In this document: one piece after another, positions 1-64,000 of the stretch
Numbering within the stretch: the first letter of the stretch is position 1
How the letters are laid out: the number at the start of each line of letters is the position of its first letter
DNA from: Candidatus Anstonellaceae archaeon
GTDB lineage: Archaea; Micrarchaeota; Micrarchaeia; Anstonellales; Anstonellaceae
Assembly (NCBI GenBank): GCA_038891055.1
Contig: JAWAEU010000006.1
Coordinates: 974 to 64,973 of the forward strand
Length of the DNA stretch: 64,000 nt
Direction: 5' to 3'
Made by a program: the position numbers and the translations under genes
The notes under the pieces: model-generated
The model's input: the letters and a program-made list of their open reading frames with translations, nothing else
Databases searched by the model: none
What the model was told of the DNA's origin: nothing

Positions 1-43
1 TGAGAACGAGTTGTAATAAAATAAAAAACATCTTTTTAATCAC
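1..43 (-). CDS. Possible 5' end of a secreted protein running off the window (MIKKMFFILLQLVL...)
   Basis: GTG at 43, preceded by a GGGTGA SD-like motif (48-53); basic then hydrophobic N-terminus; only 14 codons visible. Confidence 0.3.
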   Translation of the reverse strand, partial: MIKKMFFILLQLVL

Positions 44-141
44 TATATCACCCTTATAAAAAAATTATAAAAGAAAGAATTAATAAATCTTTTGATTGCA
101 TAGATGAAGTTAAAATTAAAAATAAAAAAACCTAAAAGATA

Positions 142-777
142 TTGATGATTGGGGGAATAGATGAAGCTGGAAGAGGATGTATTATAGGACCCATGGTTAT
201 TGCTCTTTGTATGATAAATCCAATGGAAGAGTACAAATTAAAAGAATTAGGAGTAAAGGACTCAAAATTATTGAGCAAAAACAAGAGAAAAAGGCTTTTT
301 TACAAACTCCAAAAAATTTGTAAAATAAAAAAATTTGTTATTAGTGCAGAGCAAATAAATAAATTAATGGAGGAAAAAAATTTAAATGAAATAGAAGCTT
401 TTTATTGTGCAAAATTAATCGAGAGTTTTCCCTATAAAAAAGTATATATTGATTCTCCAGACCCTCAGCCAAAAAATTTTGAAAAAAGAATAAGAAAATA
501 TCTAAAAAATAAAGAAATTGAAATTATTGCACAAAACAAAGCAGATGATACTTATTTGATTGTAGGAGCAGCCTCGATTATTGCGAAGGTTACTAGAGAT
601 AGAGAGATAGAAAAAATAAAAAAGAAAATTGGGGATTTCAATTCAGGATACACCTCAGACCCTCTTACAATAAAATTTCTAACAGAAAATCTTAGTAGAC
701 AAGAAGTAAAAAAATACGTAAGAAAAAAGTGGATTACATTAAAAAAATTAAAACAAAAAAGAATTTTTGAATATTAG
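142..777 (+). CDS. rnhB: Ribonuclease HII
   Basis: GIDEAGRG..IGP motif, DSK, ADDTY..V.AASIIAKV.RD, SGY.SDP. Confidence 0.97.
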   Translation: MMIGGIDEAGRGCIIGPMVIALCMINPMEEYKLKELGVKDSKLLSKNKRKRLFYKLQKICKIKKFVISAEQINKLMEEKNLNEIEAFYCAKLIESFPYKKVYIDSPDPQPKNFEKRIRKYLKNKEIEIIAQNKADDTYLIVGAASIIAKVTRDREIEKIKKKIGDFNSGYTSDPLTIKFLTENLSRQEVKKYVRKKWITLKKLKQKRIFEY

Positions 778-1544
778 AGGTTTCTTTGCTTTACTCCTTC
801 TTCAATTGCTTTAGAAATTGCCGCGATTGATCGTTTTACATCTTTGTTTTTTTCTAAAATAGTGCCAAGTTGTAGAATACTTGCGCCTGCTTTTACTAAA
901 TCTTTTGCTTGAGCTGGAGTTCTAATACCACCTGCAACTATAAGAGGAATATTACAATTAGACCTAATTGTTTTTATAAATTCAGCACTTAGTGGACCTT
1001 CAGCTGGATTTGAGCCGCTATCCACCAATGCAAAATCCATACCCATATATTGCGAAACTTTTGCCAAATAAGCTGCAATTATAGGTTTTGAGCGAGGGAC
1101 TAATTTGACATCCCCTACCCAGCCTACAGTGCCACCTGGCTCTACCACTATATAACCAACAGAAATTGTTTCTAAATTAAATCTCTCAATTAAGGGGATT
1201 GCTAAAAATTGTGCTTGGGTTATCCAATATGGATTTGAAGAATTTAACAGCGACATAAAATAAATAGCATCAGAAAATTTTGAAATAGTGGAGATATTTC
1301 CTGGAAAAAGAACGAGTGGAATGGAAATTTCGCTTTTTATTTCTTTGCATATTTGATCTAAAAGCTCTCCCCCAACACCTATCGAACCGCCTACTAAAAT
1401 GTAATCTGCACCCCCCTCTTCAGCCTGCTTTGCTGCTTTTATTCCTTCTTCTAAAGAAGGATGATCAAGAGGATCTACTAAAGCAGCTAAAAGTGCTCCT
1501 TTTGTTTCTAATTTTTCAAATAAGTATTTTTTTACATTTGCCAT
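774..1544 (-). CDS. Geranylgeranylglyceryl phosphate synthase (PcrB/GGGPS family, group II-like)
   Basis: LVDP, ILVGGS, PLVLFPGN, SLLNS.NPYWI..AQ, GYIVVEPG..VGWVG, GGIR motifs; the YLEAGSG motif appears as LVDSGSN. Confidence 0.9.
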   Translation of the reverse strand: MANVKKYLFEKLETKGALLAALVDPLDHPSLEEGIKAAKQAEEGGADYILVGGSIGVGGELLDQICKEIKSEISIPLVLFPGNISTISKFSDAIYFMSLLNSSNPYWITQAQFLAIPLIERFNLETISVGYIVVEPGGTVGWVGDVKLVPRSKPIIAAYLAKVSQYMGMDFALVDSGSNPAEGPLSAEFIKTIRSNCNIPLIVAGGIRTPAQAKDLVKAGASILQLGTILEKNKDVKRSIAAISKAIEEGVKQRNL

Positions 1545-1579
1545 AAATTTAAAAAGTAGAGCTAATATAAAAACTTAAC

Positions 1580-2539
1580 TTAAAGACTAGAAGAAGGAAA
1601 AAAACTTTTTGTAACTATTTCTATTCCCTCCTCAAATGGAGTTTTTGCACTCCAGCCTAAATCTTCTCTTGCTTTTTTGCAATCAAATAATCTATCCTGT
1701 ACTAACTGATTTAACATTTCTTCGTTAATTCCCTCTAATAAATTGAGTTTTATTACAAGCTTTGCAACTAACGTTGGGACAGAAAAGAAATTAGTATTTG
1801 CATTTAAAATTTTGGCTGCTAAAAAAAACAATTCTTTTTGGGTTAATTGTGGCTCTTGAACTATCAAATATTTTTTAGGAGTTTGAGCTTTTTTGTAAAT
1901 AGATAAAAAAATTGCATCAATCACGTCTTTATAAAAAATTAGTGGAATGTGATTATTTCCTTCTCCAATCAGAGGCATTTTTCCTTCTTTAATTTTTTTT
2001 AACACTGGATAAAAACCTTCTTTAAAATCAGGCCCATAGATCATACCAGGTTGTAAAACGATAATCTCAAAATCTTTTGCAAAACTCAAAACCCTTTTTT
2101 CCCCTTCTAATTTTGTTTTACCATAACTTGAAGAGGGAGAGGGTTCAACTTCTTCATTTATTACTCTTCCACTTAAAATTGGATATACTGCAATAGAGCT
2201 AATATGGATAAATTTTTTTATGTCTTTTTTACTAGCTGCATTTAAAATTTCCTCGGTTGCAAGTACATTTGCCCTATACAGTTCTTCATAAGTTAAATTA
2301 AAATTTGTACTCCCGCTAAGATTGACCACACAATCTATTCCATCTAATACTTTTGTATAATCCTCTAACTTACTAGCTATAGCTGTGTTTATTTTATTAT
2401 CTAAAACTTCTTTAGAGCTTTGACTTCTAACGACTGCTATAAAGTCCAAATCTTTTTTTAAACAAAAATTGCAAAAATTTCTCCCTAATCTTCCTGAAGC
2501 TCCAAAAATAGCTAATTTCATAAATAATTCAAAATACAA
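1580..2539 (-). CDS. NAD-dependent epimerase/dehydratase (extended SDR)
   Basis: GASGRLG Rossmann motif, HISS.AVY, YGKTK (YxxxK). Confidence 0.9.
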   Translation of the reverse strand: MYFELFMKLAIFGASGRLGRNFCNFCLKKDLDFIAVVRSQSSKEVLDNKINTAIASKLEDYTKVLDGIDCVVNLSGSTNFNLTYEELYRANVLATEEILNAASKKDIKKFIHISSIAVYPILSGRVINEEVEPSPSSSYGKTKLEGEKRVLSFAKDFEIIVLQPGMIYGPDFKEGFYPVLKKIKEGKMPLIGEGNNHIPLIFYKDVIDAIFLSIYKKAQTPKKYLIVQEPQLTQKELFFLAAKILNANTNFFSVPTLVAKLVIKLNLLEGINEEMLNQLVQDRLFDCKKAREDLGWSAKTPFEEGIEIVTKSFFPSSSL

Positions 2540-2632
2540 AAAAATAAAAGACTAATTACTTAAATAAATATAAAATGATGAAGCGAGGTATTTCTAAGCT
2601 TTTGCAATGAAGAAAAACTTGAGTACTGAAAA

Positions 2633-2887
2633 TTATCTAATATTTTTCTTGTCTATTATAATATAGTCGGCAGCAGCCAATACTGCCTCAAAAGGAATTG
2701 AGAGAAGTCCATCTTCTTGCGGAAGAGACCTAAATTTCTCATTGTCTGGATTTGCCTCTACTAAAATGGATTGAATTTTTCCTGTTTGCTCATGCACTAT
2801 TAGATCTACCACTTTACCTACATCTTCACCTTCGTTGGTAATAACTCTCTTTCCTCCAAGTTGCTTTGCTATTACTATTTTTGCCAT
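2633..2887 (-). CDS. Stand-alone PRC-barrel protein (CdpB-like)
   Basis: 84 aa; GKRVIT.EG..VGKV.DL....TGKI..I.V and IPFEAV.A..DYIII pattern. Confidence 0.8.
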   Translation of the reverse strand: MAKIVIAKQLGGKRVITNEGEDVGKVVDLIVHEQTGKIQSILVEANPDNEKFRSLPQEDGLLSIPFEAVLAAADYIIIDKKNIR

Positions 2888-2939
2888 CAGACATCACCCA
2901 GATAATTGTTAAAAAATACTGCAGATTATTTTAAATACC

Positions 2940-3278
2940 TTATCCTTTGTTAAAAATCTTATAAATTTGCACATGAGGGACGTTTTGAATATAGCGTATA
3001 TCATTCTCATTAATATAACCAAGTGCTTTTGCGATCTCTACTGAATTTTTTCCTACTAAATTAATACTATCACACTGTTCAAATAATTCTTTTGCTTTTG
3101 ATAAAACTAATTCCTCGCCTACATAAAAATTTTTAAATGTGTCTAGATCCAAAATTATTTTTGAATCTGAAAACTTTTTTCCAATAAGCTCACTATCACA
3201 AAGAGCTAAAATTAAACTATCCTGGGAATAGTGTAATTTATAAAAAATTGAAGAATTACTTTTTTTCATAATTTTCAA
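2940..3278 (-). CDS. DUF424 family protein
   Basis: LALCD.ELIGK, FYVGE, INLVG..SV..A..LGYI, VPHVQI. Confidence 0.8.
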   Translation of the reverse strand: MKIMKKSNSSIFYKLHYSQDSLILALCDSELIGKKFSDSKIILDLDTFKNFYVGEELVLSKAKELFEQCDSINLVGKNSVEIAKALGYINENDIRYIQNVPHVQIYKIFNKG

Positions 3279-3558
3279 GCCATTTTAAATATTTCCTATT
3301 TACTTTAGAAGGTTTAATTATATAAATCATTGGACAGCTATAAGGATGATTTTTTTCTAAAAACTCAAAAAGTTTTTTGCTATTTGCTGTTTTAAATTCT
3401 ACTATCCACTCCTCTCCCTCAACCTTTTCTTTATTCCAAAAATAAATAGAATTTATTTTATAGTAAGCTGCACAAGAAGCCAATCTTTTTTCTACTGCTA
3501 CTCTAGCAAATTTTTTTGCTTCTTTTTGCGTTGAAAATGAACTAATTACGATCTCCAT
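3256..3558 (-). CDS. cutA: CutA divalent-cation tolerance protein
   Basis: EKRLASC, SIYFW, E..VEFKT, HPY.CP.I motifs. Confidence 0.9.
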   Translation of the reverse strand: MEIVISSFSTQKEAKKFARVAVEKRLASCAAYYKINSIYFWNKEKVEGEEWIVEFKTANSKKLFEFLEKNHPYSCPMIYIIKPSKVNRKYLKWLENYEKK

Positions 3559-3585
3559 TTTAAAATATTTTAGAAATTTAAGTTT

Positions 3586-4842
3586 TTAAAGCTTAAAACT
3601 CCCCACAATTAAAATATTAGGTAGTACATCCAATTTTAAGGAATTAGGATTTGAGTTTTGATTAGAGTTAGGAATATTTATTTGCCCACTAAGTTTAAGA
3701 AAATTATTTTCAAACTTAATTGAGAACTGGTAATAATTCACTGAGCTTTTGTCAACATGGGCAGAAAAACCAGCAGTCAAGACTCTACTTAGTTGATTGA
3801 TCAATATTCCACCAACTGAAAAATTTAAATTAGAATAATTAGTTGGATAAAAATAGTTTTGATAATTATTATAGCCTCCAATAAGATATAATCCCGATAG
3901 TGTAAAACCTCCACTAAAGTTGAGATAACTGCTTACATAGTTTAAATTTCTATTAAAAGTAGAGCTATAATATGAAGCTAAAAGAAAATTAGAAGTATTA
4001 GTGAGAGGAACAGCTAATGTGCCAGCTATATTTAAACTGTAGCCAAAGTCTTGAAAATGGGTAATGCCAAAATTACCACAGAAAATAGAATTGCTGTAGC
4101 TAATACCTCCTCCAACTAAAAGTTTTTGTTGCGAATCATTTGAGAGGGAAAGAATGTTTTGTTTATGGTCATGAGAGAGAGAATAAGTAGAGAGAGTATA
4201 AAATCCACCCTTAAAATCAAATACCCACTTGGATGAATTAGAAGAATTAGAACTTAGTGGAATTTGAACCCCACCAGAAATAGCATTTGGGGCACTATAG
4301 CCAATGAGAGTATAGGGAAGAGGTTCTTGTAGTGAATCTGGAACAACGACACTAATATTTTGAGAATTTAGAGAAAAACTAAAACCTTGTTGTGCTAAAG
4401 AATTTAGATTATTATAATTTATGATTGCTGGGGGGTGTGGAGAGGAAATATATGCCAGAGATTGAGAAAAAACCTCTGGTAGTGGTTTAGCTGCAATATA
4501 TATCAAGAGATAATTATTACTATCTAGTTGAATTTGAAGAGTATCTGGATAAATATTCTTTTTTATGGAGATGTCCACAGTAGTGGAATCTACTGCTGAA
4601 TTATTAGTGAAAGCAGGGCCACTCTTATCTTGTGGTAGCACTTGTGCTTTTTTTGCAGCAGAAGTAGGAAAAGATTGGGTGGGGTTTTTTAGTTGGGAAG
4701 AAAGTGGGGCTGAATAGAGAAGAGAAGATAAAATTAAAAATTTTGTAAAAAATGATTTTATGCGATAGGAAAATTTATTATTTTTTGTTTTATTTATAGA
4801 GGTTTTATTTATAGAACTTTGAGGTTTTTTTATTAATGACAT
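3586..4842 (-). CDS. Hypothetical secreted Ser/Asn-rich protein with a beta-strand-rich C-terminal half
   Basis: 418-aa ORF with SD (AGGTGG); basic N-region followed by a hydrophobic stretch; Gly/aromatic alternating segments. Confidence 0.65.
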   Translation of the reverse strand: MSLIKKPQSSINKTSINKTKNNKFSYRIKSFFTKFLILSSLLYSAPLSSQLKNPTQSFPTSAAKKAQVLPQDKSGPAFTNNSAVDSTTVDISIKKNIYPDTLQIQLDSNNYLLIYIAAKPLPEVFSQSLAYISSPHPPAIINYNNLNSLAQQGFSFSLNSQNISVVVPDSLQEPLPYTLIGYSAPNAISGGVQIPLSSNSSNSSKWVFDFKGGFYTLSTYSLSHDHKQNILSLSNDSQQKLLVGGGISYSNSIFCGNFGITHFQDFGYSLNIAGTLAVPLTNTSNFLLASYYSSTFNRNLNYVSSYLNFSGGFTLSGLYLIGGYNNYQNYFYPTNYSNLNFSVGGILINQLSRVLTAGFSAHVDKSSVNYYQFSIKFENNFLKLSGQINIPNSNQNSNPNSLKLDVLPNILIVGSFKL

Positions 4843-4901
4843 ATAAAACCACCTTTATACATATATTAAAATAATGAAAAAAAGTGTTTAAAAATGTATC
4901 T

Positions 4902-4941
4902 TTTTGAAAAATTTTATAAAGTTTTGAAAAATTTTATAAAG
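4902..4941. repeat. Perfect 2 x 20-bp tandem repeat TTTTGAAAAATTTTATAAAG
   Basis: Read directly at 4902-4921 and 4922-4941; intergenic. Confidence 0.9.
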
Positions 4942-4968
4942 ATATTAAAAACCTTTTTGAGAAATTAC

Positions 4969-5988
4969 CTAACGACAAACTTCTTTTTGTTTATCACATA
5001 CTGAATTATAACAATCTGCATCTGTTTTACATGGCTTTGGAACACACTTGTGTAGAGTTGGAGAGCCGATGTTTAAATCACATCTGTAGTTTATTTTGCA
5101 ATCTGCACTAGATTCACAAGATCCTGGCTTTAGAGTACACACATGCTTGTTAGTATCACAATATTGCCAGGGGGCGCATTCAAAATCAGAGCTGCAATAG
5201 CCTTCTCTTGAGATACATTTTCCAATGCTCAATTCACAATATTGCCACCAAGAACATTCTTTGTTTGAACCACATTTGTTTTGCACGAGAGTACATTTAT
5301 TTGTTTTTTTATTACACACTTGAGTGCTTGGACAATCACTATCTGTGTCACAAAAACCTGGGCTTGGCAAACATCGCTTTAATTTCGAATCACAATATTG
5401 ATAATTTTTGCAATCTAAATCGTTATCGCAAAAACCTGGTTTTGGATAACAAATATTTTTAGACAAATTACAAAGAGAGTAAGAGGGACAATCTGAATCT
5501 CTATCGCATCTACCTGGCAAAGGCACACATTTATTTTGATTTAAATCACAAAGTTGATGAGGTTTACAATCAAAGTGATCAAAACAATAGCCCTCTAAAG
5601 CTTTGCATTTGTGAGTGTTATTATCACAATATTGATATTGACTACACAACAAATTAGAATCACAATAGCCAGCCTTTGGTAAACATCTTCCATTTGCTAT
5701 ATTGCAAACTTGCCAGTTTTCACAATCACTATCGCTATTACAAAAACCTTTTTTTGGCATGCATATATGAGTTTTTTGCTCACAATATCTAGAAGGATCT
5801 TTGCAATCCTCATCATAGTTGCACATTCCTTCTTTAACAACACACGTTTTTTTTGATTGATCACAATATTCCCAATTTTGACATTGGGCATCTTTTTCGC
5901 ATGGGGCTGAGAGACAACCTGAAAGAAAAATAATAAAACCAACCAATCCTACCAAAAATAAAATTTTTTTATAACATAAAAATGACAT
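4969..5988 (-). CDS. Lipoprotein with 12 tandem four-cysteine repeats
   Basis: Start reassigned to ATG 5988 to remove the overlap with the upstream gene; lipobox-like FLSGC; ~26-aa repeat C-x5-C-x5-C-x6-C. Confidence 0.8.
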   Translation of the reverse strand: MSFLCYKKILFLVGLVGFIIFLSGCLSAPCEKDAQCQNWEYCDQSKKTCVVKEGMCNYDEDCKDPSRYCEQKTHICMPKKGFCNSDSDCENWQVCNIANGRCLPKAGYCDSNLLCSQYQYCDNNTHKCKALEGYCFDHFDCKPHQLCDLNQNKCVPLPGRCDRDSDCPSYSLCNLSKNICYPKPGFCDNDLDCKNYQYCDSKLKRCLPSPGFCDTDSDCPSTQVCNKKTNKCTLVQNKCGSNKECSWWQYCELSIGKCISREGYCSSDFECAPWQYCDTNKHVCTLKPGSCESSADCKINYRCDLNIGSPTLHKCVPKPCKTDADCYNSVCDKQKEVCR

Positions 5989-6022
5989 AAAAACCACAAA
6001 TTTAATATATAGATAAAAATTT

Positions 6023-6541
6023 TTAAGGCTTTTTATTAGATTTTTTAGATTGCTTTGAATTAAAAGAGGAATAATTAGCCAAAGCACAACAACTTAAATT
6101 TTTTTTAATTTTTCCTGACTTGAGATATTTCTCAAAATAATCAAAAAAACATGGTTTTTGATTGTGATTTTTATTAAATATACCAACAAAATATAAAAAT
6201 TGTTGCATTTGTTTTAAAGTTATTGGAGAGAGCATGGACTCAATTGCTTTAGAATCATTATAAGCAAATTTTTCTGGCACCCCTATTTTTTTTAAAAATT
6301 CAAAAAAAATATTTGTGCGCTGTTTTATTTGCCTTACTTTTTCTTTTCCTTTCTTTGTAAAATTTACCCCCACATAAGGCTGATAGATAACCAGTTCCTC
6401 TTTTTGAAGCTTTAAAATCATCTCTAAAACCGACGAAGGCTTTACATTTAATTTTTTAGCCAAAGTAGAAGTTTTTGCAACTAATCTTTCCTGTAGTAAT
6501 TCATCTATTGCCAAAAGGTAGCGATCAGAGGCATTTGACAC
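6023..6541 (-). CDS. MntR/DtxR-family transcription regulator with degenerate metal sites
   Basis: wHTH LAKKLNVKPSSV.EM..KL...L..YQPY.GV.FT.KG and dimerisation region FL..IGV....AYND...IE..LS; GTG start. Confidence 0.85.
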   Translation of the reverse strand: MSNASDRYLLAIDELLQERLVAKTSTLAKKLNVKPSSVLEMILKLQKEELVIYQPYVGVNFTKKGKEKVRQIKQRTNIFFEFLKKIGVPEKFAYNDSKAIESMLSPITLKQMQQFLYFVGIFNKNHNQKPCFFDYFEKYLKSGKIKKNLSCCALANYSSFNSKQSKKSNKKP

Positions 6542-6560
6542 AATATAATTAGTAGAAAAA

Positions 6561-6640
6561 GATTTATAAATTTAGGCTTGCCTAAACTTTTTAGGGTAAT
6601 CTATAAATTAACCTAAAATAGGTTAATTAACTATATAAAT
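6561..6640. promoter_or_regulatory. Divergent promoter region with palindromic operator-like sites
   Basis: TTTATAAA at 6563-6570; TTTAGGC-TT-GCCTAAA at 6571-6586; degenerate copy at 6590-6605; 10-bp-arm inverted repeat at 6606-6628; TATATAAA at 6632-6639. Confidence 0.7.
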
Positions 6641-6667
6641 AAACAATAAAAAACTGAAGGTGGAAAA

Positions 6668-7075
6668 ATGGTTTTTGGTTTTCTTAAAAAACAACAACCC
6701 CAAAATAATCAGGATATTAACGATAGAACAAGTTGTAAAACCTGTAAAACAAATTGCATAGATGAGGTATTAGAAAAAACAGGACAAAAAAATAATTTTA
6801 AGTTGAGGTATGAACAACTTCCACTCCATATACAACTTCAAATGGAAAAACTAAGAGAGCTAATAGTTAAAATAACTGAAGATATAAAAATAAACAATTA
6901 TTCTTCAGCAATGAAAAAAAAGCAAGATGCACTAGAAACCTATGCACAGATGCTTGGCAGCATAACAAATACATATGGACCAAATCATCCACTTGCACTA
7001 AATTTTTATTATATTGTAGAGTTAATTTTGCAAAGACATACTACTGAAGAATCTTATAGATTTTTAAACCAATAG
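6668..7075 (+). CDS. Hypothetical protein with a CxxCxxxC motif
   Basis: 135-aa ORF with SD AAGGTGG; SCKTCKTNC near the N-terminus; helical C-terminus. Confidence 0.65.
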   Translation: MVFGFLKKQQPQNNQDINDRTSCKTCKTNCIDEVLEKTGQKNNFKLRYEQLPLHIQLQMEKLRELIVKITEDIKINNYSSAMKKKQDALETYAQMLGSITNTYGPNHPLALNFYYIVELILQRHTTEESYRFLNQ

Positions 7076-7085
7076 AGGGAAGTAA

Positions 7086-8408
7086 ATGAGTGAAGGTATA
7101 AAAGCGACAAAGAGAGCTACACCACCCCTAGGAGGTTTTCAGCAATTAGGTATTAATCAAGCCCTTAGACAGGGATATATAAAACAAAGAGATGCACAAG
7201 AGATAGCACAACAAATAAATAGAGTTACAAATACTTTACAACAAAATATTACAGCTATTAATCAAACTCCACTTCACAACCATCACTGCCAATGTGAAGG
7301 CTGTGCTGGCACTAAGGGATGCTGCGGCTCATTTAACAAACAAGAGATATTAGCCTATATTAATGCAACAAATCAAAATCCAGCAGTATTTTTTTCTCAA
7401 AACCCAAAAGATTTAGAAATAAGACAGGAGTTATTAAAAAGGGAGAGAGAACGCATTTATAAACAAGTAGAACAACAATCACAAAAAATTGAGACAGAGA
7501 TTATAAATAATTTTTTGGGATTGCAAAATACAAAGTTAGCTGATAGCTCATCAAACTATAGAGAAAAAAGCCAAGAGCAAGAAATTCTGACAAATAGGCC
7601 AGTAGAATTAGCTACAAAAGAAGAAATCCAAAATCCCAAGGCTATTAATAGGAAAATAGTTAACTCTCAATTAGATAATAAAGAGCTTAGGTATAATTTA
7701 TTTAATAATGAAGTTATAAAAAAAGATTTTGAGCCCCATATACCTCAAATTAAGATAGAAAAAGAAAAAGCTAAAAACAAAATAGATTTAAAAAACCTAG
7801 AGAAAAATAAGAAACTAGACCTAATAACTCTTAAAACTCACTTTGCAAATTCAACTACTGAAAATAAAAATTATAAAACTACTTCCTCACAACAAGCGAA
7901 ATTTGTACAAACTTATTATACTATAATTAAAGCTATAAAAGAGATTAGAGAAATTCTAAAGACAAGGGAGATAAATTACAAACTAAAAAATAAAATAGAG
8001 AGTATTTTATCAAAGATAGAGAAACTTTCACAAAATATTGAAAATAAAAAACTACAAAAAATTATCAAAAATACAATAGAAAAATTAAAAGAAGAATTGA
8101 AGAGAAAATTAGAAAATCTCCAAACTCAAAAGAAAAAAGAAAAAGTAGAGAGTAAAAATAGGGTGGAACAAAAATTTGAGATAAAATTAACTAAAAAAGA
8201 GTTAGAAAAAATAAAAAAAGTTATAAATAATATTTTGAAGCAAGAACAGCAACTAAACAAAAATTTAAATAAAAAACTAAGATATCAAACTCTTCTAAAA
8301 CTTTTTATATTACAATATTACCAAATAAAAAAACAAAAAGGAGGAAAAAACAAAAAAATATTACAAAAAATATTGGAAAAACTTGGATTCAAAAAAGTAG
8401 AAAACTAA
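7086..8408 (+). CDS. Hypothetical protein with a His/Cys cluster and a Lys-rich coiled-coil C-terminus
   Basis: 440-aa ORF, 10 bp after the previous gene; HNHHCQCEGCAGTKGCCG. Confidence 0.65.
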   Translation: MSEGIKATKRATPPLGGFQQLGINQALRQGYIKQRDAQEIAQQINRVTNTLQQNITAINQTPLHNHHCQCEGCAGTKGCCGSFNKQEILAYINATNQNPAVFFSQNPKDLEIRQELLKRERERIYKQVEQQSQKIETEIINNFLGLQNTKLADSSSNYREKSQEQEILTNRPVELATKEEIQNPKAINRKIVNSQLDNKELRYNLFNNEVIKKDFEPHIPQIKIEKEKAKNKIDLKNLEKNKKLDLITLKTHFANSTTENKNYKTTSSQQAKFVQTYYTIIKAIKEIREILKTREINYKLKNKIESILSKIEKLSQNIENKKLQKIIKNTIEKLKEELKRKLENLQTQKKKEKVESKNRVEQKFEIKLTKKELEKIKKVINNILKQEQQLNKNLNKKLRYQTLLKLFILQYYQIKKQKGGKNKKILQKILEKLGFKKVEN

Positions 8409-8420
8409 ATTTGAATCTTA

Positions 8421-9446
8421 TTATCTAAATGGCTTTAGACCATTATTTAAAAATTCAAGATAGGAACTCTTAAAAGCCTTTGAATATAAAAGAGCGACAA
8501 AATTTTTTATTTGCTCTTCATTTAGACGTGAGCGTAAATCAACTTCGGTTAATATTGGAGGATAAGCAAAATTATTTCCAACTGAGGATAAAAATAAAAA
8601 GTAAGAGGGGAATTTAAACAAAGCCTCATTTTCTACTACCTCCAATCTTATTGGAAATAGGGCGTTAGAAGTTTTTATATAACAAACAGCTATTTTTGGA
8701 AATTGCAAATAGCTCTCCGCTATGTTTTGTTCATGAAAACTAAAAAAACCTGTTCTCTGCTTAGGTTTTAAAATAAAATTTAATACCAACATATCGCTAA
8801 AAGAGGTAGAGGGAATCATACCTAACTCTGCAAGCATATTCAAAAATCTTTTACTCTTTGAATCTTTAACTACACCTGCCACTAAAACATTATTTTTCTT
8901 ACAAATATTAAATAATTCTGAATATAGGTTTAGTAGCTCTAAATAATCTTTAAAAATAGGACTTTCTTTAGTTGGTTTGTCTACTGAAAGTGGTAAAAGA
9001 GAACCATCTAAAAGAAGGATATTGGGCATATGATTTTTTATTATCCCTATAGCCGTACTTATCTCTGCTTTTAGCCTTACCAAAGAAGTAAATCTCAGAG
9101 GATCAAAATTCTCTAAATCTTGTGCGACTTCCAGTTCAATGGAAGAATTTTTTGGAAAATAACTAAAAGAAGAAAATTTGGAATTTTTGTATTTAAAAAC
9201 TGCACCACACACTTTATATAAAACTAAAGTTTGATTAAACTTTTCAAAATATTCAAACCCACAGTCTACCGAAGCCACGCTAAAATCTCCTGGAGAAACT
9301 TCTACATCCATGAAAACCTTCTCTCTATAGGGCTCTAAGAAAATATTAGAGAAATCAGTTTTTTTAATATCTTCAACTAATGTAGTGAATTTATCTTGTT
9401 GTATTTTAAGCTTATCTAAAAACTCTGAGAATTTCTTATCATGCAT
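8421..9446 (-). CDS. nurA: NurA-family nuclease
   Basis: ASVDCG, LLLDGSL, AGVVKDSKS, PIRLE, YPP.L.EVD motifs. Confidence 0.8.
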   Translation of the reverse strand: MHDKKFSEFLDKLKIQQDKFTTLVEDIKKTDFSNIFLEPYREKVFMDVEVSPGDFSVASVDCGFEYFEKFNQTLVLYKVCGAVFKYKNSKFSSFSYFPKNSSIELEVAQDLENFDPLRFTSLVRLKAEISTAIGIIKNHMPNILLLDGSLLPLSVDKPTKESPIFKDYLELLNLYSELFNICKKNNVLVAGVVKDSKSKRFLNMLAELGMIPSTSFSDMLVLNFILKPKQRTGFFSFHEQNIAESYLQFPKIAVCYIKTSNALFPIRLEVVENEALFKFPSYFLFLSSVGNNFAYPPILTEVDLRSRLNEEQIKNFVALLYSKAFKSSYLEFLNNGLKPFR

Positions 9447-9498
9447 AAATAAAAATTAAATCATAATGTTTTAATAAATTAGTTAAGTTAATGTTGAT

Positions 9499-9858
9499 AT
9501 GAAAAGAGAGATTAAACAAAGCATTATAATAAGAACTGACCTTAAAATGGGAAAAGGAAAAATTGCTTCGCAAGCAGCCCATGCCTCTGTTTTGGGATTT
9601 ATTTTAATGCTAAAAAAAGATAAAACTATTTTAAAAGATTGGTTAGCTCAGGGAATGCCAAAAATAGTGCTGAAGGTAAATAGTTTAGAAGAGTTATTAG
9701 AAATTGAAAAGAAAGCAAAAGAAAAAAAAATAATTTCTGCTAAAATAACGGATGCTGGTAAAACTCAAATAGAACCAAACACCATAACTGCACTTGTGTT
9801 AGGCCCAGCACCACAAGAGCACATAGATTCTATAACAAAAAACCTAAAACTTCTCTGA
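9499..9858 (+). CDS. pth2: Peptidyl-tRNA hydrolase 2
   Basis: KQ.IIIRTDLKMGKGKIASQAAHAS, PKIVLKV, DAGKTQI.P.T.TAL..GP. Confidence 0.96.
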   Translation: MKREIKQSIIIRTDLKMGKGKIASQAAHASVLGFILMLKKDKTILKDWLAQGMPKIVLKVNSLEELLEIEKKAKEKKIISAKITDAGKTQIEPNTITALVLGPAPQEHIDSITKNLKLL

Positions 9859-9867
9859 GGGGAAAAA

Positions 9868-11754
9868 ATGGATAGTGACCTAAAATATATAAGCTCAAAA
9901 GAATGGTGGTTAGCAAATGGGGCCGGAGGTTGGGCAAGTTCAACAATTGCAAACGCAAATACAACAAAATATCATGGAATTTTTGTATCTTCAGATGATG
10001 AAGGAAAAAGATATGTCTTAGTATCCACTCTGGAGGAGTTTGTTATTCTGCCTATTAAAAAATATCCTCTAAGCACTCACTTTTACAAAGACGCTATTTA
10101 TCCGCAGGGATATAAGTACTTAAAAGATTTTTCTTTTAATTCCATAGTTGCTCGCTGGACATATGAAATTGAAAATAATAAAATTTCAAAAGAGATTTGG
10201 ACAGGAATTGAATCAAATCAAACATATCTTAGATATACTCTATTAGATGGAAAGGGAGTTGGGCTTAGTATAATCCCAATTTTTGCTTTTAGAGAAATCC
10301 ACTCTATAGGCTCAAAAAAAATCTCGGAAAAAAATTTTTTTTACAACCCCAGGATAGTGAAATTTTATTTTCCTTTTGAGTGGACTATAGGCATAAACAG
10401 AGGAATGATTACAAAATACCAATATGACTATTATAATTTTTTTTATCAAAAAGAATTTGAGAGGGAGGAAGAAGCTATTGAAGATTTATATACTTTAGTT
10501 CAAATAAACACATACTTGACTGAAGGACAAAGCTTAGAGATTTGTTTTTACAAAGAGCCCTCTGCTTATATTGATACACAATTAAAAGAATATGCTACTA
10601 TCCAACGAGTAAAAAAAATATATCCCAAAGAAATATTGCCAAATTTTTATTCTCTTTTATATACCTCAGAACAATTTTTAATAAGGCACAATAAAAAATA
10701 TGGAGTTTGTGCTGGCTATCCATACTTTTGGCAATGGGCAAGAGATACTTTTATTTCCTTACCTGGCCTCTGCCTTCCTCTCAAAAAATATAAGATATTT
10801 TTAGAGACTATGGAAAACTGGCTGGACTATAGTTTAGATGGAGTTCTTCCAAACAGAATAGAAAAAGAGCCAATATATGAATCTGTAGATGGTTTTTTAT
10901 GGCTAATATGGGCAGCTAGAGAATTTGAAAAAGAAAAAAAGTTGCCGCAAAAAATTAAAAATAAAATTATAAAAGAATTTAGATATTGGCTTGAACCAAA
11001 CGAATACTTTAAGTTAGACCAAGATGGATTGATATACTTAAAAAAACCTCGTCTTACTTGGATGGATACCTCTATAGATGGAGTTGCACTCAATCCAAGA
11101 ATTGGAAAACCAATAGAAATAAACTCCTTGTGGCTCTATTCTTTGGAGTATCTAATAAAAATAGATAAGAAAAACTCGGCAGAATATAAAAAGATTTACA
11201 AATTAGCCTCAAATTCTATAAAAAAATTTATTTTAGAAGAGAATTTAGCAGATAATATAGAGCCTAATGACCCCTCCAATAGACCAAATCAACTCTGGGC
11301 ATTTGCACTATTACCAAAAATCTTCTATAATTATAGAGAAATGATGAAAAATATTAGAAAAAAATTATTTGTTAGTGGATATGGATTTTATTCTTTAGAC
11401 CCTATGGATAAAAATTTTGTTCCGCTCTATTTTGGAGATATAAAAAAAAGAGATAAAGCATATCACAATGGAGCGATATGGCCATATTTTATAGGGGCAT
11501 ATACTGATGCCTGGCTAAACTTAGGGCTTGATTTAAAGACCATACAACAAGACGTTGAGGAAATTATAAAAAACATAAATGCAAAAGCTCTTTTGGCCCT
11601 ACCTGAAATATATCGCCAGCAAGATCTTGCAGCAGATGGCTGCCAACTTCAGGCATGGAGCGTAGCTGAGACCATTAGGTCATATTTAAAAATTTTAAAA
11701 GCAAATAAAAATAAACATCTTCTGGAGCTGAAATTAGAAAAAAATAACACTTGA
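9868..11754 (+). CDS. Glycogen debranching enzyme (amylo-alpha-1,6-glucosidase family)
   Basis: EWWLANG.GG.AS, AGYPYF..WARDTFISLPG, TWMD, GKPIEIN.LW, RPNQ, YHNG.IWP, QAWSVAE. Confidence 0.92.
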   Translation: MDSDLKYISSKEWWLANGAGGWASSTIANANTTKYHGIFVSSDDEGKRYVLVSTLEEFVILPIKKYPLSTHFYKDAIYPQGYKYLKDFSFNSIVARWTYEIENNKISKEIWTGIESNQTYLRYTLLDGKGVGLSIIPIFAFREIHSIGSKKISEKNFFYNPRIVKFYFPFEWTIGINRGMITKYQYDYYNFFYQKEFEREEEAIEDLYTLVQINTYLTEGQSLEICFYKEPSAYIDTQLKEYATIQRVKKIYPKEILPNFYSLLYTSEQFLIRHNKKYGVCAGYPYFWQWARDTFISLPGLCLPLKKYKIFLETMENWLDYSLDGVLPNRIEKEPIYESVDGFLWLIWAAREFEKEKKLPQKIKNKIIKEFRYWLEPNEYFKLDQDGLIYLKKPRLTWMDTSIDGVALNPRIGKPIEINSLWLYSLEYLIKIDKKNSAEYKKIYKLASNSIKKFILEENLADNIEPNDPSNRPNQLWAFALLPKIFYNYREMMKNIRKKLFVSGYGFYSLDPMDKNFVPLYFGDIKKRDKAYHNGAIWPYFIGAYTDAWLNLGLDLKTIQQDVEEIIKNINAKALLALPEIYRQQDLAADGCQLQAWSVAETIRSYLKILKANKNKHLLELKLEKNNT

Positions 11755-11788
11755 AAAAATTAATAAAAACTTTATTTGAAGTGAGAGA

Positions 11789-12535
11789 ATGGACTATAAT
11801 TTAATCATTGAGGAAGTAAGAAAAACGATTGAGAGCGGATACTACGAGAATTTTGCACCACTAAAAAAAGAAAAGAGGTCTTTAGTGGATGAAATAGAAA
11901 AAAGATTTTCAAATGGCATGGTCCCAATTATTTTAGAAATTGCAACGGCAGATAAAACTAAACTTTATTTTTCTACAAAAAATAAATTATTGTCTTATCT
12001 CCATGAAATTGAAAAACAAAAATGGATAGCTGCACTTAACATCTGGGTAGAGCCAAAAATACATGCTGGAGATATTAGATGGCTTTCTCAAAATTTTTCC
12101 ACCATAGTTGTTTGTAGTGATTACATAATTGACCCAATTCAAATGGTTGGGGGAGATGCTCTGATATTGGATTATGAGTTAGTAGAAGTAGCAAAGGTGG
12201 ATATAAATAGGTTGATTGATTTTGCACATGAGGCAGATTTTGAAACAATAGTTAAAGTTCGAAATATCAAAGAATTTGAAGAGGCTAAAAAAACAGAAAC
12301 TGACATTTTCATGATAGAAAATAAATATAGTATAGACAAAACTTTAGAAATTTTAAATAAAATAAATACCCCCAGGCCAATAATTGTAAAAAATGGAATA
12401 TATGGCAAAAAAGATATTCGTATTCTAATTTCTAGTGGAATTAAGGGAATTGAAATAAACTATGAAGAAAATTTCCAAATAGATTCAATTATAAAAAAAA
12501 TAGAAGAAATAAAAAATTCAATAAAAGGAGTCTAA
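11789..12535 (+). CDS. TrpC (IGPS)-like TIM barrel, catalytically degenerate
   Basis: IILEI, EP...GD, DYIIDP.Q...GDALIL, V.VRN..E, GI...D.....SG; catalytic Lys/Glu positions substituted. Confidence 0.65.
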   Translation: MDYNLIIEEVRKTIESGYYENFAPLKKEKRSLVDEIEKRFSNGMVPIILEIATADKTKLYFSTKNKLLSYLHEIEKQKWIAALNIWVEPKIHAGDIRWLSQNFSTIVVCSDYIIDPIQMVGGDALILDYELVEVAKVDINRLIDFAHEADFETIVKVRNIKEFEEAKKTETDIFMIENKYSIDKTLEILNKINTPRPIIVKNGIYGKKDIRILISSGIKGIEINYEENFQIDSIIKKIEEIKNSIKGV

Positions 12536-12559
12536 AAGTAGTAGATGAAAAATGGGAAG

Positions 12560-12673
12560 TTACTCTTCATCCCAATCTTCATCAAATTCCTCTTCGTCTT
12601 CGTCCTCGTCAAAGGAATCATCGTAGTCTTCCTCTTCTTCATCAAATTCCTCTTCGTCTTCGTCCACTATCAT
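12560..12673 (-). CDS. 37-aa hyperacidic peptide
   Basis: ATG at 12673 with a GAGGTG SD just upstream; 28 of 37 residues are D/E; contains a 30-bp direct repeat. Confidence 0.6.
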   Translation of the reverse strand: MIVDEDEEEFDEEEEDYDDSFDEDEDEEEFDEDWDEE

Positions 12674-12792
12674 TGCAAACACCTCTTTTTTGGTTAAATA
12701 ATAAACAGAAAAATTTTTAAATCTATTTAAAGCAGCAAATTTCAAACAAATAAAACAAAATAATTAAATAAATAAGGGAATAATAAAAAATT

Positions 12793-12978
12793 ATGAATGT
12801 AGAATTAGAAGAAGGTAAAATATACAAAGTAAAAATAGAGCATCTTCTTCCAGGAAATAGAGGACTAACAAAAATCGATGGATTTCCTATATATATAAAT
12901 AATGTAAATAAAAAAGAAGAAGTGAAAATAAAAATAGTAAAAATAGCAAAAACTTATGCTCAAGCAGAAAAGATTTGA
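12793..12978 (+). CDS. Single TRAM-domain protein (archaeal RNA chaperone type)
   Basis: EEGKIY.V.IE.....G..KIDGF.IY......EEVKIKI.KI...YA.A. Confidence 0.85.
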   Translation: MNVELEEGKIYKVKIEHLLPGNRGLTKIDGFPIYINNVNKKEEVKIKIVKIAKTYAQAEKI

Positions 12979-12987
12979 GGTAAAAAG

Positions 12988-14745
12988 ATGTGCGGAATTG
13001 TAGGATATATTGGAAATAAAAATGCAATAGAAATAGTTTTAGAAGGTTTAAAAAAAGTAGAGTACAGAGGTTATGACTCTGCAGGAATAGCCTATGAAGT
13101 AGATGGGGAAATAAAAATAGTAAAGGATGTTGGGACTATCTCAAAAGTCTTTGAAAACAACTATGAGGTTGAGAATTTTAAAACACAGGCACACAGAGCA
13201 ATTGGACATACTCGTTGGGCAACACATGGACCACCATGCAAAGAAAATTCTCATCCACATCTAGATTGTAAAAAGAAAATTGCCATAGTACACAATGGCA
13301 TAATAGAGAATTACTTAGAATTAAAAAATAGTTTAAAACAACATAAATTTGTTAGTGAGACAGATAGTGAAATAATAGCCCACCTAATAGAAGAAGAACT
13401 AAAAAAAGAACCAGATAATTTAAAAGCAATTGATAAATCCATAAAAAAATTAAATGGCACATATGCCATAGGAATTATGCTATTAGATGAAAATTGTCTT
13501 TATGTTGCAAAAAAGTATGCACCCCTAATAATTGGGATAGGAGAAGATGAGATGTTTTTTGCTTCTGACATTCCTGCATTATTGCCATATACAAAAAAAG
13601 TTATAATATTAAATGACGATGAACTTGCAAAAATTACAAATAAAAAAATAGAGATATATGATAAAAATCTCAAACAACTAAACCCCCAGATAATAAATAT
13701 ACAATGGACAGAGAGCATGGCAAAAAAGGATGGATTTGAGCATTTTATGTTAAAAGAGATATTTGAACAGCCCCTAGTAATAAAAAATGCTTGTGGAGTA
13801 GATATAAGTGAATCTCTACAAATTCTAAAAAAAGCAAAAAACATCTCAATTATTGGATGCGGTACTTCCTACTATGCTGCATTGGCTTTCTCTTACCTTT
13901 TAAATAAATGTGGAATTAATGCTAATGCATACATTGCTTCAGAATACGAGGATTGGACAGCAAAAAATGAGGATTTAATAATAGCAATTTCTCAGTCTGG
14001 AGAAACTGCAGATACACTAAAAGTAGTGAGAGAAGCAAAAAAGAGAGGAGTAAAAATAATTGCCATAACTAATGTGATTGGCTCTAGTTTATCAATTTTA
14101 GCACACTCTACAATAAATATTGGGGCTGGACCTGAAATAAGCGTAGTTGCTACTAAAAGTTTTGTTGCACAAATAGTTGTACTCTATAGACTGGTGTATG
14201 GATTAAAAGAAGATAGAGAAAAAGAAAAAAGACTACTAGAGCTCTCTGAGAAAATTCAAAGGATATTGCAAAAACATCAAGAAATAAAAAACCTTGCAAA
14301 AACACTTAAAAAAAGCCGAGATTTCTTATTTCTTTCTAAAGGCTTGGGATATGTTGCTGCCCTAGAAGGAGCACTAAAACTAAAAGAGATAACTTATTTA
14401 CATGCAGAGGCATATCCTTCAGGTGAATTAAAACATGGACCAATTTCAATGATAGAAAAAGAGATGCCAGTTATATTTATAGCGCCAACTTATCTCAACA
14501 CTACCAAAATTATAAGTAATATCAAAGAATGTAAAGCTAGGGGAGCTAAAATAATAGCCATATCAGACAATAAAGAAGTCTTGGGAGAAGCCGATATTAA
14601 AATAGAGATGGAAGATGAAAACAGTGAGATGTTTTTAATATATTACATCGTGCCACTTCAACTCTTAGCATATTATTTAGCTTTAGAGCTAAAAAAAGAT
14701 CCAGATAAACCAAGAAATCTTGCAAAATCAGTTACTGTAGAATAA
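12988..14745 (+). CDS. glmS: Glutamine--fructose-6-phosphate aminotransferase
   Basis: MCGIVG, EYRGYDSAG, GHTRWATHG, SQSGETAD, ELKHGP, PRNLAKSVTVE. Confidence 0.98.
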   Translation: MCGIVGYIGNKNAIEIVLEGLKKVEYRGYDSAGIAYEVDGEIKIVKDVGTISKVFENNYEVENFKTQAHRAIGHTRWATHGPPCKENSHPHLDCKKKIAIVHNGIIENYLELKNSLKQHKFVSETDSEIIAHLIEEELKKEPDNLKAIDKSIKKLNGTYAIGIMLLDENCLYVAKKYAPLIIGIGEDEMFFASDIPALLPYTKKVIILNDDELAKITNKKIEIYDKNLKQLNPQIINIQWTESMAKKDGFEHFMLKEIFEQPLVIKNACGVDISESLQILKKAKNISIIGCGTSYYAALAFSYLLNKCGINANAYIASEYEDWTAKNEDLIIAISQSGETADTLKVVREAKKRGVKIIAITNVIGSSLSILAHSTINIGAGPEISVVATKSFVAQIVVLYRLVYGLKEDREKEKRLLELSEKIQRILQKHQEIKNLAKTLKKSRDFLFLSKGLGYVAALEGALKLKEITYLHAEAYPSGELKHGPISMIEKEMPVIFIAPTYLNTTKIISNIKECKARGAKIIAISDNKEVLGEADIKIEMEDENSEMFLIYYIVPLQLLAYYLALELKKDPDKPRNLAKSVTVE

Positions 14746-14805
14746 AAATAAATTCCAAAATTAAAATAAAGCTTATCTTTTAAATCAAAAATAGGGGTGT
14801 AAACT

Positions 14806-15066
14806 ATGAGCAGTATAAAAAAAGTTTTAATTATCGACGGTAAAGAACATTTTATAGAAGTAAATTCTAGCCTGGAACTAAATGAGATAGACATAACGGC
14901 TACAGAGCCTCTAACAAATAAAGTGATACATATTAGTCTCAACTCAATTTTAAGTCCAAAGAGAGAAATGTTAGATATTCCTCCAAAAAACTTAGAAGAG
15001 AGATCAAAAAATTTATTTGAAAGAGAAGAAGACAATACAAATGTTATAAACGAGATTTTTGGCTAA
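14806..15066 (+). CDS. Hypothetical protein (86 aa)
   Basis: GGGGTG SD before the ATG; fills the gap between glmS and the HAD gene. Confidence 0.55.
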   Translation: MSSIKKVLIIDGKEHFIEVNSSLELNEIDITATEPLTNKVIHISLNSILSPKREMLDIPPKNLEERSKNLFEREEDNTNVINEIFG

Positions 15067-15883
15067 ATTGATCTAATACCTCCTCTAAATTTGCAACAGA
15101 TTGAATAACAAAATCTGGTTTATAATAGAAATTATTTATGTCCTCTTTTTTTGAAACTCCGCTCAGAACTAAGACTGACATCAGCCCGTATTTTTTTGCA
15201 AATACAACATCTACATCTAGTCTATCACCAACAAAAATGGATTTTTTTCGATCATTTTTATTTATAAATAAATCCAAAATAAATCTGGAAGGTTTTCCTA
15301 CTACTAAATCTGGATAGCGCAAATTCATCTTTCTGCCTTTTAGATCTCCCAAGCTAAAAGCGATAGCTGCTGCAAGAGCACCTGCTCCTGGATCTAGCCC
15401 ATCTTCTACAGGATAATTAGGATCTAAATTACAGGCTATCCATTTGTTTGTTTTTTTTAAAAATCTTAAACAAATTTTTAGTTTTGAGTAATTAAAATCT
15501 CTATCCAGCCCACTAATTAAAACTGCATTTTCTAAAAATTCTTGCTTTAGTGCCTGCTCGTGAGATAAAATATTTATTCCCATAGATTGTATTTCCTGCT
15601 TTAAACCTTCCTCGCCTATTACATAAGCATACGTATAGCCAAATTTTTTAGCAGCCATTGCTGCAGCAAAAGCAGAAGAGATGATCTGCTCTTCTCTTGC
15701 CTTTATACCAAGAGAGAAGAGTTTTCTGGCTATTTGCTCTCTTGATTTAGTTGCATTATTAGTTAGAAAAAATATTTTGTATTTTTTTTCTAAGTTTTCT
15801 ATCACTCTGTCAGCTCCTTCAATTAGTCTATCCCCCAAATAAATTACTCCATCCAAATCAAAAATGATATTTTTAATATCCAT
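15044..15883 (-). CDS. HAD-superfamily class IIA hydrolase (NagD-like)
   Basis: FDLDGVIY, LTNN, GKPS, VGDRLDVD, VLSGV. Confidence 0.92.
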   Translation of the reverse strand: MDIKNIIFDLDGVIYLGDRLIEGADRVIENLEKKYKIFFLTNNATKSREQIARKLFSLGIKAREEQIISSAFAAAMAAKKFGYTYAYVIGEEGLKQEIQSMGINILSHEQALKQEFLENAVLISGLDRDFNYSKLKICLRFLKKTNKWIACNLDPNYPVEDGLDPGAGALAAAIAFSLGDLKGRKMNLRYPDLVVGKPSRFILDLFINKNDRKKSIFVGDRLDVDVVFAKKYGLMSVLVLSGVSKKEDINNFYYKPDFVIQSVANLEEVLDQFSQKSRL

Positions 15884-15922
15884 AAAAATCCCTACTTAAA
15901 ATTTATAAAAAATCAATAAAAA

Positions 15923-18900
15923 TTACATAAAATCTGAGAGCTGTACTTTTCTTTTATCTCTTTCTTCTATAAAAACTGAATTTATATCTTTTTTTATTAA
16001 TTCTACTCTTTGCTTGAGGTAATCTGGCAGCATATAGCGCTCTATCAATTTTTGAGTTGGTTCTAAATATTTTTCAATACCTGCCTTGTAAATAGTAGGT
16101 AAAATTTTACCATTACAAAATATACATGTTCCTCTAAGTGGCACTCTTCGATATTTTTTATTACAATCAGAGCATCTAAATTCTTGCCTTGAAAATGACC
16201 TTAAATTTCCATAGATATCTGGCAAGAAATGGGAGAGCACAACACGCTTTGCTACGATTGCTGGGTTTACAGCTCTTATTTTATCTTCTAATGCAAATTG
16301 TACTTCTATTTTTTTCTCCATTTTCTTTTCCAAAGAAGTATATGAAGTTTTTAGAGGCCCATTTTGTATATTCTCAACTCCAAAACTAAATTCTAGATTT
16401 TCATATTGCTGGGGCTTATCCAAAAGATCTTTTACTGTTTTAATTTCAACTTCTGAAGGAAGGGCAAAAGAGAGTGTTTTTTCATAAAAATCTAGAGGAT
16501 ATGAAGATACACATTCCATACAATGAACCTCATCATCTATTTCAGCAGGCTTTATAATTGTGCTCAAAACAAGTGGTGCATCCATAGTTCCTCCTCGAGA
16601 AGAGGGAAGAAATTTTATAGAGAAATTCAAAAGTGCATCTAAAAGCAGTATAATGCTATCTTCATCCCCATCACAATTTCTTCTTTTTGCACAATGAAAA
16701 TATGGGTGAGCAAAGCAAACGTTTGCATCTGTAAAGCCAATAATTCTACAAAGTACTCCCGCAGAAGTATGAGGAGAAAGACCAATACATAAGTGACCTA
16801 CAAGCTCTTGGTATGACTGTAAATTATAAAATGGCTTTAACTGATAGACCTCTACTAATAATTCATCTATAAATTTTGAAACCTTAAATAAATATTCGCC
16901 TGCTACTTTAGGTATAATTATATCCTGAACTTTTAGGGCAAGCAACTGGTCTTTAGAAACAAGAGGCTTACCATAAATATCGGTGCTATAGCCCAATTCA
17001 ATAAGTTTTTTTATCTCCACCCCAACTTCAGCTGGTTTGAATTGAGTAAGAGGCATATCAGTCATGTCAAACCTACAAGTACCATCTCTAAAAATGCTAA
17101 GATCATATTTTGCACGTAAAAATCCTTTGTCTAAAATTTCAGGTATTTTGTATTGAGAAATTAAACCATGTACTCCTTTTATTTCTTTTAAGTTCATGCC
17201 ATTTAGCCTAGATTTTGTAATTTCTACTTCTCTAATTAGGTCTAAGAATTTTTGGCTTGCTAATTCTTTAGGATTTTTTATACTCCTGGAAACTTTTTGG
17301 TTTGAAAGACGTTCTGGTACGCATTTTCCCCCACAATAAATACATCTTAATCTATAGTTTTTCCTTTTGCAATCAGTGCAAATATAGTCTGCAAGTTCAA
17401 CATAAATACCTTTTTCCTGTTTTTTTTGATCAGATTTTAATTTAGAATATAATTTTAAAATTTCTCGTGACTTGTGACTAAGACCTACTGGAAAGAGCAC
17501 ATGAACTGGGGGCGACATCTCTCTTCTTTTTGCTTTTTCTGGCCTTCCCATTCTCACTCCAATATAGACTGGTGCTTTGTTTAAGATAGTTATTCCCGAG
17601 AGGCTTTGAATATTTTCAAATACTGTCTTATTTGGATCAAAAAATTTTTCAAATCTCTCTAAAGATAATTTTCTTTTTCCTACTTTAAATAGTCCTAACG
17701 AGAGAATTAAAGCTAGAGCATTTTCTTTATCTATAATTATTTTATTTTCTTTAACTAAATGGGGAATACCTAACAGCTCCAAATATCTCTTTTGATTTGA
17801 AGATTCTATGGTAAATGATTTTAACTCAAATAAATCGAAATCTAATTTTGCATTTTCAAATATCCACAACGCTAATTCTTTTAGTTGAATAGAATTTAGT
17901 TCATTCCAAAAGAAAGTAAACTTTGGATGTAGGGGAATAGAATATTTTTCTGCGATTTCAAAAGCTTGGGCACAACTTAGATTTTTTGGATATTTTACTT
18001 GCTTTGCTTGAGCTATTTTTTCCCACCACTCCTCTACAAAAGGAGAAGGAAGCAACGCGTGATTAGACTTTAGAAAATCACCATAGCTTATCAACAAATC
18101 TCCTAAAAATAAAATCTCATCTACTTGATCCACCAATTTTTTTGCTTCTTCTACGTTTTCTACATAAACCACTGAGCCATCCTTCAGCTTTACAATTGGC
18201 CCCATTATGCTATCACAACAACTTACAACAGCACCCTTACCTGGCCTATCTATTTTTATTTGAGTGCCTATAGCCAAAAAAGAATTTAAAATATACATAG
18301 TTGCTGGATGGATTGCTTTAGCAGCTATTCCAGTAACTCTGGTTCTACCATATCTTAACCTAAAGCCGCCCTTTGCCATAGAGAAAGAAAATATAGGCCT
18401 CCCTGCTACAATCTCTTCAAAAAATTTGTTATCCTCCTTCAGCTCAAATTTTTTTTCTTCTTTTTTTATTCCTTTTGCAATTGTGGTTAGAAAATTCCAG
18501 TCCTCCTCTAACCCTATTTTTGAAGAGTATTTAACTAATTTAGCTGCCTTTTGTGCAATACCTTCACATAAAACTAAAATTGCCCCTCCCCTTATTCTAT
18601 TTGTTTTTACTCGCTTTAGATCACGATAGAGAGAAACTTCTATTTGTTCTGTTGGCTCTCCATTTACACAGATAGGACAATTTCTTACAATAAATCTTAA
18701 CTCCTCGTCTGTTGGCTTGTACTGAAGCCTTGCGCATCTCTCATTATAAATATTACATTCTTCCACATATCGCTCTATTTCTGTTTCTGTAGGGCGATAT
18801 CGACCAATATTAAAAAATCTTCTTGCGTAATCTGCCAATAAAACGGCTTGAGCTGAAGCAGTTCCACCTGCAGATCTAATTGGACCTGCAAAATACACTG

Positions 18901-19327
18901 CCAAATAAGAAGAACCATCGGGATTTCCATCATCAGGCGAAATTGTTGGACTGTGTATTTTTACGTCGGCTATACCTTCTGTAGGAGCTACTAATACACC
19001 TTCTGTTAGAATACAAACTCCTGTCCTTACAGCTTGTTCTATTAAAACCTCAGGGGTTGCTTTAAAAATCTCGCCTTTACAGATTTTTTGTATGATTTCT
19101 TTTGCTATGATATCTCTTGATTTTTTTTGTTCTTCTAATTTTTTTATTTCTTTGGCAATTCCCCTTGGACCAACCAATCCTTCTACTCTTTCTGCTAAAT
19201 CTGAAGCTATTTTTATTTCGACATCTTCTTCTGGATCTAAACCCAACTTTCTTGCATGCCTTGCTACATCATATGCCTCTTGTAATTTTTTTTCTAAATT
19301 TGAAAAATATTGCTCTATTCTTTCCAT
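15923..19327 (-). CDS. polC: DNA polymerase D large subunit DP2
   Basis: FAGPIRSAGGTA, GGFRLRYGR.R, RMGRPEKA, RDGT.RFD, RRNCDGDED, C-terminal Zn finger; no intein; alternative GTG start at 19336. Confidence 0.98.
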   Translation of the reverse strand: MERIEQYFSNLEKKLQEAYDVARHARKLGLDPEEDVEIKIASDLAERVEGLVGPRGIAKEIKKLEEQKKSRDIIAKEIIQKICKGEIFKATPEVLIEQAVRTGVCILTEGVLVAPTEGIADVKIHSPTISPDDGNPDGSSYLAVYFAGPIRSAGGTASAQAVLLADYARRFFNIGRYRPTETEIERYVEECNIYNERCARLQYKPTDEELRFIVRNCPICVNGEPTEQIEVSLYRDLKRVKTNRIRGGAILVLCEGIAQKAAKLVKYSSKIGLEEDWNFLTTIAKGIKKEEKKFELKEDNKFFEEIVAGRPIFSFSMAKGGFRLRYGRTRVTGIAAKAIHPATMYILNSFLAIGTQIKIDRPGKGAVVSCCDSIMGPIVKLKDGSVVYVENVEEAKKLVDQVDEILFLGDLLISYGDFLKSNHALLPSPFVEEWWEKIAQAKQVKYPKNLSCAQAFEIAEKYSIPLHPKFTFFWNELNSIQLKELALWIFENAKLDFDLFELKSFTIESSNQKRYLELLGIPHLVKENKIIIDKENALALILSLGLFKVGKRKLSLERFEKFFDPNKTVFENIQSLSGITILNKAPVYIGVRMGRPEKAKRREMSPPVHVLFPVGLSHKSREILKLYSKLKSDQKKQEKGIYVELADYICTDCKRKNYRLRCIYCGGKCVPERLSNQKVSRSIKNPKELASQKFLDLIREVEITKSRLNGMNLKEIKGVHGLISQYKIPEILDKGFLRAKYDLSIFRDGTCRFDMTDMPLTQFKPAEVGVEIKKLIELGYSTDIYGKPLVSKDQLLALKVQDIIIPKVAGEYLFKVSKFIDELLVEVYQLKPFYNLQSYQELVGHLCIGLSPHTSAGVLCRIIGFTDANVCFAHPYFHCAKRRNCDGDEDSIILLLDALLNFSIKFLPSSRGGTMDAPLVLSTIIKPAEIDDEVHCMECVSSYPLDFYEKTLSFALPSEVEIKTVKDLLDKPQQYENLEFSFGVENIQNGPLKTSYTSLEKKMEKKIEVQFALEDKIRAVNPAIVAKRVVLSHFLPDIYGNLRSFSRQEFRCSDCNKKYRRVPLRGTCIFCNGKILPTIYKAGIEKYLEPTQKLIERYMLPDYLKQRVELIKKDINSVFIEERDKRKVQLSDFM

Positions 19328-19343
19328 CTCAATCACTCAATTT

Positions 19344-20969
19344 CTATAAAAAATCTTGCTCTAAAAATTTTAAATGAGAAAGCTGGGCTGACTTTATCTC
19401 TAATACTGGAGTGATGGCTGGTGTTGGGACATGCCCCATTTTTATTTGATAATCAGTTCTATCTTGATAAGTGCCTGAGTTTATCATAAGCACTCCCCTG
19501 TATTTTTCAGCTGCATTTTTGTGGATATGACCCATATGTAAAACATCTGGCTCTAATTTTATTAACATAAAATCTTTTGAAGAAGGTACAATTAAATTAT
19601 CTCCATAAATAGGGGAAAGATGTCTTCTTTTTAAAATTTCTTTCATAGCCAATTCTGGCTTTGCATAAGACATGCCTGGTATATTTGAAATCAATGAGTC
19701 AAGCGAAGTTCCATGATAAATAAGATGGGTTAGTTCTTCTATTTTTACAATAGCTGGAGAATTAATTAAAATAAAAGAATCGTTTTTATTATCTAACAAT
19801 GATTTATCTATTTTTGGCTGTGGTTCTGCTCTTCTAACTGCATCATGATTCCCAGGCCCAATTATTACACTTATATAATCAGGAATTTGCTCTATTGCTT
19901 TTTCAAATTCCCTATATTGCTCAAAAATATCTTTTATCAAAAGGTCATCTTCTTGGGATGGGTAAACCCCAATACCATCAACTAAGTCGCCAGCTATGAT
20001 AATATATTTTACTTTTGAAGCTAATTGCTCGTTTCCTTCCTTTCCTTCTAACCATCTTAGAAATCTTTTAAATGGTTTTTCTAAAAAATATCTACTTCCA
20101 AAGTGCAAATCAGATAGATAAACTATTGCTAGATCTTCTTGGCATTGAGGAAAAGACTTTAATACAGAAATATCTGGCCATAAGATATTTTTTGCAATAA
20201 ACATATTTTCTAATACTCTCCCATCTATTGCGATTATATCATCTCTAATAATTCCTTGGGCCTCTCTAAAACAATTTTCAGAAGATGGAACCACTACCCT
20301 AGCCTGGCCATATTCGTCTTCTAGCTCTACCAACAAATTTCCTTTTGAAGTTAACCTCTTGTCATAGACCATTCCTATTATTCTTACATCCTGTCCACTA
20401 TATTTGCTTAGTTGGTCCAACCTTACTATTGGGAGATTTGATTGCCTATTAGATAAAATTGAGCGTTGCTGCTCTAATCTATCTCGAAAATAAGACACAA
20501 AGGTTTCTACTGTTCCCAAAGAATTTATAGTTTGACATTCTTGTTCTACTATTTTAATCCTTGGACTATATTCTTTTGCAATAGGTTTAAATTTATCTGC
20601 CCTAACTATTTCTACCTCTTTTACATCTAAACCAATAGCTGGAGATACTTCCTCTTCTTTCACACTAGATTCAAAATAGGTTGGACTTTTGAGCTGAGCT
20701 TCTTCATTTTTTTTCTCATGCGAATAAACTTCTTCGCCTTTAGATAAACTGATGGGCTGAATATTTTTTAGAGGTGGAAATTTTATCTTTTTTTCTACTG
20801 ATTTTTCTTCTACGACTTCTTTTATATCCTCTAAATCTAACAATAATTTTGACTTTTGGACCAGGGATTCTAAAATAGAGCGTTCTATTTTATTTTTTGC
20901 TAAGTATTCAAAGGCTCTTTTTGTTAGCCTTATATTTTTAGAATACAAAAAAGCTATATCCTCTTCCAT
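19344..20969 (-). CDS. polB: DNA polymerase D small subunit DP1
   Basis: OB fold plus calcineurin-like motifs SDLHFGS, AGDLVDGIG.YP.Q, PGNHD, HMGHIH. Confidence 0.96.
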   Translation of the reverse strand: MEEDIAFLYSKNIRLTKRAFEYLAKNKIERSILESLVQKSKLLLDLEDIKEVVEEKSVEKKIKFPPLKNIQPISLSKGEEVYSHEKKNEEAQLKSPTYFESSVKEEEVSPAIGLDVKEVEIVRADKFKPIAKEYSPRIKIVEQECQTINSLGTVETFVSYFRDRLEQQRSILSNRQSNLPIVRLDQLSKYSGQDVRIIGMVYDKRLTSKGNLLVELEDEYGQARVVVPSSENCFREAQGIIRDDIIAIDGRVLENMFIAKNILWPDISVLKSFPQCQEDLAIVYLSDLHFGSRYFLEKPFKRFLRWLEGKEGNEQLASKVKYIIIAGDLVDGIGVYPSQEDDLLIKDIFEQYREFEKAIEQIPDYISVIIGPGNHDAVRRAEPQPKIDKSLLDNKNDSFILINSPAIVKIEELTHLIYHGTSLDSLISNIPGMSYAKPELAMKEILKRRHLSPIYGDNLIVPSSKDFMLIKLEPDVLHMGHIHKNAAEKYRGVLMINSGTYQDRTDYQIKMGHVPTPAITPVLEIKSAQLSHLKFLEQDFL

Positions 20970-21021
20970 TTCTTATCCAATTAGAAATACAGAAAGAAAA
21001 TATAAAAAGTAGTATAATAAT

Positions 21022-21270
21022 TCATAAGGCTTCTAATTTAGTTAAAATATCCCAAATATAAGTTCTTCCATGCATTGGCATATTTACATCCTCTGAAGCC
21101 TGTACCAGGGTTTGAATGGCAGAAGAGACCTTAGTTTGAAAATCCTGATTAGAATTCAAAACGTCCTTTGCCTCTTGTATTTTCTTTCTTATATTTCTTG
21201 GCAATGAGGTATCTTCTATCAAAAAATCTAATAAAGAAATTATGCTATTTAATTCCTCTTTTTCTGCCAT
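21022..21270 (-). CDS. UPF0147 family protein
   Basis: D.SLPRNIR, S.D.NMPMH.RT.IW. Confidence 0.9.
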   Translation of the reverse strand: MAEKEELNSIISLLDFLIEDTSLPRNIRKKIQEAKDVLNSNQDFQTKVSSAIQTLVQASEDVNMPMHGRTYIWDILTKLEAL

Positions 21271-21344
21271 AAACTCACCCTAAAATACCAATAAATAGAT
21301 AAAATAATTTAGATAAATAAATTTTTAAATAACTGCCTTGTGCT

Positions 21345-24300
21345 TTATTTATTTTCCCAATAGCAATAATACAAAAATGGACTATAAGAAAGAGAGGGTG
21401 GATTAGAAGGACTACATGACATATCACTACTATAATTTTCTACTTTAACTTTACCACAGTTAGTGGTGTTTGCACCAAAGTGTGGGTAGACCACCTCCTC
21501 TGCATCATATGAAAGAATTGGGTGAGAAAAGAAAGTATAGTAATTTTCTGAGTCTTTTGTAGTTTGATTTAAGCAACATTTTTCATTTAGCATCCCTAGT
21601 ATAGTACCAAAGTCTGGGTTTGTAAATAATTCCTCCATGCTTTCTATTTCTAATTTTTTAACCTCTGTGAAATATTTTGATGAAGAAGGGATATAATAAC
21701 AAACTATCTTTTTAGAGCTAAATTTCTCTTCGCATAAATTATTTTTACAATAAGTAATAGAGATATAATTCCTTGGACATTCCTTTCCTGGGCAACTAGA
21801 ACCATCTTCGCAATCAGATTTACATAATGAAGGGTCAGATGAAGGACAATTTACACAAAGTTCAGATGCAGATTTGTTTTGAGCATTTACTAAAAGAGTT
21901 GAAACATCTGCAGAAAATTGTAAGTATGAAAGAGAGCCATTAACTAAATTTATAAATGGTTGATCCTTTAGTTCTGAAGTGCTATATACAATATTTTCTG
22001 GCTGTTCAAATAGAGAAGGTAATAGAATACCGATCACTCCGCTTAGTGTTAGTTTATCCTCTATTAAAAAGAGCATATCAAAAAATAAAGGATCCATATA
22101 TGAACTCTGCCTAAAGTATGTGTTTTTGTCGATTCTTAATTTCCACAAAGTTGGCTTTCCTAGATGTATTAGAATTTGTCTTGACAACTCAGCTGCTTTT
22201 TTGACAGTAGAGAGATAATAAGCTGATTTTTCTTTTTCACTAGAGAGGCGAGGAGAATAAGAAAGATCTAAATTTAAAACAATCACATCTACACTCTTTA
22301 ACTTAGCCTCCGAAGCTTGATCTAAGATAGGTGGAAAACCTATGTTTTCCTCTGTAGGGAATTTTATACCAAAGTAACTATAGAGGGAAGAATTTAGATT
22401 ATTTGGAGATGTAAAATAAATTTCTGAAATATTGGTGTCATTTTTTATTTTAATAATTTGCTCGTGTTCTAGTGCTAAAATACAACTTGGGCATAAATTC
22501 CTAGCATTGCTAATCCTAAAATATGCATTAGAAGAAGTAAGAGTATCTAGAATTGAGATCACTGCACTGTGTTTTGAATTTAAAAACAAAAATAAGAAAT
22601 CTGGAAGTGTTTTTACACTACACCTTGCGATCCACTTAACACATAAGCCTTCACTATTTGTTTCTTTACAATAATAGTTTAAATCACCTACACAATAAGG
22701 ATTATCTTCTGGCAGCTGATCTAATTCTCTTTCAAATACGACAGTATTGCCTCCCATTGAAATACCAGCTTTAGAATATTCTTTTAGATCTAAAACAACT
22801 ATTACATTGTTTTCTAAATAATTATGAATTTTAGAAATCAAATAGTTAAAATCTGGAATGGTTGAAGGAGAAGAATCAGGAAGATTTACAACAAAAGGAT
22901 TTGATGGAAGAAATGAATAAAGATTACTATTACATTTACAATTACCAAAATTAACAAAACAGTTAGAAGGACAGTACGAAATTGGAGTGCTATTTACTTT
23001 TTGATATGCTAGAGTTACAAAAGTACCACAACTATCACAAACTCCATAAGAGCGAGTTTTGAGAATATCCAAATTTTCTTCTTTTTTACACTTCCCCAAG
23101 TTTCTAATAACCCACATCTTGTCAAATAAAAATTCTCCTTTTTCTTCTTCCATATAATAGGGATGGAAAGAGAAAGGAGTAACATATTGCTCTATTAAAC
23201 TGTGGTTTTGTAGTGGTATTTTTTTAATAGAGATCTCTAAAATATCAAAGGTAGGATCATTAAAATTGTTAATATTATCTGTAGCTTTAAGGTCACATTT
23301 TTCAATAAAGTCAAATTTTTGTTTTAGATCACTAAAACTAACATTTCTAGAAGAAATTATTATTGTTTTTTCAGCGCCCTCGGTGGAAACTAATTGAAAA
23401 GGTGGCACTAAAACAAAGGCTCTTCTCCACTCCCACCTCATCTCGTCATTTCTATCATTTTGATTAGAAAGCCTGCTTAACTTAGAAGACAAAATTTCAA
23501 TATTGTCTTTCCACACAACCCAATCTTGTGGACCTAACATGCCATTTTTACAGCTTGGTTGTGCCGTATTATTGTTTTTATCTCTACAGATTTTATCTTT
23601 AGAATCAAAAAAGTAATTGTTTGGACAACTTGGTACAACTATTTTGTTAAAATTATTATCAATACACCCATATTCAGAAACTTTTTTTACAATATTTGCA
23701 AATTCTACCTGTTGTTTTTTTCCATCTATAGTCTTTTTATATTTATTAAACTCATCAAAATCATATACTCCCCAATCCCCATCCCAGCTACTCTCTCCCC
23801 TGACTGTTGCACTTGTATATCTCTTATCAAGTAAAAATAAATAATTTTTGCCATAATCATAATAAGCATAAAGATCATATGTTGTAGGATTATATTTACA
23901 CAATACTACTGGTTTTTTTTCAAAGTTTGAAAATAAGTTACAGAGATTTAGACCTGTTTTGCATTCTTCGTCCTCTATCGATCTATCAGATGGGCACTCT
24001 AAAAATGCGTCCTTACAAGAATTAAAAAAAGAACAATTACAGGAAATAGAACTATTATCATTCAAAAAGCAGCTTCCCCTAAGATATTGGCTCTTTATAC
24101 ATCTTGAAGAAAGACAATCGTTGTCTGAAAGACATTCAAATACCTTTGCACCTTCAGGACCAATTCCTTTTTCTCCAGTTTTTCTATAGTAATCCTTTGC
24201 TTCTTCAGGGTATTCTCTCATTAAAGCTGAGACATAAACAGAAGGATCTAAATAATAATGCTCTAGAGATTCTCCTCTTATATTTGTAGGGGGTAGAACA

Positions 24301-25319
24301 TTTATTTTTTTAAATTCAAGTTCTTTAAATAATTCCTTGTTAAAGATTTTAGAACAGAAATTAAAACATAGAATTTTTGAATAATCAGAACTTTTTGGAA
24401 AAGAAATAGATGGGTTGGACATGCAAAAGTAATGAGATTGATTTTCTGAACAAAAATTTAATGGTGCTTTAAAATTATTTTGAAAAACTTTTAGTTTTTT
24501 TAAGCCCCCTCCATAAAATTCAAGGTAATTAAAAAATCTATCCACAACTGCCTCTCCTCCAAAAGACCTAGTACAAAAAACATCTGAAGGTGGAAAATAA
24601 TATCTTGCTACTTCAAAATCTGAAAAAGAACCTAAAAATCCAATTCTTAAATTATTTACTAACCAATTCTTTTCTGTTAACAAACCCATAGTAGACTCAT
24701 TAATATATCTAAATTCACAAACTTTTCCAACTAAGCCTTTGTCTACTTCAAAAATAGAACTCTTAGTACCTCCAGAAGAAGACTTGTATGAATTTTCTAA
24801 TTTGTTAGTTTCATCAGGAGAAAATGAAAACTCCTTTTTTATTTTTTGCTTCTTTTCTCCACACATAAAAATTTTACAATCATTTTGTATACAATTAAAA
24901 CTTGAAACATTTACACAGATAGGATAGGTTATTCTTGGATTTGAAAGAGAATAACAAGTATTTTTTTCATCTTCATTAGTGCAATTTGCCTTATCAAAAT
25001 TACAATTTTTTGAGCAATCATTTGGTCTTATTGGATTTGAAGAGCCGGCGTATAAAATTTTATTTTTGTTTTTATCTAAAACTTCTCCGGAGGATTTGTT
25101 GAAATACTTACATTCTATACCATCAAAGTCCCCACACTCAATCATTTCAAATAAGTCAGAAGTGCCTTCAATCGGATTGGGAGAAAGAGAACAAGAATAT
25201 GTTTCATTAGACTGATAACAACATTGAGCTTCGATCAAATTTTTATTTGGGTTGATAGTACAACCTAAGAGAAACATTAGAACAAAAATTAAAAAAAGAG
25301 TAGAAAAGATTCTTATCAT
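21345..25319 (-). CDS. Large Cys-rich secreted lipoprotein-like protein (1324 aa)
   Basis: N-terminal hydrophobic stretch ending FLLGC; numerous cysteines; GAGGTG SD; last gene of the membrane-protein operon. Confidence 0.75.
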   Translation of the reverse strand: MIRIFSTLFLIFVLMFLLGCTINPNKNLIEAQCCYQSNETYSCSLSPNPIEGTSDLFEMIECGDFDGIECKYFNKSSGEVLDKNKNKILYAGSSNPIRPNDCSKNCNFDKANCTNEDEKNTCYSLSNPRITYPICVNVSSFNCIQNDCKIFMCGEKKQKIKKEFSFSPDETNKLENSYKSSSGGTKSSIFEVDKGLVGKVCEFRYINESTMGLLTEKNWLVNNLRIGFLGSFSDFEVARYYFPPSDVFCTRSFGGEAVVDRFFNYLEFYGGGLKKLKVFQNNFKAPLNFCSENQSHYFCMSNPSISFPKSSDYSKILCFNFCSKIFNKELFKELEFKKINVLPPTNIRGESLEHYYLDPSVYVSALMREYPEEAKDYYRKTGEKGIGPEGAKVFECLSDNDCLSSRCIKSQYLRGSCFLNDNSSISCNCSFFNSCKDAFLECPSDRSIEDEECKTGLNLCNLFSNFEKKPVVLCKYNPTTYDLYAYYDYGKNYLFLLDKRYTSATVRGESSWDGDWGVYDFDEFNKYKKTIDGKKQQVEFANIVKKVSEYGCIDNNFNKIVVPSCPNNYFFDSKDKICRDKNNNTAQPSCKNGMLGPQDWVVWKDNIEILSSKLSRLSNQNDRNDEMRWEWRRAFVLVPPFQLVSTEGAEKTIIISSRNVSFSDLKQKFDFIEKCDLKATDNINNFNDPTFDILEISIKKIPLQNHSLIEQYVTPFSFHPYYMEEEKGEFLFDKMWVIRNLGKCKKEENLDILKTRSYGVCDSCGTFVTLAYQKVNSTPISYCPSNCFVNFGNCKCNSNLYSFLPSNPFVVNLPDSSPSTIPDFNYLISKIHNYLENNVIVVLDLKEYSKAGISMGGNTVVFERELDQLPEDNPYCVGDLNYYCKETNSEGLCVKWIARCSVKTLPDFLFLFLNSKHSAVISILDTLTSSNAYFRISNARNLCPSCILALEHEQIIKIKNDTNISEIYFTSPNNLNSSLYSYFGIKFPTEENIGFPPILDQASEAKLKSVDVIVLNLDLSYSPRLSSEKEKSAYYLSTVKKAAELSRQILIHLGKPTLWKLRIDKNTYFRQSSYMDPLFFDMLFLIEDKLTLSGVIGILLPSLFEQPENIVYSTSELKDQPFINLVNGSLSYLQFSADVSTLLVNAQNKSASELCVNCPSSDPSLCKSDCEDGSSCPGKECPRNYISITYCKNNLCEEKFSSKKIVCYYIPSSSKYFTEVKKLEIESMEELFTNPDFGTILGMLNEKCCLNQTTKDSENYYTFFSHPILSYDAEEVVYPHFGANTTNCGKVKVENYSSDMSCSPSNPPSLSYSPFLYYCYWENK

Positions 25320-25333
25320 CTTTTTTATTCACC

Positions 25334-26473
25334 TCATAAATTTTTAGAAATAAAATGCAATAGATAAGTACTATCGGCTGATAGAAAATTTGCTAAGAAA
25401 TTTATAAATATTACAGTTATTGCTAGAGATAAAAAGGGGTAAAAAAAAGTTCCCATAGAAACTTGGACTATAAATTCTTCTATATCTGAAGAAAAAATAA
25501 TACTAGAATCATTTTCATTTGATTCAAAGGAAGAAAATTGTGCAAATGGCCCAAACTTTGCAAAGCAAATATTATTTATTACATCATTTTTAGTTGGAGG
25601 TTGGGGGGTTTGTACAACTTTAATTAATGAAGGTTGAATGAAAATATATGCTATTGGAAAAATAAAGTAAAAACCTATAGCTACAGCTATAAATAGACTA
25701 CCAATTCCTCTAAGGGGGGGAAATAGTCTTAGCAATAAACCTACTGGCAAAAAAAACGACAGGAGATTTTGCTCTAGATATGTTACAAAAAAGTATTGCG
25801 CTACTAAAGAGATAGAAAGAGAAGCCAACCTATTTGCAATATAATGATAACTCTCAATTTCTCTATAAACACCTTCCTCCCATATTTTACAAGATTGCCA
25901 ACCTACATAAGATTTACATTTCGAACCTTCTGTTTCTTTTACCATATTTGCGAGATATGCTGAGAGATAAAGTACATTAGATGCTTCTAAGTATTCTGAA
26001 ATTTTACATTTTATTAAAGTAAATGGTCCTGCCTGTTGATCCCATAATTTAATTTTTTGATCTTGACAAGAAAAAACAGCTGAGGAAGGCAAAAAAAGAT
26101 CCTGAATAAAAATAAAACCTGTGTTTAATAAATAAACAAAAGCTACTATTCCAAAAGCGGTTGCCGTTGTTTGATAGAATTCAGAAATTGCAAATCTTTT
26201 TACATTTTCTGCATCAAAAGCCTTTGCTAACATATAAATTATGACGTTTGCAAAAAAGCAAATGGCAACTACAATAGCTGAAAATTTTATCCAATAAAAT
26301 TCATCAGAATAATTAGATTGTTTGTACCAATTTACATTAAAGAGTTTAAAGTCTTTAGCTGAAGTAGTATTAGACTTCTGGAGCCACTCCCCCCAATCCT
26401 GAGAATATAAAATTCCTCCGAACAGAAGGAAGAATAAAGAGAATTTAAGCAAGATATGCAAGTTTTGAAACAT
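25334..26473 (-). CDS. Polytopic membrane protein, paralog 6 of the tandem family (VirB6/CedA-like candidate)
   Basis: Start moved to ATG 26473 after GGTGGTGAT; motifs YMLAKAF..ENVKRFAISE and LPVGLLLRLFPPLRGIG..FIA..IGFY..FP. Confidence 0.75.
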   Translation of the reverse strand: MFQNLHILLKFSLFFLLFGGILYSQDWGEWLQKSNTTSAKDFKLFNVNWYKQSNYSDEFYWIKFSAIVVAICFFANVIIYMLAKAFDAENVKRFAISEFYQTTATAFGIVAFVYLLNTGFIFIQDLFLPSSAVFSCQDQKIKLWDQQAGPFTLIKCKISEYLEASNVLYLSAYLANMVKETEGSKCKSYVGWQSCKIWEEGVYREIESYHYIANRLASLSISLVAQYFFVTYLEQNLLSFFLPVGLLLRLFPPLRGIGSLFIAVAIGFYFIFPIAYIFIQPSLIKVVQTPQPPTKNDVINNICFAKFGPFAQFSSFESNENDSSIIFSSDIEEFIVQVSMGTFFYPFLSLAITVIFINFLANFLSADSTYLLHFISKNL

Positions 26474-29400
26474 CAATATCACCACCTAAAATTGAAGCAA
26501 GATCTCTTACAAATGAAAGCACTGCTAGCAAAATTATCGAAGGTATAAAAAATGCTAAAATAAAGTTGATTGCAGAAAGACCAATATAAATATTTAAATT
26601 AGGGCTAAAACTTTCTTTTGACTTTGGAAATATTGGCTGCAGGGTTTTTTTATCTTCACCATACTTAAATATAGCATCACTATTTGGAAAAGTATCTTTT
26701 GTAAATGAGCCGACTTCTACAAGGTCAGCTAAATAGGAAAATTTATTAATGATGAAGGAATCGATTTTAATTCTGTTGATGGTAGAGGAATCTTTACAAA
26801 CATCATCAGAATTAAAAACTAGACAATGAATTGCTAACTTTGTGTGTATATTTTCTAATAACAAACCATATAATGCATAGCCAAATGGGAAGAGAATATA
26901 AAAGCCAATTCCAATTGCAATCATAGCTGCGCCTACATTTTTCAAAAAAGGCATGCACCTAAAAAATAAACCTACTGGTAATAAAAATATAATTAATCCA
27001 GAAGAAGAAGAGAGGAAAAATAATAAAAAGTAGTGCGTAAGAACATTGAACAAATAAAAGTTATTCAAATTAAGTAGAAAGTTAAAAACAGCCATATAAT
27101 TATAGGAAAAAGAATGAGGATTTTCATTTTGACCAAAAGTCATTTGAGCAGATTTTCTAATAATCTCTACTATTATGCTTTCTCCTGAATATGTATAGGC
27201 AGAGCCAGAAATATGGAAATAGGCAATATCTCTTCTGAGAATTATGATAGTTGAGTGGATTCTTTCTGATAGGTAATAGAGAGTATTTTGAGCAAACTCA
27301 GCTATTGAAGTGTCCATGTGCACTGTTTTTAGAGGTTCTAATCCAAAAAGATTTGAAATTGAAGAAATATTGACATATTTTTCACAATTTAAAACTAATA
27401 GTTGCCCAACTAAAACTAAAAATACCCCTAACAAAATTACTTCTGTAATTTCTCTTTTTGACCATTCCAACAATCTTGGATTAGAAAAAAGGTTTCCGAT
27501 CATAAATGCTATTGCAATAACAAAAACTATAGATGCAATACCAACTAAAAAGAATTTATAATACTGTGAAGTTATAACTTCTTTTTCAGAACAAAAAGAT
27601 TGAGGGGTTTGAGGAACAAAAACGTCTTTTGAATAAAGTTTAATGATTAAAAAGTCTGAAAAAGTGAATGTTTTGTGAGTTACAGAATCTAAAACCTTCC
27701 CTCTAACTTTTAATAGGCAACCCTTTTCTTTAAATTTAACAACTAACTTTAGATAGTCTTTGGTTTTTTCTACTAGCTTCCCTTCACATCCTCCTCCCGA
27801 AGTGATTGGAACTATATAAGAATCAAAATCGTAATCCCTTATATCCTGTGGAGTTAGAAAAACAAAATTTATATCGATATTTTTATTGTCATCTAAAAAT
27901 AAACGACTATTTTTCTCTAAATCTTTTTGTTTTTCACTATCTAATTGCTGCCCACCTACCAAAACTTTATCTATTGCCAAAATAGGACGCTCCAATGCAA
28001 ATTCAAAGGACTTATAAACACCTTTTTTGCTGTCTGTAAATGGATAAACTAAAACACTTAATTGTTTTATATCATAATAGGTATCTAAAAAAATATAATA
28101 AGGAAATCGATCAGGCACAATAAAATTAGTAAAATCAACTGTTTCTCCGTTAAATAAAGTTGCTCTTACTTCAATAACAGCTTTTGGTGAATTTTCTAAA
28201 TTTTTTATTTTGATAATTATATATTCATTCTCTTTTATTTTGGAATTTGGAACCATAAATGAAAGAGCACGGCCTTCCTTTTTGGAACTCTTATAAATAT
28301 CAGCACTAAACTTAATGGGACCAATACATGGACCATTATAAATTTTAATAGTTTTATTCTCAAAAATAACAGAAGAATCCAATGGCTCACTGCCTGCTTT
28401 TAGAGTAAAAATTAATTTATCTTTGTCCCCATTTGGACAAATTGAAGAAGTATTTAAAAGTAAAGACACATTAACAAAATTTGGAGAGAAATAGTCGCTA
28501 TTAGAAATTAGAGGATATTGAGGATTAGGAGTAAATAGCCCACTGGTACAATTCTCACTTGTACAGTTCCACTTATATAAAAAAGTAGTTTTTCTATCAT
28601 TAGAATCAATTACTTCTAATTCTCCCATCAAATAAAAGCCTGTTGAAAAATTTGTAGGCCTCATTGAACGTGGATTTGATGCGTTTGCCTCGAAAAATAT
28701 TCCCCTCTCCCTACTAATCCTAATATCATAAGAAAGATCGTAAATTCTTAATAATTGATATCCTCTCTGACAAGAGAAATTGTATGACAAATCCCCATTC
28801 GACCAATTTATTCTAAAAGGTGAATAGGATGCATTTAGCGTAACAGTTAAATTTAAGTCTAATCCAACTTTCTTATCAGTGTTTCTATCTGAGCTTCCAT
28901 TTCCCCTAAAGAGTAGCGAAAACAACTCTGGATCACAGCTAGAGTTATCAGATCGATATGTTGTATTACCATTTATAACAACTACTCCCCTACAATAAGA
29001 GCCATTGTTTATTTGTATTTCAAATGGTAAATTTATAATTTGAGTACTTAATTCGTCATCATCTCTCAAATTTATTTTAGTTCTACAAAAATTAATGTTA
29101 TTTTCTATAAGAGAGATGTTTGGTGGATAATGCTCAAATTTGTATTTTTTTACTACTAGAGGGAAGTATTGGCTTGCTGTGCCTTTAGTTATATTTAATC
29201 TATAGATCAAATAGATTTCATCAGAAATTGGAGAAATTATTTTGGTGAAATTATCATAAGGGTCAGATAAATAGGCAAAAGGAATTATTTTACGACTGTC
29301 GGCTTCCACAATTACATAGCACAAATTTTGCCTAAACCTCTGATTACAAAATACTAATTTAGAACGAGAATCTAAATTTGGAGATTCAGATAGAGAAATT

Positions 29401-29633
29401 TCTGAAAAATTAAAAATGCAAGGATCCTCTGGATTTGATGGGCAATCCAAAACTAAAAATCCATAATAAGAGGGGGAAATTTTATTGAAGCTCTCCACAC
29501 TTCCTTCAGCTAAATTATCTGGATCTGGAGGATTAGAAGAATTATAAAAGTAAACTAGAGGTGGAGTGAGAGGGGGAGGTACTTGCGCAACAAACACTCC
29601 CAAAAATAATATTAAAAAAAATAATTTTTTCAT
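26445..29633 (-). CDS. Polytopic membrane protein, paralog 5, with a ~690-aa N-terminal extracellular region
   Basis: Signal peptide; FMIGNLFSNPRLLEWSKRE; LPVGLFFRCMPFLKNVG..MIAIGIGFY..FP; LGGDID at the C-terminus. Confidence 0.75.
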   Translation of the reverse strand: MKKLFFLILFLGVFVAQVPPPLTPPLVYFYNSSNPPDPDNLAEGSVESFNKISPSYYGFLVLDCPSNPEDPCIFNFSEISLSESPNLDSRSKLVFCNQRFRQNLCYVIVEADSRKIIPFAYLSDPYDNFTKIISPISDEIYLIYRLNITKGTASQYFPLVVKKYKFEHYPPNISLIENNINFCRTKINLRDDDELSTQIINLPFEIQINNGSYCRGVVVINGNTTYRSDNSSCDPELFSLLFRGNGSSDRNTDKKVGLDLNLTVTLNASYSPFRINWSNGDLSYNFSCQRGYQLLRIYDLSYDIRISRERGIFFEANASNPRSMRPTNFSTGFYLMGELEVIDSNDRKTTFLYKWNCTSENCTSGLFTPNPQYPLISNSDYFSPNFVNVSLLLNTSSICPNGDKDKLIFTLKAGSEPLDSSVIFENKTIKIYNGPCIGPIKFSADIYKSSKKEGRALSFMVPNSKIKENEYIIIKIKNLENSPKAVIEVRATLFNGETVDFTNFIVPDRFPYYIFLDTYYDIKQLSVLVYPFTDSKKGVYKSFEFALERPILAIDKVLVGGQQLDSEKQKDLEKNSRLFLDDNKNIDINFVFLTPQDIRDYDFDSYIVPITSGGGCEGKLVEKTKDYLKLVVKFKEKGCLLKVRGKVLDSVTHKTFTFSDFLIIKLYSKDVFVPQTPQSFCSEKEVITSQYYKFFLVGIASIVFVIAIAFMIGNLFSNPRLLEWSKREITEVILLGVFLVLVGQLLVLNCEKYVNISSISNLFGLEPLKTVHMDTSIAEFAQNTLYYLSERIHSTIIILRRDIAYFHISGSAYTYSGESIIVEIIRKSAQMTFGQNENPHSFSYNYMAVFNFLLNLNNFYLFNVLTHYFLLFFLSSSSGLIIFLLPVGLFFRCMPFLKNVGAAMIAIGIGFYILFPFGYALYGLLLENIHTKLAIHCLVFNSDDVCKDSSTINRIKIDSFIINKFSYLADLVEVGSFTKDTFPNSDAIFKYGEDKKTLQPIFPKSKESFSPNLNIYIGLSAINFILAFFIPSIILLAVLSFVRDLASILGGDIDVSKLAYLA

Positions 29634-29634
29634 A

Positions 29635-30738
29635 TTAAGACAACCTTGATAAAATTGATAAATCTATTTCCAAACCTAAGCCATGGGCAATTGCTGAAGA
29701 GAAGGAAAGAGTGAGAGAAAGAGCTAAAAGTGGAATGAAGATGGATTTTAGAAGTACAAAGCTTAGAATTTTATCTGAATTGCTATTAAGATAATTTAAA
29801 ACAAAATTAGCAGTGTTTGGTATATCCAAGGAATTATAACTTTTTGGATCACATGAGACTGAATCTGGAATAGAATTTTCTAAGTCAGCATTCTGAAGAG
29901 TTATAGAATTTCCCTTTATTATTTTATGAAAATAAGAGCCATAATAGACATTATAATAATCCAGCAAAATTAAAAGAGAGGTGGGGAAAACAAAATAAAA
30001 TGAAATACAAAGAGAGACTAAAAATATACCAACCTTTCTGGTGAGATTAAAAAATGCTAAAAATAACCCTATTGGAAATAAGATACAGATTATTTGATTT
30101 GCAAAAATATTCAAGAAAAATTTAGTAAAGTAAATGCCAAAAGAAGCCGTAGAGATTGCAGTATAGAGCATATTTAGTGGTCCTCGAAGAGAAGAAAAAG
30201 TAGAACATACTCCAATACCAAAACCATTTCCATAGAAATTAAAGTAATAACTCTTAGAAGATTCAATTGCTATTGACTCTGCAAATTTATCTAACCTGTC
30301 ATTTAAAACTTTTAGGAGTTTATTATTTTCCTCTACTAATATAAATGCCTTTTGCTGTACAGTTATATTCTCCTGACTGACCTTTAGAGATTTGATATCA
30401 ATATAATTATAATTACTACTAAATCTGTTGCTCCATCCACTTGGATCTAAATTGAATGACTTAGCCAAATTTTTAGAAATAGGATTGAAAGACAATAGAA
30501 CAAAGACTAATATTAAAACCAAAATTGCCAAACTCTCGATTTCTTTTATTGCTAAGAACTTTAAATCTTGAAAATTAAACAAAGACCCTATAATCAAAAG
30601 AATTGCTATTATAGAAATTGCTATTGAGATTGAAACAAAGAGAGAGTTAAATAAACAGCTATTTTTAGGTGCATAATACTGAGCAAAAAGCAAATTTGAT
30701 AAAAATAAAAACAAAAATAAAAATCTGCTCGATCTCAT
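29635..30738 (-). CDS. Polytopic membrane protein, paralog 4
   Basis: IIGSLFNFQDLKFLAIKE; FPIGLFLAFFNLTRKVG...S..ISFY..FP; LGLEIDL at the C-terminus. Confidence 0.75.
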   Translation of the reverse strand: MRSSRFLFLFLFLSNLLFAQYYAPKNSCLFNSLFVSISIAISIIAILLIIGSLFNFQDLKFLAIKEIESLAILVLILVFVLLSFNPISKNLAKSFNLDPSGWSNRFSSNYNYIDIKSLKVSQENITVQQKAFILVEENNKLLKVLNDRLDKFAESIAIESSKSYYFNFYGNGFGIGVCSTFSSLRGPLNMLYTAISTASFGIYFTKFFLNIFANQIICILFPIGLFLAFFNLTRKVGIFLVSLCISFYFVFPTSLLILLDYYNVYYGSYFHKIIKGNSITLQNADLENSIPDSVSCDPKSYNSLDIPNTANFVLNYLNSNSDKILSFVLLKSIFIPLLALSLTLSFSSAIAHGLGLEIDLSILSRLS

Positions 30739-33700
30739 TTAAATCAACTTAAACAAGCCTGGGATTTCTATATCTCCACCTAAAAATATCGAAGTGCTTC
30801 TTATAAATGAGAGTAAAATCACAATAGAAAATGATGGTAGGATGATTGAAGGAATTAACAAAAGTCCAATTCTTATCCATCCAGTTTGAGTATAAAGCCC
30901 TTCTGCAGAAGTTGCAAAATTTAAAAGGTTTGACAGACTTACCCCCCCACTAGAACTACAGATATCACAATCTTGTCTAACATAAGGTAAATACTGGCAC
31001 TCTCTTTTACAATTTTCTATGCAGCCTTCGCAAGGATCTTTCTCAAAAGAGAAAATTCTACATTGCTTAGCATGAAAATCATCACATGAATAATCTACAT
31101 TCTCAATAAGTTCATTGAGGCTCTTTTCTTTTCCTTCCGGATCACAACCATAAGAAAGCTGGTTGTCTAAAAGTGAGGGGTCGATTCTACAGCGAATTGG
31201 GCAACCAATTGCTTTTTTAGATGGAATTGCACAGCTCTGACTAGAGGAAGATGGATTTACTTTTATAAAACATTTATCACAATTCAAACCACTTAAAATA
31301 AAATAGAGAGAACCCTTAGAAGGATCTAAACCAAATATTCTATAAACAACTGGACATAACTGGCAATTATCATCTGACTTTATAGTTTGTTTTGTTACCC
31401 CACCAACCTTTGTTGAAAAATCTACAGATGTGTCAACTACATTATGAAAAGCTAAGCCTGGCATTGCCCTTGCATTATAGGAGGCAAAACAGATTGGATT
31501 AATAGCACTAATCACAACTGACCTTCCACCATAATTAATTGAATAATTTCCACAAAAGACATAATTTGGATTTGCATTAGTATCGATAGTTCCACATTCT
31601 CTATAATCAGAATATCCAGAAGCTGCGATTAAATAATCCAACCCTGCATATTTTGAACCTGGGCTACAGTTGTAGGGCTGATAGCCAAGCTCTAAGCTAA
31701 AGTTTATATAAAGTCTTTGTCCTTGTTGAGTATAACTACAATAATCTTCCCACCAATGATTTTGTGCTACAGTTCCATCCGGTTTAGTATCCCCTCTTCT
31801 ATATGTTGTAGAATTATACACTACGATAGATTTATTACAAAGTGGGTTAGAATGACTCTTGTTCAGAGGAATGGAGTCAATTCTCACCCAATAATTCCCT
31901 CCTCTCAGTTGATTACAACTATAAGCCTCGTTTTGGCAATAAGATAAATCATTAGACCTTATTAAACCATTACAAAATGGGTCACAGTTATGAGAGGGAT
32001 TGGAGCTTTCAAATTTTAATGTGAAATTACCACATTCCACGAGATTGAGGTTTTTTAGCTCATCATACCTACAAGAGTAAGGACAAGCACTTCCATTAAT
32101 CATCGCTCTATCTTTAGAATTACTCTCGATATATTCGCCACACATCTCAAATCCTCTCTGAGAGGAAGAAGGAATACTTAAAATAGGATAGCAAGCAAAG
32201 TTTTCTAAATTTGCAGGATTAGAATTTAAGGCAGAAAGAGAAGGGAAATAAGAGCTATCCACTCCCTTTGGTAAATAGTAAGAGGAGGAATAATTTAAAA
32301 CCACCAATAGGGTGTAGTTATTATCATAAAATTGTTTAGTTCTTTGGTCAAAGTTACAGTTTGAAATACTAAAATCTATTCTTGAATATCTGTTAGAGAT
32401 ATCTAATAGAGTAGCAAATTTGGGCCAAGTTAAAATAAAACATTGGGCTCTACAAAATGGAGAAGAGCAAAATTTTTGCACATCTTTATCAAGAGTACAG
32501 TCAATGGATACAAATGGATTTGATTTTACTCTAACAGAATTTTGGTCATCATTCCAAGTATTTAAAAAAACAAATCTACTATCTCTTGCCAGAAAGTCTG
32601 GACAAAAAACTTCATCTTTTAGAGATTGATATGCTATTCTAACAGGGGAAATAGATGGGACTTTTGTGCCAGCGTATAAATTATAACCTTGGCAATTTTC
32701 ATAATAACCTTGGCTATTGTACGAAGTACATTCTATATACCTAGAAGGATCAAAATGACAATCATGTATAAGAAAAGATTTAGAATAAAAAGCTGCAAAT
32801 AGAGGATTGTTTGTATCAATAGCAATTTTGGCTATTGAGGAGGGATTTAAAAATCTACAAGAAGGTGGACAGCGAATACAATTTAATAAATTTTCATCAG
32901 TTATTTTTCCATTAGAAAATTTAGGGGGAGGAGAACAAATAGAATAGTCCATATAAACTGAGTTTAGAAATTTGCTAACATTTATCTTACAGCTGTTGGG
33001 GCATCGATTGCAAGCCTTTGAAAACATTCCCTCTTCACAATATTTCTCAAATATCGGGTCTTTATATTCTTTAGAATTTTCATCAAAATAAAGCCTGCAA
33101 TCCAATGGGCAGACATTTGAATTTCCACTATCTCTTAAATTTCTAATACTTAGAGGAAGACCACACAATTCAGTACAACTATCAGAAGCTTCTAGTGGAG
33201 AATAAAACATACAAATTGGCAAATCTGAGGAATCTCTATAGTTTAGGCAATCTTGGCAATTCTTACATTCTACTTTATTTTTAAATACCAATTCTATTTT
33301 TCCATCGTTTAATTTTGTATATACCCTGCAAACTGATGGACAATCTTTACATTTTTCTGCACATTCAAATCGATTAGTAGTTAAAGAATTAGAATTCTTG
33401 GGAACTTTTGTTGTAATTCCGATAGAGTTTTTATCGGCAGGAGAAAACGATTTAGAATAATCGATTTCTGGATAGCGATATTTACAGGAGATAGGACAAT
33501 CTCTACAATTAGAAGGATTGCTACAGTACATATCATTTGACTCATAATAAGAAGTATAGTTTTCTAAACCCATCGCTCTAATAAATTTGCAGGCATGAGG
33601 TAGATTGTTACATGCAGTTTCATTGCAAACCTTCAAATCAGTTGGCAAAAACCTGCAGCCCTCTGGGCAGTTTTTAGAATCAGCAACTTTTATTTTTCCT

Positions 33701-34785
33701 ATAACTTTTTGTTCGTCTTCGTCCTCTACAAAACAGGGCTGAATTCCTTGACTAAGTAAATACTCGTATAGATCTTTATCTTTATTTTTCTCATCCTCTG
33801 ACTTTTTTTCTATTAATTGTATTAAATCATAGTAAGAAATAAAGGATGAAGGCATATAAATTCCAGCAGGGTTAATAGAGGTATTATAAGCTATAGGCGG
33901 ATTTAAATCGCACTCTTTTGGACAAATTGATTCATTTTGATCTACTCCTTGGGAGCCAAAAATTGCACCTCTAAAAGTAAACCAAGAGATTAAATAAGTT
34001 AGAGGCCAAATTAGAAATAAACCAATTCCAATAGCTATTAACAAACCACCTAATCTTCTAGTGACAAATAAAGTTCTAAATAATACCCCTATAAAAATTA
34101 AGAATGGACCAAAAACAGGTGCTATAAAATTCAAAAATGCTTTTTGTGCTAAGAGTGAGATTAAAAAGGAAGATAAAAATTGCCCTTCTGTTGTTTTTAT
34201 TTCAACATCTAACCTTTTAAATGCTGCAGGTCTGCTACTTTCTTGATATCCAAGATCCCATATATTCATAGAAGAACCTCTGGAAAAAAATGTTTCTCGT
34301 CCTGCTTCTATAGATTCTTTCAAATTAACTTTTAGGGAGTTATCTGTTAATTTAATTAGAGTGTCCAGATAACAATTAGAATATTCCATATACCGAGGTA
34401 TATCTTTATTATAAATATAATTAGAGGGACAGGGGGAAACAAGAAAATTAGAAGAGTTGATTATAAGCTGATCTAAAAATAAGATTACGCCTAAAATAGT
34501 TGTGATTAAAATTGAAGTTACAAAAAGTTGCCCTATTTCAGTTTTTATTAAAACTTTTATCTCTGGGATATCAAAAAAAGAGGCTCCAAAATAACCTATT
34601 ACTAAAAGAGCTATAGATATAGATAAAAATAAAATTAAAAATACAAAAAAGTTTGATAAAATTAAAGAAATTGGGTTATAACTTTTTCCAAGATAACTTA
34701 CAAAATCTAAATAACTTTTTTCTAAATCATTCTGAGAAAAACAATATCCAATCAAAAATAAAAATAAAACTATTAGTTTTTTCAT
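30739..34785 (-). CDS. Polytopic membrane protein, paralog 3, with a ~1000-aa Cys-rich insertion
   Basis: ATG 34785 preferred (GTG 34797 is the alternative); IGVLFRTLFVTRRLGGLLIAIGIGLFLIWP; CPxxC(R/K) repeats; LGGDIE at the C-terminus. Confidence 0.75.
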   Translation of the reverse strand: MKKLIVLFLFLIGYCFSQNDLEKSYLDFVSYLGKSYNPISLILSNFFVFLILFLSISIALLVIGYFGASFFDIPEIKVLIKTEIGQLFVTSILITTILGVILFLDQLIINSSNFLVSPCPSNYIYNKDIPRYMEYSNCYLDTLIKLTDNSLKVNLKESIEAGRETFFSRGSSMNIWDLGYQESSRPAAFKRLDVEIKTTEGQFLSSFLISLLAQKAFLNFIAPVFGPFLIFIGVLFRTLFVTRRLGGLLIAIGIGLFLIWPLTYLISWFTFRGAIFGSQGVDQNESICPKECDLNPPIAYNTSINPAGIYMPSSFISYYDLIQLIEKKSEDEKNKDKDLYEYLLSQGIQPCFVEDEDEQKVIGKIKVADSKNCPEGCRFLPTDLKVCNETACNNLPHACKFIRAMGLENYTSYYESNDMYCSNPSNCRDCPISCKYRYPEIDYSKSFSPADKNSIGITTKVPKNSNSLTTNRFECAEKCKDCPSVCRVYTKLNDGKIELVFKNKVECKNCQDCLNYRDSSDLPICMFYSPLEASDSCTELCGLPLSIRNLRDSGNSNVCPLDCRLYFDENSKEYKDPIFEKYCEEGMFSKACNRCPNSCKINVSKFLNSVYMDYSICSPPPKFSNGKITDENLLNCIRCPPSCRFLNPSSIAKIAIDTNNPLFAAFYSKSFLIHDCHFDPSRYIECTSYNSQGYYENCQGYNLYAGTKVPSISPVRIAYQSLKDEVFCPDFLARDSRFVFLNTWNDDQNSVRVKSNPFVSIDCTLDKDVQKFCSSPFCRAQCFILTWPKFATLLDISNRYSRIDFSISNCNFDQRTKQFYDNNYTLLVVLNYSSSYYLPKGVDSSYFPSLSALNSNPANLENFACYPILSIPSSSQRGFEMCGEYIESNSKDRAMINGSACPYSCRYDELKNLNLVECGNFTLKFESSNPSHNCDPFCNGLIRSNDLSYCQNEAYSCNQLRGGNYWVRIDSIPLNKSHSNPLCNKSIVVYNSTTYRRGDTKPDGTVAQNHWWEDYCSYTQQGQRLYINFSLELGYQPYNCSPGSKYAGLDYLIAASGYSDYRECGTIDTNANPNYVFCGNYSINYGGRSVVISAINPICFASYNARAMPGLAFHNVVDTSVDFSTKVGGVTKQTIKSDDNCQLCPVVYRIFGLDPSKGSLYFILSGLNCDKCFIKVNPSSSSQSCAIPSKKAIGCPIRCRIDPSLLDNQLSYGCDPEGKEKSLNELIENVDYSCDDFHAKQCRIFSFEKDPCEGCIENCKRECQYLPYVRQDCDICSSSGGVSLSNLLNFATSAEGLYTQTGWIRIGLLLIPSIILPSFSIVILLSFIRSTSIFLGGDIEIPGLFKLI

Positions 34786-34789
34786 ATTT

Positions 34790-35749
34790 CTACCCACTAA
34801 AAAATCCTTTTAAACCTTTAAATACCCCTATTGTTGCAGTAATCACAAGAACTAAAACTAAATTTGGTATGAAGACAGCTAAAATTGTGAGAAATGCTAC
34901 AAAATTCAACGAATCATTTATTGTGCTATCTCCAAGATTTATTATATTGTTGAGTGCAGAAGGATCTGAAGTTTGGAAAGTTTTTTCAATAGAGACAAAG
35001 CAAAAAACATAAGTTAGTGGAATAAAAATATAGGATGAAATAGAAAAAGCTATTATAAAATCACCTGCATCTCTCAATAGAGGGAAAATCCTCAAAAAAA
35101 TTCCTGCAGGTAAAATAAAAGCACTTAGCATAACAAAAAGATTTTCTACAACAAATTTTTGTGCATAAATTGAAGCCAAAAGAGGGACTAAATAAGAATT
35201 TAGGATTTCCATATAGCTTGCCCACTCTCTTTTTCCTGCCAAAAAATATACTCCAAAATTTCCTGAAAATTGCGCAATAGAATCTGCATTTGCATACAAT
35301 TCCATAGAGCTAAATTGGTTATTAAAAGATTCTTTTAACAGATATATTGATTTTGAAGTAGTAAGAGAAATAATCTTATCAAAATAATTTAGAATATAAA
35401 ATATTGGATCTTGTTTAATTGGTAAAAAGAATGAAGCAGCAAGACAAGAAAAATTAATTGCTCCTATAATTGTTAGTATTAAAATAACTGTCCAAAATAG
35501 AGTTAATCCTTCTGTTTTAGACCACATTAACAAATAAGGATTGTGTAACATATTACCTAATAGATAAGAAATAACCACTAATGAGATTACTAAAGCTATT
35601 GCTGCTAAAATTTGAGAGTTTATATTAAATAGTTGATCTGTGGAGTATTTGAAACATGTTATTGGACCAACTAATAGATTATCACTAGATTGAATAGATT
35701 GACAAACTGATAGCCCAAACAAAATTAAAAATATAAAGTACTTTTTCAT
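34790..35749 (-). CDS. Polytopic membrane protein, paralog 2
   Basis: YLLGNMLHNPYLLMWSKTE; LPAGIFLRIFPLLRDAG.FIIA..I..Y.FIP. Confidence 0.75.
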   Translation of the reverse strand: MKKYFIFLILFGLSVCQSIQSSDNLLVGPITCFKYSTDQLFNINSQILAAIALVISLVVISYLLGNMLHNPYLLMWSKTEGLTLFWTVILILTIIGAINFSCLAASFFLPIKQDPIFYILNYFDKIISLTTSKSIYLLKESFNNQFSSMELYANADSIAQFSGNFGVYFLAGKREWASYMEILNSYLVPLLASIYAQKFVVENLFVMLSAFILPAGIFLRIFPLLRDAGDFIIAFSISSYIFIPLTYVFCFVSIEKTFQTSDPSALNNIINLGDSTINDSLNFVAFLTILAVFIPNLVLVLVITATIGVFKGLKGFFSG

Positions 35750-35751
35750 AT

Positions 35752-36984
35752 TTATAACAACCTCTGCAAGGCAAATAAATTTCCTTCTTGACCCAAAATT
35801 GCAGAAAATTGTTTACCTAAAACTATAGTAAATGTAAACTGCATTATAATACAACTAAAGCTTAAAAGAGCAACTAAAACCAAATTTGGCAATACAAATT
35901 TTACTAATGGAACATAAAAATCTTCCACAATTTGTTGTGGGGGAAATACCCCATATGACCTAATTCCATCTCCAATAATAGTTGGAATAATGGCCCTTAT
36001 TAAATTAATAACAGCTTGTATAAAACTTGCAATTGGTTTTCCTCTTATGATTGGGGAAAGAATATCCTGAGTCTTCGGCTCTGCCTCACCAGGAGGTATT
36101 GCGGGAAAGAGTAAATTGATAAGCTGTGCAATATCCTGGGCAGGAATAGCAGTATCCATAACATAGAAAGGGGAAAGAAGATAAGCCCAGGCTTCCAATG
36201 AAGAATAATCTGGAAGCTCGATATCTGGAAAATCTAACTTGTTTGAATAATCTACAAATTTTTTATCTTCTGCAAGCTTTATAGAATAGTCAAATAATGC
36301 TGAACTTAGATCTACAGAAAGAGGAAAAATGAAAATAAAAGAAAGAGTATAACCTAAAATAAATCCTCCTATTTTTTTTGTGAAAGGTATAAATCTTAAT
36401 AAAACACCTAAAGGCAAAAGAAAATTAAAACTCAAGAAAGCTAAAAATAAAACAATGTTAAAAGTACCTCTTATCAAAAGAATTAGAGAAAAACAAAAAT
36501 CTATTGCATACATTAATTGGCTTAATATTAGATTTGTACCATAAGAATAAGATTTTCCTTCAGTATAAGAATAAGCAAAAAAAGATAACCCAATAAGCTT
36601 ATTGGTAGATAACCCTGCTTGAAAATTATAATTAAAAGTACTAAATTTTGAAAAAAGAAAACTATTTTTTATTAAAATTGAGGATTGCTCTAATAAGTAG
36701 GATAAAATAGTTTTATTTGCTATTTTTGGGTAGGGAGGAGATCCAAAATTATAGGAATAAAATGAAAAGTCACCAAAACGACTTTCATTTACTTTAAAAA
36801 AGTTGAAGATAAAAATTATTACAATGCAGACCCCAAAGAAAAAAAATAGATCTGCTAATTCTTTTTTTACCCAAACTTTCAAAAAAGAAGAGGAAAAAAA
36901 ATTAGCAAATAAAAAAGCTATAGCTAAGATAAAAGTTGAAATAAGAGTACCGTAAATAATTGCAGAATATATATCAAAAAACAT
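35752..36984 (-). CDS. Polytopic membrane protein, paralog 1
   Basis: FLFANFFSSSFLKVWVKKE; LPLGVLLRFIPFTKKIGG..LG..L.F...FP; LGQEGNL at the C-terminus. Confidence 0.75.
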   Translation of the reverse strand: MFFDIYSAIIYGTLISTFILAIAFLFANFFSSSFLKVWVKKELADLFFFFGVCIVIIFIFNFFKVNESRFGDFSFYSYNFGSPPYPKIANKTILSYLLEQSSILIKNSFLFSKFSTFNYNFQAGLSTNKLIGLSFFAYSYTEGKSYSYGTNLILSQLMYAIDFCFSLILLIRGTFNIVLFLAFLSFNFLLPLGVLLRFIPFTKKIGGFILGYTLSFIFIFPLSVDLSSALFDYSIKLAEDKKFVDYSNKLDFPDIELPDYSSLEAWAYLLSPFYVMDTAIPAQDIAQLINLLFPAIPPGEAEPKTQDILSPIIRGKPIASFIQAVINLIRAIIPTIIGDGIRSYGVFPPQQIVEDFYVPLVKFVLPNLVLVALLSFSCIIMQFTFTIVLGKQFSAILGQEGNLFALQRLL

Positions 36985-36988
36985 AATA

Positions 36989-37564
36989 TCATGTTTGTGT
37001 TGTTTTGTTTATTTTTTTAAAATATACATCTACTAAATTTTCAAGTGCTTCATGGATGTTTAGAAGTTTTTTTTGTGGTAAAATATAGAGGCGATCAATT
37101 TCATATTGGTCTTCTATTTTTTTAATAAAATGCAACAAAACACTACCATTACTATTATAAAATGTGCTGGCTAGACTAAACAATACGCAAATATCATAAT
37201 AAATTAAAAACTGTAGCAATAACCTTGAAAATTCTTCTTCTGAATTTTTTATTTCAAGAAACAATTTTTCTATATTTTGAAAATCAGAATTTAGTGCGTA
37301 TTTTTTTATGTTTTTTAGATAATCTGGAAAAGATTGATCAAGATAAGAATATAAGTTAACAAAGATTTTTTTAAAAGATATTGTGGCATACTTTTTTAAA
37401 AAAGGTTTCCCCATAATAGAAACTAAAAAGTTACCTGAAGATAAAAATAAAAGCTTTTGTCTTTTTTGATTTTCTAACTCTAAATTTCTAATTGCATCTA
37501 ATAAATCTTTTTTTGACTTTTTTATAATCGAATTTTCCAACGAACTAAAATCCAAATCAAACAT
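36989..37564 (-). CDS. Hypothetical soluble helical protein in the membrane operon
   Basis: ATG 37564 (GTG 37579 is the alternative); no signal peptide; 4 bp from the next gene. Confidence 0.6.
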   Translation of the reverse strand: MFDLDFSSLENSIIKKSKKDLLDAIRNLELENQKRQKLLFLSSGNFLVSIMGKPFLKKYATISFKKIFVNLYSYLDQSFPDYLKNIKKYALNSDFQNIEKLFLEIKNSEEEFSRLLLQFLIYYDICVLFSLASTFYNSNGSVLLHFIKKIEDQYEIDRLYILPQKKLLNIHEALENLVDVYFKKINKTTQT

Positions 37565-37597
37565 ACTTCCTCGACCCACAATTACCTATTTAAAGAA

Positions 37598-39106
37598 TCA
37601 AAATGTCTTGTATTTATTTAAGGCATCCAAAGTTGCCTTATATAGAGAGTAATTAAATAATGGATCCTCGACTGCTCCGCTGCTTTGATTTACTAAATGA
37701 TTTATAAAATCATCCACACCTCTATTACCTGTTTTCAAGGCCGTCTCTCTTTTTGTAATTATGGTCAAAAGATCTTGTGTAAGACCTTTTCCTAATTGAA
37801 CAATAGTAGTTAATGCCCAAATTCCTAGTTCTTTTTTCCCTTCAGCTCCTTTATTTTGATTTAGGTTTTCAAGTTGTTTGTTTACTAAAGCTCCTATTTC
37901 TCTAACTGATTGATCTACTACTGAGTTAAGAATAGCGCCTCCCCCTACAGCAGCAGTATTTTTTAGATCTTTAACAAACTCTTTTGTAAAAAGGTTTTTA
38001 AAAAATGGGCCCTTTGTAAAAGGAGCCCTTGGAGTAAACTTTGACTTTCTTGGAGTAACCACAAAAGCAACCATATTAACCAGTCCTTTTATGCCTGCAA
38101 TTGTTCCAATATCTTTTGCTTTTTGTGTTATACTATTCTCTTCTTCGCCATCACTTTTTAATAATTTAAAACCACTAGAAATGGGATCCTTCAGCAAGCC
38201 CTGTGCTAAACCAATATATTTATTGACAGTAGGTGGTAATGATGAATTAGCAGTAGATTTTTTAGTATCCTCAAGAGGATTAGAATTAGAAGTATTAGAA
38301 TCTGATGTGGTTTGTTGATTTGATTGTGTGGCAGCTTCTTTAGAATCATTTTTTTTACCTCTCATAATATCTTTAGAATTCTTTATGTCCTCTGTAGCTT
38401 TGTCGGCTGAATCTACGACAGCCGTTGCAGTTTTTAAAACATTATTAATTTTACTTTCATTATCTTTTTGTTTTGACATGGGAGAATAATATAGCGTAGA
38501 AGAAAAATGCCTCGAGGGTAGATTTCTAGCAACTCCAAAATCAAAGAACATCAAAGGATTTCTACCCATAATAAAATTAGCTAAAAATATAATACCTGCA
38601 ATTATAGTGGAAAACCAACACAAATTAAAAGTTGCGTTTTGCTTTCTTGGTGTACAGAATTTTAACTGAGTAAATGACTTTGTATAGTTTTGAGAATAAT
38701 CTTGAGGTAAATTAGAGGGGAGAGAAGAGCGGCAGTAATTTTTTTGTAATGAAGGAGAGCTAGCGAGTGGTACAAATTCAGCCGAGAGAACATAACAAGT
38801 CTGAGCTGAAACATCAAGTTCAACTGCTGCTCTTCCTTCCTCATTAGTTACAACATAGCAAGAGAATCTTGAATCGTCAGATTCACTTTTTAGAGTTAGA
38901 AGAATAAAACCATGTTTTATTGGAATAGTTGGACCTACCAAAGAATCTCCTTTATTTTCTGCAAAAAGGTTTAAGTATACCTTTACCTTATCTCCATCCA
39001 ATTCATAATAAGATCTAATAAAAGAAGAATCGAGGGGGGGTTGGCATACTTGAGAAAAACTAAAATAAATAAAAAATAATAAAAATATCACCCCAACTTT
39101 TTGCAT
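37598..39106 (-). CDS. Signal peptide, extracellular domain, TM helix and cytoplasmic tail; first gene of the operon
   Basis: MQKVGVIFLLFFIYFSFS signal; four Cys in the ectodomain; TM WFSTIIAGIIFLANFIM followed by GRNPLMFFDF; S/T/N/K-rich tail. Confidence 0.7.
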   Translation of the reverse strand: MQKVGVIFLLFFIYFSFSQVCQPPLDSSFIRSYYELDGDKVKVYLNLFAENKGDSLVGPTIPIKHGFILLTLKSESDDSRFSCYVVTNEEGRAAVELDVSAQTCYVLSAEFVPLASSPSLQKNYCRSSLPSNLPQDYSQNYTKSFTQLKFCTPRKQNATFNLCWFSTIIAGIIFLANFIMGRNPLMFFDFGVARNLPSRHFSSTLYYSPMSKQKDNESKINNVLKTATAVVDSADKATEDIKNSKDIMRGKKNDSKEAATQSNQQTTSDSNTSNSNPLEDTKKSTANSSLPPTVNKYIGLAQGLLKDPISSGFKLLKSDGEEENSITQKAKDIGTIAGIKGLVNMVAFVVTPRKSKFTPRAPFTKGPFFKNLFTKEFVKDLKNTAAVGGGAILNSVVDQSVREIGALVNKQLENLNQNKGAEGKKELGIWALTTIVQLGKGLTQDLLTIITKRETALKTGNRGVDDFINHLVNQSSGAVEDPLFNYSLYKATLDALNKYKTF

Positions 39107-39213
39107 AACTATCTTATAAGGACAATATTTTTAAATTTTTTTTAGAATAAAAACTTTGCAAAAGTTTAAAAGGAAAATAAATTAAAATTTTTTAGCTCTG
39201 AATTTTAATTAGT

Positions 39214-39322
39214 GGCCAAGATGGTGTAACGGCAGCACAAGGGATTGTGGAAGCCCTATGCTAAAATATTAGCAAAATGCTGCAAAACTCCCTTAGTCTG
39301 GGTTCAAATCCCAGTCTTGGCC
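39214..39322 (+). tRNA. tRNA-His(GUG) with a 37-nt intron (39251-39287) at 37/38 and a genome-encoded G-1
   Basis: Acceptor stem GCCAAGA/TCTTGGC plus C73; D arm GTGT..GCAC; anticodon stem AGGGA/TCCCT; T loop TTCAAAT; BHB helix TTGT/GCAA with bulges GGA and AAC; CCA not encoded. Confidence 0.93.
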
Positions 39323-39659
39323 CTAATTTTCATTTTTAGCTAAATTGGAAGTAAAAATTAAAAATAATTTTTTAGAATAAGAAAAAGGAGAGGCATTTGA
39401 AATAAAAAAAGTAGAATTTTCTAAAAGTTGTTCTTTGACCTAGCTTTTTTATTAATAGTTTTTGCTTCCCAATCAAACACTAAAGTGTTGTAATTATTTT
39501 TTTAGATACGCCAAACAATTTTAGAGTCTTTTTTATAACTCGACAAATAATGGGAAAAAATTTTTAACTAAATTATCTAGAGGCTAAAAAATGTTCCATT
39601 TTGGCTAGAGATAAAGTAAGTAAAAAATTTTATTAATTTATGTTTTTATAAATAGTAAT

Positions 39660-41066
39660 ATGTGGTATAAACAGATAAAAAAATTGCCAGAGGTTAAATT
39701 AAATTCTCTAAAGCCAAGTGGTAGATATGAGCCAAATGTTCAGAAGGCAAAAAGATTAGGACTAAGATATAGGCCCTGGAGAGAAATTGGGGAGCATTGG
39801 CTTGCAAATCCTGGAATTAATAGACCATATCCTTCTTTTTGGAGAGAAGGGGGAAAATTTTATAGGGAAATTAAAGAGCTAGTAGAACAGGATTCAAAAC
39901 ACAATATACAAAAAATTGTTGAACTTCAAAATAGAGCTATTGAGGAGGTAAGATATAAAATAAAAGAAATTTTAGAAATAGATAAGAGTTATAAAATAAT
40001 TTTTGATTCCAATGGCTCAGTTTTATGTTCTACAATTGCAAAAATTTTTAAAAACCCTCAGAAAATCTCTCTAACCTTTTCTGACCAAGGAAGGTTGGTA
40101 TATTCAGCCATAGGGTTAGAAACAAAAACAATTTCAAAATTCGTTTCAAATTTTGAGCAGCCCATAGGATTGTTTGAAGCTCCCCCTCCAAAGAAAAAAA
40201 TAAACTGCAAATCACCGCTCTCAAAAAATGTAAATGTAATAAATATATTCAACCTCGACAATACATATAAATCAGATGCGCAAATTATCTTAGAATATGA
40301 AAGAAAAATTAGGGACAAAAAAATAGATTTCGTTTTATTACTTCACGTATCTAGAACTGGAAGAATATTACCCATAGAGGATTTAATAGCCATCACTAAA
40401 AGATATAGACCAGATTTAGTTGTTTTTGTAGATGGAGCACAGGCGATAGGAAGAATAAGTTATGAAAAAATAAAAAAAATTATTGAGTTAGCTGATTGTT
40501 ATTTGATTGTTGGGCATAAAGCACTTGGGGGAGCAATTAGTTCAGCAAGCATAATAAAAGAAAATGTAAGTAAAATAATAACAAACAAAATAAAACAAGC
40601 TCCTTTTTATAATTTGAAATTATTTCAGTTTGAAGAGCCACAACAAAACCTCATAATTCTAAATAGAGCCTTTGAAGAAAATAGACCATATTGGTTTGTC
40701 TCTGCCCCAGAACTTCTAACTCTTGTGGCTGCATTAGAGGATAACAAACAAAAATTTTGGGAATATCAAAAAGAGATTTGCACATATAAAGAGAGGTTAT
40801 TAAAATTCCTTGGAAATAAACCAGGAGTATATCTAAATGTTAATAGAGTTAATTGTGTAGATGACATAATATCATTTCATCTTGAAACCCCTCAGCAAGC
40901 AATTTTTTTAAAAGAGAAATTACAAAGCCTCAATCCCCCCATCACTATAGGACCACTAACGGAGAACTATGCAATCAGAATAGGAATAGAGCCAAAACTT
41001 CCAAATCTAAAAAAAACAATTCAATATTTTGAAGAAAGTTTAGCTAAAATTCTAAACTTTTATTAA
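39660..41066 (+). CDS. PLP-dependent fold-type-I enzyme (aminotransferase class V-like)
   Basis: HVSRTGRILPI, VFVDGAQAIG, VGHKALGG (PLP lysine). Confidence 0.75.
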   Translation: MWYKQIKKLPEVKLNSLKPSGRYEPNVQKAKRLGLRYRPWREIGEHWLANPGINRPYPSFWREGGKFYREIKELVEQDSKHNIQKIVELQNRAIEEVRYKIKEILEIDKSYKIIFDSNGSVLCSTIAKIFKNPQKISLTFSDQGRLVYSAIGLETKTISKFVSNFEQPIGLFEAPPPKKKINCKSPLSKNVNVINIFNLDNTYKSDAQIILEYERKIRDKKIDFVLLLHVSRTGRILPIEDLIAITKRYRPDLVVFVDGAQAIGRISYEKIKKIIELADCYLIVGHKALGGAISSASIIKENVSKIITNKIKQAPFYNLKLFQFEEPQQNLIILNRAFEENRPYWFVSAPELLTLVAALEDNKQKFWEYQKEICTYKERLLKFLGNKPGVYLNVNRVNCVDDIISFHLETPQQAIFLKEKLQSLNPPITIGPLTENYAIRIGIEPKLPNLKKTIQYFEESLAKILNFY

Positions 41067-41714
41067 AAAAGTATCTAAAAAAATTCTTTTTCCGTCTCTT
41101 TTTTGCCCAACTAACTTGGAAGTCCTAACAAACTTTATTTTGTTTCTGGAAAAAAGCAAAACGAGCTCTTCTTTTTTATCTACATATAGATTTTTCCCTT
41201 CTTTTAATTCCTGGACTTTGAAAATTTTGATATTTTCCTGATCTAAAAGTTTTTTTAAAAATAAATAAAACTCTTGAATTTTAAGAGAGTCGCCTCTTAA
41301 TTGAATTATAGAACTATAAGATTTAGATTTCTCTTTACAGTTTTTGCAAAGTAAATCCTCAAACCCTAAATTTAAAATTAACTCATAAACTTTATCTTCT
41401 ATTTTTAGTTTTAAAATATTTTTTTCTAATTTTTCTATTGAAATTTTTTTAAAAATAGAGGGGGGTAAATTTAGTTTTTCTAACAAAAAAAATAAAAATT
41501 TTTTATTATTTTTTTCTACCCATAAAAAATCTTTATTGTTGTTGTAAAAAATCTTGAATTTGTTACATTGAGTACATCTTTTTATTCTAATTTTTTTTAA
41601 ATGAATTGAATTAAAAAAGTTTTCTAAAAAATGTTCTAAACAAAAATCATTTTCAAAATTATAAGCAGAGCTATCCTTACCACACTTTGGGCAGCATTTT
41701 TGGATTTTTTGCAC
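41052..41714 (-). CDS. NMD3-family ribosome biogenesis protein
   Basis: Start moved to GTG 41714; CPKCG, C.QC, CKNC Zn knuckles, IIQLRG, KLVGQKRDGK. Confidence 0.8.
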   Translation of the reverse strand: MQKIQKCCPKCGKDSSAYNFENDFCLEHFLENFFNSIHLKKIRIKRCTQCNKFKIFYNNNKDFLWVEKNNKKFLFFLLEKLNLPPSIFKKISIEKLEKNILKLKIEDKVYELILNLGFEDLLCKNCKEKSKSYSSIIQLRGDSLKIQEFYLFLKKLLDQENIKIFKVQELKEGKNLYVDKKEELVLLFSRNKIKFVRTSKLVGQKRDGKRIFLDTFLIKV

Positions 41715-41766
41715 TATAAAATAAAAGACAAAAGCATTTAAAATAATTAAGCTGCAAAATTTAGAT

Positions 41767-41973
41767 ATGACTGATGAAGCAAAAACAGAACTTAGATTTT
41801 TGGCTCTAGAGTTAACAAAAATAGCTAGAAAAGATAAAGTTTCTTTTGAAAAAGTTGCTAGAGAGTATATTAAAAACGTTTTTAAATTAGAAGAAATTAT
41901 TATGGAAAGTGTTAGAAAAGCAGAAAAGAAGAAAAACATGGTCCAAAAAGGAAAAAAGCTAAATTTTAGATGA
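41767..41973 (+). CDS. Small hypothetical helical protein
   Basis: 68 aa with natural-looking composition; 12 bp upstream of the DUF2070 gene; divergent from NMD3. Confidence 0.6.
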   Translation: MTDEAKTELRFLALELTKIARKDKVSFEKVAREYIKNVFKLEEIIMESVRKAEKKKNMVQKGKKLNFR

Positions 41974-41985
41974 TAATAGATTGTT

Positions 41986-43761
41986 ATGGAAGCTGCAAAA
42001 CAAACAATTGGAATTACAAAATATTTTTTATCTCTTCCCCCTGCCTCTAATATAATTCTCTATATTATTATTCTCTCCCTTTTTGCAGGATTATTAATAA
42101 ATTACATAACAAACAAAAATTTTGAACTCAATTCACTTTTTTATACAATTGGATTATCTTTTATTAGTTTTATTTTTCCAACCATTTTTTCTGCGGCTAT
42201 ATTGAAGATATTTAGAAAAAAAATAAAAACAAACCAAGCACTATTTCTCTCTTTTTTATCTTTAGTAGTGTATATTTTTTTTATTATATTAACTTATCTA
42301 TTTTATGAAATTGCTGGAGAAATCTCTTATAATTTTATTTTCATTGGTTTTGGTTTTTCTTTTCTAATTTGGTTTTTAGTACTAAATTTAATTTTTGGGC
42401 TTAAGAGATCCTGCTTTATTTTCTCATTAGTTCAACTACTAGTTTTCTTTTTTTCTTTTAGTTTTGGTTTTTCTTTTCTACAAATGAACGAACAACAAAC
42501 AATAATAAAAATAATTATTTCTCTTCTATCCATTTTTTTAGTTGGGTACTTACTTTTGTATTTGATATCTAGGCCTCTTAAGAAAAATTTGAAAGTAAGC
42601 TCTAGTGAAATGATTGGAATGTTTTTTTCTCAATGGCTTTATAAAGAAAATGATATGGAAGAGGCACTGGACGAATTGGGCCAAGAGGTAAAAACCTGGA
42701 TAGCAGTTGCCTCGTTTAAAACTCCAACCAAATATATACATTTTATTGTCCCATATTTTCATTTTGGCCCATTTGGAAGTTTGGGAGGTAGTGAATTTTC
42801 TTATAAAATCGAAGAAATTCTAAAAACATATAAGGACTATATCGTAGTTTTTCATGGAACTGCTACACATTCTTTGGATCCTGTGAGTTCCAAATCTCTC
42901 TGGGAGATTGCACAAAAAATAAAGCAAATGATTGGTAATATAAAATATAAGCCTGCTTACTTTAGTTTTAAAAAACAAAAATACCAAACAACAACTTGTT
43001 ATCTATTTGAAATAAATGATTCTAAAATAGCTGCTTTTAGTAGAGCCCCACATTCCACAGAAGACATAAATTTAGCAATAGGCTGGGCATTGATGGAAAA
43101 AATGAAAAGAAAAGCAAAAGAAGCTGTGGTTATTGACTGCCATAATAGTGAAACTCAAGAGATAGAATACGTTGAGCCTGGCTCTCCCATTGCTTTTGAG
43201 ATGGAGAGAGCATTAGAAAAATGTTTGAAACAGAGATCTCTTTTTGCAAAGTTAAGAATAGGAATTTCCACAGTCTATCCAGAAATTCAAGGAATTGCTA
43301 GTGGGGGAATAAAGGCAATTTGTCTTGAAGGAGAAAATCGGCAAAAAATCTTTTTAATTGTGATTGATTCTAATTCTATTCTTCCACAACTGAGGGAAAA
43401 AATAATAGATAAAATTAAAAAAGAAATTAAAAATATTTTAGCCGTAGAAGTTTTTACTACAGACACACATCAACTTAATACAGTGTCTGGAGTTTTCAAT
43501 ACACCAGCTAATGATGAAAAAGAACAAAATAAGATTATAGAGATTTGTCTAAAACTTTCACGAGAAGCACAAGAAAATTTAGAATATACAGAATTTGGAA
43601 TAAAAAAGGAAGAGATAGACCTAAAAGTAATTGGACCATACCAAACAATAGAAATAGTGACCACAATAAACTCAGTTTTAGCTATATTAAAGATTTTATT
43701 ACCTGCAATGGTAATAGGAGCGATTATTTTTCTAATTTGGTTTTTAAATAAAATAACCTAA
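41986..43761 (+). CDS. DUF2070-family membrane protein
   Basis: N-terminal multi-TM region; P.FHFGPFG..GGS, FHGTATH, DCHN, D.N, TTDTH; C-terminal TM. Confidence 0.8.
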   Translation: MEAAKQTIGITKYFLSLPPASNIILYIIILSLFAGLLINYITNKNFELNSLFYTIGLSFISFIFPTIFSAAILKIFRKKIKTNQALFLSFLSLVVYIFFIILTYLFYEIAGEISYNFIFIGFGFSFLIWFLVLNLIFGLKRSCFIFSLVQLLVFFFSFSFGFSFLQMNEQQTIIKIIISLLSIFLVGYLLLYLISRPLKKNLKVSSSEMIGMFFSQWLYKENDMEEALDELGQEVKTWIAVASFKTPTKYIHFIVPYFHFGPFGSLGGSEFSYKIEEILKTYKDYIVVFHGTATHSLDPVSSKSLWEIAQKIKQMIGNIKYKPAYFSFKKQKYQTTTCYLFEINDSKIAAFSRAPHSTEDINLAIGWALMEKMKRKAKEAVVIDCHNSETQEIEYVEPGSPIAFEMERALEKCLKQRSLFAKLRIGISTVYPEIQGIASGGIKAICLEGENRQKIFLIVIDSNSILPQLREKIIDKIKKEIKNILAVEVFTTDTHQLNTVSGVFNTPANDEKEQNKIIEICLKLSREAQENLEYTEFGIKKEEIDLKVIGPYQTIEIVTTINSVLAILKILLPAMVIGAIIFLIWFLNKIT

Positions 43762-44726
43762 CTTTTGATTTGTTCAAAAAATAGATTTTTTGCTAGTTCC
43801 AATGCGGCAGTGCAATTCTCTATTTTAGGGCCAGATGCACAGGCAGCTAATGAATGCCCACCTCCATCTCCACCTAAAAGCACTCCAACTTCTTTTACTA
43901 TTTTGACTAAATCCACACTAAAGAGATTTCTTTTATGCATTCTTGCACTTATAATACAAAATTTATTTGTAGAAGCTATGAATGCTACATCTGCACCTAT
44001 TTTAATTAAGCTTTCTGCAATTAGCCCCGAATAAATTTTAGATGAACCACTTGCAACAATATACCCATTTTCATGATAGAAGTTTATTGATGAAAGTGAT
44101 TTTAAAATCTCCAATCTCTTTTTAAATGGATAGGGTACATAGAGAGGCTGGCAAACCTCTTGAAAATCTAAATCATATTTTTTTAGTAATTTGTGAAGTA
44201 CATAAAAAGTGTCTGATGAAGAATTAATTAACTTAGCAGAATCTGCTACTATTGCTAAAATTAAAAGAGAAGCTACTTTTTCAGAGGGCATAAAAAGTTT
44301 TGCAACTAATTCTGAAGTTGAGCTTGCCTCTGGCCAAACAAAATAATTTTTTGCTTTTATAGAATTTTGGCTTAAGGCGTGATGGTCTATTAAAAAATCT
44401 GCTTCCTCCACATTATTTAAAAGAAGATTTTTTTCATTACAATCTACAACTATTATTGGAGCGTTGGGATACAACTCTATTGCCTTTGAAAATTTCATAA
44501 ATTTTGAATAATAATCCTTTATTAAATTTTTTACATCAGATTGTACAGTATCCTGCATTGCTATTATAGAACTTTTTCCTAATAATTCTGAAAGTGCAAT
44601 AGAGCTTGCGCAACTATCCAAATCACCAAAAGAATGAAAAGTAATAATAGACCTTTTTCCAATTAAAGAAAAGAGGTTTTTTCTAAAGCTTTTTGAAGGC
44701 AGCCTCGAGTATAAAACCTTTTTCAT
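43758..44726 (-). CDS. DHH/DHHA1 phosphoesterase
   Basis: FH..GDLDS, VVD, IDHH, AIVADS, GG.GGGH..AA. Confidence 0.88.
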   Translation of the reverse strand: MKKVLYSRLPSKSFRKNLFSLIGKRSIITFHSFGDLDSCASSIALSELLGKSSIIAMQDTVQSDVKNLIKDYYSKFMKFSKAIELYPNAPIIVVDCNEKNLLLNNVEEADFLIDHHALSQNSIKAKNYFVWPEASSTSELVAKLFMPSEKVASLLILAIVADSAKLINSSSDTFYVLHKLLKKYDLDFQEVCQPLYVPYPFKKRLEILKSLSSINFYHENGYIVASGSSKIYSGLIAESLIKIGADVAFIASTNKFCIISARMHKRNLFSVDLVKIVKEVGVLLGGDGGGHSLAACASGPKIENCTAALELAKNLFFEQIKS

Positions 44727-44728
44727 GT

Positions 44729-45085
44729 TTAGACAGACTTTTGAGTAGCAACAGAGCTCTCAAGAATTTGTCTTAATTCTTCAAATCTTTGTCTTAGAGA
44801 TTCTTTTTGTTTTTGTATAGATTTTAGCCGAGTTTGATAAACCTCAAGTTTTTCTTCCACTTCCTCAGTAGCACTTTTTTTATCTACTTCAATCATTAAA
44901 TGGCCAACTGCTTTATAGATAGAGCCTGAAGTTTTTTTTAGCTCTTCTTGTGCCTCTTTTAGCTCATCTAATAAAAAATTTAGTTGTTGCTCTTGTGCGT
45001 CTAATATTTGGAGTTGTTGGCCAACTTTTTGAAATTCATTGATTTGCACTTGCAACTTCATAGGATCTCTAATAGCTTCTGCCAT
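44729..45085 (-). CDS. pfdB: Prefoldin beta subunit
   Basis: Coiled coil with IYKAVG.LMIE hairpin; position in the exosome superoperon; ATG 45085 after GGTGA. Confidence 0.9.
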   Translation of the reverse strand: MAEAIRDPMKLQVQINEFQKVGQQLQILDAQEQQLNFLLDELKEAQEELKKTSGSIYKAVGHLMIEVDKKSATEEVEEKLEVYQTRLKSIQKQKESLRQRFEELRQILESSVATQKSV

Positions 45086-45109
45086 AACAAATTCACCTAC
45101 CATACACAA

Positions 45110-45334
45110 TTAAATATTATCGTTAAGGTTTATTAATAAAAGCATTAGCCTGTTGGCTGCCAAAAGAGCTTTATTTTTTCTTATTTTAGTACCTCCCCTT
45201 TTTGTTTGTTTTATTTTAAACTCTATATTATTATTTTTTAAGCGTGGTTCAATTAAAATGTTTCTTTTTTCTAAATAAGAAAGATGTTTTTTTATTATTC
45301 TATGAATTATTTTAAATGTTTTTTTATCTATCAT
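45110..45334 (-). CDS. Probable divergent Pcc1 (KEOPS subunit)
   Basis: Size and the position between Brix and pfdB match the usual Pcc1 slot; sequence similarity is weak by eye. Confidence 0.4.
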   Translation of the reverse strand: MIDKKTFKIIHRIIKKHLSYLEKRNILIEPRLKNNNIEFKIKQTKRGGTKIRKNKALLAANRLMLLLINLNDNI

Positions 45335-45816
45335 TTTACTCCCTCTTGAATACTAAAATTAAATGAAAGAGTTTCCTTTTTATTATAAAAAAATGTGGCC
45401 AAATTTTTTGAAACTTTTATTAAAAAATTATTTGGAATTAAAATCTCTGCAAGTGGTTCAGAATTTAATTCTAAAAACCGCAGAAGCTCTTTTTTTCCTA
45501 TTGATTCTATTTTTATTGGGGGGAGAAAGGAAACTTTTTCACTACTAAATTTCAAATTCCACAACAAAAGAAATTTTTTGTCCCACTCAAAAATATCAAG
45601 TTTTGGATTATAAAAATATTTTTTAATAACAAATTTTTTATCTAAAACTCCAAATACCCCAACGCTGGACTCGTACTTTTTTAATGCCAAAGTAGATAAA
45701 TCCTCTAAAGACCTATTTTTTCTTGAGGAAAAACTTAAACCCCATACTGCTTTTGAAAACTTTTTGGCTATTTTTTTATATTCACTTTTTAAATTCTTAG
45801 AAGTAGTTAAAAGCAT
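45331..45816 (-). CDS. Brix/Imp4-like ribosome biogenesis protein
   Basis: MLLTTS, R..RSL.DL; superoperon position after rpoP. Confidence 0.6.
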   Translation of the reverse strand: MLLTTSKNLKSEYKKIAKKFSKAVWGLSFSSRKNRSLEDLSTLALKKYESSVGVFGVLDKKFVIKKYFYNPKLDIFEWDKKFLLLWNLKFSSEKVSFLPPIKIESIGKKELLRFLELNSEPLAEILIPNNFLIKVSKNLATFFYNKKETLSFNFSIQEGVK

Positions 45817-45817
45817 T

Positions 45818-45949
45818 TTAATCTGTAGAAACTTCTTTTGCTATAGGCGGCCTTTGTTTGAATAAAATCCTATAACCACACTCTGGACAGCGAATATATC
45901 TCTCATCAAGCTTTTTTATAACTGCCTTACATTTTCCACAAACATACAT
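45818..45949 (-). CDS. rpoP: RNA polymerase subunit P (Rpo12); absent from the ORF track
   Basis: Hand translation MYVCGKCKAVIKKLDERYIRCPECGYRILFKQRPPIAKEVSTD. Confidence 0.93.
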   Translation of the reverse strand: MYVCGKCKAVIKKLDERYIRCPECGYRILFKQRPPIAKEVSTD

Positions 45950-45954
45950 AAAAA

Positions 45955-46197
45955 TCACTTGTTAAATTTCTCTTTATATTCCTTTAGCATTCTATCAAAA
46001 ATTTCCCCTGCCGAAGTAGTTGGGGAGTAAGCCCCACCAGCATATATAAAACCAGCATAGGATTTCCATAAGGCAAATGAGAGGCGTTTTAGTTTTTTTC
46101 CACTCTTTGGGCAGGTGTAAGTTGAAGTCTTATCTTTTTTAATTTTATTATAAAGCTTTCTTAAACTTGCTCCAAATTTTACTAATGAATTTGCCAT
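45955..46197 (-). CDS. rpl37ae: 50S ribosomal protein L37Ae (eL43) with a degenerate Zn finger
   Basis: KFGASLRK, YTCP, KR...LW, AGGAY.P.T; ATG 46197. Confidence 0.88.
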   Translation of the reverse strand: MANSLVKFGASLRKLYNKIKKDKTSTYTCPKSGKKLKRLSFALWKSYAGFIYAGGAYSPTTSAGEIFDRMLKEYKEKFNK

Positions 46198-46322
46198 TTT
46201 TAACACCACTAAAATCAAATAAACTAAATAAAATAAAACTACTTATTATATAAATGAAAAAACTATATTTAAATCTTTTCTTTTAACAATTTTTATTTTA
46301 TTGCTATAAGCTTAACTAAAAA

Positions 46323-47114
46323 TTAATCAACATCATTTAGACCAAGTAACTGGCGAATTTCTTGGGCCTTTTGAAAAGATAAGTCAATTAGATCCAATAA
46401 TTGATTTTTTGAAAATCCGCCTCCCTTTGATTTTTGCACGGCACATACATGGTTAGAAGTTGTTGTGATAGTAATAAGTGGGCTTAGAGAAATTTCCTCA
46501 TCAAATGTTGGATCCAAGATAATATGTTCTTCTATCTTTCCAAAAGTACAACTGATAGGACAGCTATAGGTAGGAAGTTTTTCCACTCGCTCCTCATAAA
46601 TCAATTTATCTCCTTCCAGTTTTGGCATAAAAGTATTTTTTAATGCTACGACTGAGGCTATAGTTGAAGCATCAAACAAATTTCCATCATAGTCAATTAT
46701 CCACAAATCTAAATAGATAGTTTTTACCAATTCTGGATTAGGTGTAGTAAGCTTTTTTAGATCAACAATACCAGAGGATCTAATTCCCCTATCAACTACC
46801 CTTGCAAGTTCTATAGAATCTATAGAAGGAGGACCTGGCTCAAAATGAGAGGCTGCAATAGGAGTAAATTCTGCATTTGTAGAGAGTATTCCCTCATCCG
46901 GCCTATCTGGAAAAGGCTGAGAGAGGCCAATCTTTATTGCTGCCAATACTTGGGTATTTCCCAACCTACAAAAAGCAGAACCTTCTGCGTTTTCAATAAT
47001 ATTTTTTTCTACTTCTATTTTTCTGTATTGAAGTTTTCCCCTTCCATCTGCTCTTTTTCCTTGTTTTAAAAGATTTTTGATAAGTTCTCCATTTATTTCC
47101 TTAATAATCTCCAT
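46323..47114 (-). CDS. rrp42: Exosome subunit Rrp42
   Basis: GKRADGR, AEGSA..RLG.T.V, ELARVVDRGIR, DGNLFDA. Confidence 0.95.
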   Translation of the reverse strand: MEIIKEINGELIKNLLKQGKRADGRGKLQYRKIEVEKNIIENAEGSAFCRLGNTQVLAAIKIGLSQPFPDRPDEGILSTNAEFTPIAASHFEPGPPSIDSIELARVVDRGIRSSGIVDLKKLTTPNPELVKTIYLDLWIIDYDGNLFDASTIASVVALKNTFMPKLEGDKLIYEERVEKLPTYSCPISCTFGKIEEHIILDPTFDEEISLSPLITITTTSNHVCAVQKSKGGGFSKNQLLDLIDLSFQKAQEIRQLLGLNDVD

Positions 47115-47134
47115 AAATTCACCCAACAAATAGA

Positions 47135-47905
47135 CTAAACCTTCTGCAGAGGCATGTTTAGATTTATAAATTTTTCGCTTTCTTCTTTATTGAAAATCTC
47201 TTCTAGTGCTTTAAGTTGCAAGGAATGAACCTTTTTAACTGCACTAAAAGCCAAGTCCAACCCTCTTTTAATTTCCTCTTTGGTTAATAAGCCATCCATT
47301 TGATAGAGAAGTATTTGTTCATCCCTCATACTAATTGCTATTGGGTTATCTGACTGACCAAAATTGTCTTCATCTTTCGATAAATCTAAAACAACAGTAT
47401 TTTCAATTTTACCTACAGCTACTGCAGCTACCATATCTTTAAGAGGGATACCTGCATCTGCCAAAGCAACAGAAGTAGCTGTTACTGCTGCACATCTAGT
47501 CCCACCATCAGATTGTAATACATCTATAAATATATCAATTGCTGTTTTTGGAAAATTTTCAGTTATCACTACTTTTTCAAAAGTTTCTCCTATAATTTTT
47601 GAAAGCTCTAAGCTCCTTCGAGATGGGCCGCTCTTTCCATGTTCTCCTAAAGAACAAAAGGGGGCCATGTTATATCTACATCTCAACTGAGCTTTATATG
47701 GGGAGGATTCATGCTTTGGAATGCACTCCCTTGGCCCATAGACTGCAACTAAGATCTTATTTTTTCCCCATCTAATAAATGCAGAACCATCAGCATTATT
47801 TAAAACCCCTGCCTTTATTGAAATTGGTCTTAATTCATCTATTGCTCTTCCGTCGATTCGCCTACCTTGTTCATCTAACAATTTTGGAATATTTTTCCCT
47901 TCCAT
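47135..47905 (-). CDS. rrp41: Exosome subunit Rrp41
   Basis: RIDGR..DELRP, ADGSA..WG..K, Y.MAPF, DGGTRCA, D....ED. Confidence 0.96.
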   Translation of the reverse strand: MEGKNIPKLLDEQGRRIDGRAIDELRPISIKAGVLNNADGSAFIRWGKNKILVAVYGPRECIPKHESSPYKAQLRCRYNMAPFCSLGEHGKSGPSRRSLELSKIIGETFEKVVITENFPKTAIDIFIDVLQSDGGTRCAAVTATSVALADAGIPLKDMVAAVAVGKIENTVVLDLSKDEDNFGQSDNPIAISMRDEQILLYQMDGLLTKEEIKRGLDLAFSAVKKVHSLQLKALEEIFNKEESEKFINLNMPLQKV

Positions 47906-47910
47906 TATTT

Positions 47911-48675
47911 TCACCTTCTTCTAAATTGTCTTTTTTTAAATCCGATATTTGAAAATTTATGAAAACTTTTTTGTCCCTGCACAAATTTTGTCGAATAACT
48001 ACTCTCTTTTTTAGCTGGTAAATTTGGAGTAGAAGAATGTTGAATCTGCTCAAGTGAAATTTTCTTATTTGTTTGTTTTTCTAAAAATTGTGCAACCTTT
48101 TGTGTAAGTCCAGAAATATGAGCTTGAAGTTCTATCATTTTTATAGCTTTAATTGCTGTAAGATAGTCTCCTGAATGTGAAACAAATACTAAACCGTTCT
48201 TTCCTACATAAATTTTGCAATTAGTAGCAAAAGAGACCATATTAACCATAGAATTTTTTTTACCTATAATTCGAGGTATTTTTACTGGAGAAACTTTAAC
48301 TAAAATTCCTCCTTCTAGTGGTCTGGCATCTCCCAATTCAATATCTCTTACTTCATTTACGCTAACTATTTTGGCAATTATAACTTCTCCTAAAGAAAAC
48401 TTTTGATTTTCTTGTGGATTTAGTCTATCTATTGGTAAAAAGGCTTTGTAGGGCCCATTTAAATCTACTTCGTAGCCACCAAACTTTACATCACTTATTT
48501 TGCCTATTACATAATCATCTACATCTGGCTGATATGGGCCCTCGAGAGGTATTAATTTTCCATCCTCTGTTTGAAGGCTTATTACTGTTGCATAAACACC
48601 CTTTTCATTAGAATAGGTAAGGGCATTTTTTTGCTCTTGGCCAACTTCCTGGCCAGGCAACAATATTTTAGACAT
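47911..48675 (-). CDS. rrp4: Exosome subunit Rrp4
   Basis: IPLEGPY.P...D.VIG S1 domain; KIPRIIGKK.SM and G.NG KH domain. Confidence 0.93.
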   Translation of the reverse strand: MSKILLPGQEVGQEQKNALTYSNEKGVYATVISLQTEDGKLIPLEGPYQPDVDDYVIGKISDVKFGGYEVDLNGPYKAFLPIDRLNPQENQKFSLGEVIIAKIVSVNEVRDIELGDARPLEGGILVKVSPVKIPRIIGKKNSMVNMVSFATNCKIYVGKNGLVFVSHSGDYLTAIKAIKMIELQAHISGLTQKVAQFLEKQTNKKISLEQIQHSSTPNLPAKKESSYSTKFVQGQKSFHKFSNIGFKKRQFRRR

Positions 48676-48686
48676 TTTTTCACCTT

Positions 48687-49379
48687 TTATTCCAAAACTT
48701 TTGTTTGCGCAGAACCAGCAGTCAATTTATTTAGCTTTTCATAAAATTCACCAGCAAGACCTGCTGGAACACTAATAACACAAATAAAATCACCACTGCT
48801 TGTCCATTCTTCTTTTTCTATTCCATAATTTTTTAAAAATCCATAAATCTTTTTTGCATATTCTGGACTTATTTTAATTGCTATTTTTCTTTTCATAAGC
48901 TTTATTGGGAGAATCAGCTTAATAGCGTCTAAAACAACTGGTACTTGCTCTGCTGCATCTTTTAGAGGATCGATGTTAACTTTTGCCTGCTCAACTGCTT
49001 GGGTAATTCTCAAAATCGTGTGAGGAGCACCTGTTCTGGGATCTATTGCTTGTTGGGCTATAAGAGAAATTATTTGATCTCTTTTTTGTTCTATGAGCTT
49101 TCTTTTTTGCTCAGTAGTTAGTGAAATTTCTCCCTCTGTTAAAATTAATTTAGTTATTTCAAAAATATCCTCTGTTCCAAAAAATTTTTTTATATCTGCA
49201 CTCTTATGTCTCTCTCCTTTTTTTGCGTCTTTGTATACCTCTTCTACTACTAAAATATTATTGAGATCCTTTTTTTGACCTAATCTGTACAATAAAGCCA
49301 AATCAGGATCCACTAAAATTTCAAAACTTTCTCCTCCTTTTTTTATTTTAGCAACAATGGCTTTATCCAAGCTTGTCAT
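48687..49379 (-). CDS. Ribosome maturation factor SBDS/Sdo1
   Basis: FEILVDP, VYKDAKKGE, LTTEQKR, IDPRTGAPH. Confidence 0.95.
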   Translation of the reverse strand: MTSLDKAIVAKIKKGGESFEILVDPDLALLYRLGQKKDLNNILVVEEVYKDAKKGERHKSADIKKFFGTEDIFEITKLILTEGEISLTTEQKRKLIEQKRDQIISLIAQQAIDPRTGAPHTILRITQAVEQAKVNIDPLKDAAEQVPVVLDAIKLILPIKLMKRKIAIKISPEYAKKIYGFLKNYGIEKEEWTSSGDFICVISVPAGLAGEFYEKLNKLTAGSAQTKVLE

Positions 49380-49388
49380 TTTTTAACC

Positions 49389-50099
49389 TTATTGCTTTAA
49401 ATACTTTTCAATTTCCTTTTCTTGTAAAAAAACAAACTTTTTGGTAGAAACACTACAAGTTGCAATCTCAATATTTTTAGTAGTTGGTTTTAATTCTGAA
49501 TTCTTTTTTAGTGCCTCCAAAGCTAATGAAACTGCGCTTTCTAACTTAATTTTCTCGTCATATTCCTTTTCTAAAAATTCCTCTACTTCTTTCTTATCAG
49601 CACCAATAGCACATGCTAAATACCCGGTTAGAGCACCAGATGGCTCTGCTTCAAATAGTTTTGGTTTGTCATCTATGCCTGCTATTAAAAGAGAAACACC
49701 AAATGGCCTTACCCCTCCATATTGAGTATAAAGTTGCATCAAGTCACAAAGTTCTTTTGCTACTGCTTCTACAGTTATTTTTTCTCCATAAGCTAAATGA
49801 TGGCGTTGGGCTTCCACTCTAGCATTATCTATAAGTCGTCTTGCATCTGCAATTAGACCTGCTGCCGTAGCACTAATATGCTCATCTATTTCAAATATTT
49901 TTTTCATGGAGTCTGGAACTAAAAGTTTTGAAACTGTACTTTTATAAGCTACTAAACAAACTCCATCTTGTGCTACTATACCTATTGCAGTTGAACCTCG
50001 TCTAACTGCTTCCTTTGCATATTCTACTTGAAACAATCGTCCATCTGGAGAAAAAATGGTAATGGCCCTATCATAGGCCTGAGTTGCAGCAGGATACAT
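49389..50099 (-). CDS. psmA: Proteasome alpha subunit
   Basis: YDRAITIFSPDGRLFQVEYA, GGVRPFGVSLL. Confidence 0.98.
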   Translation of the reverse strand: MYPAATQAYDRAITIFSPDGRLFQVEYAKEAVRRGSTAIGIVAQDGVCLVAYKSTVSKLLVPDSMKKIFEIDEHISATAAGLIADARRLIDNARVEAQRHHLAYGEKITVEAVAKELCDLMQLYTQYGGVRPFGVSLLIAGIDDKPKLFEAEPSGALTGYLACAIGADKKEVEEFLEKEYDEKIKLESAVSLALEALKKNSELKPTTKNIEIATCSVSTKKFVFLQEKEIEKYLKQ

Positions 50100-50250
50100 A
50101 AAAACACCCCTTAACCTCTTATTTTTTTAATTAAAGTAGGATACAAAATCCTTCCTCTACACTAATATATTTGCTTAAATATTTTAAAATGTTAATGTTA
50201 GATCTTGGTTTTAGTTAATAGTTTTTATTTTATTTGTATAATAAAAATAT

Positions 50251-51204
50251 ATGGAACATATCCAACAGAGCGAGGAACTTTTATCCGGAGAACAGAAAGA
50301 TGAAAAAATAGAAGAGCAAATAAAACAAAAAATAAAAGAATACCACTATTTAATCACAGAAGAACATGCAAGATATTTGATAACGAATGAAAAAAAAATC
50401 GTAGAAAAAAAAGATATAAAAAGCGCTAAAAATAGCATTTATCCGGTCGAACTAGAAGGAGTAGTAAAAAAAGTATATTTGACAAAAAAAATTGAAAAAA
50501 ATAATAAATTATTTGTTAGTCAGAGAATTTTACTACAAGACCAAAGCGATGAGGCAATTGTGCTTTTTTTTGATCTATTGGCAATAGAGGTAGCAAATAA
50601 AATAATGACTGGAGATACTATTAGAATAAAGCCCCTAAGATATATTAACGAAGAATTTAGAGCTTCTGGAAGTACTACAATAAAGGTTATAAAAAAGGCC
50701 CCTCTAAGCCCGCTTAAAGAAGGAGTGAGAGGAAATTTTGAAGGTGAAATAATTAAAATAATTCAAAAAAAATATAAAACACAAAACGGAGAAGAAAAAA
50801 AATTAATTAAGATAACTCTAAAAATTGGAAAAAAACAAGTAAATGTAAATATTTGGGAAGCTGATGAAGAGATCGAGAAAAAATTATTTGAAAAAAGCAA
50901 GATAAGAATCGAGGGAGGAATTGTAAAAAATGGAGAGATAAATCTAAATAAAAATTCTAGGTTGCTTTATATATATTTACACAAGCCAAAAATAGAATTG
51001 CAAAGCTACCAGATTTTAGAAAATAAAGTGATACTAAATACAACTGCTGGAAAATTAATATTTAATAATTTGGAGAAGTTTGCACAATATATAGGTTTAA
51101 AAAAATTAGCAGGAGATATCGAATTAAAAAAAGTTTTAAATATAAAACTCTCTAACATGATTGGCAGCCAGATCCCTAGCAATTATATAGAATATTTAAA
51201 ATGA
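50251..51204 (+). CDS. RPA-like multi-OB-fold ssDNA-binding protein
   Basis: N-terminal helical K..E...LITEE.A motif followed by two OB-like repeats (L.D.S.....LFF; GD.I.I; V..NIW). Confidence 0.65.
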   Translation: MEHIQQSEELLSGEQKDEKIEEQIKQKIKEYHYLITEEHARYLITNEKKIVEKKDIKSAKNSIYPVELEGVVKKVYLTKKIEKNNKLFVSQRILLQDQSDEAIVLFFDLLAIEVANKIMTGDTIRIKPLRYINEEFRASGSTTIKVIKKAPLSPLKEGVRGNFEGEIIKIIQKKYKTQNGEEKKLIKITLKIGKKQVNVNIWEADEEIEKKLFEKSKIRIEGGIVKNGEINLNKNSRLLYIYLHKPKIELQSYQILENKVILNTTAGKLIFNNLEKFAQYIGLKKLAGDIELKKVLNIKLSNMIGSQIPSNYIEYLK

Positions 51205-51208
51205 AAAA

Positions 51209-51847
51209 TTATTTGCTCTGCCAAATGTAGATGTCCATATAACCTACATATTGCTGTGTGCTAGTACCACTTCCAAAAGGTGAAAAAGAACTATAAACAA
51301 CTCTTCTTACTTTAAAAACATCTTCTGCATTAGTTGGTTTTAAACCAAATTCCTTTTTTAGATTGCATGACTTTTGACCAGAGGAAAAAGCAGCTAAATT
51401 ATAAAGACAAATATCAACATAAAAATCTAAATAAGTGCCAAATAAAGCTTTTAGACTTTTATAATAAGGGTCATCTTTTTGATTAACTAGATAAAGTTTA
51501 GGAGTGTTAAACGTAGGTCTGTTAGCAGTTGTAAAACTACCTTCATAAACTAATTTGTTCTTAAAACCTTTTGCTCCCAAACCTGCCTTAGCTGCACTTT
51601 CTGGCTCATCATACCAATTTACATAATTAGTTTTTGTAGACTTTCCAGAGACATTATAATCCCCTTCGCTTATTAAAAGCTCTGAAAGCCGTATCGCCTC
51701 AGAATAAAGAAAATCTTTTTGGGCACTACTTTGGGATTTTATGGCATGCCAATAATTTAATAAAACAGAAAAACTAAACAAAAAGATGACAACAGCAACT
51801 AACACATCTGCTGAAAAATATTGTCCTTTCTTTTTATTTTTAGCCAT
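51209..51847 (-). CDS. Type IV pilin-like protein (class III signal peptide)
   Basis: KKKG|QYFSAD followed by a hydrophobic helix. Confidence 0.75.
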   Translation of the reverse strand: MAKNKKKGQYFSADVLVAVVIFLFSFSVLLNYWHAIKSQSSAQKDFLYSEAIRLSELLISEGDYNVSGKSTKTNYVNWYDEPESAAKAGLGAKGFKNKLVYEGSFTTANRPTFNTPKLYLVNQKDDPYYKSLKALFGTYLDFYVDICLYNLAAFSSGQKSCNLKKEFGLKPTNAEDVFKVRRVVYSSFSPFGSGTSTQQYVGYMDIYIWQSK

Positions 51848-52342
51848 TCACTCTACCTCAATTTTATTTGAGCTATAATTTAAAAAAACCCAACCATTAG
51901 AAGGATCTATAATCAAAATATTAGAAGATTTTATGCACGATGGATTTAGGGTTGATGAAGACTTACAAACAAAATTTTTAAATCCGATTGGATAGGAAAA
52001 CATTGGTTCATCCTCTTGAGAAAATGTTTGCCCAGAGGGGTTTTTGTAAACAATATAAAGCCAACCATTGTTTGAAATTAGAATATAATAATCTTTTTTA
52101 GCACCAGCTGAAGAAAAAATGGAGGGGGGAAGAGTTATGTTAATACTACTTCCCTCCCCAGAATTAACTAATAAAAGAAAATAGTTACCTATTTGCTCAG
52201 CTGCTCCTCTTGCCCTCAGATATTGTTGGTTTTTTAAATCAGTATTAAAAGCGTTGAACAAATAGAAAGATAAAGTTATTAAAAAGACTAAAAAGAGACC
52301 CACATATGCAACTATTTCAGCTGTGATTTGTCCTCTTTTCAT
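51848..52342 (-). CDS. Type IV pilin-like protein
   Basis: KRG|QITAE followed by a hydrophobic helix. Confidence 0.8.
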   Translation of the reverse strand: MKRGQITAEIVAYVGLFLVFLITLSFYLFNAFNTDLKNQQYLRARGAAEQIGNYFLLLVNSGEGSSINITLPPSIFSSAGAKKDYYILISNNGWLYIVYKNPSGQTFSQEDEPMFSYPIGFKNFVCKSSSTLNPSCIKSSNILIIDPSNGWVFLNYSSNKIEVE

Positions 52343-52345
52343 TTT

Positions 52346-52903
52346 TCACTCCCTTTTTATTAGGATATAATTAATTTGTGTGTTTGAATTTAGAATTTTC
52401 TCAGAAGTATAAGTAAAAGACACACTAACAAGCCCTGAAGGTAGATATATTTCATTTGGAGAGTTCTTGTAGTTAATACTTGAAGATGGCTCGAGAGATG
52501 AAGAGAGAAGATTATTTGATATAGGACAAGGACAATAATCAACAAAAGTTTTTTTTAGACCATAAAACTCTAATTCTGCAACTATTTTTCTAGACTCTTT
52601 GTCACTTGGATCTATAAATAATTTAATTGATGGAGAACCACCAGAGCCAACATACAGTGCCTTTAGTCCTGTTGGAAAATATAATATAGCTCTTTTAGAA
52701 GTGTTAGGTCCTGAATACCAAACCTCTGCGGCATTATCACAAATCTGGTTAATTAAATTTAATGTTTGATATTCAGAAATTGAAAACAAATTTTCAGAAG
52801 AAAATATAAAAAAATAAAATATTAGTGGAACTAACATAACAGTAATAAAACCCAAAATTATTAGAGACTCAGAAGCTGCTTGAGCTTTCAACACAACATT
52901 CAC
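52346..52903 (-). CDS. Type IV pilin-like protein
   Basis: KA|QAASE followed by a hydrophobic helix; VWYSGP..S. Confidence 0.8.
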   Translation of the reverse strand: MNVVLKAQAASESLIILGFITVMLVPLIFYFFIFSSENLFSISEYQTLNLINQICDNAAEVWYSGPNTSKRAILYFPTGLKALYVGSGGSPSIKLFIDPSDKESRKIVAELEFYGLKKTFVDYCPCPISNNLLSSSLEPSSSINYKNSPNEIYLPSGLVSVSFTYTSEKILNSNTQINYILIKRE

Positions 52904-54747
52904 CTACAATCTTTAGATAATTGACCAGGCAATAGAGGTAAGGTAAGATCAACTAACATATATCTTGAAGTTGGGTTATCAGAATTATTAGTTAAACAAA
53001 ATCTTCCAGTAGAATTATAAAAGGAATCTAAAGAATTATATAAAGATGGACTTTTTAGACCAGGCATGCCCTTTATGAAAACTCCACTGCAATAAAAGCT
53101 AGGAAGTGGTAAATTATCAGAAAGTAAAAAATGATAGTCCAACCTAGAAGAGTATTCTGCTTTCTGATTTAGATTATAAATAGACGAGAGATAACCTCCT
53201 GCCCAAGCTCCAACATCAAAACTCTCTATTCCAAATTGTGAGACTGGTTTTGTATCTTTATCGATAGAAGAAGTATAATCAAATGAAGTAAATCTCTGAA
53301 GATAGGATGGGCCATATTTGGATGGCACATAAAAACCGCAAATAGCCATATCTCTTGGTCCATTTAAGTTATATATAGAAGATTTAGAATATTTTTGATC
53401 TTTGTAAGTAAGTTTTATGCCAGTACAAGATGGAGAAGTAAAGTTATAATCTGAGCAAATATCTCCAATACTATATTCTGAAGTTATTAAAACTTCTGGA
53501 AGATTTGACCTTACGCCTTTTTTAATAGAATTTAAATATGGGCGAATGTCATATGGCACAATAATAAATGGAATATCTCTTCTATCAGGATAAGAATAAA
53601 ATGAATAAGTAGTACCTGATATTGTTTGTGTTTGTTTAATGCACCATAAACAATTTTTTTCTTCTCTAATCAGAGGAGAAAGACTAACGGTTTGATAGTA
53701 AGGGAAAACCCCATACAAAATAATTGCCCCAAAATATCTTGACTGTTCTTTTGCTTTCGTGATGTTAGAAGTTGCAAAAATAAATTGGTTTGCTTTTGAC
53801 TTATTATAGATTTTATCCTTATCACTAAATCTACTATAATCAATTGGATCTACTACTACAGGTCCATAGAACCATCCAAGGCCTTGAGAGCCGCTTATAA
53901 CTAATTTGGCGGCTGCATCTTCACTTTTATTATATGCTGAGGAGAAATATATGTTTTTATAAGGTACTTCTTTAGGCCCATAATCAATTGGAATAAAACC
54001 TGTTGGAGGAGGTGAAACTGACGAAGGATCAGAATAAGTATAATTCAATCTTTTTCTATATCTTACTGCTAAATATGGATCTGGAAAACCTTCTATTGAA
54101 ATAGTAGTATTAATTTTTAGATTTTTTGAAATAGAAAAAAATTTTGATTTTAGACTAAAGGGTAAAATGTAGGAAATAGAAAGAGTTTTGTAGTTCAGAT
54201 GTGAAATTGAAAAGTTTTGAATTTCCCCCCAGCTTAAATTAACTCCATATTGTTTAGCCAAATAGGAAGTTTTTTGAAAATAATAATTGAAAGTATATAT
54301 ATTTTCTTCTTTAGCGTAAGAAAAATTTGATTTATAAGGATACAAATAAAAATAACCTCTTGGAGTTTTAGAATTATATTCCACTAAATATCCGGAGGTA
54401 TTTCCATATACCATTAATTCGAAAATAGACATATTTACATATTTTGTTCCTTCCGGATCAGCTGGATCAGCAGAATTAAATTTAATACCATCGATTTTTT
54501 CTGGATGAGTTATTAGCGAATCTGCCAATTTGTACAGTGCAAAAGTTGCATAAATCTTAGTTAATTGCTCTATATTAGTTGGATCAATAAACTGCAGGGG
54601 AAGCTGCATCTGCTCTAACTTAAACTGCTCACTATCTATATCATAATAAATACTCCTTTGTTCTGAAGCTATTGATAGAGAGAGAGCAAATAAGGCTAAA
54701 ATTACTAAAGTAAGACTTATTAATAAAAATCCTTTTTTTATCCCCAT
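52900..54747 (-). CDS. Large pilin-like or adhesin protein (615 aa)
   Basis: KKG|FLLI followed by a hydrophobic helix; large Ser/Tyr-rich ectodomain. Confidence 0.65.
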   Translation of the reverse strand: MGIKKGFLLISLTLVILALFALSLSIASEQRSIYYDIDSEQFKLEQMQLPLQFIDPTNIEQLTKIYATFALYKLADSLITHPEKIDGIKFNSADPADPEGTKYVNMSIFELMVYGNTSGYLVEYNSKTPRGYFYLYPYKSNFSYAKEENIYTFNYYFQKTSYLAKQYGVNLSWGEIQNFSISHLNYKTLSISYILPFSLKSKFFSISKNLKINTTISIEGFPDPYLAVRYRKRLNYTYSDPSSVSPPPTGFIPIDYGPKEVPYKNIYFSSAYNKSEDAAAKLVISGSQGLGWFYGPVVVDPIDYSRFSDKDKIYNKSKANQFIFATSNITKAKEQSRYFGAIILYGVFPYYQTVSLSPLIREEKNCLWCIKQTQTISGTTYSFYSYPDRRDIPFIIVPYDIRPYLNSIKKGVRSNLPEVLITSEYSIGDICSDYNFTSPSCTGIKLTYKDQKYSKSSIYNLNGPRDMAICGFYVPSKYGPSYLQRFTSFDYTSSIDKDTKPVSQFGIESFDVGAWAGGYLSSIYNLNQKAEYSSRLDYHFLLSDNLPLPSFYCSGVFIKGMPGLKSPSLYNSLDSFYNSTGRFCLTNNSDNPTSRYMLVDLTLPLLPGQLSKDCR

Positions 54748-55346
54748 ACTGTTAACCTCAACAAACCTATTTTTACTATCCCTGGATCAAAGGTAGAGCT
54801 TCTTTTTAAATCACATGGCACTTGAGTGCAGTTTGGAAAAGAAGTATAATTTTGAGTAGCAACATCAAAGCCTCTACATTCTACATTACAATAAGGAGAA
54901 TCTCCTACGATTTTTGGCTGGATATAGCTAACTGCTAAAATAGAGGAAGAGGCTGAAACCTTGTTAAAAGAGATATTTCTAGATGGGAGAGTGGTTGCAT
55001 TAAATATCAAATGCCACTGATTATCCTCAAAATCATAAAACTCATATGCATAAGAGTATTGAGGGGGGATCAAACTATTGCTAAGTTCTATAATCGAAAG
55101 AGGAAAAGTACCATAACCATATACCGAAGCAATTGCTTGTGCAACCAAGTTTGAAGATTTATTTTCATAATCCAAAAGAGATAATGAATTTAGAGTATCT
55201 TGAGATAAAAATTTTGCTTGTCTAAAAGAATGAAAATAGCTATATGGAGAATAACTAAGAAAAACAAGATATTGTAATGTAAAAAAAATAATGATTGAGG
55301 CAATGAAAGCATCTAGAGAAAAAATAAAGCCTCTTTTAATATTCAT
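54738..55346 (-). CDS. Type IV pilin-like protein
   Basis: KRG|FIFSLD followed by a hydrophobic helix; C-terminal L.L.VW. Confidence 0.75.
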   Translation of the reverse strand: MNIKRGFIFSLDAFIASIIIFFTLQYLVFLSYSPYSYFHSFRQAKFLSQDTLNSLSLLDYENKSSNLVAQAIASVYGYGTFPLSIIELSNSLIPPQYSYAYEFYDFEDNQWHLIFNATTLPSRNISFNKVSASSSILAVSYIQPKIVGDSPYCNVECRGFDVATQNYTSFPNCTQVPCDLKRSSTFDPGIVKIGLLRLTVWG

Positions 55347-55556
55347 AAATATACTAAAAAAATGAGATTTTTAAAGTTTTAGCTTTAGAAAATTAAAAAT
55401 TGTCAAGTTGAAAAAATTAAAAGATTAGACAAAAAAATCAGAAGGAAAATTAAGAAATTTTGAATTAAATTAACTAGAGCAAAAAAGAAGAAAAAATAAA
55501 AATAATTAAAAGAAAAAAATATAAATAATGTAAAAGAAAGAATAAGTGGTGAAAAG

Positions 55557-55811
55557 ATGCTAAGAGGACAAATATCTGCTGAAATGTTGATTGTATTGGT
55601 ATTAATATTGGGGTTGGTCTTTATAATATATTCACAACTAAGCTCTAATGTAAAGACATTAAGTAAAAGCACTGCTGAAAAAACAGAAAAAATAGTTAAT
55701 ATGACAAAACCAAATCCGCAAAATATTGTATGCCAAATAGATGCAGATTGCCAACAAATAGATCCTGATTGGACTTGTGAAACCCTCACAAACACTTGTA
55801 AGGCTCCATAG
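55557..55811 (+). CDS. Small type IV pilin with a C-terminal four-Cys module
   Basis: RG|QISAE followed by a hydrophobic helix; GGTGA SD; CQIDADC..C..C. Confidence 0.8.
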   Translation: MLRGQISAEMLIVLVLILGLVFIIYSQLSSNVKTLSKSTAEKTEKIVNMTKPNPQNIVCQIDADCQQIDPDWTCETLTNTCKAP

Positions 55812-55835
55812 AAAAAATTTATCCAAGGAAATAAA

Positions 55836-56237
55836 ATGTTTAAATATAAGGCTCAAGTAACAATAGAAACTCTTGTGGTTTTTTTAATCTCGTTGAGCTT
55901 AATTATGATAGCATTAGCTACAGTAAGTATACTTGATAAGAGTCAAAGAAAAATTGCATATAATGGATTGCTATATATGCAAGCAGATCAAATTTTAGAG
56001 TTTGCCAACCAAGCATGCATATTGGGGGAAGGAAATTACTACACACTTAAATTATCCAATATTGGATTGAGTATAACCCAAAAAGACCCTAAGGTTTTAG
56101 TTTTTCAAAGTGGACAAATTAGCACAGAGCGCTCTTTTATCTGTCCAATAAAACTTCTGTGGTCTGGAAGGTATTATTCTTATCTTTATTTATGGTATGA
56201 CGAAGGAGAAATAGTTATTTCTAATAAACCAATTTAG
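55836..56237 (+). CDS. Type IV pilin-like protein
   Basis: KA|QVTIE followed by a hydrophobic helix. Confidence 0.8.
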   Translation: MFKYKAQVTIETLVVFLISLSLIMIALATVSILDKSQRKIAYNGLLYMQADQILEFANQACILGEGNYYTLKLSNIGLSITQKDPKVLVFQSGQISTERSFICPIKLLWSGRYYSYLYLWYDEGEIVISNKPI

Positions 56238-56405
56238 CTAAGTGGGTAACTTTTTTAAAACAAGCCCGATGATTTTTATAAAAAGGACAATTGATAAAAA
56301 AGTTAGTGCTGCTACTTTTGGGTCTACTTTTATACCCCCCATATTAACATTTGGACTAAGACCTAAAATGCCTGCCTGGGAGTATATTTGATTTAATTTT
56401 GCCAT
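56238..56405 (-). CDS. Preprotein translocase Sec61beta (archaeal SecG); absent from the ORF track
   Basis: Hand translation MAKLNQIYSQAGILGLSPNVNMGGIKVDPKVAALTFLSIVLFIKIIGLVLKKLPT; AG..., IK.DP and a single TM. Confidence 0.8.
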   Translation of the reverse strand: MAKLNQIYSQAGILGLSPNVNMGGIKVDPKVAALTFLSIVLFIKIIGLVLKKLPT

Positions 56406-56444
56406 AACTAAATAAGCTCAAAGCAAATTTTTAAATCTCTCCTT

Positions 56445-57605
56445 TTATAAGTTTAACCAAGATTTAACCTTTCTTTTTATTTGAGAGACTAGCTCTTTTT
56501 TTGAACAAATTATTAGAGTAGCTTTTTTTGCTGCACTTACTAAAAGAGAAGAGGTAAGGGGGGAGATATTTTGCAATTTTTGAATTTTTCCATTCTTATC
56601 TTCTACTTCTAAATTAATAGAAGAGGAAAAATTCTCAGGCATAATTAAAATAGCGTCGTCCAAAAATTCTCTATATAGCATCTCTTCAAGTTTGTTTTTT
56701 ATAAAATCTTTTTTTTGTTTTGATAATTTCTCCCATTCTAAAACTAAAGCTCTTTTATACAGTCTTCTTTCTAACAAACAATTTGCAAGATAAGAACAAA
56801 GTTCATTTGAACTATCCTTTAAGTAATACAAAAGTTCTAAATCTCCAAAAACTTTTAATTTTTCTAAATCTACTACCTTCTCTTTTATTGATGTTTGCAA
56901 AGCTCTCTGAAACATTGCCCTTGCTATTCTTACAGTGTGTTGATAATATACCGTGTGAAACATCAAAAATCTTGCCAAGATAGTTGATTCTGCTGCTTCA
57001 ATTCCACCTGCACTTATTATAGGTCTATCCTTCTTCCACTTTGAGCTTGAGACTACTCTCTCCCATTCGATTATTCCATAAGCTACTCCAGTATAATATG
57101 AATCTCTCAAAAGATAGTCTAATCTATCTGCTCCAACATCAAAAGAAACAATTGCTCCTACGTCGTTTCCATCTAAAAAATTAATTAGTTTTTTTTCATC
57201 TAAAGAATTTTCTTGCAACACCTCTCTAATAGGTGAATTTTTTATAAACTCTTTTGTCAAGACTTCATGGTCTAAATTTAGCTGCTTTTTTACTACCATC
57301 TCAGAGTCATGAGAAAAAGCCATATGCCCCAAATCATGGAGTAGTGCACTAAGACGTAAATATCTCCTTTTTTCTTGGTCTAGTTTTAATACTGCAGCAA
57401 ATTTTTCTGCCAAAAAAAGAGAACCAATAGAGTGCTCAAATCTACTATGCTGTGCCCCAGGGTAAACTAAATAAGTCAAACCAACTTGTTTTATATTTCT
57501 CAATCTCTGAAAAATAGGTAGATCCAGCAATTTTACTTCGTAGTCAAAGAGATCTATCTGGCCATGAATTGGATCTCTAATGGTAATTATTTTATTTTCA
57601 GCCAT
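56445..57605 (-). CDS. HD-domain phosphohydrolase (SAMHD1/dNTPase-like)
   Basis: IRDPIHG, FQRLR.IKQ.G...VYPGA.HSRFEHSIG, LLHDLGH..FSH, ADRLDYL.RD. Confidence 0.92.
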   Translation of the reverse strand: MAENKIITIRDPIHGQIDLFDYEVKLLDLPIFQRLRNIKQVGLTYLVYPGAQHSRFEHSIGSLFLAEKFAAVLKLDQEKRRYLRLSALLHDLGHMAFSHDSEMVVKKQLNLDHEVLTKEFIKNSPIREVLQENSLDEKKLINFLDGNDVGAIVSFDVGADRLDYLLRDSYYTGVAYGIIEWERVVSSSKWKKDRPIISAGGIEAAESTILARFLMFHTVYYQHTVRIARAMFQRALQTSIKEKVVDLEKLKVFGDLELLYYLKDSSNELCSYLANCLLERRLYKRALVLEWEKLSKQKKDFIKNKLEEMLYREFLDDAILIMPENFSSSINLEVEDKNGKIQKLQNISPLTSSLLVSAAKKATLIICSKKELVSQIKRKVKSWLNL

Positions 57606-57648
57606 AAAAACTCAACTATAAAAATCTATTTAATGCTTTGGATTTCAT

Positions 57649-58437
57649 TTAAACTTTTTGCCAATATCCTTTTGTTTTTTCAAAAACTAAACCATCTTCT
57701 GCTAAAAACATTAAAATAGATAGAATACCTTCCGAATTAATTTTTAGTTTTTGCTCTAAAAAGCTTATTGGGCGTGGCTCTACTAACAAATCCAATAAAT
57801 TTTGTTTATTTTTCTCAATAAATGAAGGGAGCACCAAATAAAATTTTTTATCATATCCTTTTATTGTTTTTGGCTCAAGAGAGGCTAATTTTTCTTTATT
57901 TTTTTCAAAAAAATTTTTTGCTTCAGCTAAATCTGAAAATACCAGATAACCAAATTTCTCTAAAAATTCTATTTGTTCAGAATTTGGCTTTTGTTGATAA
58001 AAAATCTTGTTTATATTATATACTCCTTGAGGATATTTGTTATGGTCTTTATAAAGTTGCACTAACCCCATTTTTATTAAAGAGTTCAATATCTCCTTTT
58101 CTTTTTGATTAAAAATTTTTTGAATATAATTTACTGTACGCTCTGAAAACTTTATTTTAGAGAGCTTTTCCAATACTGCCAGCTGTTCTTTGTTGAGATT
58201 TTCAAATTTCCCTTGCTGACTTTTTTGCTCAATTTTTTTATCGCTTGTCACTTGTGGGCTAACCTCACTAAAAATAAATGACCTAATTTTTTCATAAGAG
58301 TTTTTTGTAGTTAGTAAAAGAATATCTTTTGAGAGAAAAAAACATTCCAATTCTTCTTCTGCCTCTAAATCTTGTAAATAATCCTTTGGAAAAGATAAAA
58401 CCAAAAAATTCCCTTCTTTTTTTATTTTTATTTTCAT
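57649..58437 (-). CDS. Hypothetical protein, possibly an AbrB-like N-terminus with winged-helix domains
   Basis: KIKKEGNFLVLSFP start; C-terminal L..L.E.G.V.EK..G.W pattern. Confidence 0.55.
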   Translation of the reverse strand: MKIKIKKEGNFLVLSFPKDYLQDLEAEEELECFFLSKDILLLTTKNSYEKIRSFIFSEVSPQVTSDKKIEQKSQQGKFENLNKEQLAVLEKLSKIKFSERTVNYIQKIFNQKEKEILNSLIKMGLVQLYKDHNKYPQGVYNINKIFYQQKPNSEQIEFLEKFGYLVFSDLAEAKNFFEKNKEKLASLEPKTIKGYDKKFYLVLPSFIEKNKQNLLDLLVEPRPISFLEQKLKINSEGILSILMFLAEDGLVFEKTKGYWQKV

Positions 58438-58452
58438 ATTCTTCAACTCTTA

Positions 58453-59058
58453 TTAGAGAATTAATTTTTTTTCAGAAATTTCTCCATTTGGGCTTTCTTC
58501 GCTAAAGATCTGAGCACTAAAAGTATAAATCTTTGCTGAATTCGACAAATACATATCTGGGGGGAGTCCAGCCTTTTGGCAAACTGCTCTCAAAAAGTCT
58601 TTTGGTGAAAAACGATATTCCACTGCAACTTGAGGTAATAACAGCCCGCTTGCCCATCCATATTGTATGATCAATCCGTCGCCAGGAATTTTTATTGCCT
58701 TTTCTCTTTTTTGTGGCTCTACCTCCAAAAGCCTTGGTTCAGAGAGTACACTTACCTCAAAAATAATTTTATCTATTTCCTCTAAACTTAGAGGTTCAAA
58801 CCTAGAATCAGCAGTTGCAGCTGCTATTGCTGCTTTTACTACCCCCCTACCCAAAGGAGGTGGTGAGAGAGGATAGCCAATACAGCCCCTCAGATCATGA
58901 GCTGGGTAGGAATTAATAGTTACAAAAACACCTAAATTTTTGTCAAAGATTTCTCCCCTTAGTGGTTCTGCCTCTATAGATTTACTTAGATATAAATTAA
59001 CTGCTTCTCTGGCTTTTTTTACTAATTGTTTGCCTTGGGAAAGAGTTAAAATTTTCAT
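58453..59058 (-). CDS. AMMECR1-domain protein
   Basis: GVFVTI, LRGCIGYP, AA..DSRF.P, EVSVLS, GLLLPQVA.E, C.KAGLP. Confidence 0.93.
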   Translation of the reverse strand: MKILTLSQGKQLVKKAREAVNLYLSKSIEAEPLRGEIFDKNLGVFVTINSYPAHDLRGCIGYPLSPPPLGRGVVKAAIAAATADSRFEPLSLEEIDKIIFEVSVLSEPRLLEVEPQKREKAIKIPGDGLIIQYGWASGLLLPQVAVEYRFSPKDFLRAVCQKAGLPPDMYLSNSAKIYTFSAQIFSEESPNGEISEKKLIL

Positions 59059-59133
59059 AGATTACTTACTCAAAAAATATATAAAATACTTCCATTTAAA
59101 ACTTTTTAAACTTTTAAAACTTAATAATAAAAT

Positions 59134-59619
59134 GTGGATTTAGAAGAACAAATAATTAAAGTAAAAAAACCTACAGAAAATATTTTAAAAAATCTTGAAA
59201 AACAATATTGCCAAATAGCATCAAATTTTGGATTTTTTTTAGTCCAATCTCCACTATTTTTATGTTTTAAAAATCCAGAAGGAAAACAAATAGGAATAGA
59301 AATACAATTTGGAGGAGAAAAATCTATCGAGGAGAGTTTAAAAAAACTAAATAATTCTGGCTCTGATATATGTTTTTTAATTACTTCTTCTAAAACACCA
59401 GGACCTACTTTAAGCCAAATAAAAAATATACTAACTACAAAATTTTTTATAGCAGAAAAGAAATATTGGATTGTAGATATAGAAACCTCAAGAGCTCTAA
59501 AGGTTGGCCAAGAAGCAGAAAGATTTTTTTCTTTTGTGAGCAGGCCTGACTGGGCAAAAGCACCTCCGCCCCCAAATCCACCTCTATTTAGAAGTAAATA
59601 TAAAAATAAAAGAAAATAG
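59134..59619 (+). CDS. Hypothetical protein, possible PD-(D/E)XK-like fold
   Basis: IGIEIQFGG...I.ESLKKL...SD..FLITS pattern. Confidence 0.5.
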   Translation: MDLEEQIIKVKKPTENILKNLEKQYCQIASNFGFFLVQSPLFLCFKNPEGKQIGIEIQFGGEKSIEESLKKLNNSGSDICFLITSSKTPGPTLSQIKNILTTKFFIAEKKYWIVDIETSRALKVGQEAERFFSFVSRPDWAKAPPPPNPPLFRSKYKNKRK

Positions 59620-59747
59620 TAAAAAGAATTTAAAAATTAAAAAGAGATGTAAATAAAAAAAGAGCAATAGCCACACTTAAAAACTTTTTCTAACAAATAT
59701 AATATATAAAACAAAAAAATAGCTATTAGTAGTAGTGGAGTGAGAGC

Positions 59748-61295
59748 GTGGTTATGAATAGACTTGGAATAATTTTTATGTTATTTTTGTTTAATCTAAC
59801 CTATGGAGAAATCTTGCAGAATTTAATAAAAACCACTATGGCAGAAGATGTTTTGATTACAAAAACATGTGTAGTAGAGAGCTATGATATCATAAATCCA
59901 AATACTGGAGCAAAAAGCACAAACTATCAAACTTTACTAAATATAAAAATTAAAAATACAAGAACTATTAAACAAAAACTAATTTTAGAACAAGATAATT
60001 CATTTATACCAAACACCATAGAGGTTAAATTTAATTTAAAACCAATTTCAGCTGAAGGAAACTATTATAAATGGGACCTTGGAATGCTTGATGTAGACCA
60101 AGAAAAAGAGATAGTAATTTCTCTAAAGACTCAAATAGATTGTGAGAGATTTTTAAGAGATTATGGCACCGTAGTTAATTACACAAGGCCCTATACTAAA
60201 TTATTTACTATAGAAGGAGAAAAAACAGCTACAAAAGGAGAGCGTGTTAGTTTGTATATTAAAAATCTTGAAGGTCAACCGGCTATAAATGTGGCAGTTG
60301 TTATAAAAAAACCAAGTGGGGCAAAAGTACAATATTATACTACTAAAGAAGGAAAACTTGAATTTTTAGCAGATGAAGAAGGAACTTATTTTGTTGAATC
60401 CATAGGAACCCAAATAGGCTTAGAGGAATTGGTTAGAGTTTATGCTCTCAATAAAACAAATGAAACTATCACAAACCACTCCTCACAAACAAAAAAGCCT
60501 CAAGAATCAGGATTTTCAGCGGATTATTATAGCATTGCTGGGCTTTTTATAATTATATTAATGATTGCTGGGGCTTATTTTGTTTATAAAAAAATGTTTG
60601 AGAAAAAAGAGTATGAGGAGGTATACATCCCCCCAGCAGCAGCTCCAACCTCCACTTCTGATTTACAATACAAAAACGAATTAGAGGCTGAAACAGAAGA
60701 AAAAATAAAAAATATTGAAAAAACTCAAGAGAATGAAATTGAACAAAATGAGGAGGAAAGTGATGAGATACTTTCACTTACTAGCTCTTTAGTTGAAAAA
60801 AGAAGAAAACTTCTAAACCAAAAACAAAAAATAGAAGAATTTGTAAAAAAAGAACTTCAAACAGAGATTGGGGAGGAAGAAAAACAACAACTACAACAAA
60901 GGGAGGAAATGGGGGAAATGGAAATAGAAGAGGAAGAATTTGAGGATGAAGAAATAGACGAGGAGGCGATAAAAAAGACTATTGAGGAATTAGAACAATT
61001 GCGCCAAGAACTAAAAAGAAGACAATACGAACAGAATATGCCGCCAGAGAGTGCAATAAATTATGATGAGACCTCTCAACAAAAAATTGAAAAAATGGAG
61101 GAGGGTGCTATTTCTAAGAAAATAGAAAAAAAGGAAAAAGCAAAAAAAACAAAAAAAGAGCCTAAAGAGAGTAGTGAATATGAAGGAGAAATAGAAGATA
61201 TAGAAAAAACATTAGAAAGTCTAGTTGGTCAAAAAAAAGAACAAAAAAGTGACAAAAAAACAAAAAGAGGTAAAAAACCCAAGGCTAAAAAATAA
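59748..61295 (+). CDS. Type I membrane protein with a beta-rich ectodomain and a long acidic/charged cytoplasmic tail
   Basis: Signal peptide; Ig-like strand pattern; TM SIAGLFIIILMIAGAYFVY; E/K-rich C-terminus. Confidence 0.7.
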   Translation: MVMNRLGIIFMLFLFNLTYGEILQNLIKTTMAEDVLITKTCVVESYDIINPNTGAKSTNYQTLLNIKIKNTRTIKQKLILEQDNSFIPNTIEVKFNLKPISAEGNYYKWDLGMLDVDQEKEIVISLKTQIDCERFLRDYGTVVNYTRPYTKLFTIEGEKTATKGERVSLYIKNLEGQPAINVAVVIKKPSGAKVQYYTTKEGKLEFLADEEGTYFVESIGTQIGLEELVRVYALNKTNETITNHSSQTKKPQESGFSADYYSIAGLFIIILMIAGAYFVYKKMFEKKEYEEVYIPPAAAPTSTSDLQYKNELEAETEEKIKNIEKTQENEIEQNEEESDEILSLTSSLVEKRRKLLNQKQKIEEFVKKELQTEIGEEEKQQLQQREEMGEMEIEEEEFEDEEIDEEAIKKTIEELEQLRQELKRRQYEQNMPPESAINYDETSQQKIEKMEEGAISKKIEKKEKAKKTKKEPKESSEYEGEIEDIEKTLESLVGQKKEQKSDKKTKRGKKPKAKK

Positions 61296-61335
61296 ATGAG
61301 AGAGATAAATTTGCCTATTTTTTCCTTCATTTTTA

Positions 61336-61548
61336 CTACTTTTTATAAAGATTTTCAAAAGCCAACTTGATATCTTGATCTACTATTGTTTTTCTACCAG
61401 CATGAGTAGCATAAATCTTTGCTTGTTGAGAAATCTCCTGCCCAACCTTTTCTAATATTGTCAAAAGTTCCAAAGTAGCACTATCAGAGACCCTTTCAGC
61501 TCCAGCACTTCTAATTAACTTTTCCACTGATGCTTTTGGTAAAATCAT
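61336..61548 (-). CDS. Archaeal histone (HMf family)
   Basis: LPKA.V.KLIR..GAERVS, A.HAGRKTI...DI.LA. Confidence 0.93.
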   Translation of the reverse strand: MILPKASVEKLIRSAGAERVSDSATLELLTILEKVGQEISQQAKIYATHAGRKTIVDQDIKLAFENLYKK

Positions 61549-61598
61549 TAAATCACCTAAATTATTTTGAAATTTTAGAATTTATAATCCTTTCTTTT

Positions 61599-61627
61599 AA
61601 AAAAAAAGCCGTTTTTTTGCTTTTTTT
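61599..61627 (-). terminator. Possible terminator after cysS (A/T-armed inverted repeat with a T9 tract on the minus strand)
   Basis: AAAAAAAGC/GCTTTTTTT arms at 61601-61609 and 61619-61627, 10 bp past the cysS stop. Confidence 0.35.
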
Positions 61628-61637
61628 GGCTTTAAAA

Positions 61638-63044
61638 TCACTTTATTTTCCATATAGTGCCATTAGTACTATCTTCAACTATTATTCCTTTGTCTAAAAG
61701 TAATTTTCTAATCTGGTCTGCCCTTTCAAAATCCTTATTTAACCTGGCCTCTTGCCTTTTTTCAAGAAGGTCCTCTATCTCTTTCTTAGATATTTTTAGA
61801 GCTGGATAGGATATATATACCCCCAGTATTTCAAAAAGCTCTTTTATAGTTTTTATAGCCTCTTGCAAAACAGGATAGGAACATTTGCCAGATTCTAAAG
61901 CTTTTGAAACTTCTTTAGCCGACTCGATGAGTAGAGCACAGGCCTCTGGAGTTTGGAGGTTATTTTCCAAAAGCTCTATAAACTTCCTTTTGTTTTTTTC
62001 TATTTTTTCTAAAAAGTTTTTTTCTACTTTTTGATCAGGAGAAATTTTCAAAAATTTTTGTTCTACTAAAAAAAGAGAGTTTTTTATATTCTCGTAAGTT
62101 GCAGAAGTTCCATCTAAAGCACTAAAAGAAAAATCTAATGGAGAGGAATAATGACTTAAAGCAAAAAATAATCTTAAAACTGGCGCAGGCCATTTTTCGA
62201 GGGCTTGCTCCAAGGTTATAAAATTCCCTAAAGACTTTGACATTTTCTCTCCATTTACTACCAAAAAACCAGTGTGAAGCCAATGATAGCAAAATGGTCT
62301 ATAGCCAGCTGCATGGCTTTGTGCTATTTCATTTTCATGATGCGGGAATATTAAATCCCTTGCTCCAGCATGTAAATCAAGAGGTTTAAAATTGGTATTT
62401 TTTAAAGACATTGCAGAGCATTCGATGTGCCAGCCTGGCCTTCCCTCCCCCCATTTAGAGTAAAAGGTTGCCCCCTGGACTTTTTCAAACTTCCATAGTG
62501 CAAAATCCATGGGGTTTTTTTTATCTTCCTTTGGTTCAATTCTTGCACCACTCTTTATTTTTTCTAAATCTTGTTTAGATAGTTCTCCATAATGAGAATT
62601 GTATTTTAAAACATCAAAATAAACACCACTTTTGCTTACGTAGGCAAAGCCATTATTTATGATTTTTTCAATAAATTCTAAGATTACTAAAATATTTTCA
62701 GAAACTTTTGGCATAGAATGTGGTTGAAGAATGTTGATTTTAGATAACAACTCTCTGCTTTTAAGATCATAAAAAGAAGAGATTTCTAGTGGCATTTTAT
62801 TTAGCTCTTTCGCCCTATTTATTATCTTGTCGTCGATATCTGTAACATTTTGAATATGAAAAATTTTTTGATTGCAATATTGGAGATATCTTCTTAAAAT
62901 ATCAATAGAAGCAAAAGTGCGGGCATGGCCTATATGAGTATCATCATAAGGCGTAATACCACAAACATACATAAAAATTGTATCTGAACTATGAGGTAGT
63001 AGTGGTTTTAATTGCTCTGTGAGAGTATCATACAAATTTACCAT
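61638..63044 (-). CDS. cysS: Cysteine--tRNA ligase
   Basis: YVCGITPYD..HIGHAR, DFALWK, GRPGWHIECSAM, FPHHENE, KMSKS. Confidence 0.98.
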   Translation of the reverse strand: MVNLYDTLTEQLKPLLPHSSDTIFMYVCGITPYDDTHIGHARTFASIDILRRYLQYCNQKIFHIQNVTDIDDKIINRAKELNKMPLEISSFYDLKSRELLSKINILQPHSMPKVSENILVILEFIEKIINNGFAYVSKSGVYFDVLKYNSHYGELSKQDLEKIKSGARIEPKEDKKNPMDFALWKFEKVQGATFYSKWGEGRPGWHIECSAMSLKNTNFKPLDLHAGARDLIFPHHENEIAQSHAAGYRPFCYHWLHTGFLVVNGEKMSKSLGNFITLEQALEKWPAPVLRLFFALSHYSSPLDFSFSALDGTSATYENIKNSLFLVEQKFLKISPDQKVEKNFLEKIEKNKRKFIELLENNLQTPEACALLIESAKEVSKALESGKCSYPVLQEAIKTIKELFEILGVYISYPALKISKKEIEDLLEKRQEARLNKDFERADQIRKLLLDKGIIVEDSTNGTIWKIK

Positions 63045-63097
63045 AAAGTATTATGAAATATGAAAGAATTTATAAATTTAGTTGAAAGATAGAATTT

Positions 63098-63622
63098 ATG
63101 GCAGTAATAAAAGAAGAAAAGATAATCTGCGAAGAAAAAGAAGAAATAGAAAAATTTAGTTCGGCAGGATTTGGAAGAATTGTTGATAACAAATTAATAC
63201 TTCATCCTCTCGAGGCATGCTATTTATTTGAACTTGGATTAATAAAAATAAATCTGCCTAAAAATCAAAGTACAAAAAAACAAAATATTTTTGAATTGCT
63301 GTTGAGTTATTCTAAGGAAAAAAGAGCTATTTTAAAACCTATAGAAAGATATGCCATATACAAAGAAATTAGAAGTGTTGGAAGAGTGGTTAGATTTAAC
63401 ATTCATGATCCAAACTATTGGTTTGTATATGCACGTGGAGTTGGAAGAGAAGAAGAGAGGGCACAAATACTCCTTAATATAATTAATCCAAAAATAAAAA
63501 TTGATGTTAAGCAATTAGAAACAAAATTAGCTCTCTCAAGACAATTTAGAATGGAAATTGTGTTGGCTTTTACTAAAAACTCAAAACCACAATTTATAAA
63601 ATTATCAAAATATTCCTTTTAG
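63098..63622 (+). CDS. tRNA-splicing endonuclease-like subunit, probably non-catalytic
   Basis: FG....KL.L.P.EA.YL.E N-domain; Y.EIR..G..V; catalytic His/Lys positions substituted. Confidence 0.7.
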   Translation: MAVIKEEKIICEEKEEIEKFSSAGFGRIVDNKLILHPLEACYLFELGLIKINLPKNQSTKKQNIFELLLSYSKEKRAILKPIERYAIYKEIRSVGRVVRFNIHDPNYWFVYARGVGREEERAQILLNIINPKIKIDVKQLETKLALSRQFRMEIVLAFTKNSKPQFIKLSKYSF

Positions 63623-64000
63623 CTATAACTTACTAAATTCGCGATATTTTTGCCACACTTCCATAACTTTTTTTTGTGTGATTGGCCTGTGGATATTTCT
63701 ATGCTCCAGTAGAGCTCCAGAAAAAGTTTTTGGAATGTGAAGTAATTCGTGGATTAGAACCTGCTCTTTTTTTTCTTCTGACAAATTATCAAAATTTTCT
63801 GATAAAACTTCAATTACATAAAAGGTGCCAATATTAAGAGCTTTTTGCCAAATTCTTGGAAATGCCCAGATTCTTGCATATGCTCTTGCTTTTGAATTGA
63901 ATGACCGCATGCAAATTATTCTATTTGCATCAAGATGCTTATATTCCGAGCTAGAGTTTAGGAAAGAAATAATTTTTTCTATTTTTTGCTGGACATCAGG
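63623..64000 (-). CDS. Putative metallopeptidase-domain protein (5' end outside the window)
   Basis: Frame is open to the window end (PDVQQKIEKII...); RAYARIW and VLIHELLHIP (HExxH). Confidence 0.75.
   Translation of the reverse strand, partial: PDVQQKIEKIISFLNSSSEYKHLDANRIICMRSFNSKARAYARIWAFPRIWQKALNIGTFYVIEVLSENFDNLSEEKKEQVLIHELLHIPKTFSGALLEHRNIHRPITQKKVMEVWQKYREFSKL

Follow-up and report, generated by a model that had tools for sequence, protein, structure and literature searches.

A fixed array of six membrane-protein paralogs in Micrarchaeota looks like the core of an undescribed cell-envelope machine

Introduction

A compact run of envelope genes in a tiny symbiotic Anstonellaceae archaeon from a hot spring (Ca. 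Micrarchaeota, phylum Microcaldota, DPANN) raises the question whether it encodes a resident chromosomal machine or belongs to a conjugative element, and what such a machine would do at the cell surface. The physical tapping of hosts by DPANN archaea is a long-standing question, for which this locus is a phylum-wide candidate, combining a six-subunit core without known relatives, a linkage to a motor in one order, and, in this lineage, giant surface domains. The analysis covers a window of 64,000 nucleotides, the whole stretch of DNA within which the locus lies.

Layout of the locus

The locus occupies positions 21345–39106 of the window and comprises nine close-packed ORFs on the minus strand, g1 to g9 in operon order, with coordinates exactly those of the first-pass annotation. 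Its description of nine co-directional genes with short gaps or overlaps is borne out by the ORF calls and translations, the successive gaps from g1 to g9 being 18, 4, 2, −8, 0, 1, −41, and 14 nt. The operon is also placed correctly between the UPF0147/PolD genes and tRNA-His, and the flanking genes are of the housekeeping type: UPF0147, PolD DP1/DP2, and HAD on the downstream side, and aminotransferase V, NMD3, DUF2070, DHH, prefoldin, exosome, SBDS, and proteasome on the other. What does not hold is the end of the run at g9, as the same-strand UPF0147, DP1, DP2, and HAD genes continue it, leaving the 3′ end of the transcription unit undefined. The UPF0147 gene (21022..21270, minus strand; Pfam PF03685, E 1e-23), the first co-directional housekeeping gene and the downstream boundary, is separated from g9 by 74 nt with T-runs and a TATA-like element.

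The upstream boundary is the tRNA-His gene (anticodon GTG; 39215..39322, plus strand), 108 nt long with an intron, found by Rfam (51.7 bits) and missed by ARAGORN; it is a boundary marker and not an integration scar. The TATA-box-like TTTAAAAATA (39126..39135, minus strand), read from the sequence ca. 24 nt upstream of the g1 ATG, may serve as the promoter of a transcript with a short leader or none; the study's single metatranscriptome has no contigs covering the locus. A separate pilin-like cluster is situated at positions 51209–55346 of the window.

The six paralogs

Genes g3–g8 code for true paralogs (blastp E 1e-9 to 1e-3), p1 to p6, sharing the motif LPxGxxLRxFPxxRxxG...P. The first of these proteins with five transmembrane (TM) helices, p1 (g3; 35752–36984, minus strand, as are all the genes below), has no signal peptide and ends in ...LGQEGNLFALQRLL. 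The minimal member is p2 (g4; 34790–35749), of 319 aa, with its own basic tail ...KGLKGFFSG and only two close homologs in a word-indexed search; its AF2 model (pLDDT 87, pTM 0.79) consists of long helices throughout. In p3 (g5; 30739–34797; tail ...LGGDIEIPGLFKLI) an extracellular Cys-rich insert of about 1000 aa lies between TM4 and TM5. The insert contains 5.5% Cys and eight copies of CPxxC[RK], and its AF2 model (pLDDT 82, pTM 0.65) has no match in PDB or BFVD. p4 (g6; 29635–30738) has 367 aa and the tail ...GLGLEIDLSILSRLS, while p5 (g7; 26445–29633; tail ...LGGDIDVSKLAYLA) begins with a signal peptide followed by an N-terminal ectodomain of about 670 aa, in which N-x-S/T sequons occur at 3.0 per 100 aa. 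The last one, p6 (g8; 25334–26485; 383 aa), has a GTG start and overlaps p5 by 41 nt, but its true start may be located further downstream.

The signal peptides, the extracellular position of the Cys-rich inserts, and the sequon enrichment together point to a 5-TM topology of p1–p6 with the N-terminus outside and the C-terminus inside. Conservation is highest in TM4 and the loops on the cytoplasmic side (loop 2 has an information content of 2.82, the extracellular domain one of 1.01), and the residues E80, R220, R226, G229, and P244 are near-invariant. The cytoplasmic face and the C-terminal tails are the best-conserved parts of the paralogs; the extracellular parts vary and in this locus bear the giant Cys-rich and sequon-rich domains. 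The tail motif xGG[DE]xxIxGLx[KR]LI is present on p1, p3, p4, p5, and p6 in every locus type, with p2 always different.

The six paralogs have no relative in Pfam, NCBIfam, or PDB. Their profile gave zero matches with PDB sequences, and a Foldseek comparison of the pLDDT-87 model of p2 with the whole PDB returned nothing better than E 0.17 and TM <0.3. Since it is a monomer model that has no fold relative, it provides no structural tie to any channel.

The remaining genes

The gene at the upstream end, g1 (37598–39106), codes, according to the ORF, its translation, and a TM scan, for a 502-aa membrane protein with a signal peptide, comprising an ectodomain of about 140 aa, a TM helix at ca. 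158–176, and a low-complexity C-terminal region. The protein has no Pfam match; its N-terminal part of about 290 aa is homologous to the N-termini of two-TM proteins of 900–2341 aa adjoining other arrays, and the family is present in 22 loci, the window counted. The product of g2 (36989–37579), of 196 aa, has no signal peptide, a single weakly hydrophobic stretch, and no family match in Pfam or NCBIfam; it may be a cytoplasmic accessory protein. Homologs of g2 were found in the two closest loci only, and the gene is lineage-specific.

At the opposite end, g9 (21345–25319) codes for a secreted Cys-rich (4.8%) protein of 1324 aa with an N-terminal lipobox-like signal, FLLGC, whose Leu at position −2 is non-canonical with respect to the lipobox [LVI][ASTVI][GAS]C. 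Cys20 is kept in over 70% of the homologs, the family consensus being ..AGC. In about 35 other loci such a homolog immediately follows the array on its 3′ side. The sequon density of g9 is 1.5 per 100 aa vs. 0.2–0.5 in cytosolic proteins, and no match to S_layer_N or any other Pfam family was found. Judged by its sequence, g9 is probably a lipid-anchored surface component; lipoproteins have been predicted to be widespread in DPANN (bioRxiv 10.1101/2024.08.27.609747). Past the three closest genomes, conservation is limited to g3–g8 and, in a large subset, also g9 and the N-terminal portion of g1.

Distribution of the array

The paralogs belong to a large orphan family which, with 2474 cluster representatives at E<=1e-3 in an exhaustive search (about 2,500 newcomers to the protein universe), bears no family name; those members that have names are listed as hypothetical proteins from Micrarchaeota MAGs. 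All 76 species-level genomes recovered contain the array, nearly always as a single run of just six genes; except for two, these genomes are labelled Micrarchaeota, related orders, or simply archaeon. Exactly six members were found in 55 gene-called arrays, most of the others being interrupted by contig ends. Orthology is position-specific, as the best match elsewhere is at the same position in about 57–89% of comparisons, and the window carries all six members in the canonical order p1–p6, with the common motif and the position-specific C-tails. Among the 76 arrays the internal order is fixed, while the surrounding housekeeping contexts differ. Of two related MAGs, one contains all nine genes in the same order and with the same flanks, including tRNA-His beside g1, and the other has the same gene order with g1 cut by the contig start. 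The locus is a native six-paralog array, whose core consists of six ancient copies with an order fixed across the phylum, a rare case of six paralogs kept in a fixed order since before the phylum diversified.

The question of an ATPase

A Walker A motif is missing from all nine proteins, as noted in the first-pass annotation, and across the 64 kb no ORF of at least 100 aa contains [AG]x4GK[ST]. In 12 of the 76 loci, those of the Micrarchaeales type, the array is followed by genes for two bitopic proteins and a HerA/VirB4-class ATPase of about 500 aa. This ATPase matches DUF87/HerA, AAA_10, and the TraG P-loop, and its alignment with the VirB4 structure 4ag5 covers residues 68–338; some of its orthologs bear the JGI label 'VirB4 component'. 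A reverse look-up starting from the ATPase found the array upstream in three cases out of three, and the genes around the ATPase code for uncharacterised proteins of the membrane or coiled-coil type. A search of the window with an HMM built from the Micrarchaeales ATPase detected nothing, and no ATPase of any kind is encoded in the 64 kb or in the 10 kb past its right edge. The earlier suggestion of a VirB4/HerA-type ATPase has gained comparative support from the sister loci and the look-ups. The 64 arrays with no linked ATPase have, where P-loop neighbours were checked, only housekeeping genes of this kind nearby. As the C-tail is kept with or without a linked ATPase, the tail alone is no proof of ATPase docking. 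The assignment of the ATPase to a HerA–NurA repair module was rejected, there being no NurA, Mre11, or Rad50 nearby. The window has a NurA gene of its own at 8421–9446, 12 kb off the operon and with no adjoining HerA.

A proposed envelope machine and its alternatives

The core of the locus looks like an undescribed cell-envelope machine. We put at about even chances the reading that it is native to Micrarchaeota, vertically inherited, and works at the site of host contact as an ATPase-coupled, probably pseudo-hexameric conduit or docking port. According to this model, p1–p6, one copy each, would form a hetero-oligomeric ring, probably a pseudo-hexameric one, within the cytoplasmic membrane, each paralog having its N-terminus outside, its C-terminus inside, and a helical extracellular stalk. 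A docking face could be formed by the E of loop 1, the RxxxxxRxxG of loop 2, and the amphipathic tail xGG[DE]xxIxGLx[KR]LI on five of the six subunits. This conserved cytoplasmic face would dock a hexameric ATPase of the FtsK/HerA/VirB4 class, which is encoded in the same operon in Micrarchaeales and would have to be unlinked or lost in this Anstonellaceae genome. The variable outer face would build a disulfide-rich, glycosylated surface structure across the pseudo-periplasm, represented here by the insert of p3, the N-domain of p5, the putative lipoprotein g9, and the ectodomain of g1. Such a machine would most likely take up or exchange macromolecules or lipids, as a conduit across the envelope or as a docking port; a role in the conjugative transfer of mobile elements seems unlikely.

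In favour of this reading, cryo-ET of the cultured Micrarchaeote ARM-1 revealed a 21-nm barrel in the symbiont envelope which docks a host nanotube, with no component assigned to either the tubes or the barrel (PMC11329633). We consider it unlikely that the array supplies the membrane core of a Microcaldota-specific, pseudo-hexameric trans-envelope port driven by a HerA/VirB4-class hexamer and that this port is the ARM-1 barrel; if true, it would be the device by which these symbionts receive host cytoplasmic material.

The adjoining tRNA gene and the AAA_10 and TraG P-loop signatures of the related ATPase, with the 'VirB4 component' labels of some orthologs, might suggest that the locus is what remains of a conjugative or integrated element, cargo carried by one, or a Ced/Ted-like DNA transfer system inserted beside tRNA-His. 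The flanks, however, contain no integrase, transposase, or relaxase, as a Pfam scan of most ORFs of 110 aa or more returned housekeeping families or none, bearing out the earlier statement that no mobility gene lies nearby; a coupling protein is missing as well. Neither a repeated tRNA-His end nor any other att-like repeat was found around the locus. The operon has the same composition as its flanks (GC 0.303 vs. 0.304; GC3 0.202 vs. 0.208), and the comparison of codon usage suggested in the first-pass annotation gave an RSCU correlation of 0.986 against a baseline of 0.986 ± 0.005. Viral contigs hold no relatives of the paralogs, every recovered species has the array, in a fixed internal order but in varied housekeeping contexts, and the hint of a T4SS pilin described below was not reproducible, nor do Pfam (TrbL/VirB6) and Foldseek against the whole PDB offer a match. 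The mobile-element explanation is thus largely refuted already and retains a minimal probability, and the earlier view of a resident chromosomal machine is upheld by the composition, the synteny, and the missing att sites and mobility genes.

The paralogs could also, together with the giant Cys-rich surface proteins, anchor or space an S-layer or the pseudo-periplasm in a passive adhesion or scaffold structure using no energy and transporting nothing, which we regard as rather unlikely. Most of the facts behind the conduit model would also suit a structural role alone, and in its favour are the huge, glycosylatable, disulfide-rich ectodomains, the absence of a linked ATPase from 64 of 76 arrays, and the lack of any P-loop gene in the window. 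In addition, the S-layer protein of Micrarchaeota lacks a clear membrane anchor, and a stalk formed by another protein has been put forward (bioRxiv 10.1101/2021.04.28.441871), while the S-layer of ARM-1 is six-fold symmetric (PMC11329633). A scaffold of this kind is at odds with the best-conserved surface being cytoplasmic rather than extracellular, and with a whole order having the array and the HerA/VirB4-class ATPase in one tight co-directional run; moreover, the S_layer_N domain that marks the known Micrarchaeota S-layer protein is missing from g9 as from the rest of the nine proteins. Cultured Micrarchaeota are host-dependent, with reduced genomes devoid of key metabolic genes (PMC11329633). 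The universality of the array in a phylum of host-dependent cells, the approximately 30 TM helices per putative complex, and the charged residues, one E and two R, that are strictly conserved where membrane and cytoplasm meet would suit a multi-subunit importer or flippase by which a biosynthetically poor symbiont takes up lipids, nucleotides, or amino acids of the host, the surface proteins serving to bind the substrate or the host. We find this improbable, since Pfam, NCBIfam, and PDB revealed no likeness to any transporter family, permeases do not usually have giant ectodomains, and the linked ATPase is of the FtsK/HerA/VirB4 class, typically moving DNA or proteins, and not of the ABC or P type.

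Comparison with known systems

The proposed ATPase-coupled machine can be compared with the archaeal Ced/Ted DNA-import systems and minimal type IV secretion systems (T4SS), which comprise a VirB4-class ATPase, the polytopic VirB6/CedA, and small two-TM proteins. The Micrarchaeales version of the array resembles them in that one tight, co-directional run codes for polytopic proteins, a pair of two-TM proteins, and an FtsK/HerA/VirB4-superfamily ATPase; the array system, like Ced, resides on the chromosome and has no tie to mobile elements. The array differs in having six fixed paralogs instead of one membrane protein and giant Cys-rich ectodomains, and also in the window's own operon being devoid of a VirB4/CedB-class ATPase, which is present only in the orthologous loci of another order. 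The membrane proteins resemble VirB6/TrbL/CedA in neither sequence nor fold: no match was found in Pfam or NCBIfam among the six window paralogs and 73 further family members, while PF18895 (T4SS_pilin) gave weak matches in two of 40 members (best E 0.005) and none in 34 further ones. The window operon contains no gene for a small two-TM protein and no detectable VirB2/CedA1-type pilin. An archaeal type IV pilus or archaellum was rejected, the signal peptides being ordinary, with no K/R-G-hydrophobic prepilin motifs, and the operon proteins having no Pfam match to T2SSE or T2SSF.

Other likenesses are functional or architectural. In type VII secretion, an FtsK/HerA-superfamily hexamer (EccC/EssC) acts under a polytopic ring (EccD/EssB), and by analogy the proposed array machine would also use a motor under a polytopic ring to move macromolecules across a single membrane; the analogy is functional only, as no homology to T7SS components was detected, the array ATPase is separate, soluble, and not membrane-anchored, and the paralog count and ectodomains have no counterpart. 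FliPQR, the flagellar/T3SS export gate, is pseudo-hexameric, is built of related helical-hairpin subunits, and protrudes from the membrane. The modelled paralog likewise has long helical hairpins that would reach past the bilayer, but subunit number, order, topology, and partners all differ, and Foldseek finds no similarity, so that here, too, the resemblance is an analogy only. The SPEARE proteins of nanohaloarchaea, another DPANN lineage, are giant extracellular adhesin-like proteins coupled to a VirB4/TraG-like ATPase domain and proposed to form a host channel (PMC10266531). In SPEARE an ectodomain of Ig-like repeats, a TM segment, and the ATPase are fused in one polypeptide, whereas the array system is spread over several genes, has a membrane core of six paralogs, and bears Cys-rich domains of a non-Ig kind; no sequence relationship was found.

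The S-layer protein of Micrarchaeota is marked by an N-terminal PF05123 domain (bioRxiv 10.1101/2021.04.28.441871). This domain (S_layer_N) is absent from all nine proteins, and g9, g5, g7, and g1 have no Pfam match at E<=1. The locus shares with S-layers of the SlaA/SlaB type the presence of large glycosylated secreted proteins with membrane-anchored partners; in place of the single-pass SlaB, six 5-TM paralogs whose cytoplasmic face is conserved would act as the anchors.

The six-paralog family and its arrays

Six of the nine minus-strand genes of the operon, g3 to g8 (p1 to p6 of the array), are real paralogs, as the first-pass annotation had held: their products, predicted 5-TM membrane proteins, have a TM1–TM4 core in common and carry the motif LPxGxxLRxFPxxRxxG...P. 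Searches of Pfam and NCBIfam gave nothing above noise for any of the nine operon proteins, and a word-indexed homolog search with g4 (p2) returned only two relatives. Unlike that search, exhaustive profile searching makes the family visible: HMMER, run with a profile built from the six cores, recovered 2474 cluster representatives at E ≤ 1e-3, of which 1192 passed E ≤ 1e-10; those that carry names are annotated as hypothetical proteins from MAGs labelled Micrarchaeota, Anstonellales, or 'Parvarchaeota'. When one genome per GTDB species was scanned with a pattern taken from a 7-sequence subset (the 18-sequence alignment being too diverse for pattern extraction), 76 loci with the family were recovered; most bear the label Micrarchaeota, Micrarchaeia, Anstonellales, or plain archaeon, and two the label 'ainarchaeum'.

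The family nearly always forms a single co-directional tandem array per locus, with exactly six members in 55 gene-called arrays; most of the remainder are truncated at contig ends or were divided by the gene calling. Orthology is position-specific, the best match elsewhere lying at the same array position in about 57–89% of comparisons, and each position bears its own C-terminal tail: ...GQEG/GGExxLxGLx[KR]L. in p1, F[IV]RxLSPxLGGD[IV][ED]IPGLx[KR][IL]I in p3, ...G[LS]EIDLxxLxRL. in p4, ...GEEVDxSxL... in p5, and ...GGDxGxxxxxxxK... in p6, while p2 always lacks a tail motif and has a short basic tail instead. The six genes thus split before the radiation of the phylum and have kept the same order since. 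Such a fixed six-gene order is what one expects of genes whose products are obligate subunits of a single complex.

In several Micrarchaeota genomes the six-paralog array occurs twice, complete and in different places (locus pairs L006/L052, L003/L047, L043/L050, L019/L063, L049/L059, and L036/L065), a giant protein similar to g9 being encoded downstream of one and different neighbours surrounding the other, so the whole machine has been duplicated in some lineages.

Topology and conservation of the paralogs

All but one of the six paralogs have an ordinary N-terminal signal peptide. In p5 (g7) it is followed by an N-domain of ~670 aa, and in p3 (g5) an insert of ~1000 aa with 5.5% Cys lies between TM4 and TM5, both in positions that would place them outside the cell. 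N-x-S/T sequons number 1.5–3.0 per 100 aa in the p5 N-domain, the p3 insert, and g9, against 0.2–0.5 in the cytosolic proteins of the window. From the signal peptides, the placement of the insert, and the sequon enrichment, the paralogs are predicted to be N-out, 5-TM, C-in proteins, in which the TM3–TM4 loop (R..R..G) and the C-tail would be cytoplasmic. Information content over 161 family members peaks in cytoplasmic loop 2 (2.82), with TM4 (2.29) next and then cytoplasmic loop 1 (2.04), and the extracellular domain is the least conserved part (1.01). Near-invariant residues are E80, R220, R226, G229, and P244 (g4 numbering).

AlphaFold2 applied to g4, aligned with 40 relatives, gave a confident all-helical model (pLDDT 87, pTM 0.79), with helices of up to 47 residues that must project beyond the bilayer. 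Comparison of the paralog model with the PDB by Foldseek gave a best E of 0.17 with TM<0.3, and a profile of the paralog core had no matches among PDB sequences. No recurrent Pfam family appeared in 74 family members (40 and 34), and a T4SS_pilin identity was rejected, its weak signal being confined to two of the 40 members and to none of the further 34.

Accessory and predicted surface proteins

The p3 insert is built of repeated CxxCPxxC[RK] modules. A heme or Fe-S reading of these repeats was rejected, as there is no CxxCH and CPxxC[RK] lies within an extracellular, sequon-rich domain; disulfide knots are more likely. AlphaFold2 models the insert with confidence (pLDDT 82, pTM 0.65), and Foldseek found no significant match for the ectodomain model in the PDB or BFVD.

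In about 35 other loci the gene next downstream of the array encodes a homolog of g9 (21345–25319). These homologs keep the N-terminal Cys of a lipobox-like motif (family consensus AGC), and a wide occurrence of lipoproteins is predicted for DPANN (bioRxiv 10.1101/2024.08.27.609747). One later homolog search with g9 gave only 6 relatives. The first ~290 aa of g1 (37598–39106) match the N-termini of two-TM proteins of 900–2341 aa, encoded beside arrays, often in divergent orientation, and this N-terminal family is found in 22 loci, the window included; the long relatives have no Pfam domains. g2 (36989–37579) is restricted to the three closest genomes. By Pfam, neither g9 nor the p3 insert nor the g1 family has the S_layer_N domain found in the known S-layer protein of Micrarchaeota.

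Array-linked ATPase of Micrarchaeales

In 12 of the 76 loci, arrays of the sister order Micrarchaeales, four co-directional genes follow the array, coding for two paralogous proteins of ~275 aa (two to three TM segments), an ATPase of ~500 aa, and a protein of ~100 aa paralogous to the C-terminus of that ATPase. The ATPase matches DUF87/HerA-central (1e-14), AAA_10 (1e-11), and the TraG P-loop family (4e-9), and in the PDB it is closest to HerA-family proteins and to the VirB4 ATPase domain 4ag5, the alignment to the latter covering residues 68–338. No NurA, Mre11, or Rad50 gene lies near it, so it is not the repair module. The protein is highly conserved: its best 120 matches, the query's own 100% aside, are 64–84% identical, many of them labelled Micrarchaeales or Micrarchaeaceae, and in all three look-ups made from the ATPase side the array lay upstream, in the same 14–15-gene layout.

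In the remaining 64 loci, the Pfam-scanned P-loop neighbours were all housekeeping proteins (FtsY, aaRS, Cdc48, an AAA_18-type NTPase of small size, EF1A, and ATPase_2/DUF234), and none of them is a motor candidate. An HMM of the array-linked ATPase had no match in the window or in the 10 kb past its right edge, read from the matching 881,330-bp contig JAVZBV010000001.1 of GCA_038874715.1. The proposal of an unlinked VirB4/HerA-type motor is therefore strengthened by the comparison of loci; in this genome such a motor may lie beyond the window and the adjoining 10 kb, or the complex may work passively.

Past the ATPase, two Micrarchaeales loci (L081, 11820–15463; L083, 11824–15685) continue with genes for a ~120-aa protein with CxxC pairs and a TM segment, a ~245-aa coiled-coil protein, and a ~780–820-aa protein with one N-terminal TM segment; upstream, both encode a conserved ~245-aa protein with 6–8 TM segments. 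None of these extra proteins on either side has a significant Pfam match.

Genomic setting of the operon

The nine ORFs fill 21345–39106 with successive spacings of 18, 4, 2, -8, 0, 1, -41, and 14 nt. That they include no ATPase gene, as originally noted, was confirmed by the absence of a Walker A motif from all nine proteins; the motif is likewise absent from every ORF of at least 100 aa in the whole 64 kb. The flanks, also described earlier as free of mobility genes, indeed have no family match to an integrase, transposase, or relaxase, and encode PolD DP1/DP2, UPF0147, NMD3, DUF2070, prefoldin, exosome subunits, SBDS, and proteasome alpha. A tRNA-His (GTG) gene of 108 nt with a ~37-nt intron lies on the plus strand at 39215–39322 (Rfam, 51.7 bits); ARAGORN, which reported no tRNA for the entire window, overlooked it. 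On the other side, the genes for UPF0147, PolD DP1, DP2, and a HAD hydrolase (15044–21270, minus strand) run in the same direction from 74 nt past g9, so that the transcription unit may continue beyond g9; the gap, however, contains T-runs and a TATA-like element, which may mark a separate promoter. Replication polymerase genes are thereby placed directly downstream of an envelope operon.

The suggestion that the operon is resident rather than mobile is supported by the results on composition, att repeats, viral contigs, and synteny. G+C content is 0.303 in the operon vs 0.304 in the flanks (GC3, 0.202 vs 0.208). In the codon-usage comparison that the first-pass annotation had called for, RSCU of the operon and flanks correlates at r = 0.986, equal to random flank gene sets (0.986 ± 0.005), and in the tetranucleotide comparison the operon profile is unremarkable. 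No att-like repeat of the tRNA end was found, and viral contigs hold no relatives of the operon proteins. All nine genes are kept in order, with the same flanks and tRNA-His, in a MAG at 71% identity, and in a second, at 51%, the order is the same from g2 onward, g1 being lost to the contig start. The operon proteins are most closely related to hypothetical proteins of Ca. Micrarchaeota and Anstonellaceae MAGs (Anstonellaceae is now placed by NCBI under the phylum Microcaldota). The DNA of the window is present in hot-spring metagenomes, in two of which depth over the locus is flat; the sole metatranscriptome of the same study has no contigs on it.

A putative envelope machine

The literature searched contains no description of the six-paralog array. 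For its membrane components, neither curated families nor solved structures offer a detectable relative, and known superfamily membership is limited to the ATPase of the sister loci. In the simplest model fitting all the evidence, the six paralogs would form a hetero-oligomeric membrane ring, probably 1:1:1:1:1:1 and pseudo-hexameric, whose conserved cytoplasmic face and tails would meet a hexameric motor of the FtsK/HerA/VirB4 class, while the lineage-variable outer face would build a disulfide-rich, glycosylated structure across the pseudo-periplasm, which measures 20–25 nm in Ca. Micrarchaeum harzensis (bioRxiv 10.1101/2021.04.28.441871). Since cultured Micrarchaeota are obligate episymbionts, a role at host contact is plausible. 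In cryo-ET of the cultured Micrarchaeote ARM-1, the host nanotube is received by a 21-nm barrel, as yet unidentified, in the envelope of the symbiont (PMC11329633); a link between this barrel and the six-paralog machine is speculative.

A passive S-layer anchor or adhesion scaffold would agree with the missing ATPase, but the conserved cytoplasmic face and the Micrarchaeales gene run are harder to square with this reading, and we regard it as rather unlikely. There is a slim chance that the complex imports small molecules or lipids, a reading that no protein family supports. All the tests that were made speak against a mobile or conjugative element, which is extremely improbable.

Other genes in the window

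Five tandem minus-strand ORFs at 51209–55346 (212, 164, 185, 615, and 202 aa) form a pilin-like cluster, each having at its N-terminus a signal of the archaeal class III (type IV prepilin-like) kind, for example MKRGQITAEIVAYVGLF; they have no Pfam match, and a PilB/FlaI ATPase and PilC are absent from the whole 64 kb. HerA and NurA are usually paired in archaea; this pairing is broken here, the NurA-domain gene (8421–9446, minus strand) having no HerA alongside but a plus-strand ORF of 440 aa (7086–8408) with neither a Pfam match nor Walker A. A further secreted Cys-rich protein is encoded outside the operon at 4969–6087 (minus strand; 372 aa), with three DUF5885 stretches and a weak Dickkopf_N-like Cys pattern.

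Follow-up and report, generated by a model that had tools for sequence, protein, structure and literature searches.

The window that we analysed (64,000 nucleotides of contig JAWAEU010000006.1 of a Candidatus Anstonellaceae archaeon) contains, between positions 25334 and 36984, six closely spaced open reading frames on the minus strand. These are true paralogs; we refer to them collectively as the hexad, and number them as follows:

35752..36984, minus strand: position 1, 410 aa; motif B at 36322-36417, motif C at 35767-35796
34790..35749, minus strand: position 2, 319 aa; motif B at 35018-35113, motif C degenerate
30739..34797, minus strand: position 3, 1352 aa; motif B at 34003-34098, motif C at 30754-30783
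29635..30738, minus strand: position 4, 367 aa; motif B at 29983-30078, motif C at 29650-29679
26445..29633, minus strand: position 5, 1062 aa; motif B at 26886-26981, motif C at 26460-26489
25334..26485, minus strand: position 6, 383 aa; motif B at 25655-25750, motif C degenerate

An initial annotation of this region had described six closely packed minus-strand genes sharing three motifs (A, B and C), and this description holds up well. The ORFs lie where they were placed, and in an all-against-all BLASTP comparison every pair among the six proteins gives a co-linear match, always around motif B (best value 1.5e-14). The same annotation had proposed aligning the cores and building an HMM: the cores align, and an HMM derived from 68 family members matched exactly these six among all the six-frame ORFs of the window, with scores of 142-301 bits, so that the six proteins represent a single paralogous family. 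Motif B, claimed for all six, is found by a regular expression once in each gene, for a total of six matches in the six-frame translation of the window and 0 in 30 shuffles. The pattern for motif C (LGx[DE]x[DEN]xxxL) has four matches in the window versus 0.27 in shuffles, in agreement with the earlier statement that this motif is clear in four proteins and degenerate in two (383 aa and 319 aa). Motif A, likewise reported for all six, is recovered in every gene by a loose pattern, though together with six spurious matches. The 1352-aa and 383-aa ORFs are listed with GTG starts; in both an ATG (MKKLIV... and MFQNLH..., respectively) is located four codons further in, and comparison with orthologues indicates that these internal ATGs are probably the true starts.

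Hydropathy analysis predicts a core of five membrane helices (TM1-TM5) behind a cleavable signal peptide, which is missing in the 410-aa protein. In the predicted layout the signal peptide is followed by an outside N-terminus, TM1, a short cytoplasmic turn containing motif A (W-x-K-x-E), TM2, an outside helical hairpin accompanied by a small beta hairpin, TM3, a cytoplasmic turn with the sequence L-R-x-x-P-x-x-R-x-x-G (motif B), TM4 containing an invariant Pro, a variable outside insert, TM5, and a cytoplasmic tail, LGxDIDxxxL (motif C). AF2 models of the cores are confident (for position 2, pLDDT = 86.9 and pTM = 0.79), while the outside domains have pLDDT <50. E80, R220, R226, G229 and P244 are near-invariant among 345 members of the family, and cysteines cluster in the parts predicted to be outside.

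Around this core the individual proteins differ considerably. Position 2 is the smallest, with a signal peptide, five TM helices and the helical hairpin outside. Position 1 has motifs A, B and C and an additional insert of ~90 aa ahead of TM5, but its N-terminal end is TM1 itself. In position 3, TM1-TM4 are followed by a cysteine-rich outside insert of ~1020 aa (nt 30898-33957; 72 Cys and ten motifs of the type CPxxC[RK]), then by TM5 and the terminal LGGDIEIPGL. Position 4 has an Ala in place of the first Arg of motif B. In position 5 a signal peptide and an N-terminal outside domain of ~660 aa (nt 27594-29576) precede the five-TM core; there are 14 Cys within the first 680 residues, and 21 N-x-S/T sites over the whole protein. 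Position 6 belongs to the best conserved of the six subfamilies, in which the outside cysteines C140, C160 and C307 are invariant.

The family comprises 2641 cluster representatives at E<=1e-3, and all the names seen among them are "hypothetical". No match to it was found in Pfam, NCBIfam or the PDB: with Pfam, the six proteins gave no hit at E<=1 and 68 relatives none at E<=0.01; sequence searches of the PDB with the family profiles retrieved no chain with a meaningful E-value; and Foldseek searches with two of the models yielded no significant fold match. The six genes represent six subfamilies, old and clearly separate, of one membrane-protein family that had not been described before. All 58 genomic loci that we recovered are labelled either as Micrarchaeota or as 'uncultured archaeon', and one family member is labelled 'Methanosarcinales archaeon'; the apparent absence of the family outside Micrarchaeota is based on a pattern-limited genome scan and on few names. 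The closest relatives of the organism are Micrarchaeota/Anstonellaceae MAGs (71% and 51% identity) with identical gene order, which bears out the DPANN origin surmised earlier.

A survey of copy number and synteny, which had also been suggested, shows that the hexad is a conserved unit. Exactly six tandem members, in the same order, are present in 44 of the 44 loci with sufficient flanking sequence (all labelled Micrarchaeota or uncultured archaeon). The six positions correspond to six orthologous subfamilies in fixed order: the matrix of best hits by gene position is strongly diagonal, with values of 1160-1723 on the diagonal versus 12-229 off it. Internal gene junctions are <=10 bp in 193 of 220 cases, with a median of -1. 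Four genomes have two such hexads each, and the two hexad types correspond to each other position by position, clearly for positions 2, 3, 5 and 6 and noisily for positions 1 and 4; therefore, the set was duplicated as a unit.

Three further genes adjoin the hexad in the window:

21345..25319, minus strand: large predicted secreted partner, 1324 aa, 63 Cys
36989..37579, minus strand: mostly soluble protein, 196 aa, between the single-pass partner and position 1
37598..39106, minus strand: single-pass partner, 502 aa, of a family found beside the hexad in 35 loci

The 1324-aa protein, for which Pfam and PDB searches gave no match, carries a lipobox-like signal (LLGC) with a conserved CC pair after it. 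Of the 44 loci with six members, 31 have a cysteine-rich lipobox-type protein of ~1300 aa directly after the sixth gene, as do some truncated loci; a homologue of the 1324-aa protein sits immediately downstream of position 6 in 46 loci. The 502-aa protein consists of a signal peptide, an outside domain of ~140 aa, one TM helix bearing the motif GRNP(L/F)xxFDF and, on the cytoplasmic side, a charged tail; across the 35 loci the tail of this family is 800-1800 aa long, and the window version is short. The 196-aa protein was seen only in the three closest loci, and is either a lineage-specific accessory or a fast-evolving gene. Beyond these, the flanks of the hexad are chromosomal housekeeping genes that differ from locus to locus (PolD, NMD3, DUF2070, TBP, CysRS and proteasome genes are among them): apart from the two partners, no gene family recurs in more than 7 of the surveyed loci. 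Next to the hexad we found neither an ATPase nor a small recurrent membrane protein, in this window or among the loci surveyed, nor did we find a linked energy source or substrate-binding protein.

The initial annotation had interpreted the six proteins as a candidate hetero-oligomeric channel of the VirB6/CedA type. That they form a hetero-oligomer is strongly suggested, on the grounds of comparative genomics, by the fixed number of six, the ordered subfamilies and their tight coupling; the relationship to VirB6, CedA or type IV secretion is not supported. The explanation that we favour, with moderate confidence, is that the hexad, one copy of each subunit, is the membrane base of a new envelope complex of Micrarchaeota, to which the two partners would also belong. 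The simplest arrangement in the cytoplasmic membrane would be a pseudo-sixfold ring. The conserved Glu/Arg/Arg/Gly/Pro residues at the cytoplasmic face would maintain the common fold and make a conserved inner rim; this rim and the acidic C-terminal tails could serve as a docking site for the single-pass partner's lysine-rich tail, and the lipoprotein and the outside domains of positions 3 and 5, rich in disulfides, would make a cap reaching towards the S-layer. The role that we prefer for such a base is that of a passive or ion-gradient-driven conduit, or of a hand-over platform for cell-surface material, but a solely structural function, as an anchor for surface proteins, is almost as likely. 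Ring, pore and cargo are all inferred here, and the conserved residues might just as well have an enzymatic or flippase-type role, present six times over in specialised paralogs. A more specific version, in which the hexad, the lipobox surface protein and the long-tailed single-pass protein constitute a hetero-hexameric envelope-spanning channel known so far only from Micrarchaeota, is offered tentatively.

It is also conceivable that the six proteins act separately, as tandem specialised anchors displaying surface domains or as enzymes or flippases, and are only co-regulated. We consider this unlikely. The outside domains are indeed large, lineage-variable, cysteine-rich and adhesin-like, the invariant Glu/Arg/Arg at the membrane face might hold a lipid-linked substrate that bears a phosphate, and contacts between subunits are deduced rather than observed; however, four of the six window proteins have almost no outside domain to display, independent paralogs usually vary in number and order whereas the hexad has six members in every complete locus, and position-specific orthology, duplication of the whole set and near-zero spacers all speak against independence. 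A similarly low probability is assigned to a complex for lipids or other hydrophobic ligands, in which TTYH-like subunits, each combining a five-TM core with an outside helical domain in which a cavity opens to the membrane, would assemble as a heterohexamer resembling MceA-F and move lipids between the membrane and the surface or a host. The predicted layout (five TM helices, a pair of outside helices between TM2 and TM3, an insert between TM4 and TM5, outside cysteines) equals that of TTYH, TTYH chains are among the top sub-threshold Foldseek matches (7p54_A, rank 2, E = 0.88; 7p5j_A, E = 0.95), six tandem paralogs in fixed order are as in mce operons, whose ATPase is likewise unlinked, and a PLD-like gene adjoins 5 of the 12 type II hexads. 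Yet the similarity to TTYH is not significant (E = 0.88-4.5, TM = 0.09-0.22), Pfam reveals no MCE or lipid-transfer domain in the six proteins and 68 relatives, and some lineages with the module reportedly encode near-complete lipid synthesis (PMC12892359).

That the six proteins are VirB6/TrbL- or CedA-like subunits of a type IV secretion or Ced-type machine for DNA or protein transfer is by far the least probable explanation, despite an overall look (polytopic helical proteins, tandem paralogs, large added domains) that fits it, and the existence of tandem VirB6 paralogs in Rickettsiales. TrwI/VirB6 chains recur in the sub-threshold Foldseek list (7o3v_G, E = 0.95; 8rtd_L, E = 1.6; 8rt9_F, E = 1.7), BFVD contains a phage protein annotated as TrbL at E = 2.1, and the best single hhalign segment places motif B opposite the GP...LLWxPTK loop of VirB6. 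However, the structural comparison with VirB6 (here TrwI) that the initial annotation had recommended is at noise level with both models (E = 0.95-4.3 for 7o3v_G; TM = 0.10-0.31 and rmsd = 10.6-12.8 A over the three chains), and hhalign against TrwI and a 7-sequence VirB6 alignment gives probabilities of 0.2-0.4%, with scores of 17.0-22.1 versus 17.3-22.8 for reversed-sequence controls. Pfam TrbL (PF04610) has no hit in the 6 + 68 proteins; neither the window nor the surveyed loci show a VirB4/VirD4/CedB-type ATPase, a pilin or any other T4SS gene in linkage with the hexad; and the setting is one of chromosomal housekeeping genes, a search for a plasmid-borne homologue having found none. A Ced/Ted identity was considered and rejected, as both CedB (a HerA/VirB4-like ATPase) and the pilin-like CedA1/A2 neighbours are absent from the window and the surveyed loci; sequence likeness to CedA/TedA was assessed indirectly, through Pfam and PDB profile searches, which gave nothing. 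We take the hexad to be neither a type IV secretion system nor a Ced system, and the VirB6/T4SS annotation, tempting yet wrong, can be removed for these genes.

To our knowledge, almost no molecular parts are known for the building of the DPANN envelope and for the exchange of material between cells. The nine-gene module of the window (six ordered subunits, two conserved partners and a lineage-specific ninth gene) occupies ~18 kb of a very small genome, sometimes with two hexads, and its core fold is modelled with confidence, its topology is clear, and it has invariant residues. If the tentative version with an envelope-spanning channel is correct, it would represent a new class of surface machine in archaea, with no relation to type IV secretion, by which lipids, metabolites or macromolecules cross the S-layer, in exchanges that would include host cells: a device resembling a gap junction or an Mce system and built from six different subunits. 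As to the putative role in host contact or exchange put forward by the initial annotation, the module also occurs in Micrarchaeota lineages that others predict to depend less on a host (PMC12892359), an argument for a general role in the envelope.

These results can be compared with what is known of other systems. TTYH proteins have five TM helices with the N-terminus out and the C-terminus in, outside helices between TM2 and TM3 and between TM4 and TM5, and outside disulfides (PMC8361169). The hexad shares the five-TM layout as predicted from hydropathy, signal peptides, AF2 models and outside cysteines; no TTYH chain was retrieved from the PDB with the family profiles, and no sequence relationship was found. 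Furthermore, TTYH1-3 are eukaryotic homodimers, whereas the hexad is a set of six paralogs. VirB6 is the oligomeric base of an envelope-spanning machine, and in some lineages has tandem paralogs that bear large extra domains. Like VirB6/TrbL (TrwI of plasmid R388) and CedA, the hexad proteins are polytopic, all-helical inner-membrane proteins, but their copy number is fixed at six, they are chromosomal, and they are seen in genomes labelled Micrarchaeota or unclassified archaeon. In mycobacterial Mce systems six tandem paralogous genes (MceA-F), in fixed order, encode one hetero-oligomeric envelope complex; the operons include accessory membrane proteins, the ATPase is unlinked, and each Mce protein has one membrane helix. 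The hexad differs from these systems in having neither an MCE domain (Pfam) nor a YrbE permease or MceG ATPase among its linked partners, and in consisting of archaeal subunits with five membrane helices; in genetic logic, Mce systems are nonetheless its closest analogue, with six ordered tandem paralogs common to both.

The hexad, six tandem genes for paralogous membrane proteins numbered 1 to 6 in transcription order, lies in a low-GC archaeal chromosome segment (GC of the window ~30%) that also encodes both subunits of DNA polymerase D, NMD3, a DUF2070 protein, a DHH phosphoesterase, GlmS and CysRS. It belongs to a longer series of nine genes that point in the same direction from 39106 to 21345 and are separated by a few bases or overlap. 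The six open reading frames are:

35752-36984, minus strand, hexad position 1
34790-35749, minus strand, hexad position 2
30739-34797, minus strand, hexad position 3
29635-30738, minus strand, hexad position 4
26445-29633, minus strand, hexad position 5
25334-26485, minus strand, hexad position 6

In BLASTP each of the six proteins matches each of the others co-linearly (best 1.5e-14), with the motif B region matched in every pair, and multiple alignments recover motifs A, B and C in the same order. The motif B pattern occurs six times, once per gene, and is absent from 30 shuffles; the motif C pattern is present in 4 of the 6 genes and degenerate in the other 2. A family HMM run against the six-frame translation of the window matches exactly the six hexad ORFs (142-301 bits). 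The initial annotation, which described six paralogous minus-strand genes with three motifs in common, the last of them clear in four and degenerate in two, is borne out on each of these points.

Some other features of the window are recorded here as separate observations. Between the operon start and a divergent gene at 39660 there is a tRNA gene of 108 nt (39215-39322, plus strand; Rfam match of 51.7 bits, E 3.4e-08), long enough for an intron; ARAGORN reported no tRNA over the whole window. A further cysteine-rich protein, probably at the surface, has 372 aa (4969-6087, minus strand); it has a match to DUF5885 (E 4e-15) and a weak one to a Dickkopf-like cysteine-rich region. The NurA nuclease gene (8421-9446, minus strand) adjoins a 440-aa ORF without a Pfam match (7086-8408, plus strand), in the place that a HerA helicase partner could be expected to occupy.

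Metagenome-assembled genomes of Micrarchaeota/Anstonellaceae supply the nearest homologues, hypothetical proteins with 71% and 51% identity, and on both contigs gene content and gene order agree with the window up to the contig limits. Word-indexed protein searches reached these closest relatives only; the wider family was recovered by an exhaustive profile HMM search of 1.84 billion cluster representatives, which gives 2641 members with a cutoff of E<=1e-3 and 1650 with one of E<=1e-10. The names seen among them are all 'hypothetical' or 'uncharacterised', and they come from Micrarchaeota, 'Parvarchaeota' and Ca. Gugararchaeum with one exception: RLG25809.1 (P0162 in our set), on an 11-kb contig, was deposited as 'Methanosarcinales archaeon', a label that likely reflects mis-binning; such an origin would matter if real. 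The six hexad proteins match nothing in Pfam or NCBIfam, 68 of their relatives match nothing in Pfam, and the family profiles find no chain in the PDB.

When one genome per species was scanned with patterns derived from a six-sequence alignment of position 6, 58 loci were obtained, each of which bears the label Micrarchaeota or 'uncultured archaeon'. In every locus whose flanks are long enough (44 loci) the family HMM identifies, among the six-frame ORFs, exactly six tandem co-directional members; loci with fewer than six members lie at or near contig ends, and two score seven through one split gene. The matrix of best hits by gene position across loci is strongly diagonal (1160-1723 on the diagonal vs 12-229 off it), and the six positions therefore represent six orthologous subfamilies whose order is fixed. 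Internal gene junctions are <=10 bp in 193 of 220 cases, with a median of -1 bp. The hexads are flanked, in the window and in the surveyed loci, by housekeeping genes that differ from locus to locus; when the other ORFs near the surveyed hexads, apart from the partners described below, were clustered, no ATPase came up and no family recurred in more than 7 loci.

Two types of hexad can be recognized, and four genomes carry two hexads each (loci L014 and L050, L038 and L055, L021 and L061, L011 and L064). Type I is followed, as in the window, by the gene for a large lipobox protein, while type II is without it and often has a single-pass membrane protein encoded divergently upstream. The types correspond clearly at positions 2, 3, 5 and 6 and noisily at positions 1 and 4; because of this position-by-position correspondence we conclude that the hexad was duplicated as a whole set. 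Within ~1.5 kb downstream of 5 of the 12 type II hexads there is a gene for a PLD-like protein of ~190 aa with a single HKD (Pfam PLDc_2, E 1e-29). This may be a coincidence, or the protein may act as a partner with phospholipase or nuclease activity. The five genes are:

17362-17928 in locus L061, PLD-like gene
11770-12351 in locus L066, PLD-like gene
11957-12577 in locus L057, PLD-like gene
10949-11503 in locus L064, PLD-like gene
12406-12972 in locus L050, PLD-like gene

Homologues of the large partner (1324 aa, 21345-25319) lie directly downstream of the position-6 gene in 46 loci. In this family the signal is lipobox-like (L-x-G-C) and is followed after 10-15 residues by a CC pair; its members have 41-97 cysteines and share 35 invariant columns, mostly cysteines, and Pfam and the PDB returned no match for them. 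The window's protein and its homologues (for example the one at 11688-15572 in locus L013) share a conserved block, FRFGVGxSFxDFExARYYFPxSDxFC...DRFxNY, in which R, G, P, D, D, R and Y are invariant and which may serve binding or catalysis within a fold otherwise without known match. Members of the single-pass partner family (502 aa in the window, at 37598-39106, upstream of the hexad) accompany the hexad in 35 loci, where their gene either follows that of the large protein or lies divergently upstream. They consist of a signal peptide, an outside domain of ~170 aa, a single membrane helix that bears the motif GRNPFxxFDF, and, on the cytoplasmic side, a tail of 800-1800 aa rich in lysine and glutamate, which is short in the window's version. 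This protein has no match in Pfam, and its long versions gave none in Pfam or PDB searches. The 196-aa protein (36989-37579) occurs in the three closest loci only.

Hydropathy indicates an N-terminal signal peptide in 5 of the 6 hexad proteins, ending xSQ, xAQ or xCQ, followed by five membrane helices. AlphaFold2, given 68 relatives, models the 319-aa member with confidence (pLDDT 86.9, pTM 0.79) as a protein that is all-helical apart from one small beta hairpin. From the signal peptide, the positive-inside rule and the cysteine positions we predict an outside N-terminus, TM1 and TM2 joined by a short cytoplasmic turn that holds motif A (W-x-K-x-E), an outside helical hairpin of ~90 residues, TM3 and TM4 joined by a cytoplasmic turn that holds motif B (L-R-x-x-P-x-x-R-x-x-G), a variable outside insert, TM5, and a cytoplasmic tail with motif C (LGxDIDxxxL); in this layout, therefore, all three motifs face the cytoplasm and the variable parts face outward. 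Residues near-invariant in 345 family members (numbered as in the 319-aa protein) are E80 (91%), R220 (95%), R226 (93%), G229 (97%) and P244 (98%). The large additions are all in predicted outside parts: position 3 (1352 aa) carries between TM4 and TM5 an insert of ~1020 aa that contains 72 cysteines and ten motifs of the CPxxC[RK] type, and position 5 (1062 aa) an N-terminal domain of ~660 aa. For a compact position-3 orthologue AlphaFold2 gives a good core and an uninterpretable cysteine-rich insert.

The initial annotation had proposed a VirB6/TrbL/CedA-like channel, a reading that tests of sequence, profile and fold do not sustain. The Pfam TrbL model is unmatched by the six proteins and 68 relatives. 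A Foldseek search of the PDB with the 319-aa model gives nothing below E 0.2, and the comparison with VirB6 suggested at the outset returns TrwI/VirB6 chains at E 0.95-1.6 (TM 0.23-0.31) with this model and at E 1.7-4.3 with that of the compact position-3 orthologue; in BFVD a TrbL-annotated phage protein appears at E 2.1. Profile-profile comparison assigns the family a probability of 0.2% against TrwI of plasmid R388 alone and of 0.4% against a VirB6 alignment (TrwI plus six homologues from a plasmid collection), the sole aligned stretch being motif B against the VirB6 GP...LLWxPTK loop; for the whole family and each subfamily reversed-sequence controls score equal or higher (17.3-22.8 vs 17.0-22.1 for the real sequences). 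A tblastn search of 72,556 plasmids found no hexad homologue. Since these tests fail and no T4SS or Ced genes are linked to the hexad, we reject this identity.

The fixed number of six, the position-specific orthology, the duplication as a whole set and the tight coupling are, to judge from gene organization, the signature of subunits that have to be produced together, one of each. On these grounds we interpret the six proteins as an obligate hetero-oligomer, for which a pseudo-sixfold ring would be the simplest form. Such an oligomer would be the membrane base of an envelope complex, extended outward by the disulfide-rich lipoprotein partner and the outside domains, and inward by the long charged tail of the single-pass partner. 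We favour a conduit or hand-over platform over an anchor. Some Micrarchaeota that carry the module belong to lineages for which a lesser dependence on hosts and genes for lipid synthesis have been reported (PMC12892359), which argues for a general envelope role rather than a purely host-directed one. It is not an S-layer protein of the published Micrarchaeota kind, which has S-layer domains (TIGR01564/01567) and is almost cysteine-free (bioRxiv 10.1101/2021.04.28.441871); a role in anchoring an S-layer is still conceivable. The nanotubes seen in ARM-1 co-culture come from the host and not from the Micrarchaeon (PMC11329633), and therefore do not explain the module.

By the comparisons made with Pfam, NCBIfam, the PDB, Foldseek and the literature, where a search found no description of the cluster, the family and its module match no known kind. 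Eukaryotic TTYH proteins have five helices, an outside N-terminus and inside C-terminus, disulfides, pairs of helices on the outside and a cavity that faces lipid (PMC8361169). The layout predicted for the hexad subunits equals theirs, and TTYH chains recur, non-significantly, among the top Foldseek hits of the hexad models; we regard this as an analogy only. The genetic logic of the hexad may likewise be compared, purely by analogy, to that of the Mce lipid transporters, which are six-paralog systems.

Follow-up and report, generated by a model that had tools for sequence, protein, structure and literature searches.

Of six paralogous membrane proteins with five helices each that are encoded in tandem in the window (the whole stretch of 64,000 nucleotides of archaeal DNA that was analysed), the third contains a very large cysteine-rich insert, which is probably a disulfide-stapled, glycosylated structural crown or spacer carried by one subunit in a multi-subunit envelope complex not described so far. 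The observations on which this reading builds are the anatomy of the protein, the enrichment of a Cys motif, conservation, synteny, distribution and the lack of known homologs. The protein, termed paralog E, is laid out as follows:

30739-34797, minus strand: gene for paralog E, 1352 aa from a GTG start
34732-34797, minus strand: N-terminal signal peptide or anchor (aa 1-22, MKKLIVLFLFLIGYCFSQ), from the translation and its alignment to N-termini of the five further paralogs
34474-34650, minus strand: TM1 (aa 50-68), a short cytoplasmic loop and TM2 (aa 90-108), from hydropathy
34168-34473, minus strand: first outer loop (aa 109-210), helical, with the invariant C123 and C142; helical extensions are seen in the model of paralog F
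33988-34167, minus strand: TM3, an Arg-rich cytoplasmic turn (RTLFVTRRLG) and TM4, from alignment, hydropathy and conservation
30883-33981, minus strand: the whole insert between TM4 and TM5 (aa 273-1305; 1,033 aa)
32923-33981, minus strand: first older proximal part of the insert (aa 273-625), common to the ~700-aa orthologs
31051-32922, minus strand: nested, lineage-specific expansion (aa 626-1249), from comparison of ortholog size classes
30883-31050, minus strand: second older proximal part (aa 1250-1305), with the Cys cluster CEGCIENCKRECQ...CDIC, returning to the membrane
30742-30870, minus strand: TM5 (aa 1310-1328) and the cytoplasmic tail FLGGDIEIPGLFKLI, a signature of the E ortholog group

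The database copy of E comprises 1348 aa and starts at the ATG at position 34785, which is likely to be the true start of the protein. Residues 1-22 fall below the hydropathy threshold used for calling TM helices, and the TM3-TM4 hairpin is the most conserved hairpin of the family, matching the CedA profile in other paralogs. A preliminary description of this DNA had reported a giant insert within one paralog at 30880-33945, and such an insert is indeed present, its span of 30883-33981 taking in the reported interval: in E, 1,039 aa separate the fourth hydrophobic helix from the last, versus about 35-135 aa in the other five paralogs.

The gene for E lies within a co-directional block that has the following components:

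25334-36984, minus strand: six tandem paralogs, C (410 aa), D (319 aa), E (1352 aa), F (367 aa), G (1062 aa) and H (383 aa), from alignment of the shared core
21345-25319, minus strand: gene I, a 1324-aa Cys-rich (63 Cys) putative lipoprotein, found after the paralogs in most loci
36989-39106, minus strand: leader genes A (502 aa, bitopic) and B (196 aa, soluble), in the same block

A common core can be aligned across all six paralogs. The gene order C-D-E-F-G-H(-I) is kept across the related loci that were fetched (78 in all), the Cys-rich member always being E, and the core family was found in 266 of the 301 genomes of the phylum; the six products would together form a hetero-oligomer. Named database copies of the family are labelled ‘hypothetical’ or ‘uncharacterised’, bar one stray ‘NADH-quinone oxidoreductase subunit J’, a check of the short-class homologs for named cultured species returned only MAG ‘hypothetical proteins’, and no description of the six-paralog operon or of the E protein was found in the literature searched.

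The preliminary description had placed the insert on the outside of the cell, and the same location is predicted here from three features. The Arg-rich TM3-TM4 loop is nearly invariant and agrees with the positive-inside rule; the signal peptide and 674-aa N-terminal domain that precede TM1 in paralog G fix an N-out, C-in five-helix topology; and the insert of E contains 15 N-glycosylation sequons. On these grounds the insert most likely faces outwards.

Cysteine accounts for 72 residues of the insert (7.0%), versus 1.24% of the proteome, and it is arranged around a CPxxC[RK] motif. This motif occurs eight times in the insert, whereas the count averaged 0.03 and never reached eight when the insert was shuffled 5000 times, and the longer form CxxCPxxC[RK] occurs four times where about 0 are expected. 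The eight occurrences are also the proteome-wide total, and a motif scan places them as follows:

33652-33669, minus strand: CPEGCR motif at aa 377
33481-33498, 33325-33342, 33094-33111, 32986-33003, 32854-32871, 32068-32085 and 31186-31203, minus strand: the other seven motifs

All eight of the Cys motifs that had been quoted earlier were recovered (aa 377, 434, 486, 563, 599, 643, 905 and 1199). Their description as repeated units is apt in so far as a degenerate module of ~25-45 aa recurs at irregular spacing, but there is no tandem repeat. Self-BLAST of the insert revealed no internal duplication, and the module is visible at the profile level only: the median hhalign probability between the eight motif-centred units was 60, versus 5.5 and 0.5 for controls consisting of Cys-containing segments without the motif (Mann-Whitney p = 1.3e-6). 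The predicted local shape is identical at all eight motifs, namely C-P, one helical turn, C, [R/K] and a beta strand. An AF2 model of aa 200-1352 (pLDDT 75.4, pTM 0.58) reached a pLDDT of about 83 in the older proximal part and about 45 at aa 925-1080, with the insert modelled as 55% coil, 30% helix and 15% strand.

The insert Cys most likely serve as disulfide staples, because heme and ferredoxin motifs are missing, the Cys are conserved and some are lost in pairs, the genome's other Cys-rich ORFs nearly all start with a signal- or pilin-like segment and a DsbA-like protein is encoded. In nine orthologs, with identities down to 32%, 63 of the 72 Cys are invariant, versus 8.7% of other residues, and in 47 long orthologs 52 of the 72 are at least 90% conserved. 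Paired losses were seen for C680 with C732, C786 with C1148 (by substitution) and C1082 with C1103. The signal- or pilin-like N-terminus of those other Cys-rich ORFs is hydrophobic, and the DsbA-like protein is membrane anchored with a CPFC site; a VKOR homolog was looked for and none was found. The parity of the Cys count did not provide a clean test for disulfides, as inserts of the short ortholog class mostly have 32 Cys, an even number, whereas those of the mid-size class mostly have an odd number, such that not all Cys of the latter can pair within the loop.

The same Cys could in principle serve a metal or Fe-S redox domain, acting as an extracellular electron conduit or, were the topology inverted, as a cytoplasmic cluster carrier. 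Many CxxC and CxxxC spacings and the four CxxCPxxC triads would suit such a domain, as would a very weak match (E 0.6, 8 bits) between aa 475-523 and the C-terminus of NosR, which is rich in Cys. It is nevertheless highly improbable: the earlier claim that the insert contains no CxxCH holds, the ferredoxin-type motif CxxCxxCxxxC(P) is absent from the insert in a motif scan, several of the triad Cys are poorly kept (C486 in 37 and C514 in 21 of 47 orthologs), and topology and sequons favour an outside location. Searches of Pfam and NCBIfam with E, its orthologs and the operon neighbours returned nothing for the insert and no Fe-S families.

The insert is under purifying selection. Its dN/dS ranges from 0.10 to 0.47, versus 0.07-0.32 for the core, and is never near 1. 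It had been suggested that the insert forms a stalk or tip that could recognise the host surface, with hypervariability as one check; the insert is not hypervariable, its conservation being similar to that of the remaining outer segments of the core. This bears directly on an explanation in which the insert is a variable host-recognition tip, that is, an adhesin for the host cell surface that diversifies with host range. Such a role would fit an insert that is large, predicted to lie outside and glycosylatable, that varies in size from about 280 to 1,235 aa among lineages and that, in several ortholog pairs, evolves at up to about twice the rate of the TM core, in a phylum whose members are mostly ectosymbionts (PMC11329633, PMC8975820). 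Against it stand, besides the dN/dS values, the Cys and many other positions that stay invariant down to 32% identity, the nearly constant length of E within the genus (1346-1352 aa) and the lack of the large domain in closed genomes of another order, where the loop of the E-type protein is small and holds 6-8 Cys; Anstonellales have, moreover, been argued to be among the less host-dependent Micrarchaeota (PMC12892359). Recognition of a host surface by a variable tip is thus not supported, and we regard it as unlikely. Purifying selection points most likely to a rigid structural crown or spacer rather than a variable adhesin, and any role of the insert in host contact is speculative.

Comparison of ortholog size classes further indicates how the loop acquired its size. 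The insert had been described as grafted onto the channel subunit, and whilst its large size is real, a recent graft is contradicted by most genomes of the order, in which a loop rich in Cys (about 380 aa, 32 Cys) lies at that very position of the paralog. As read from the sequences, the ~1,000-aa form arose through nested expansion inside this older loop. The proximal residues 273-625 hold five of the eight CPxxC[RK] motifs together with a CPKEC, the sixth motif (aa 643) falling just past the edge; within the expansion, roughly aa 775-925 and 1100-1250 are common to the ~1100-aa ortholog class, and roughly aa 650-775 and 925-1100 are confined to the long class. Growth would have proceeded stepwise, from the 6-8 Cys loop of the other order to ~380 aa with 32 Cys and on to ~1,000 aa with 72 or more Cys, the later pieces being nested within the earlier. 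With the insert alone as query, matches across the phylum came from nine genomes only, which indicates that single-sequence searches badly underestimate its spread.

Searches for known families and folds returned little. No Pfam family matched E or eight orthologs at E <= 1, neither the insert nor the family profile matched any PDB sequence at E <= 10, and Foldseek found nothing at E <= 0.001 for the insert model against the PDB and BFVD, or for the AF2 model of paralog F (pLDDT 85.6, pTM 0.81, helices of 27-52 residues) against the PDB. Among 97 family members, the recurring NCBIfam families were CedA (NF041796; 12 of 97) and CedE (NF053657; 11 of 97), with a best E of 8e-5; each of the other families among the 18,950 was hit by at most two members, though TM composition could contribute to the CedA and CedE matches. 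The TrbC/VirB2 pilin family was touched by two members. Of 41 related genomes, 22 encode paralogs matched by the CedA profile, always within roughly positions 70-235 of the profile and mostly within about 100-200, with scores of 15-27 bits (best 26.8) versus a curated cut-off of 330. The window's own paralogs gave no CedA match at E <= 0.1, nor did a scan of nine E orthologs at E <= 1, and no VirB6 (e.g. R388 TrwI) appeared among the best 50 of the 351 weak Foldseek matches of paralog F. On these profile matches, the core subunits may be related, very distantly, to the CedA/CedE (VirB6-like) channel proteins.

The proposed crown would be built as follows. In the model of paralog F the TM helices continue past the membrane as long helices, and the loop of E would leave the outer ends of TM4 and TM5 as an extracytoplasmic, disulfide-stapled and probably N-glycosylated ectodomain. 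This domain would consist of many small disulfide-braced elements; the two Cys of each module are predicted to lie one helical turn apart, and each would bond to a neighbouring element. The crown perhaps docks the co-encoded Cys-rich lipoprotein and reaches into or through the S-layer space. Another possibility is that the complex anchors or spaces the S-layer, as a pedestal or pseudo-periplasmic spacer whose crown contacts the S-layer protein, and takes no part in transport or in contact between cells. An obvious membrane anchor is lacking in the Micrarchaeota S-layer protein, and the existence of a separate stalk protein has been suggested (bioRxiv 10.1101/2021.04.28.441871); the near-universal core family, an insert conserved in the manner of a structural part and six paralogs that would fit a hexagonal lattice all agree with this. 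A hetero-hexamer from one operon would, however, be an unusual route to a high-copy lattice anchor, and the weak CedA/CedE similarity points to channel-type ancestry, so that a pedestal of this kind seems distinctly improbable. The insert protein was also considered as the S-layer protein itself and rejected, as the Micrarchaeota S-layer protein is a different, Cys-poor protein.

A bolder extension of the preferred crown, and a quite doubtful one, is that the six paralogs, the lipoprotein and the leaders make up an ATPase-less Micrarchaeota envelope machine descended from CedA/VirB6, in which the paralogs form a pseudo-hexameric pedestal and the crown of E is the distal end of a cell-to-cell conduit. 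Neither an ATPase nor a pilin was found in the operon or its flanks; the genome encodes four DUF87 ATPases elsewhere, none of which adjoins a family member, and no ATPase was present in the four flanking genes scanned at a second six-paralog locus of a relative. Cryo-tomography of the ARM-1 Micrarchaeota co-culture has revealed proteinaceous intercellular nanotubes to which no genes have been assigned (PMC11329633), and the conduit could correspond to these, with a crown that became hugely enlarged in Anstonellales-type lineages.

The gene-level basis of the DPANN cell surface and of cell-cell connection is largely unknown, and the operon is near-universal in Micrarchaeota. Few proteins encoded in the 881-kb genome are as large and as dense in Cys as E, which implies a heavy cellular investment. 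Its insert has no known fold and shows clear stepwise growth at one loop of one subunit, and it offers a concrete target for structure determination and for localisation in enrichment cultures. Were the CedA/VirB6 link true, the T4SS-derived channel family would gain a new and much-elaborated archaeal form.

Several known systems invite comparison. CedA and CedE, from the Ced DNA import system of Sulfolobales, and TedA are archaeal VirB6-like polytopic membrane proteins, and the N-terminus of CedA has been described as pilin-like (PMC9905601, PMC11868833). CedE is a five-helix membrane protein, as is the family core according to hydropathy and the AF2 model of paralog F; Ced and Ted systems, however, have one or two paralogs rather than six in fixed order, and the six-paralog operon has neither a CedB/VirB4-type ATPase nor a pilin in its vicinity. 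We know of no Ced or Ted protein with a giant Cys-rich ectodomain. Tweety-homolog (TTYH) proteins, whose five TM helices reach into an outer helical bundle, were weakly matched by the model of paralog F in Foldseek (E 0.25-0.31, TM-score about 0.15); as this is a eukaryotic family and the match is far from significant, the likeness is one of shape only.

Furin-like/growth-factor-receptor, EGF-like and TNFR modules and the CxxC-containing VSPs of Giardia combine outward-facing, dense and conserved Cys with short CxxC/CxxxC modules and little regular structure. The E insert resembles these disulfide-laddered modules in its Cys density, its short modules and its largely coiled model, but it shares no Pfam or fold match with them, and the CPxxC[R/K]-strand motif is the signature of none of them. 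A further comparison is with the tandem ‘extended’ VirB6 paralogs of the Rickettsiales T4SS, such as VirB6-1 to VirB6-4 in Anaplasma and Ehrlichia (PMC7648143, PMC3556328). Their extensions are bacterial, terminal, repeat-rich and strain-variable, in contrast to the Cys-stapled loop proposed here, and they belong to a full T4SS gene set with ATPases; the architectural analogy lies in a likewise reduced-genome, host-associated organism with tandem paralogs, at least one of which carries a very large extra domain.

The window is archaeal DNA: among its genes are those for both DNA polymerase D subunits, for subunits of the exosome and the proteasome, and for a tRNA that contains an intron. Its GC content is ~30%, and the source genome is 881 kb in size and 97% complete. 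Named homologs of E, the third member of the array of six tandem paralogs (C to H), come from Candidatus Micrarchaeota and Anstonellaceae metagenome-assembled genomes. The features discussed here are as follows.

26445-29633, minus strand: paralog G, with an N-terminal outer extension of ~690 aa
30739..34797, minus strand: E, an ORF of 1352 aa; in the database copy the start is an ATG four codons further on
30883-33981, minus strand: the insert of E (aa 273-1305), placed between transmembrane (TM) helices TM4 and TM5
39215-39322, plus strand: intron-containing tRNA (Rfam, 51.7 bits; missed by ARAGORN), on the strand opposite to the membrane operon and adjacent to where that operon starts

The six paralogs measure 410, 319, 1352, 367, 1062 and 383 aa in order from C to H and share a common plan: each begins with a signal or anchor segment, continues with two TM helices, an outer loop of helical character and a TM3-turn-TM4 hairpin, and ends with one more TM helix and a short C-terminal tail (LGGDIxxxxLxxL). 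The hairpin is strongly conserved, with the pattern LLPxGxxLRxxPxxRxxGxxxIA...P. The preliminary description of this DNA had reported a large insert within one of these membrane paralogs, and this is borne out by the distance from TM4 to TM5, which is 1,039 aa in E compared with about 35-135 aa in the other five. The insert contains 72 Cys, or 7.0% of its residues, against 1.24% across the proteome. The paralog family has a seventh member, encoded on its own outside the window at C1:175169-176179 (336 aa; its tail is LALGSEFNLQLFESL), and no functional neighbours are obvious there.

Three independent lines of sequence evidence place the insert, as had been proposed, on the predicted outer side of the cell. 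The arginines of the TM3-TM4 turn (positions R228 and R234 of the family alignment) are nearly invariant, as would suit a loop in the cytoplasm. Ahead of TM1, paralog G has a signal peptide and then a domain of 674 aa bearing 20 sequons, which argues that the N-terminus of the core lies outside and hence for a five-TM topology, N-out and C-in. A further 15 sequons (NxS/T) are present in the insert. In almost all of the other Cys-rich ORFs of the genome, the N-terminus is hydrophobic and resembles that of a signal peptide or a pilin. A search of the genome for VKOR homologs gave none, but the following protein is encoded outside the window.

C2:144198-145085: membrane-anchored DsbA-like (Thioredoxin_4) protein with a thioredoxin fold and a CPFC active site

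All eight of the Cys motifs originally quoted are present in the insert. The pattern CPxxC[RK] occurs eight times, against 0.03 expected (5000 shuffles, none of which reached eight), and these are the only occurrences in the whole predicted proteome. Gaps between the motifs are irregular (36-294 aa), and no internal duplication of the insert was detected by self-BLAST. When the eight motif-centred units were compared profile to profile, the median probability was 60, versus 5.5 and 0.5 for motif-free Cys-containing segments (p = 1.3e-6), and the AlphaFold2 model shows the same local form at all eight motifs, namely C-P, a helical turn ending at the second Cys, a basic residue and a beta strand. 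Because of this shared form and the higher profile scores, without a tandem repeat, the recurring element is, judging by the model, a small structural module and not a domain repeat; the repeated units described earlier thus survive as a recurring module, but not as a tandem repeat.

The history of the insert can be followed in 78 related loci retrieved from public genomes, all of them Micrarchaeota. The gene order C-D-E-F-G-H is kept in nearly all complete related loci, usually followed by a Cys-rich lipoprotein of roughly 1,300 aa, and in these 78 loci the protein in the E position is always Cys-rich and is marked by the tail LGGDIEIPG. It falls into three size classes: about 680-800 aa (the loop usually having 32 Cys), about 1,100-1,180 aa and 1,300-1,760 aa. 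By alignment occupancy aa 273-625 and 1250-1305 of E match the short class, which shows them to be the putative old parts of the insert, whilst aa 626-1249 consist of nested additions, some common to the middle class and some found in the long class only. The ~690-aa extension of paralog G (G being ~970-1115 aa) is confined to loci with a long-class E (e.g. L013, L014, L016, L018, L064, L074 and L079) and is missing in every short-E locus, which suggests that the ectodomains of G and E expanded together. Some Micrarchaeota also have a second six-paralog cluster (L083, L085, L086, L088, and L092 at C3:113000-132900 of the related genome G005), in which the E-position protein is 357-570 aa with 3-13 Cys; the cluster in G005 adjoins a divergent 1849-aa ORF without a Pfam match. 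The core family is widespread: of 301 genomes examined in the phylum, 266 have it (156 of the 176 high-quality ones), with 2,662 representatives at E-value <= 0.001 among 1.84 billion clustered proteins. The giant Cys-rich loop, by comparison, is an elaboration of this order and not phylum-wide, because in eight closed genomes sampled from two further families of the class the E-type protein (tail LLGGDTxLAGL, found in six of the eight) measures just 456-501 aa, has 6-8 Cys and lacks CPxxC.

On whether the cysteines form disulfides or bind metal, the evidence is indirect. They are the most strongly retained residues of the insert: 63 of the 72 are invariant in nine orthologs with identities down to 32%, against 8.7% of other residues, and 52 of the 72 are conserved at >=90% in 47 long orthologs. 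Losses tend to be paired (680 with 732, 1082 with 1103 and 786 with 1148), and for the last pair the substitutions occur in the same two sequences. A metal-binding role might be considered for the CxxCPxxC triads, but their cysteines are not all kept (C486 in 37 and C514 in 21 of the 47 long orthologs), and this patchy conservation argues against fixed cluster sites. Motif searches of the insert found no ferredoxin-type motif and confirmed the absence of the CxxCH heme motif noted previously. Parity of the Cys count is no clean test of disulfides, the short class having mostly 32 and the mid-size class mostly an odd number. In the ~1100-aa class (e.g. L021, L028, L056, L058 and L081) the loop count is odd in nearly all members, at 71-87, and one Cys may be paired outside the loop or free. 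Several extremely Cys-rich ORFs are encoded in the same genome, one in the window (4969-6087, minus strand; 372 aa, 50 Cys, 13.4%) and others outside it (among them C2:1190-4732, C8:4614-6509 and C1:220110-221537); that at C2:1190-4732 encodes 1180 aa with 151 Cys and a pilin-like class III signal.

Identity of the insert to its orthologs, from 66% down to 32%, is about equal to that of TM1-TM2 with the first outer loop and below that of the TM3-TM4 hairpin and TM5. Over ten ortholog pairs, Nei-Gojobori dN/dS ranged from 0.10 to 0.47 in the insert, compared with 0.07-0.32 in the core; two of the pairs were unsaturated, and there insert and core gave 0.161 versus 0.165 and 0.167 versus 0.075. 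The length of E is 1346-1352 aa in the three genomes of the genus. Taken together, dN/dS, ortholog identity and steady length indicate that the insert is a constrained domain, somewhat less so than the membrane core, and the hypervariability once expected of it was not observed. The insert had been pictured as a host-recognising variable tip, in effect a variable adhesin; both the purifying selection on it and the lack of the large loop in the sampled closed genomes of another order argue against this reading. Contact of the insert with a host or partner cell is a speculative possibility that none of the results favour.

We propose instead that the insert would form a disulfide-stapled, glycosylated crown on outer helical extensions of E, carried by a multi-subunit complex of the six paralogs. 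Such a crown might act as a rigid structural element, either as a spacer or as a surface on which the Cys-rich lipoprotein and/or the S-layer could dock. The published Micrarchaeota S-layer protein is a different, Cys-poor protein, and was rejected as the identity of E. The boldest reading, that the E complex is linked to intercellular nanotubes, has a low probability; a cryo-ET study of a Micrarchaeota co-culture assigned no genes to these structures.

Searches of Pfam and of PDB sequences gave no match for E, its orthologs or the insert, and NCBIfam none that was meaningful. The NCBI name of P0003, a 66% identical ortholog (‘NADH-quinone oxidoreductase subunit J’), is backed by no search and looks spurious, a transfer via hydrophobic helices. 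The insert model (pLDDT 75.4; about 83 in the older part) matched no PDB or viral fold. The model of the short paralog F, a confident one (pLDDT 85.6, pTM 0.81), had no significant fold match either; its helices are 27-52 residues long, so that those of the membrane seem to extend outward into a helical bundle. A lead came from an NCBIfam scan of 97 family members, in which CedA was matched by 12 and CedE by 11 (best E-value 8e-5), with each other family of the 18,950 matched by at most two. Across 41 related genomes the CedA profile matched family paralogs in 22, each time over much the same stretch of the profile (for the most part positions about 100-200); its best matches are members of the second six-paralog clusters (E-value 1.4e-6).

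In the crenarchaeal system for DNA import, CedA and CedE are the VirB6-like membrane proteins; five TM helices have been described for CedE (PMC9905601, PMC11868833). The scores of the paralogs fall well short of the family cut-off, those encoded in the window itself do not match the profiles, and neither the operon nor a second six-paralog locus in a relative has a linked pilin or VirB4/CedB-type ATPase. By the family's own criterion E is not a CedA-family member, and for these three reasons a distant CedA/VirB6 ancestry of the core is held to be plausible and no firmer. The tandem ‘extended’ VirB6 paralogs of Rickettsiales provide an architectural analogy to the six-paralog array (PMC7648143).
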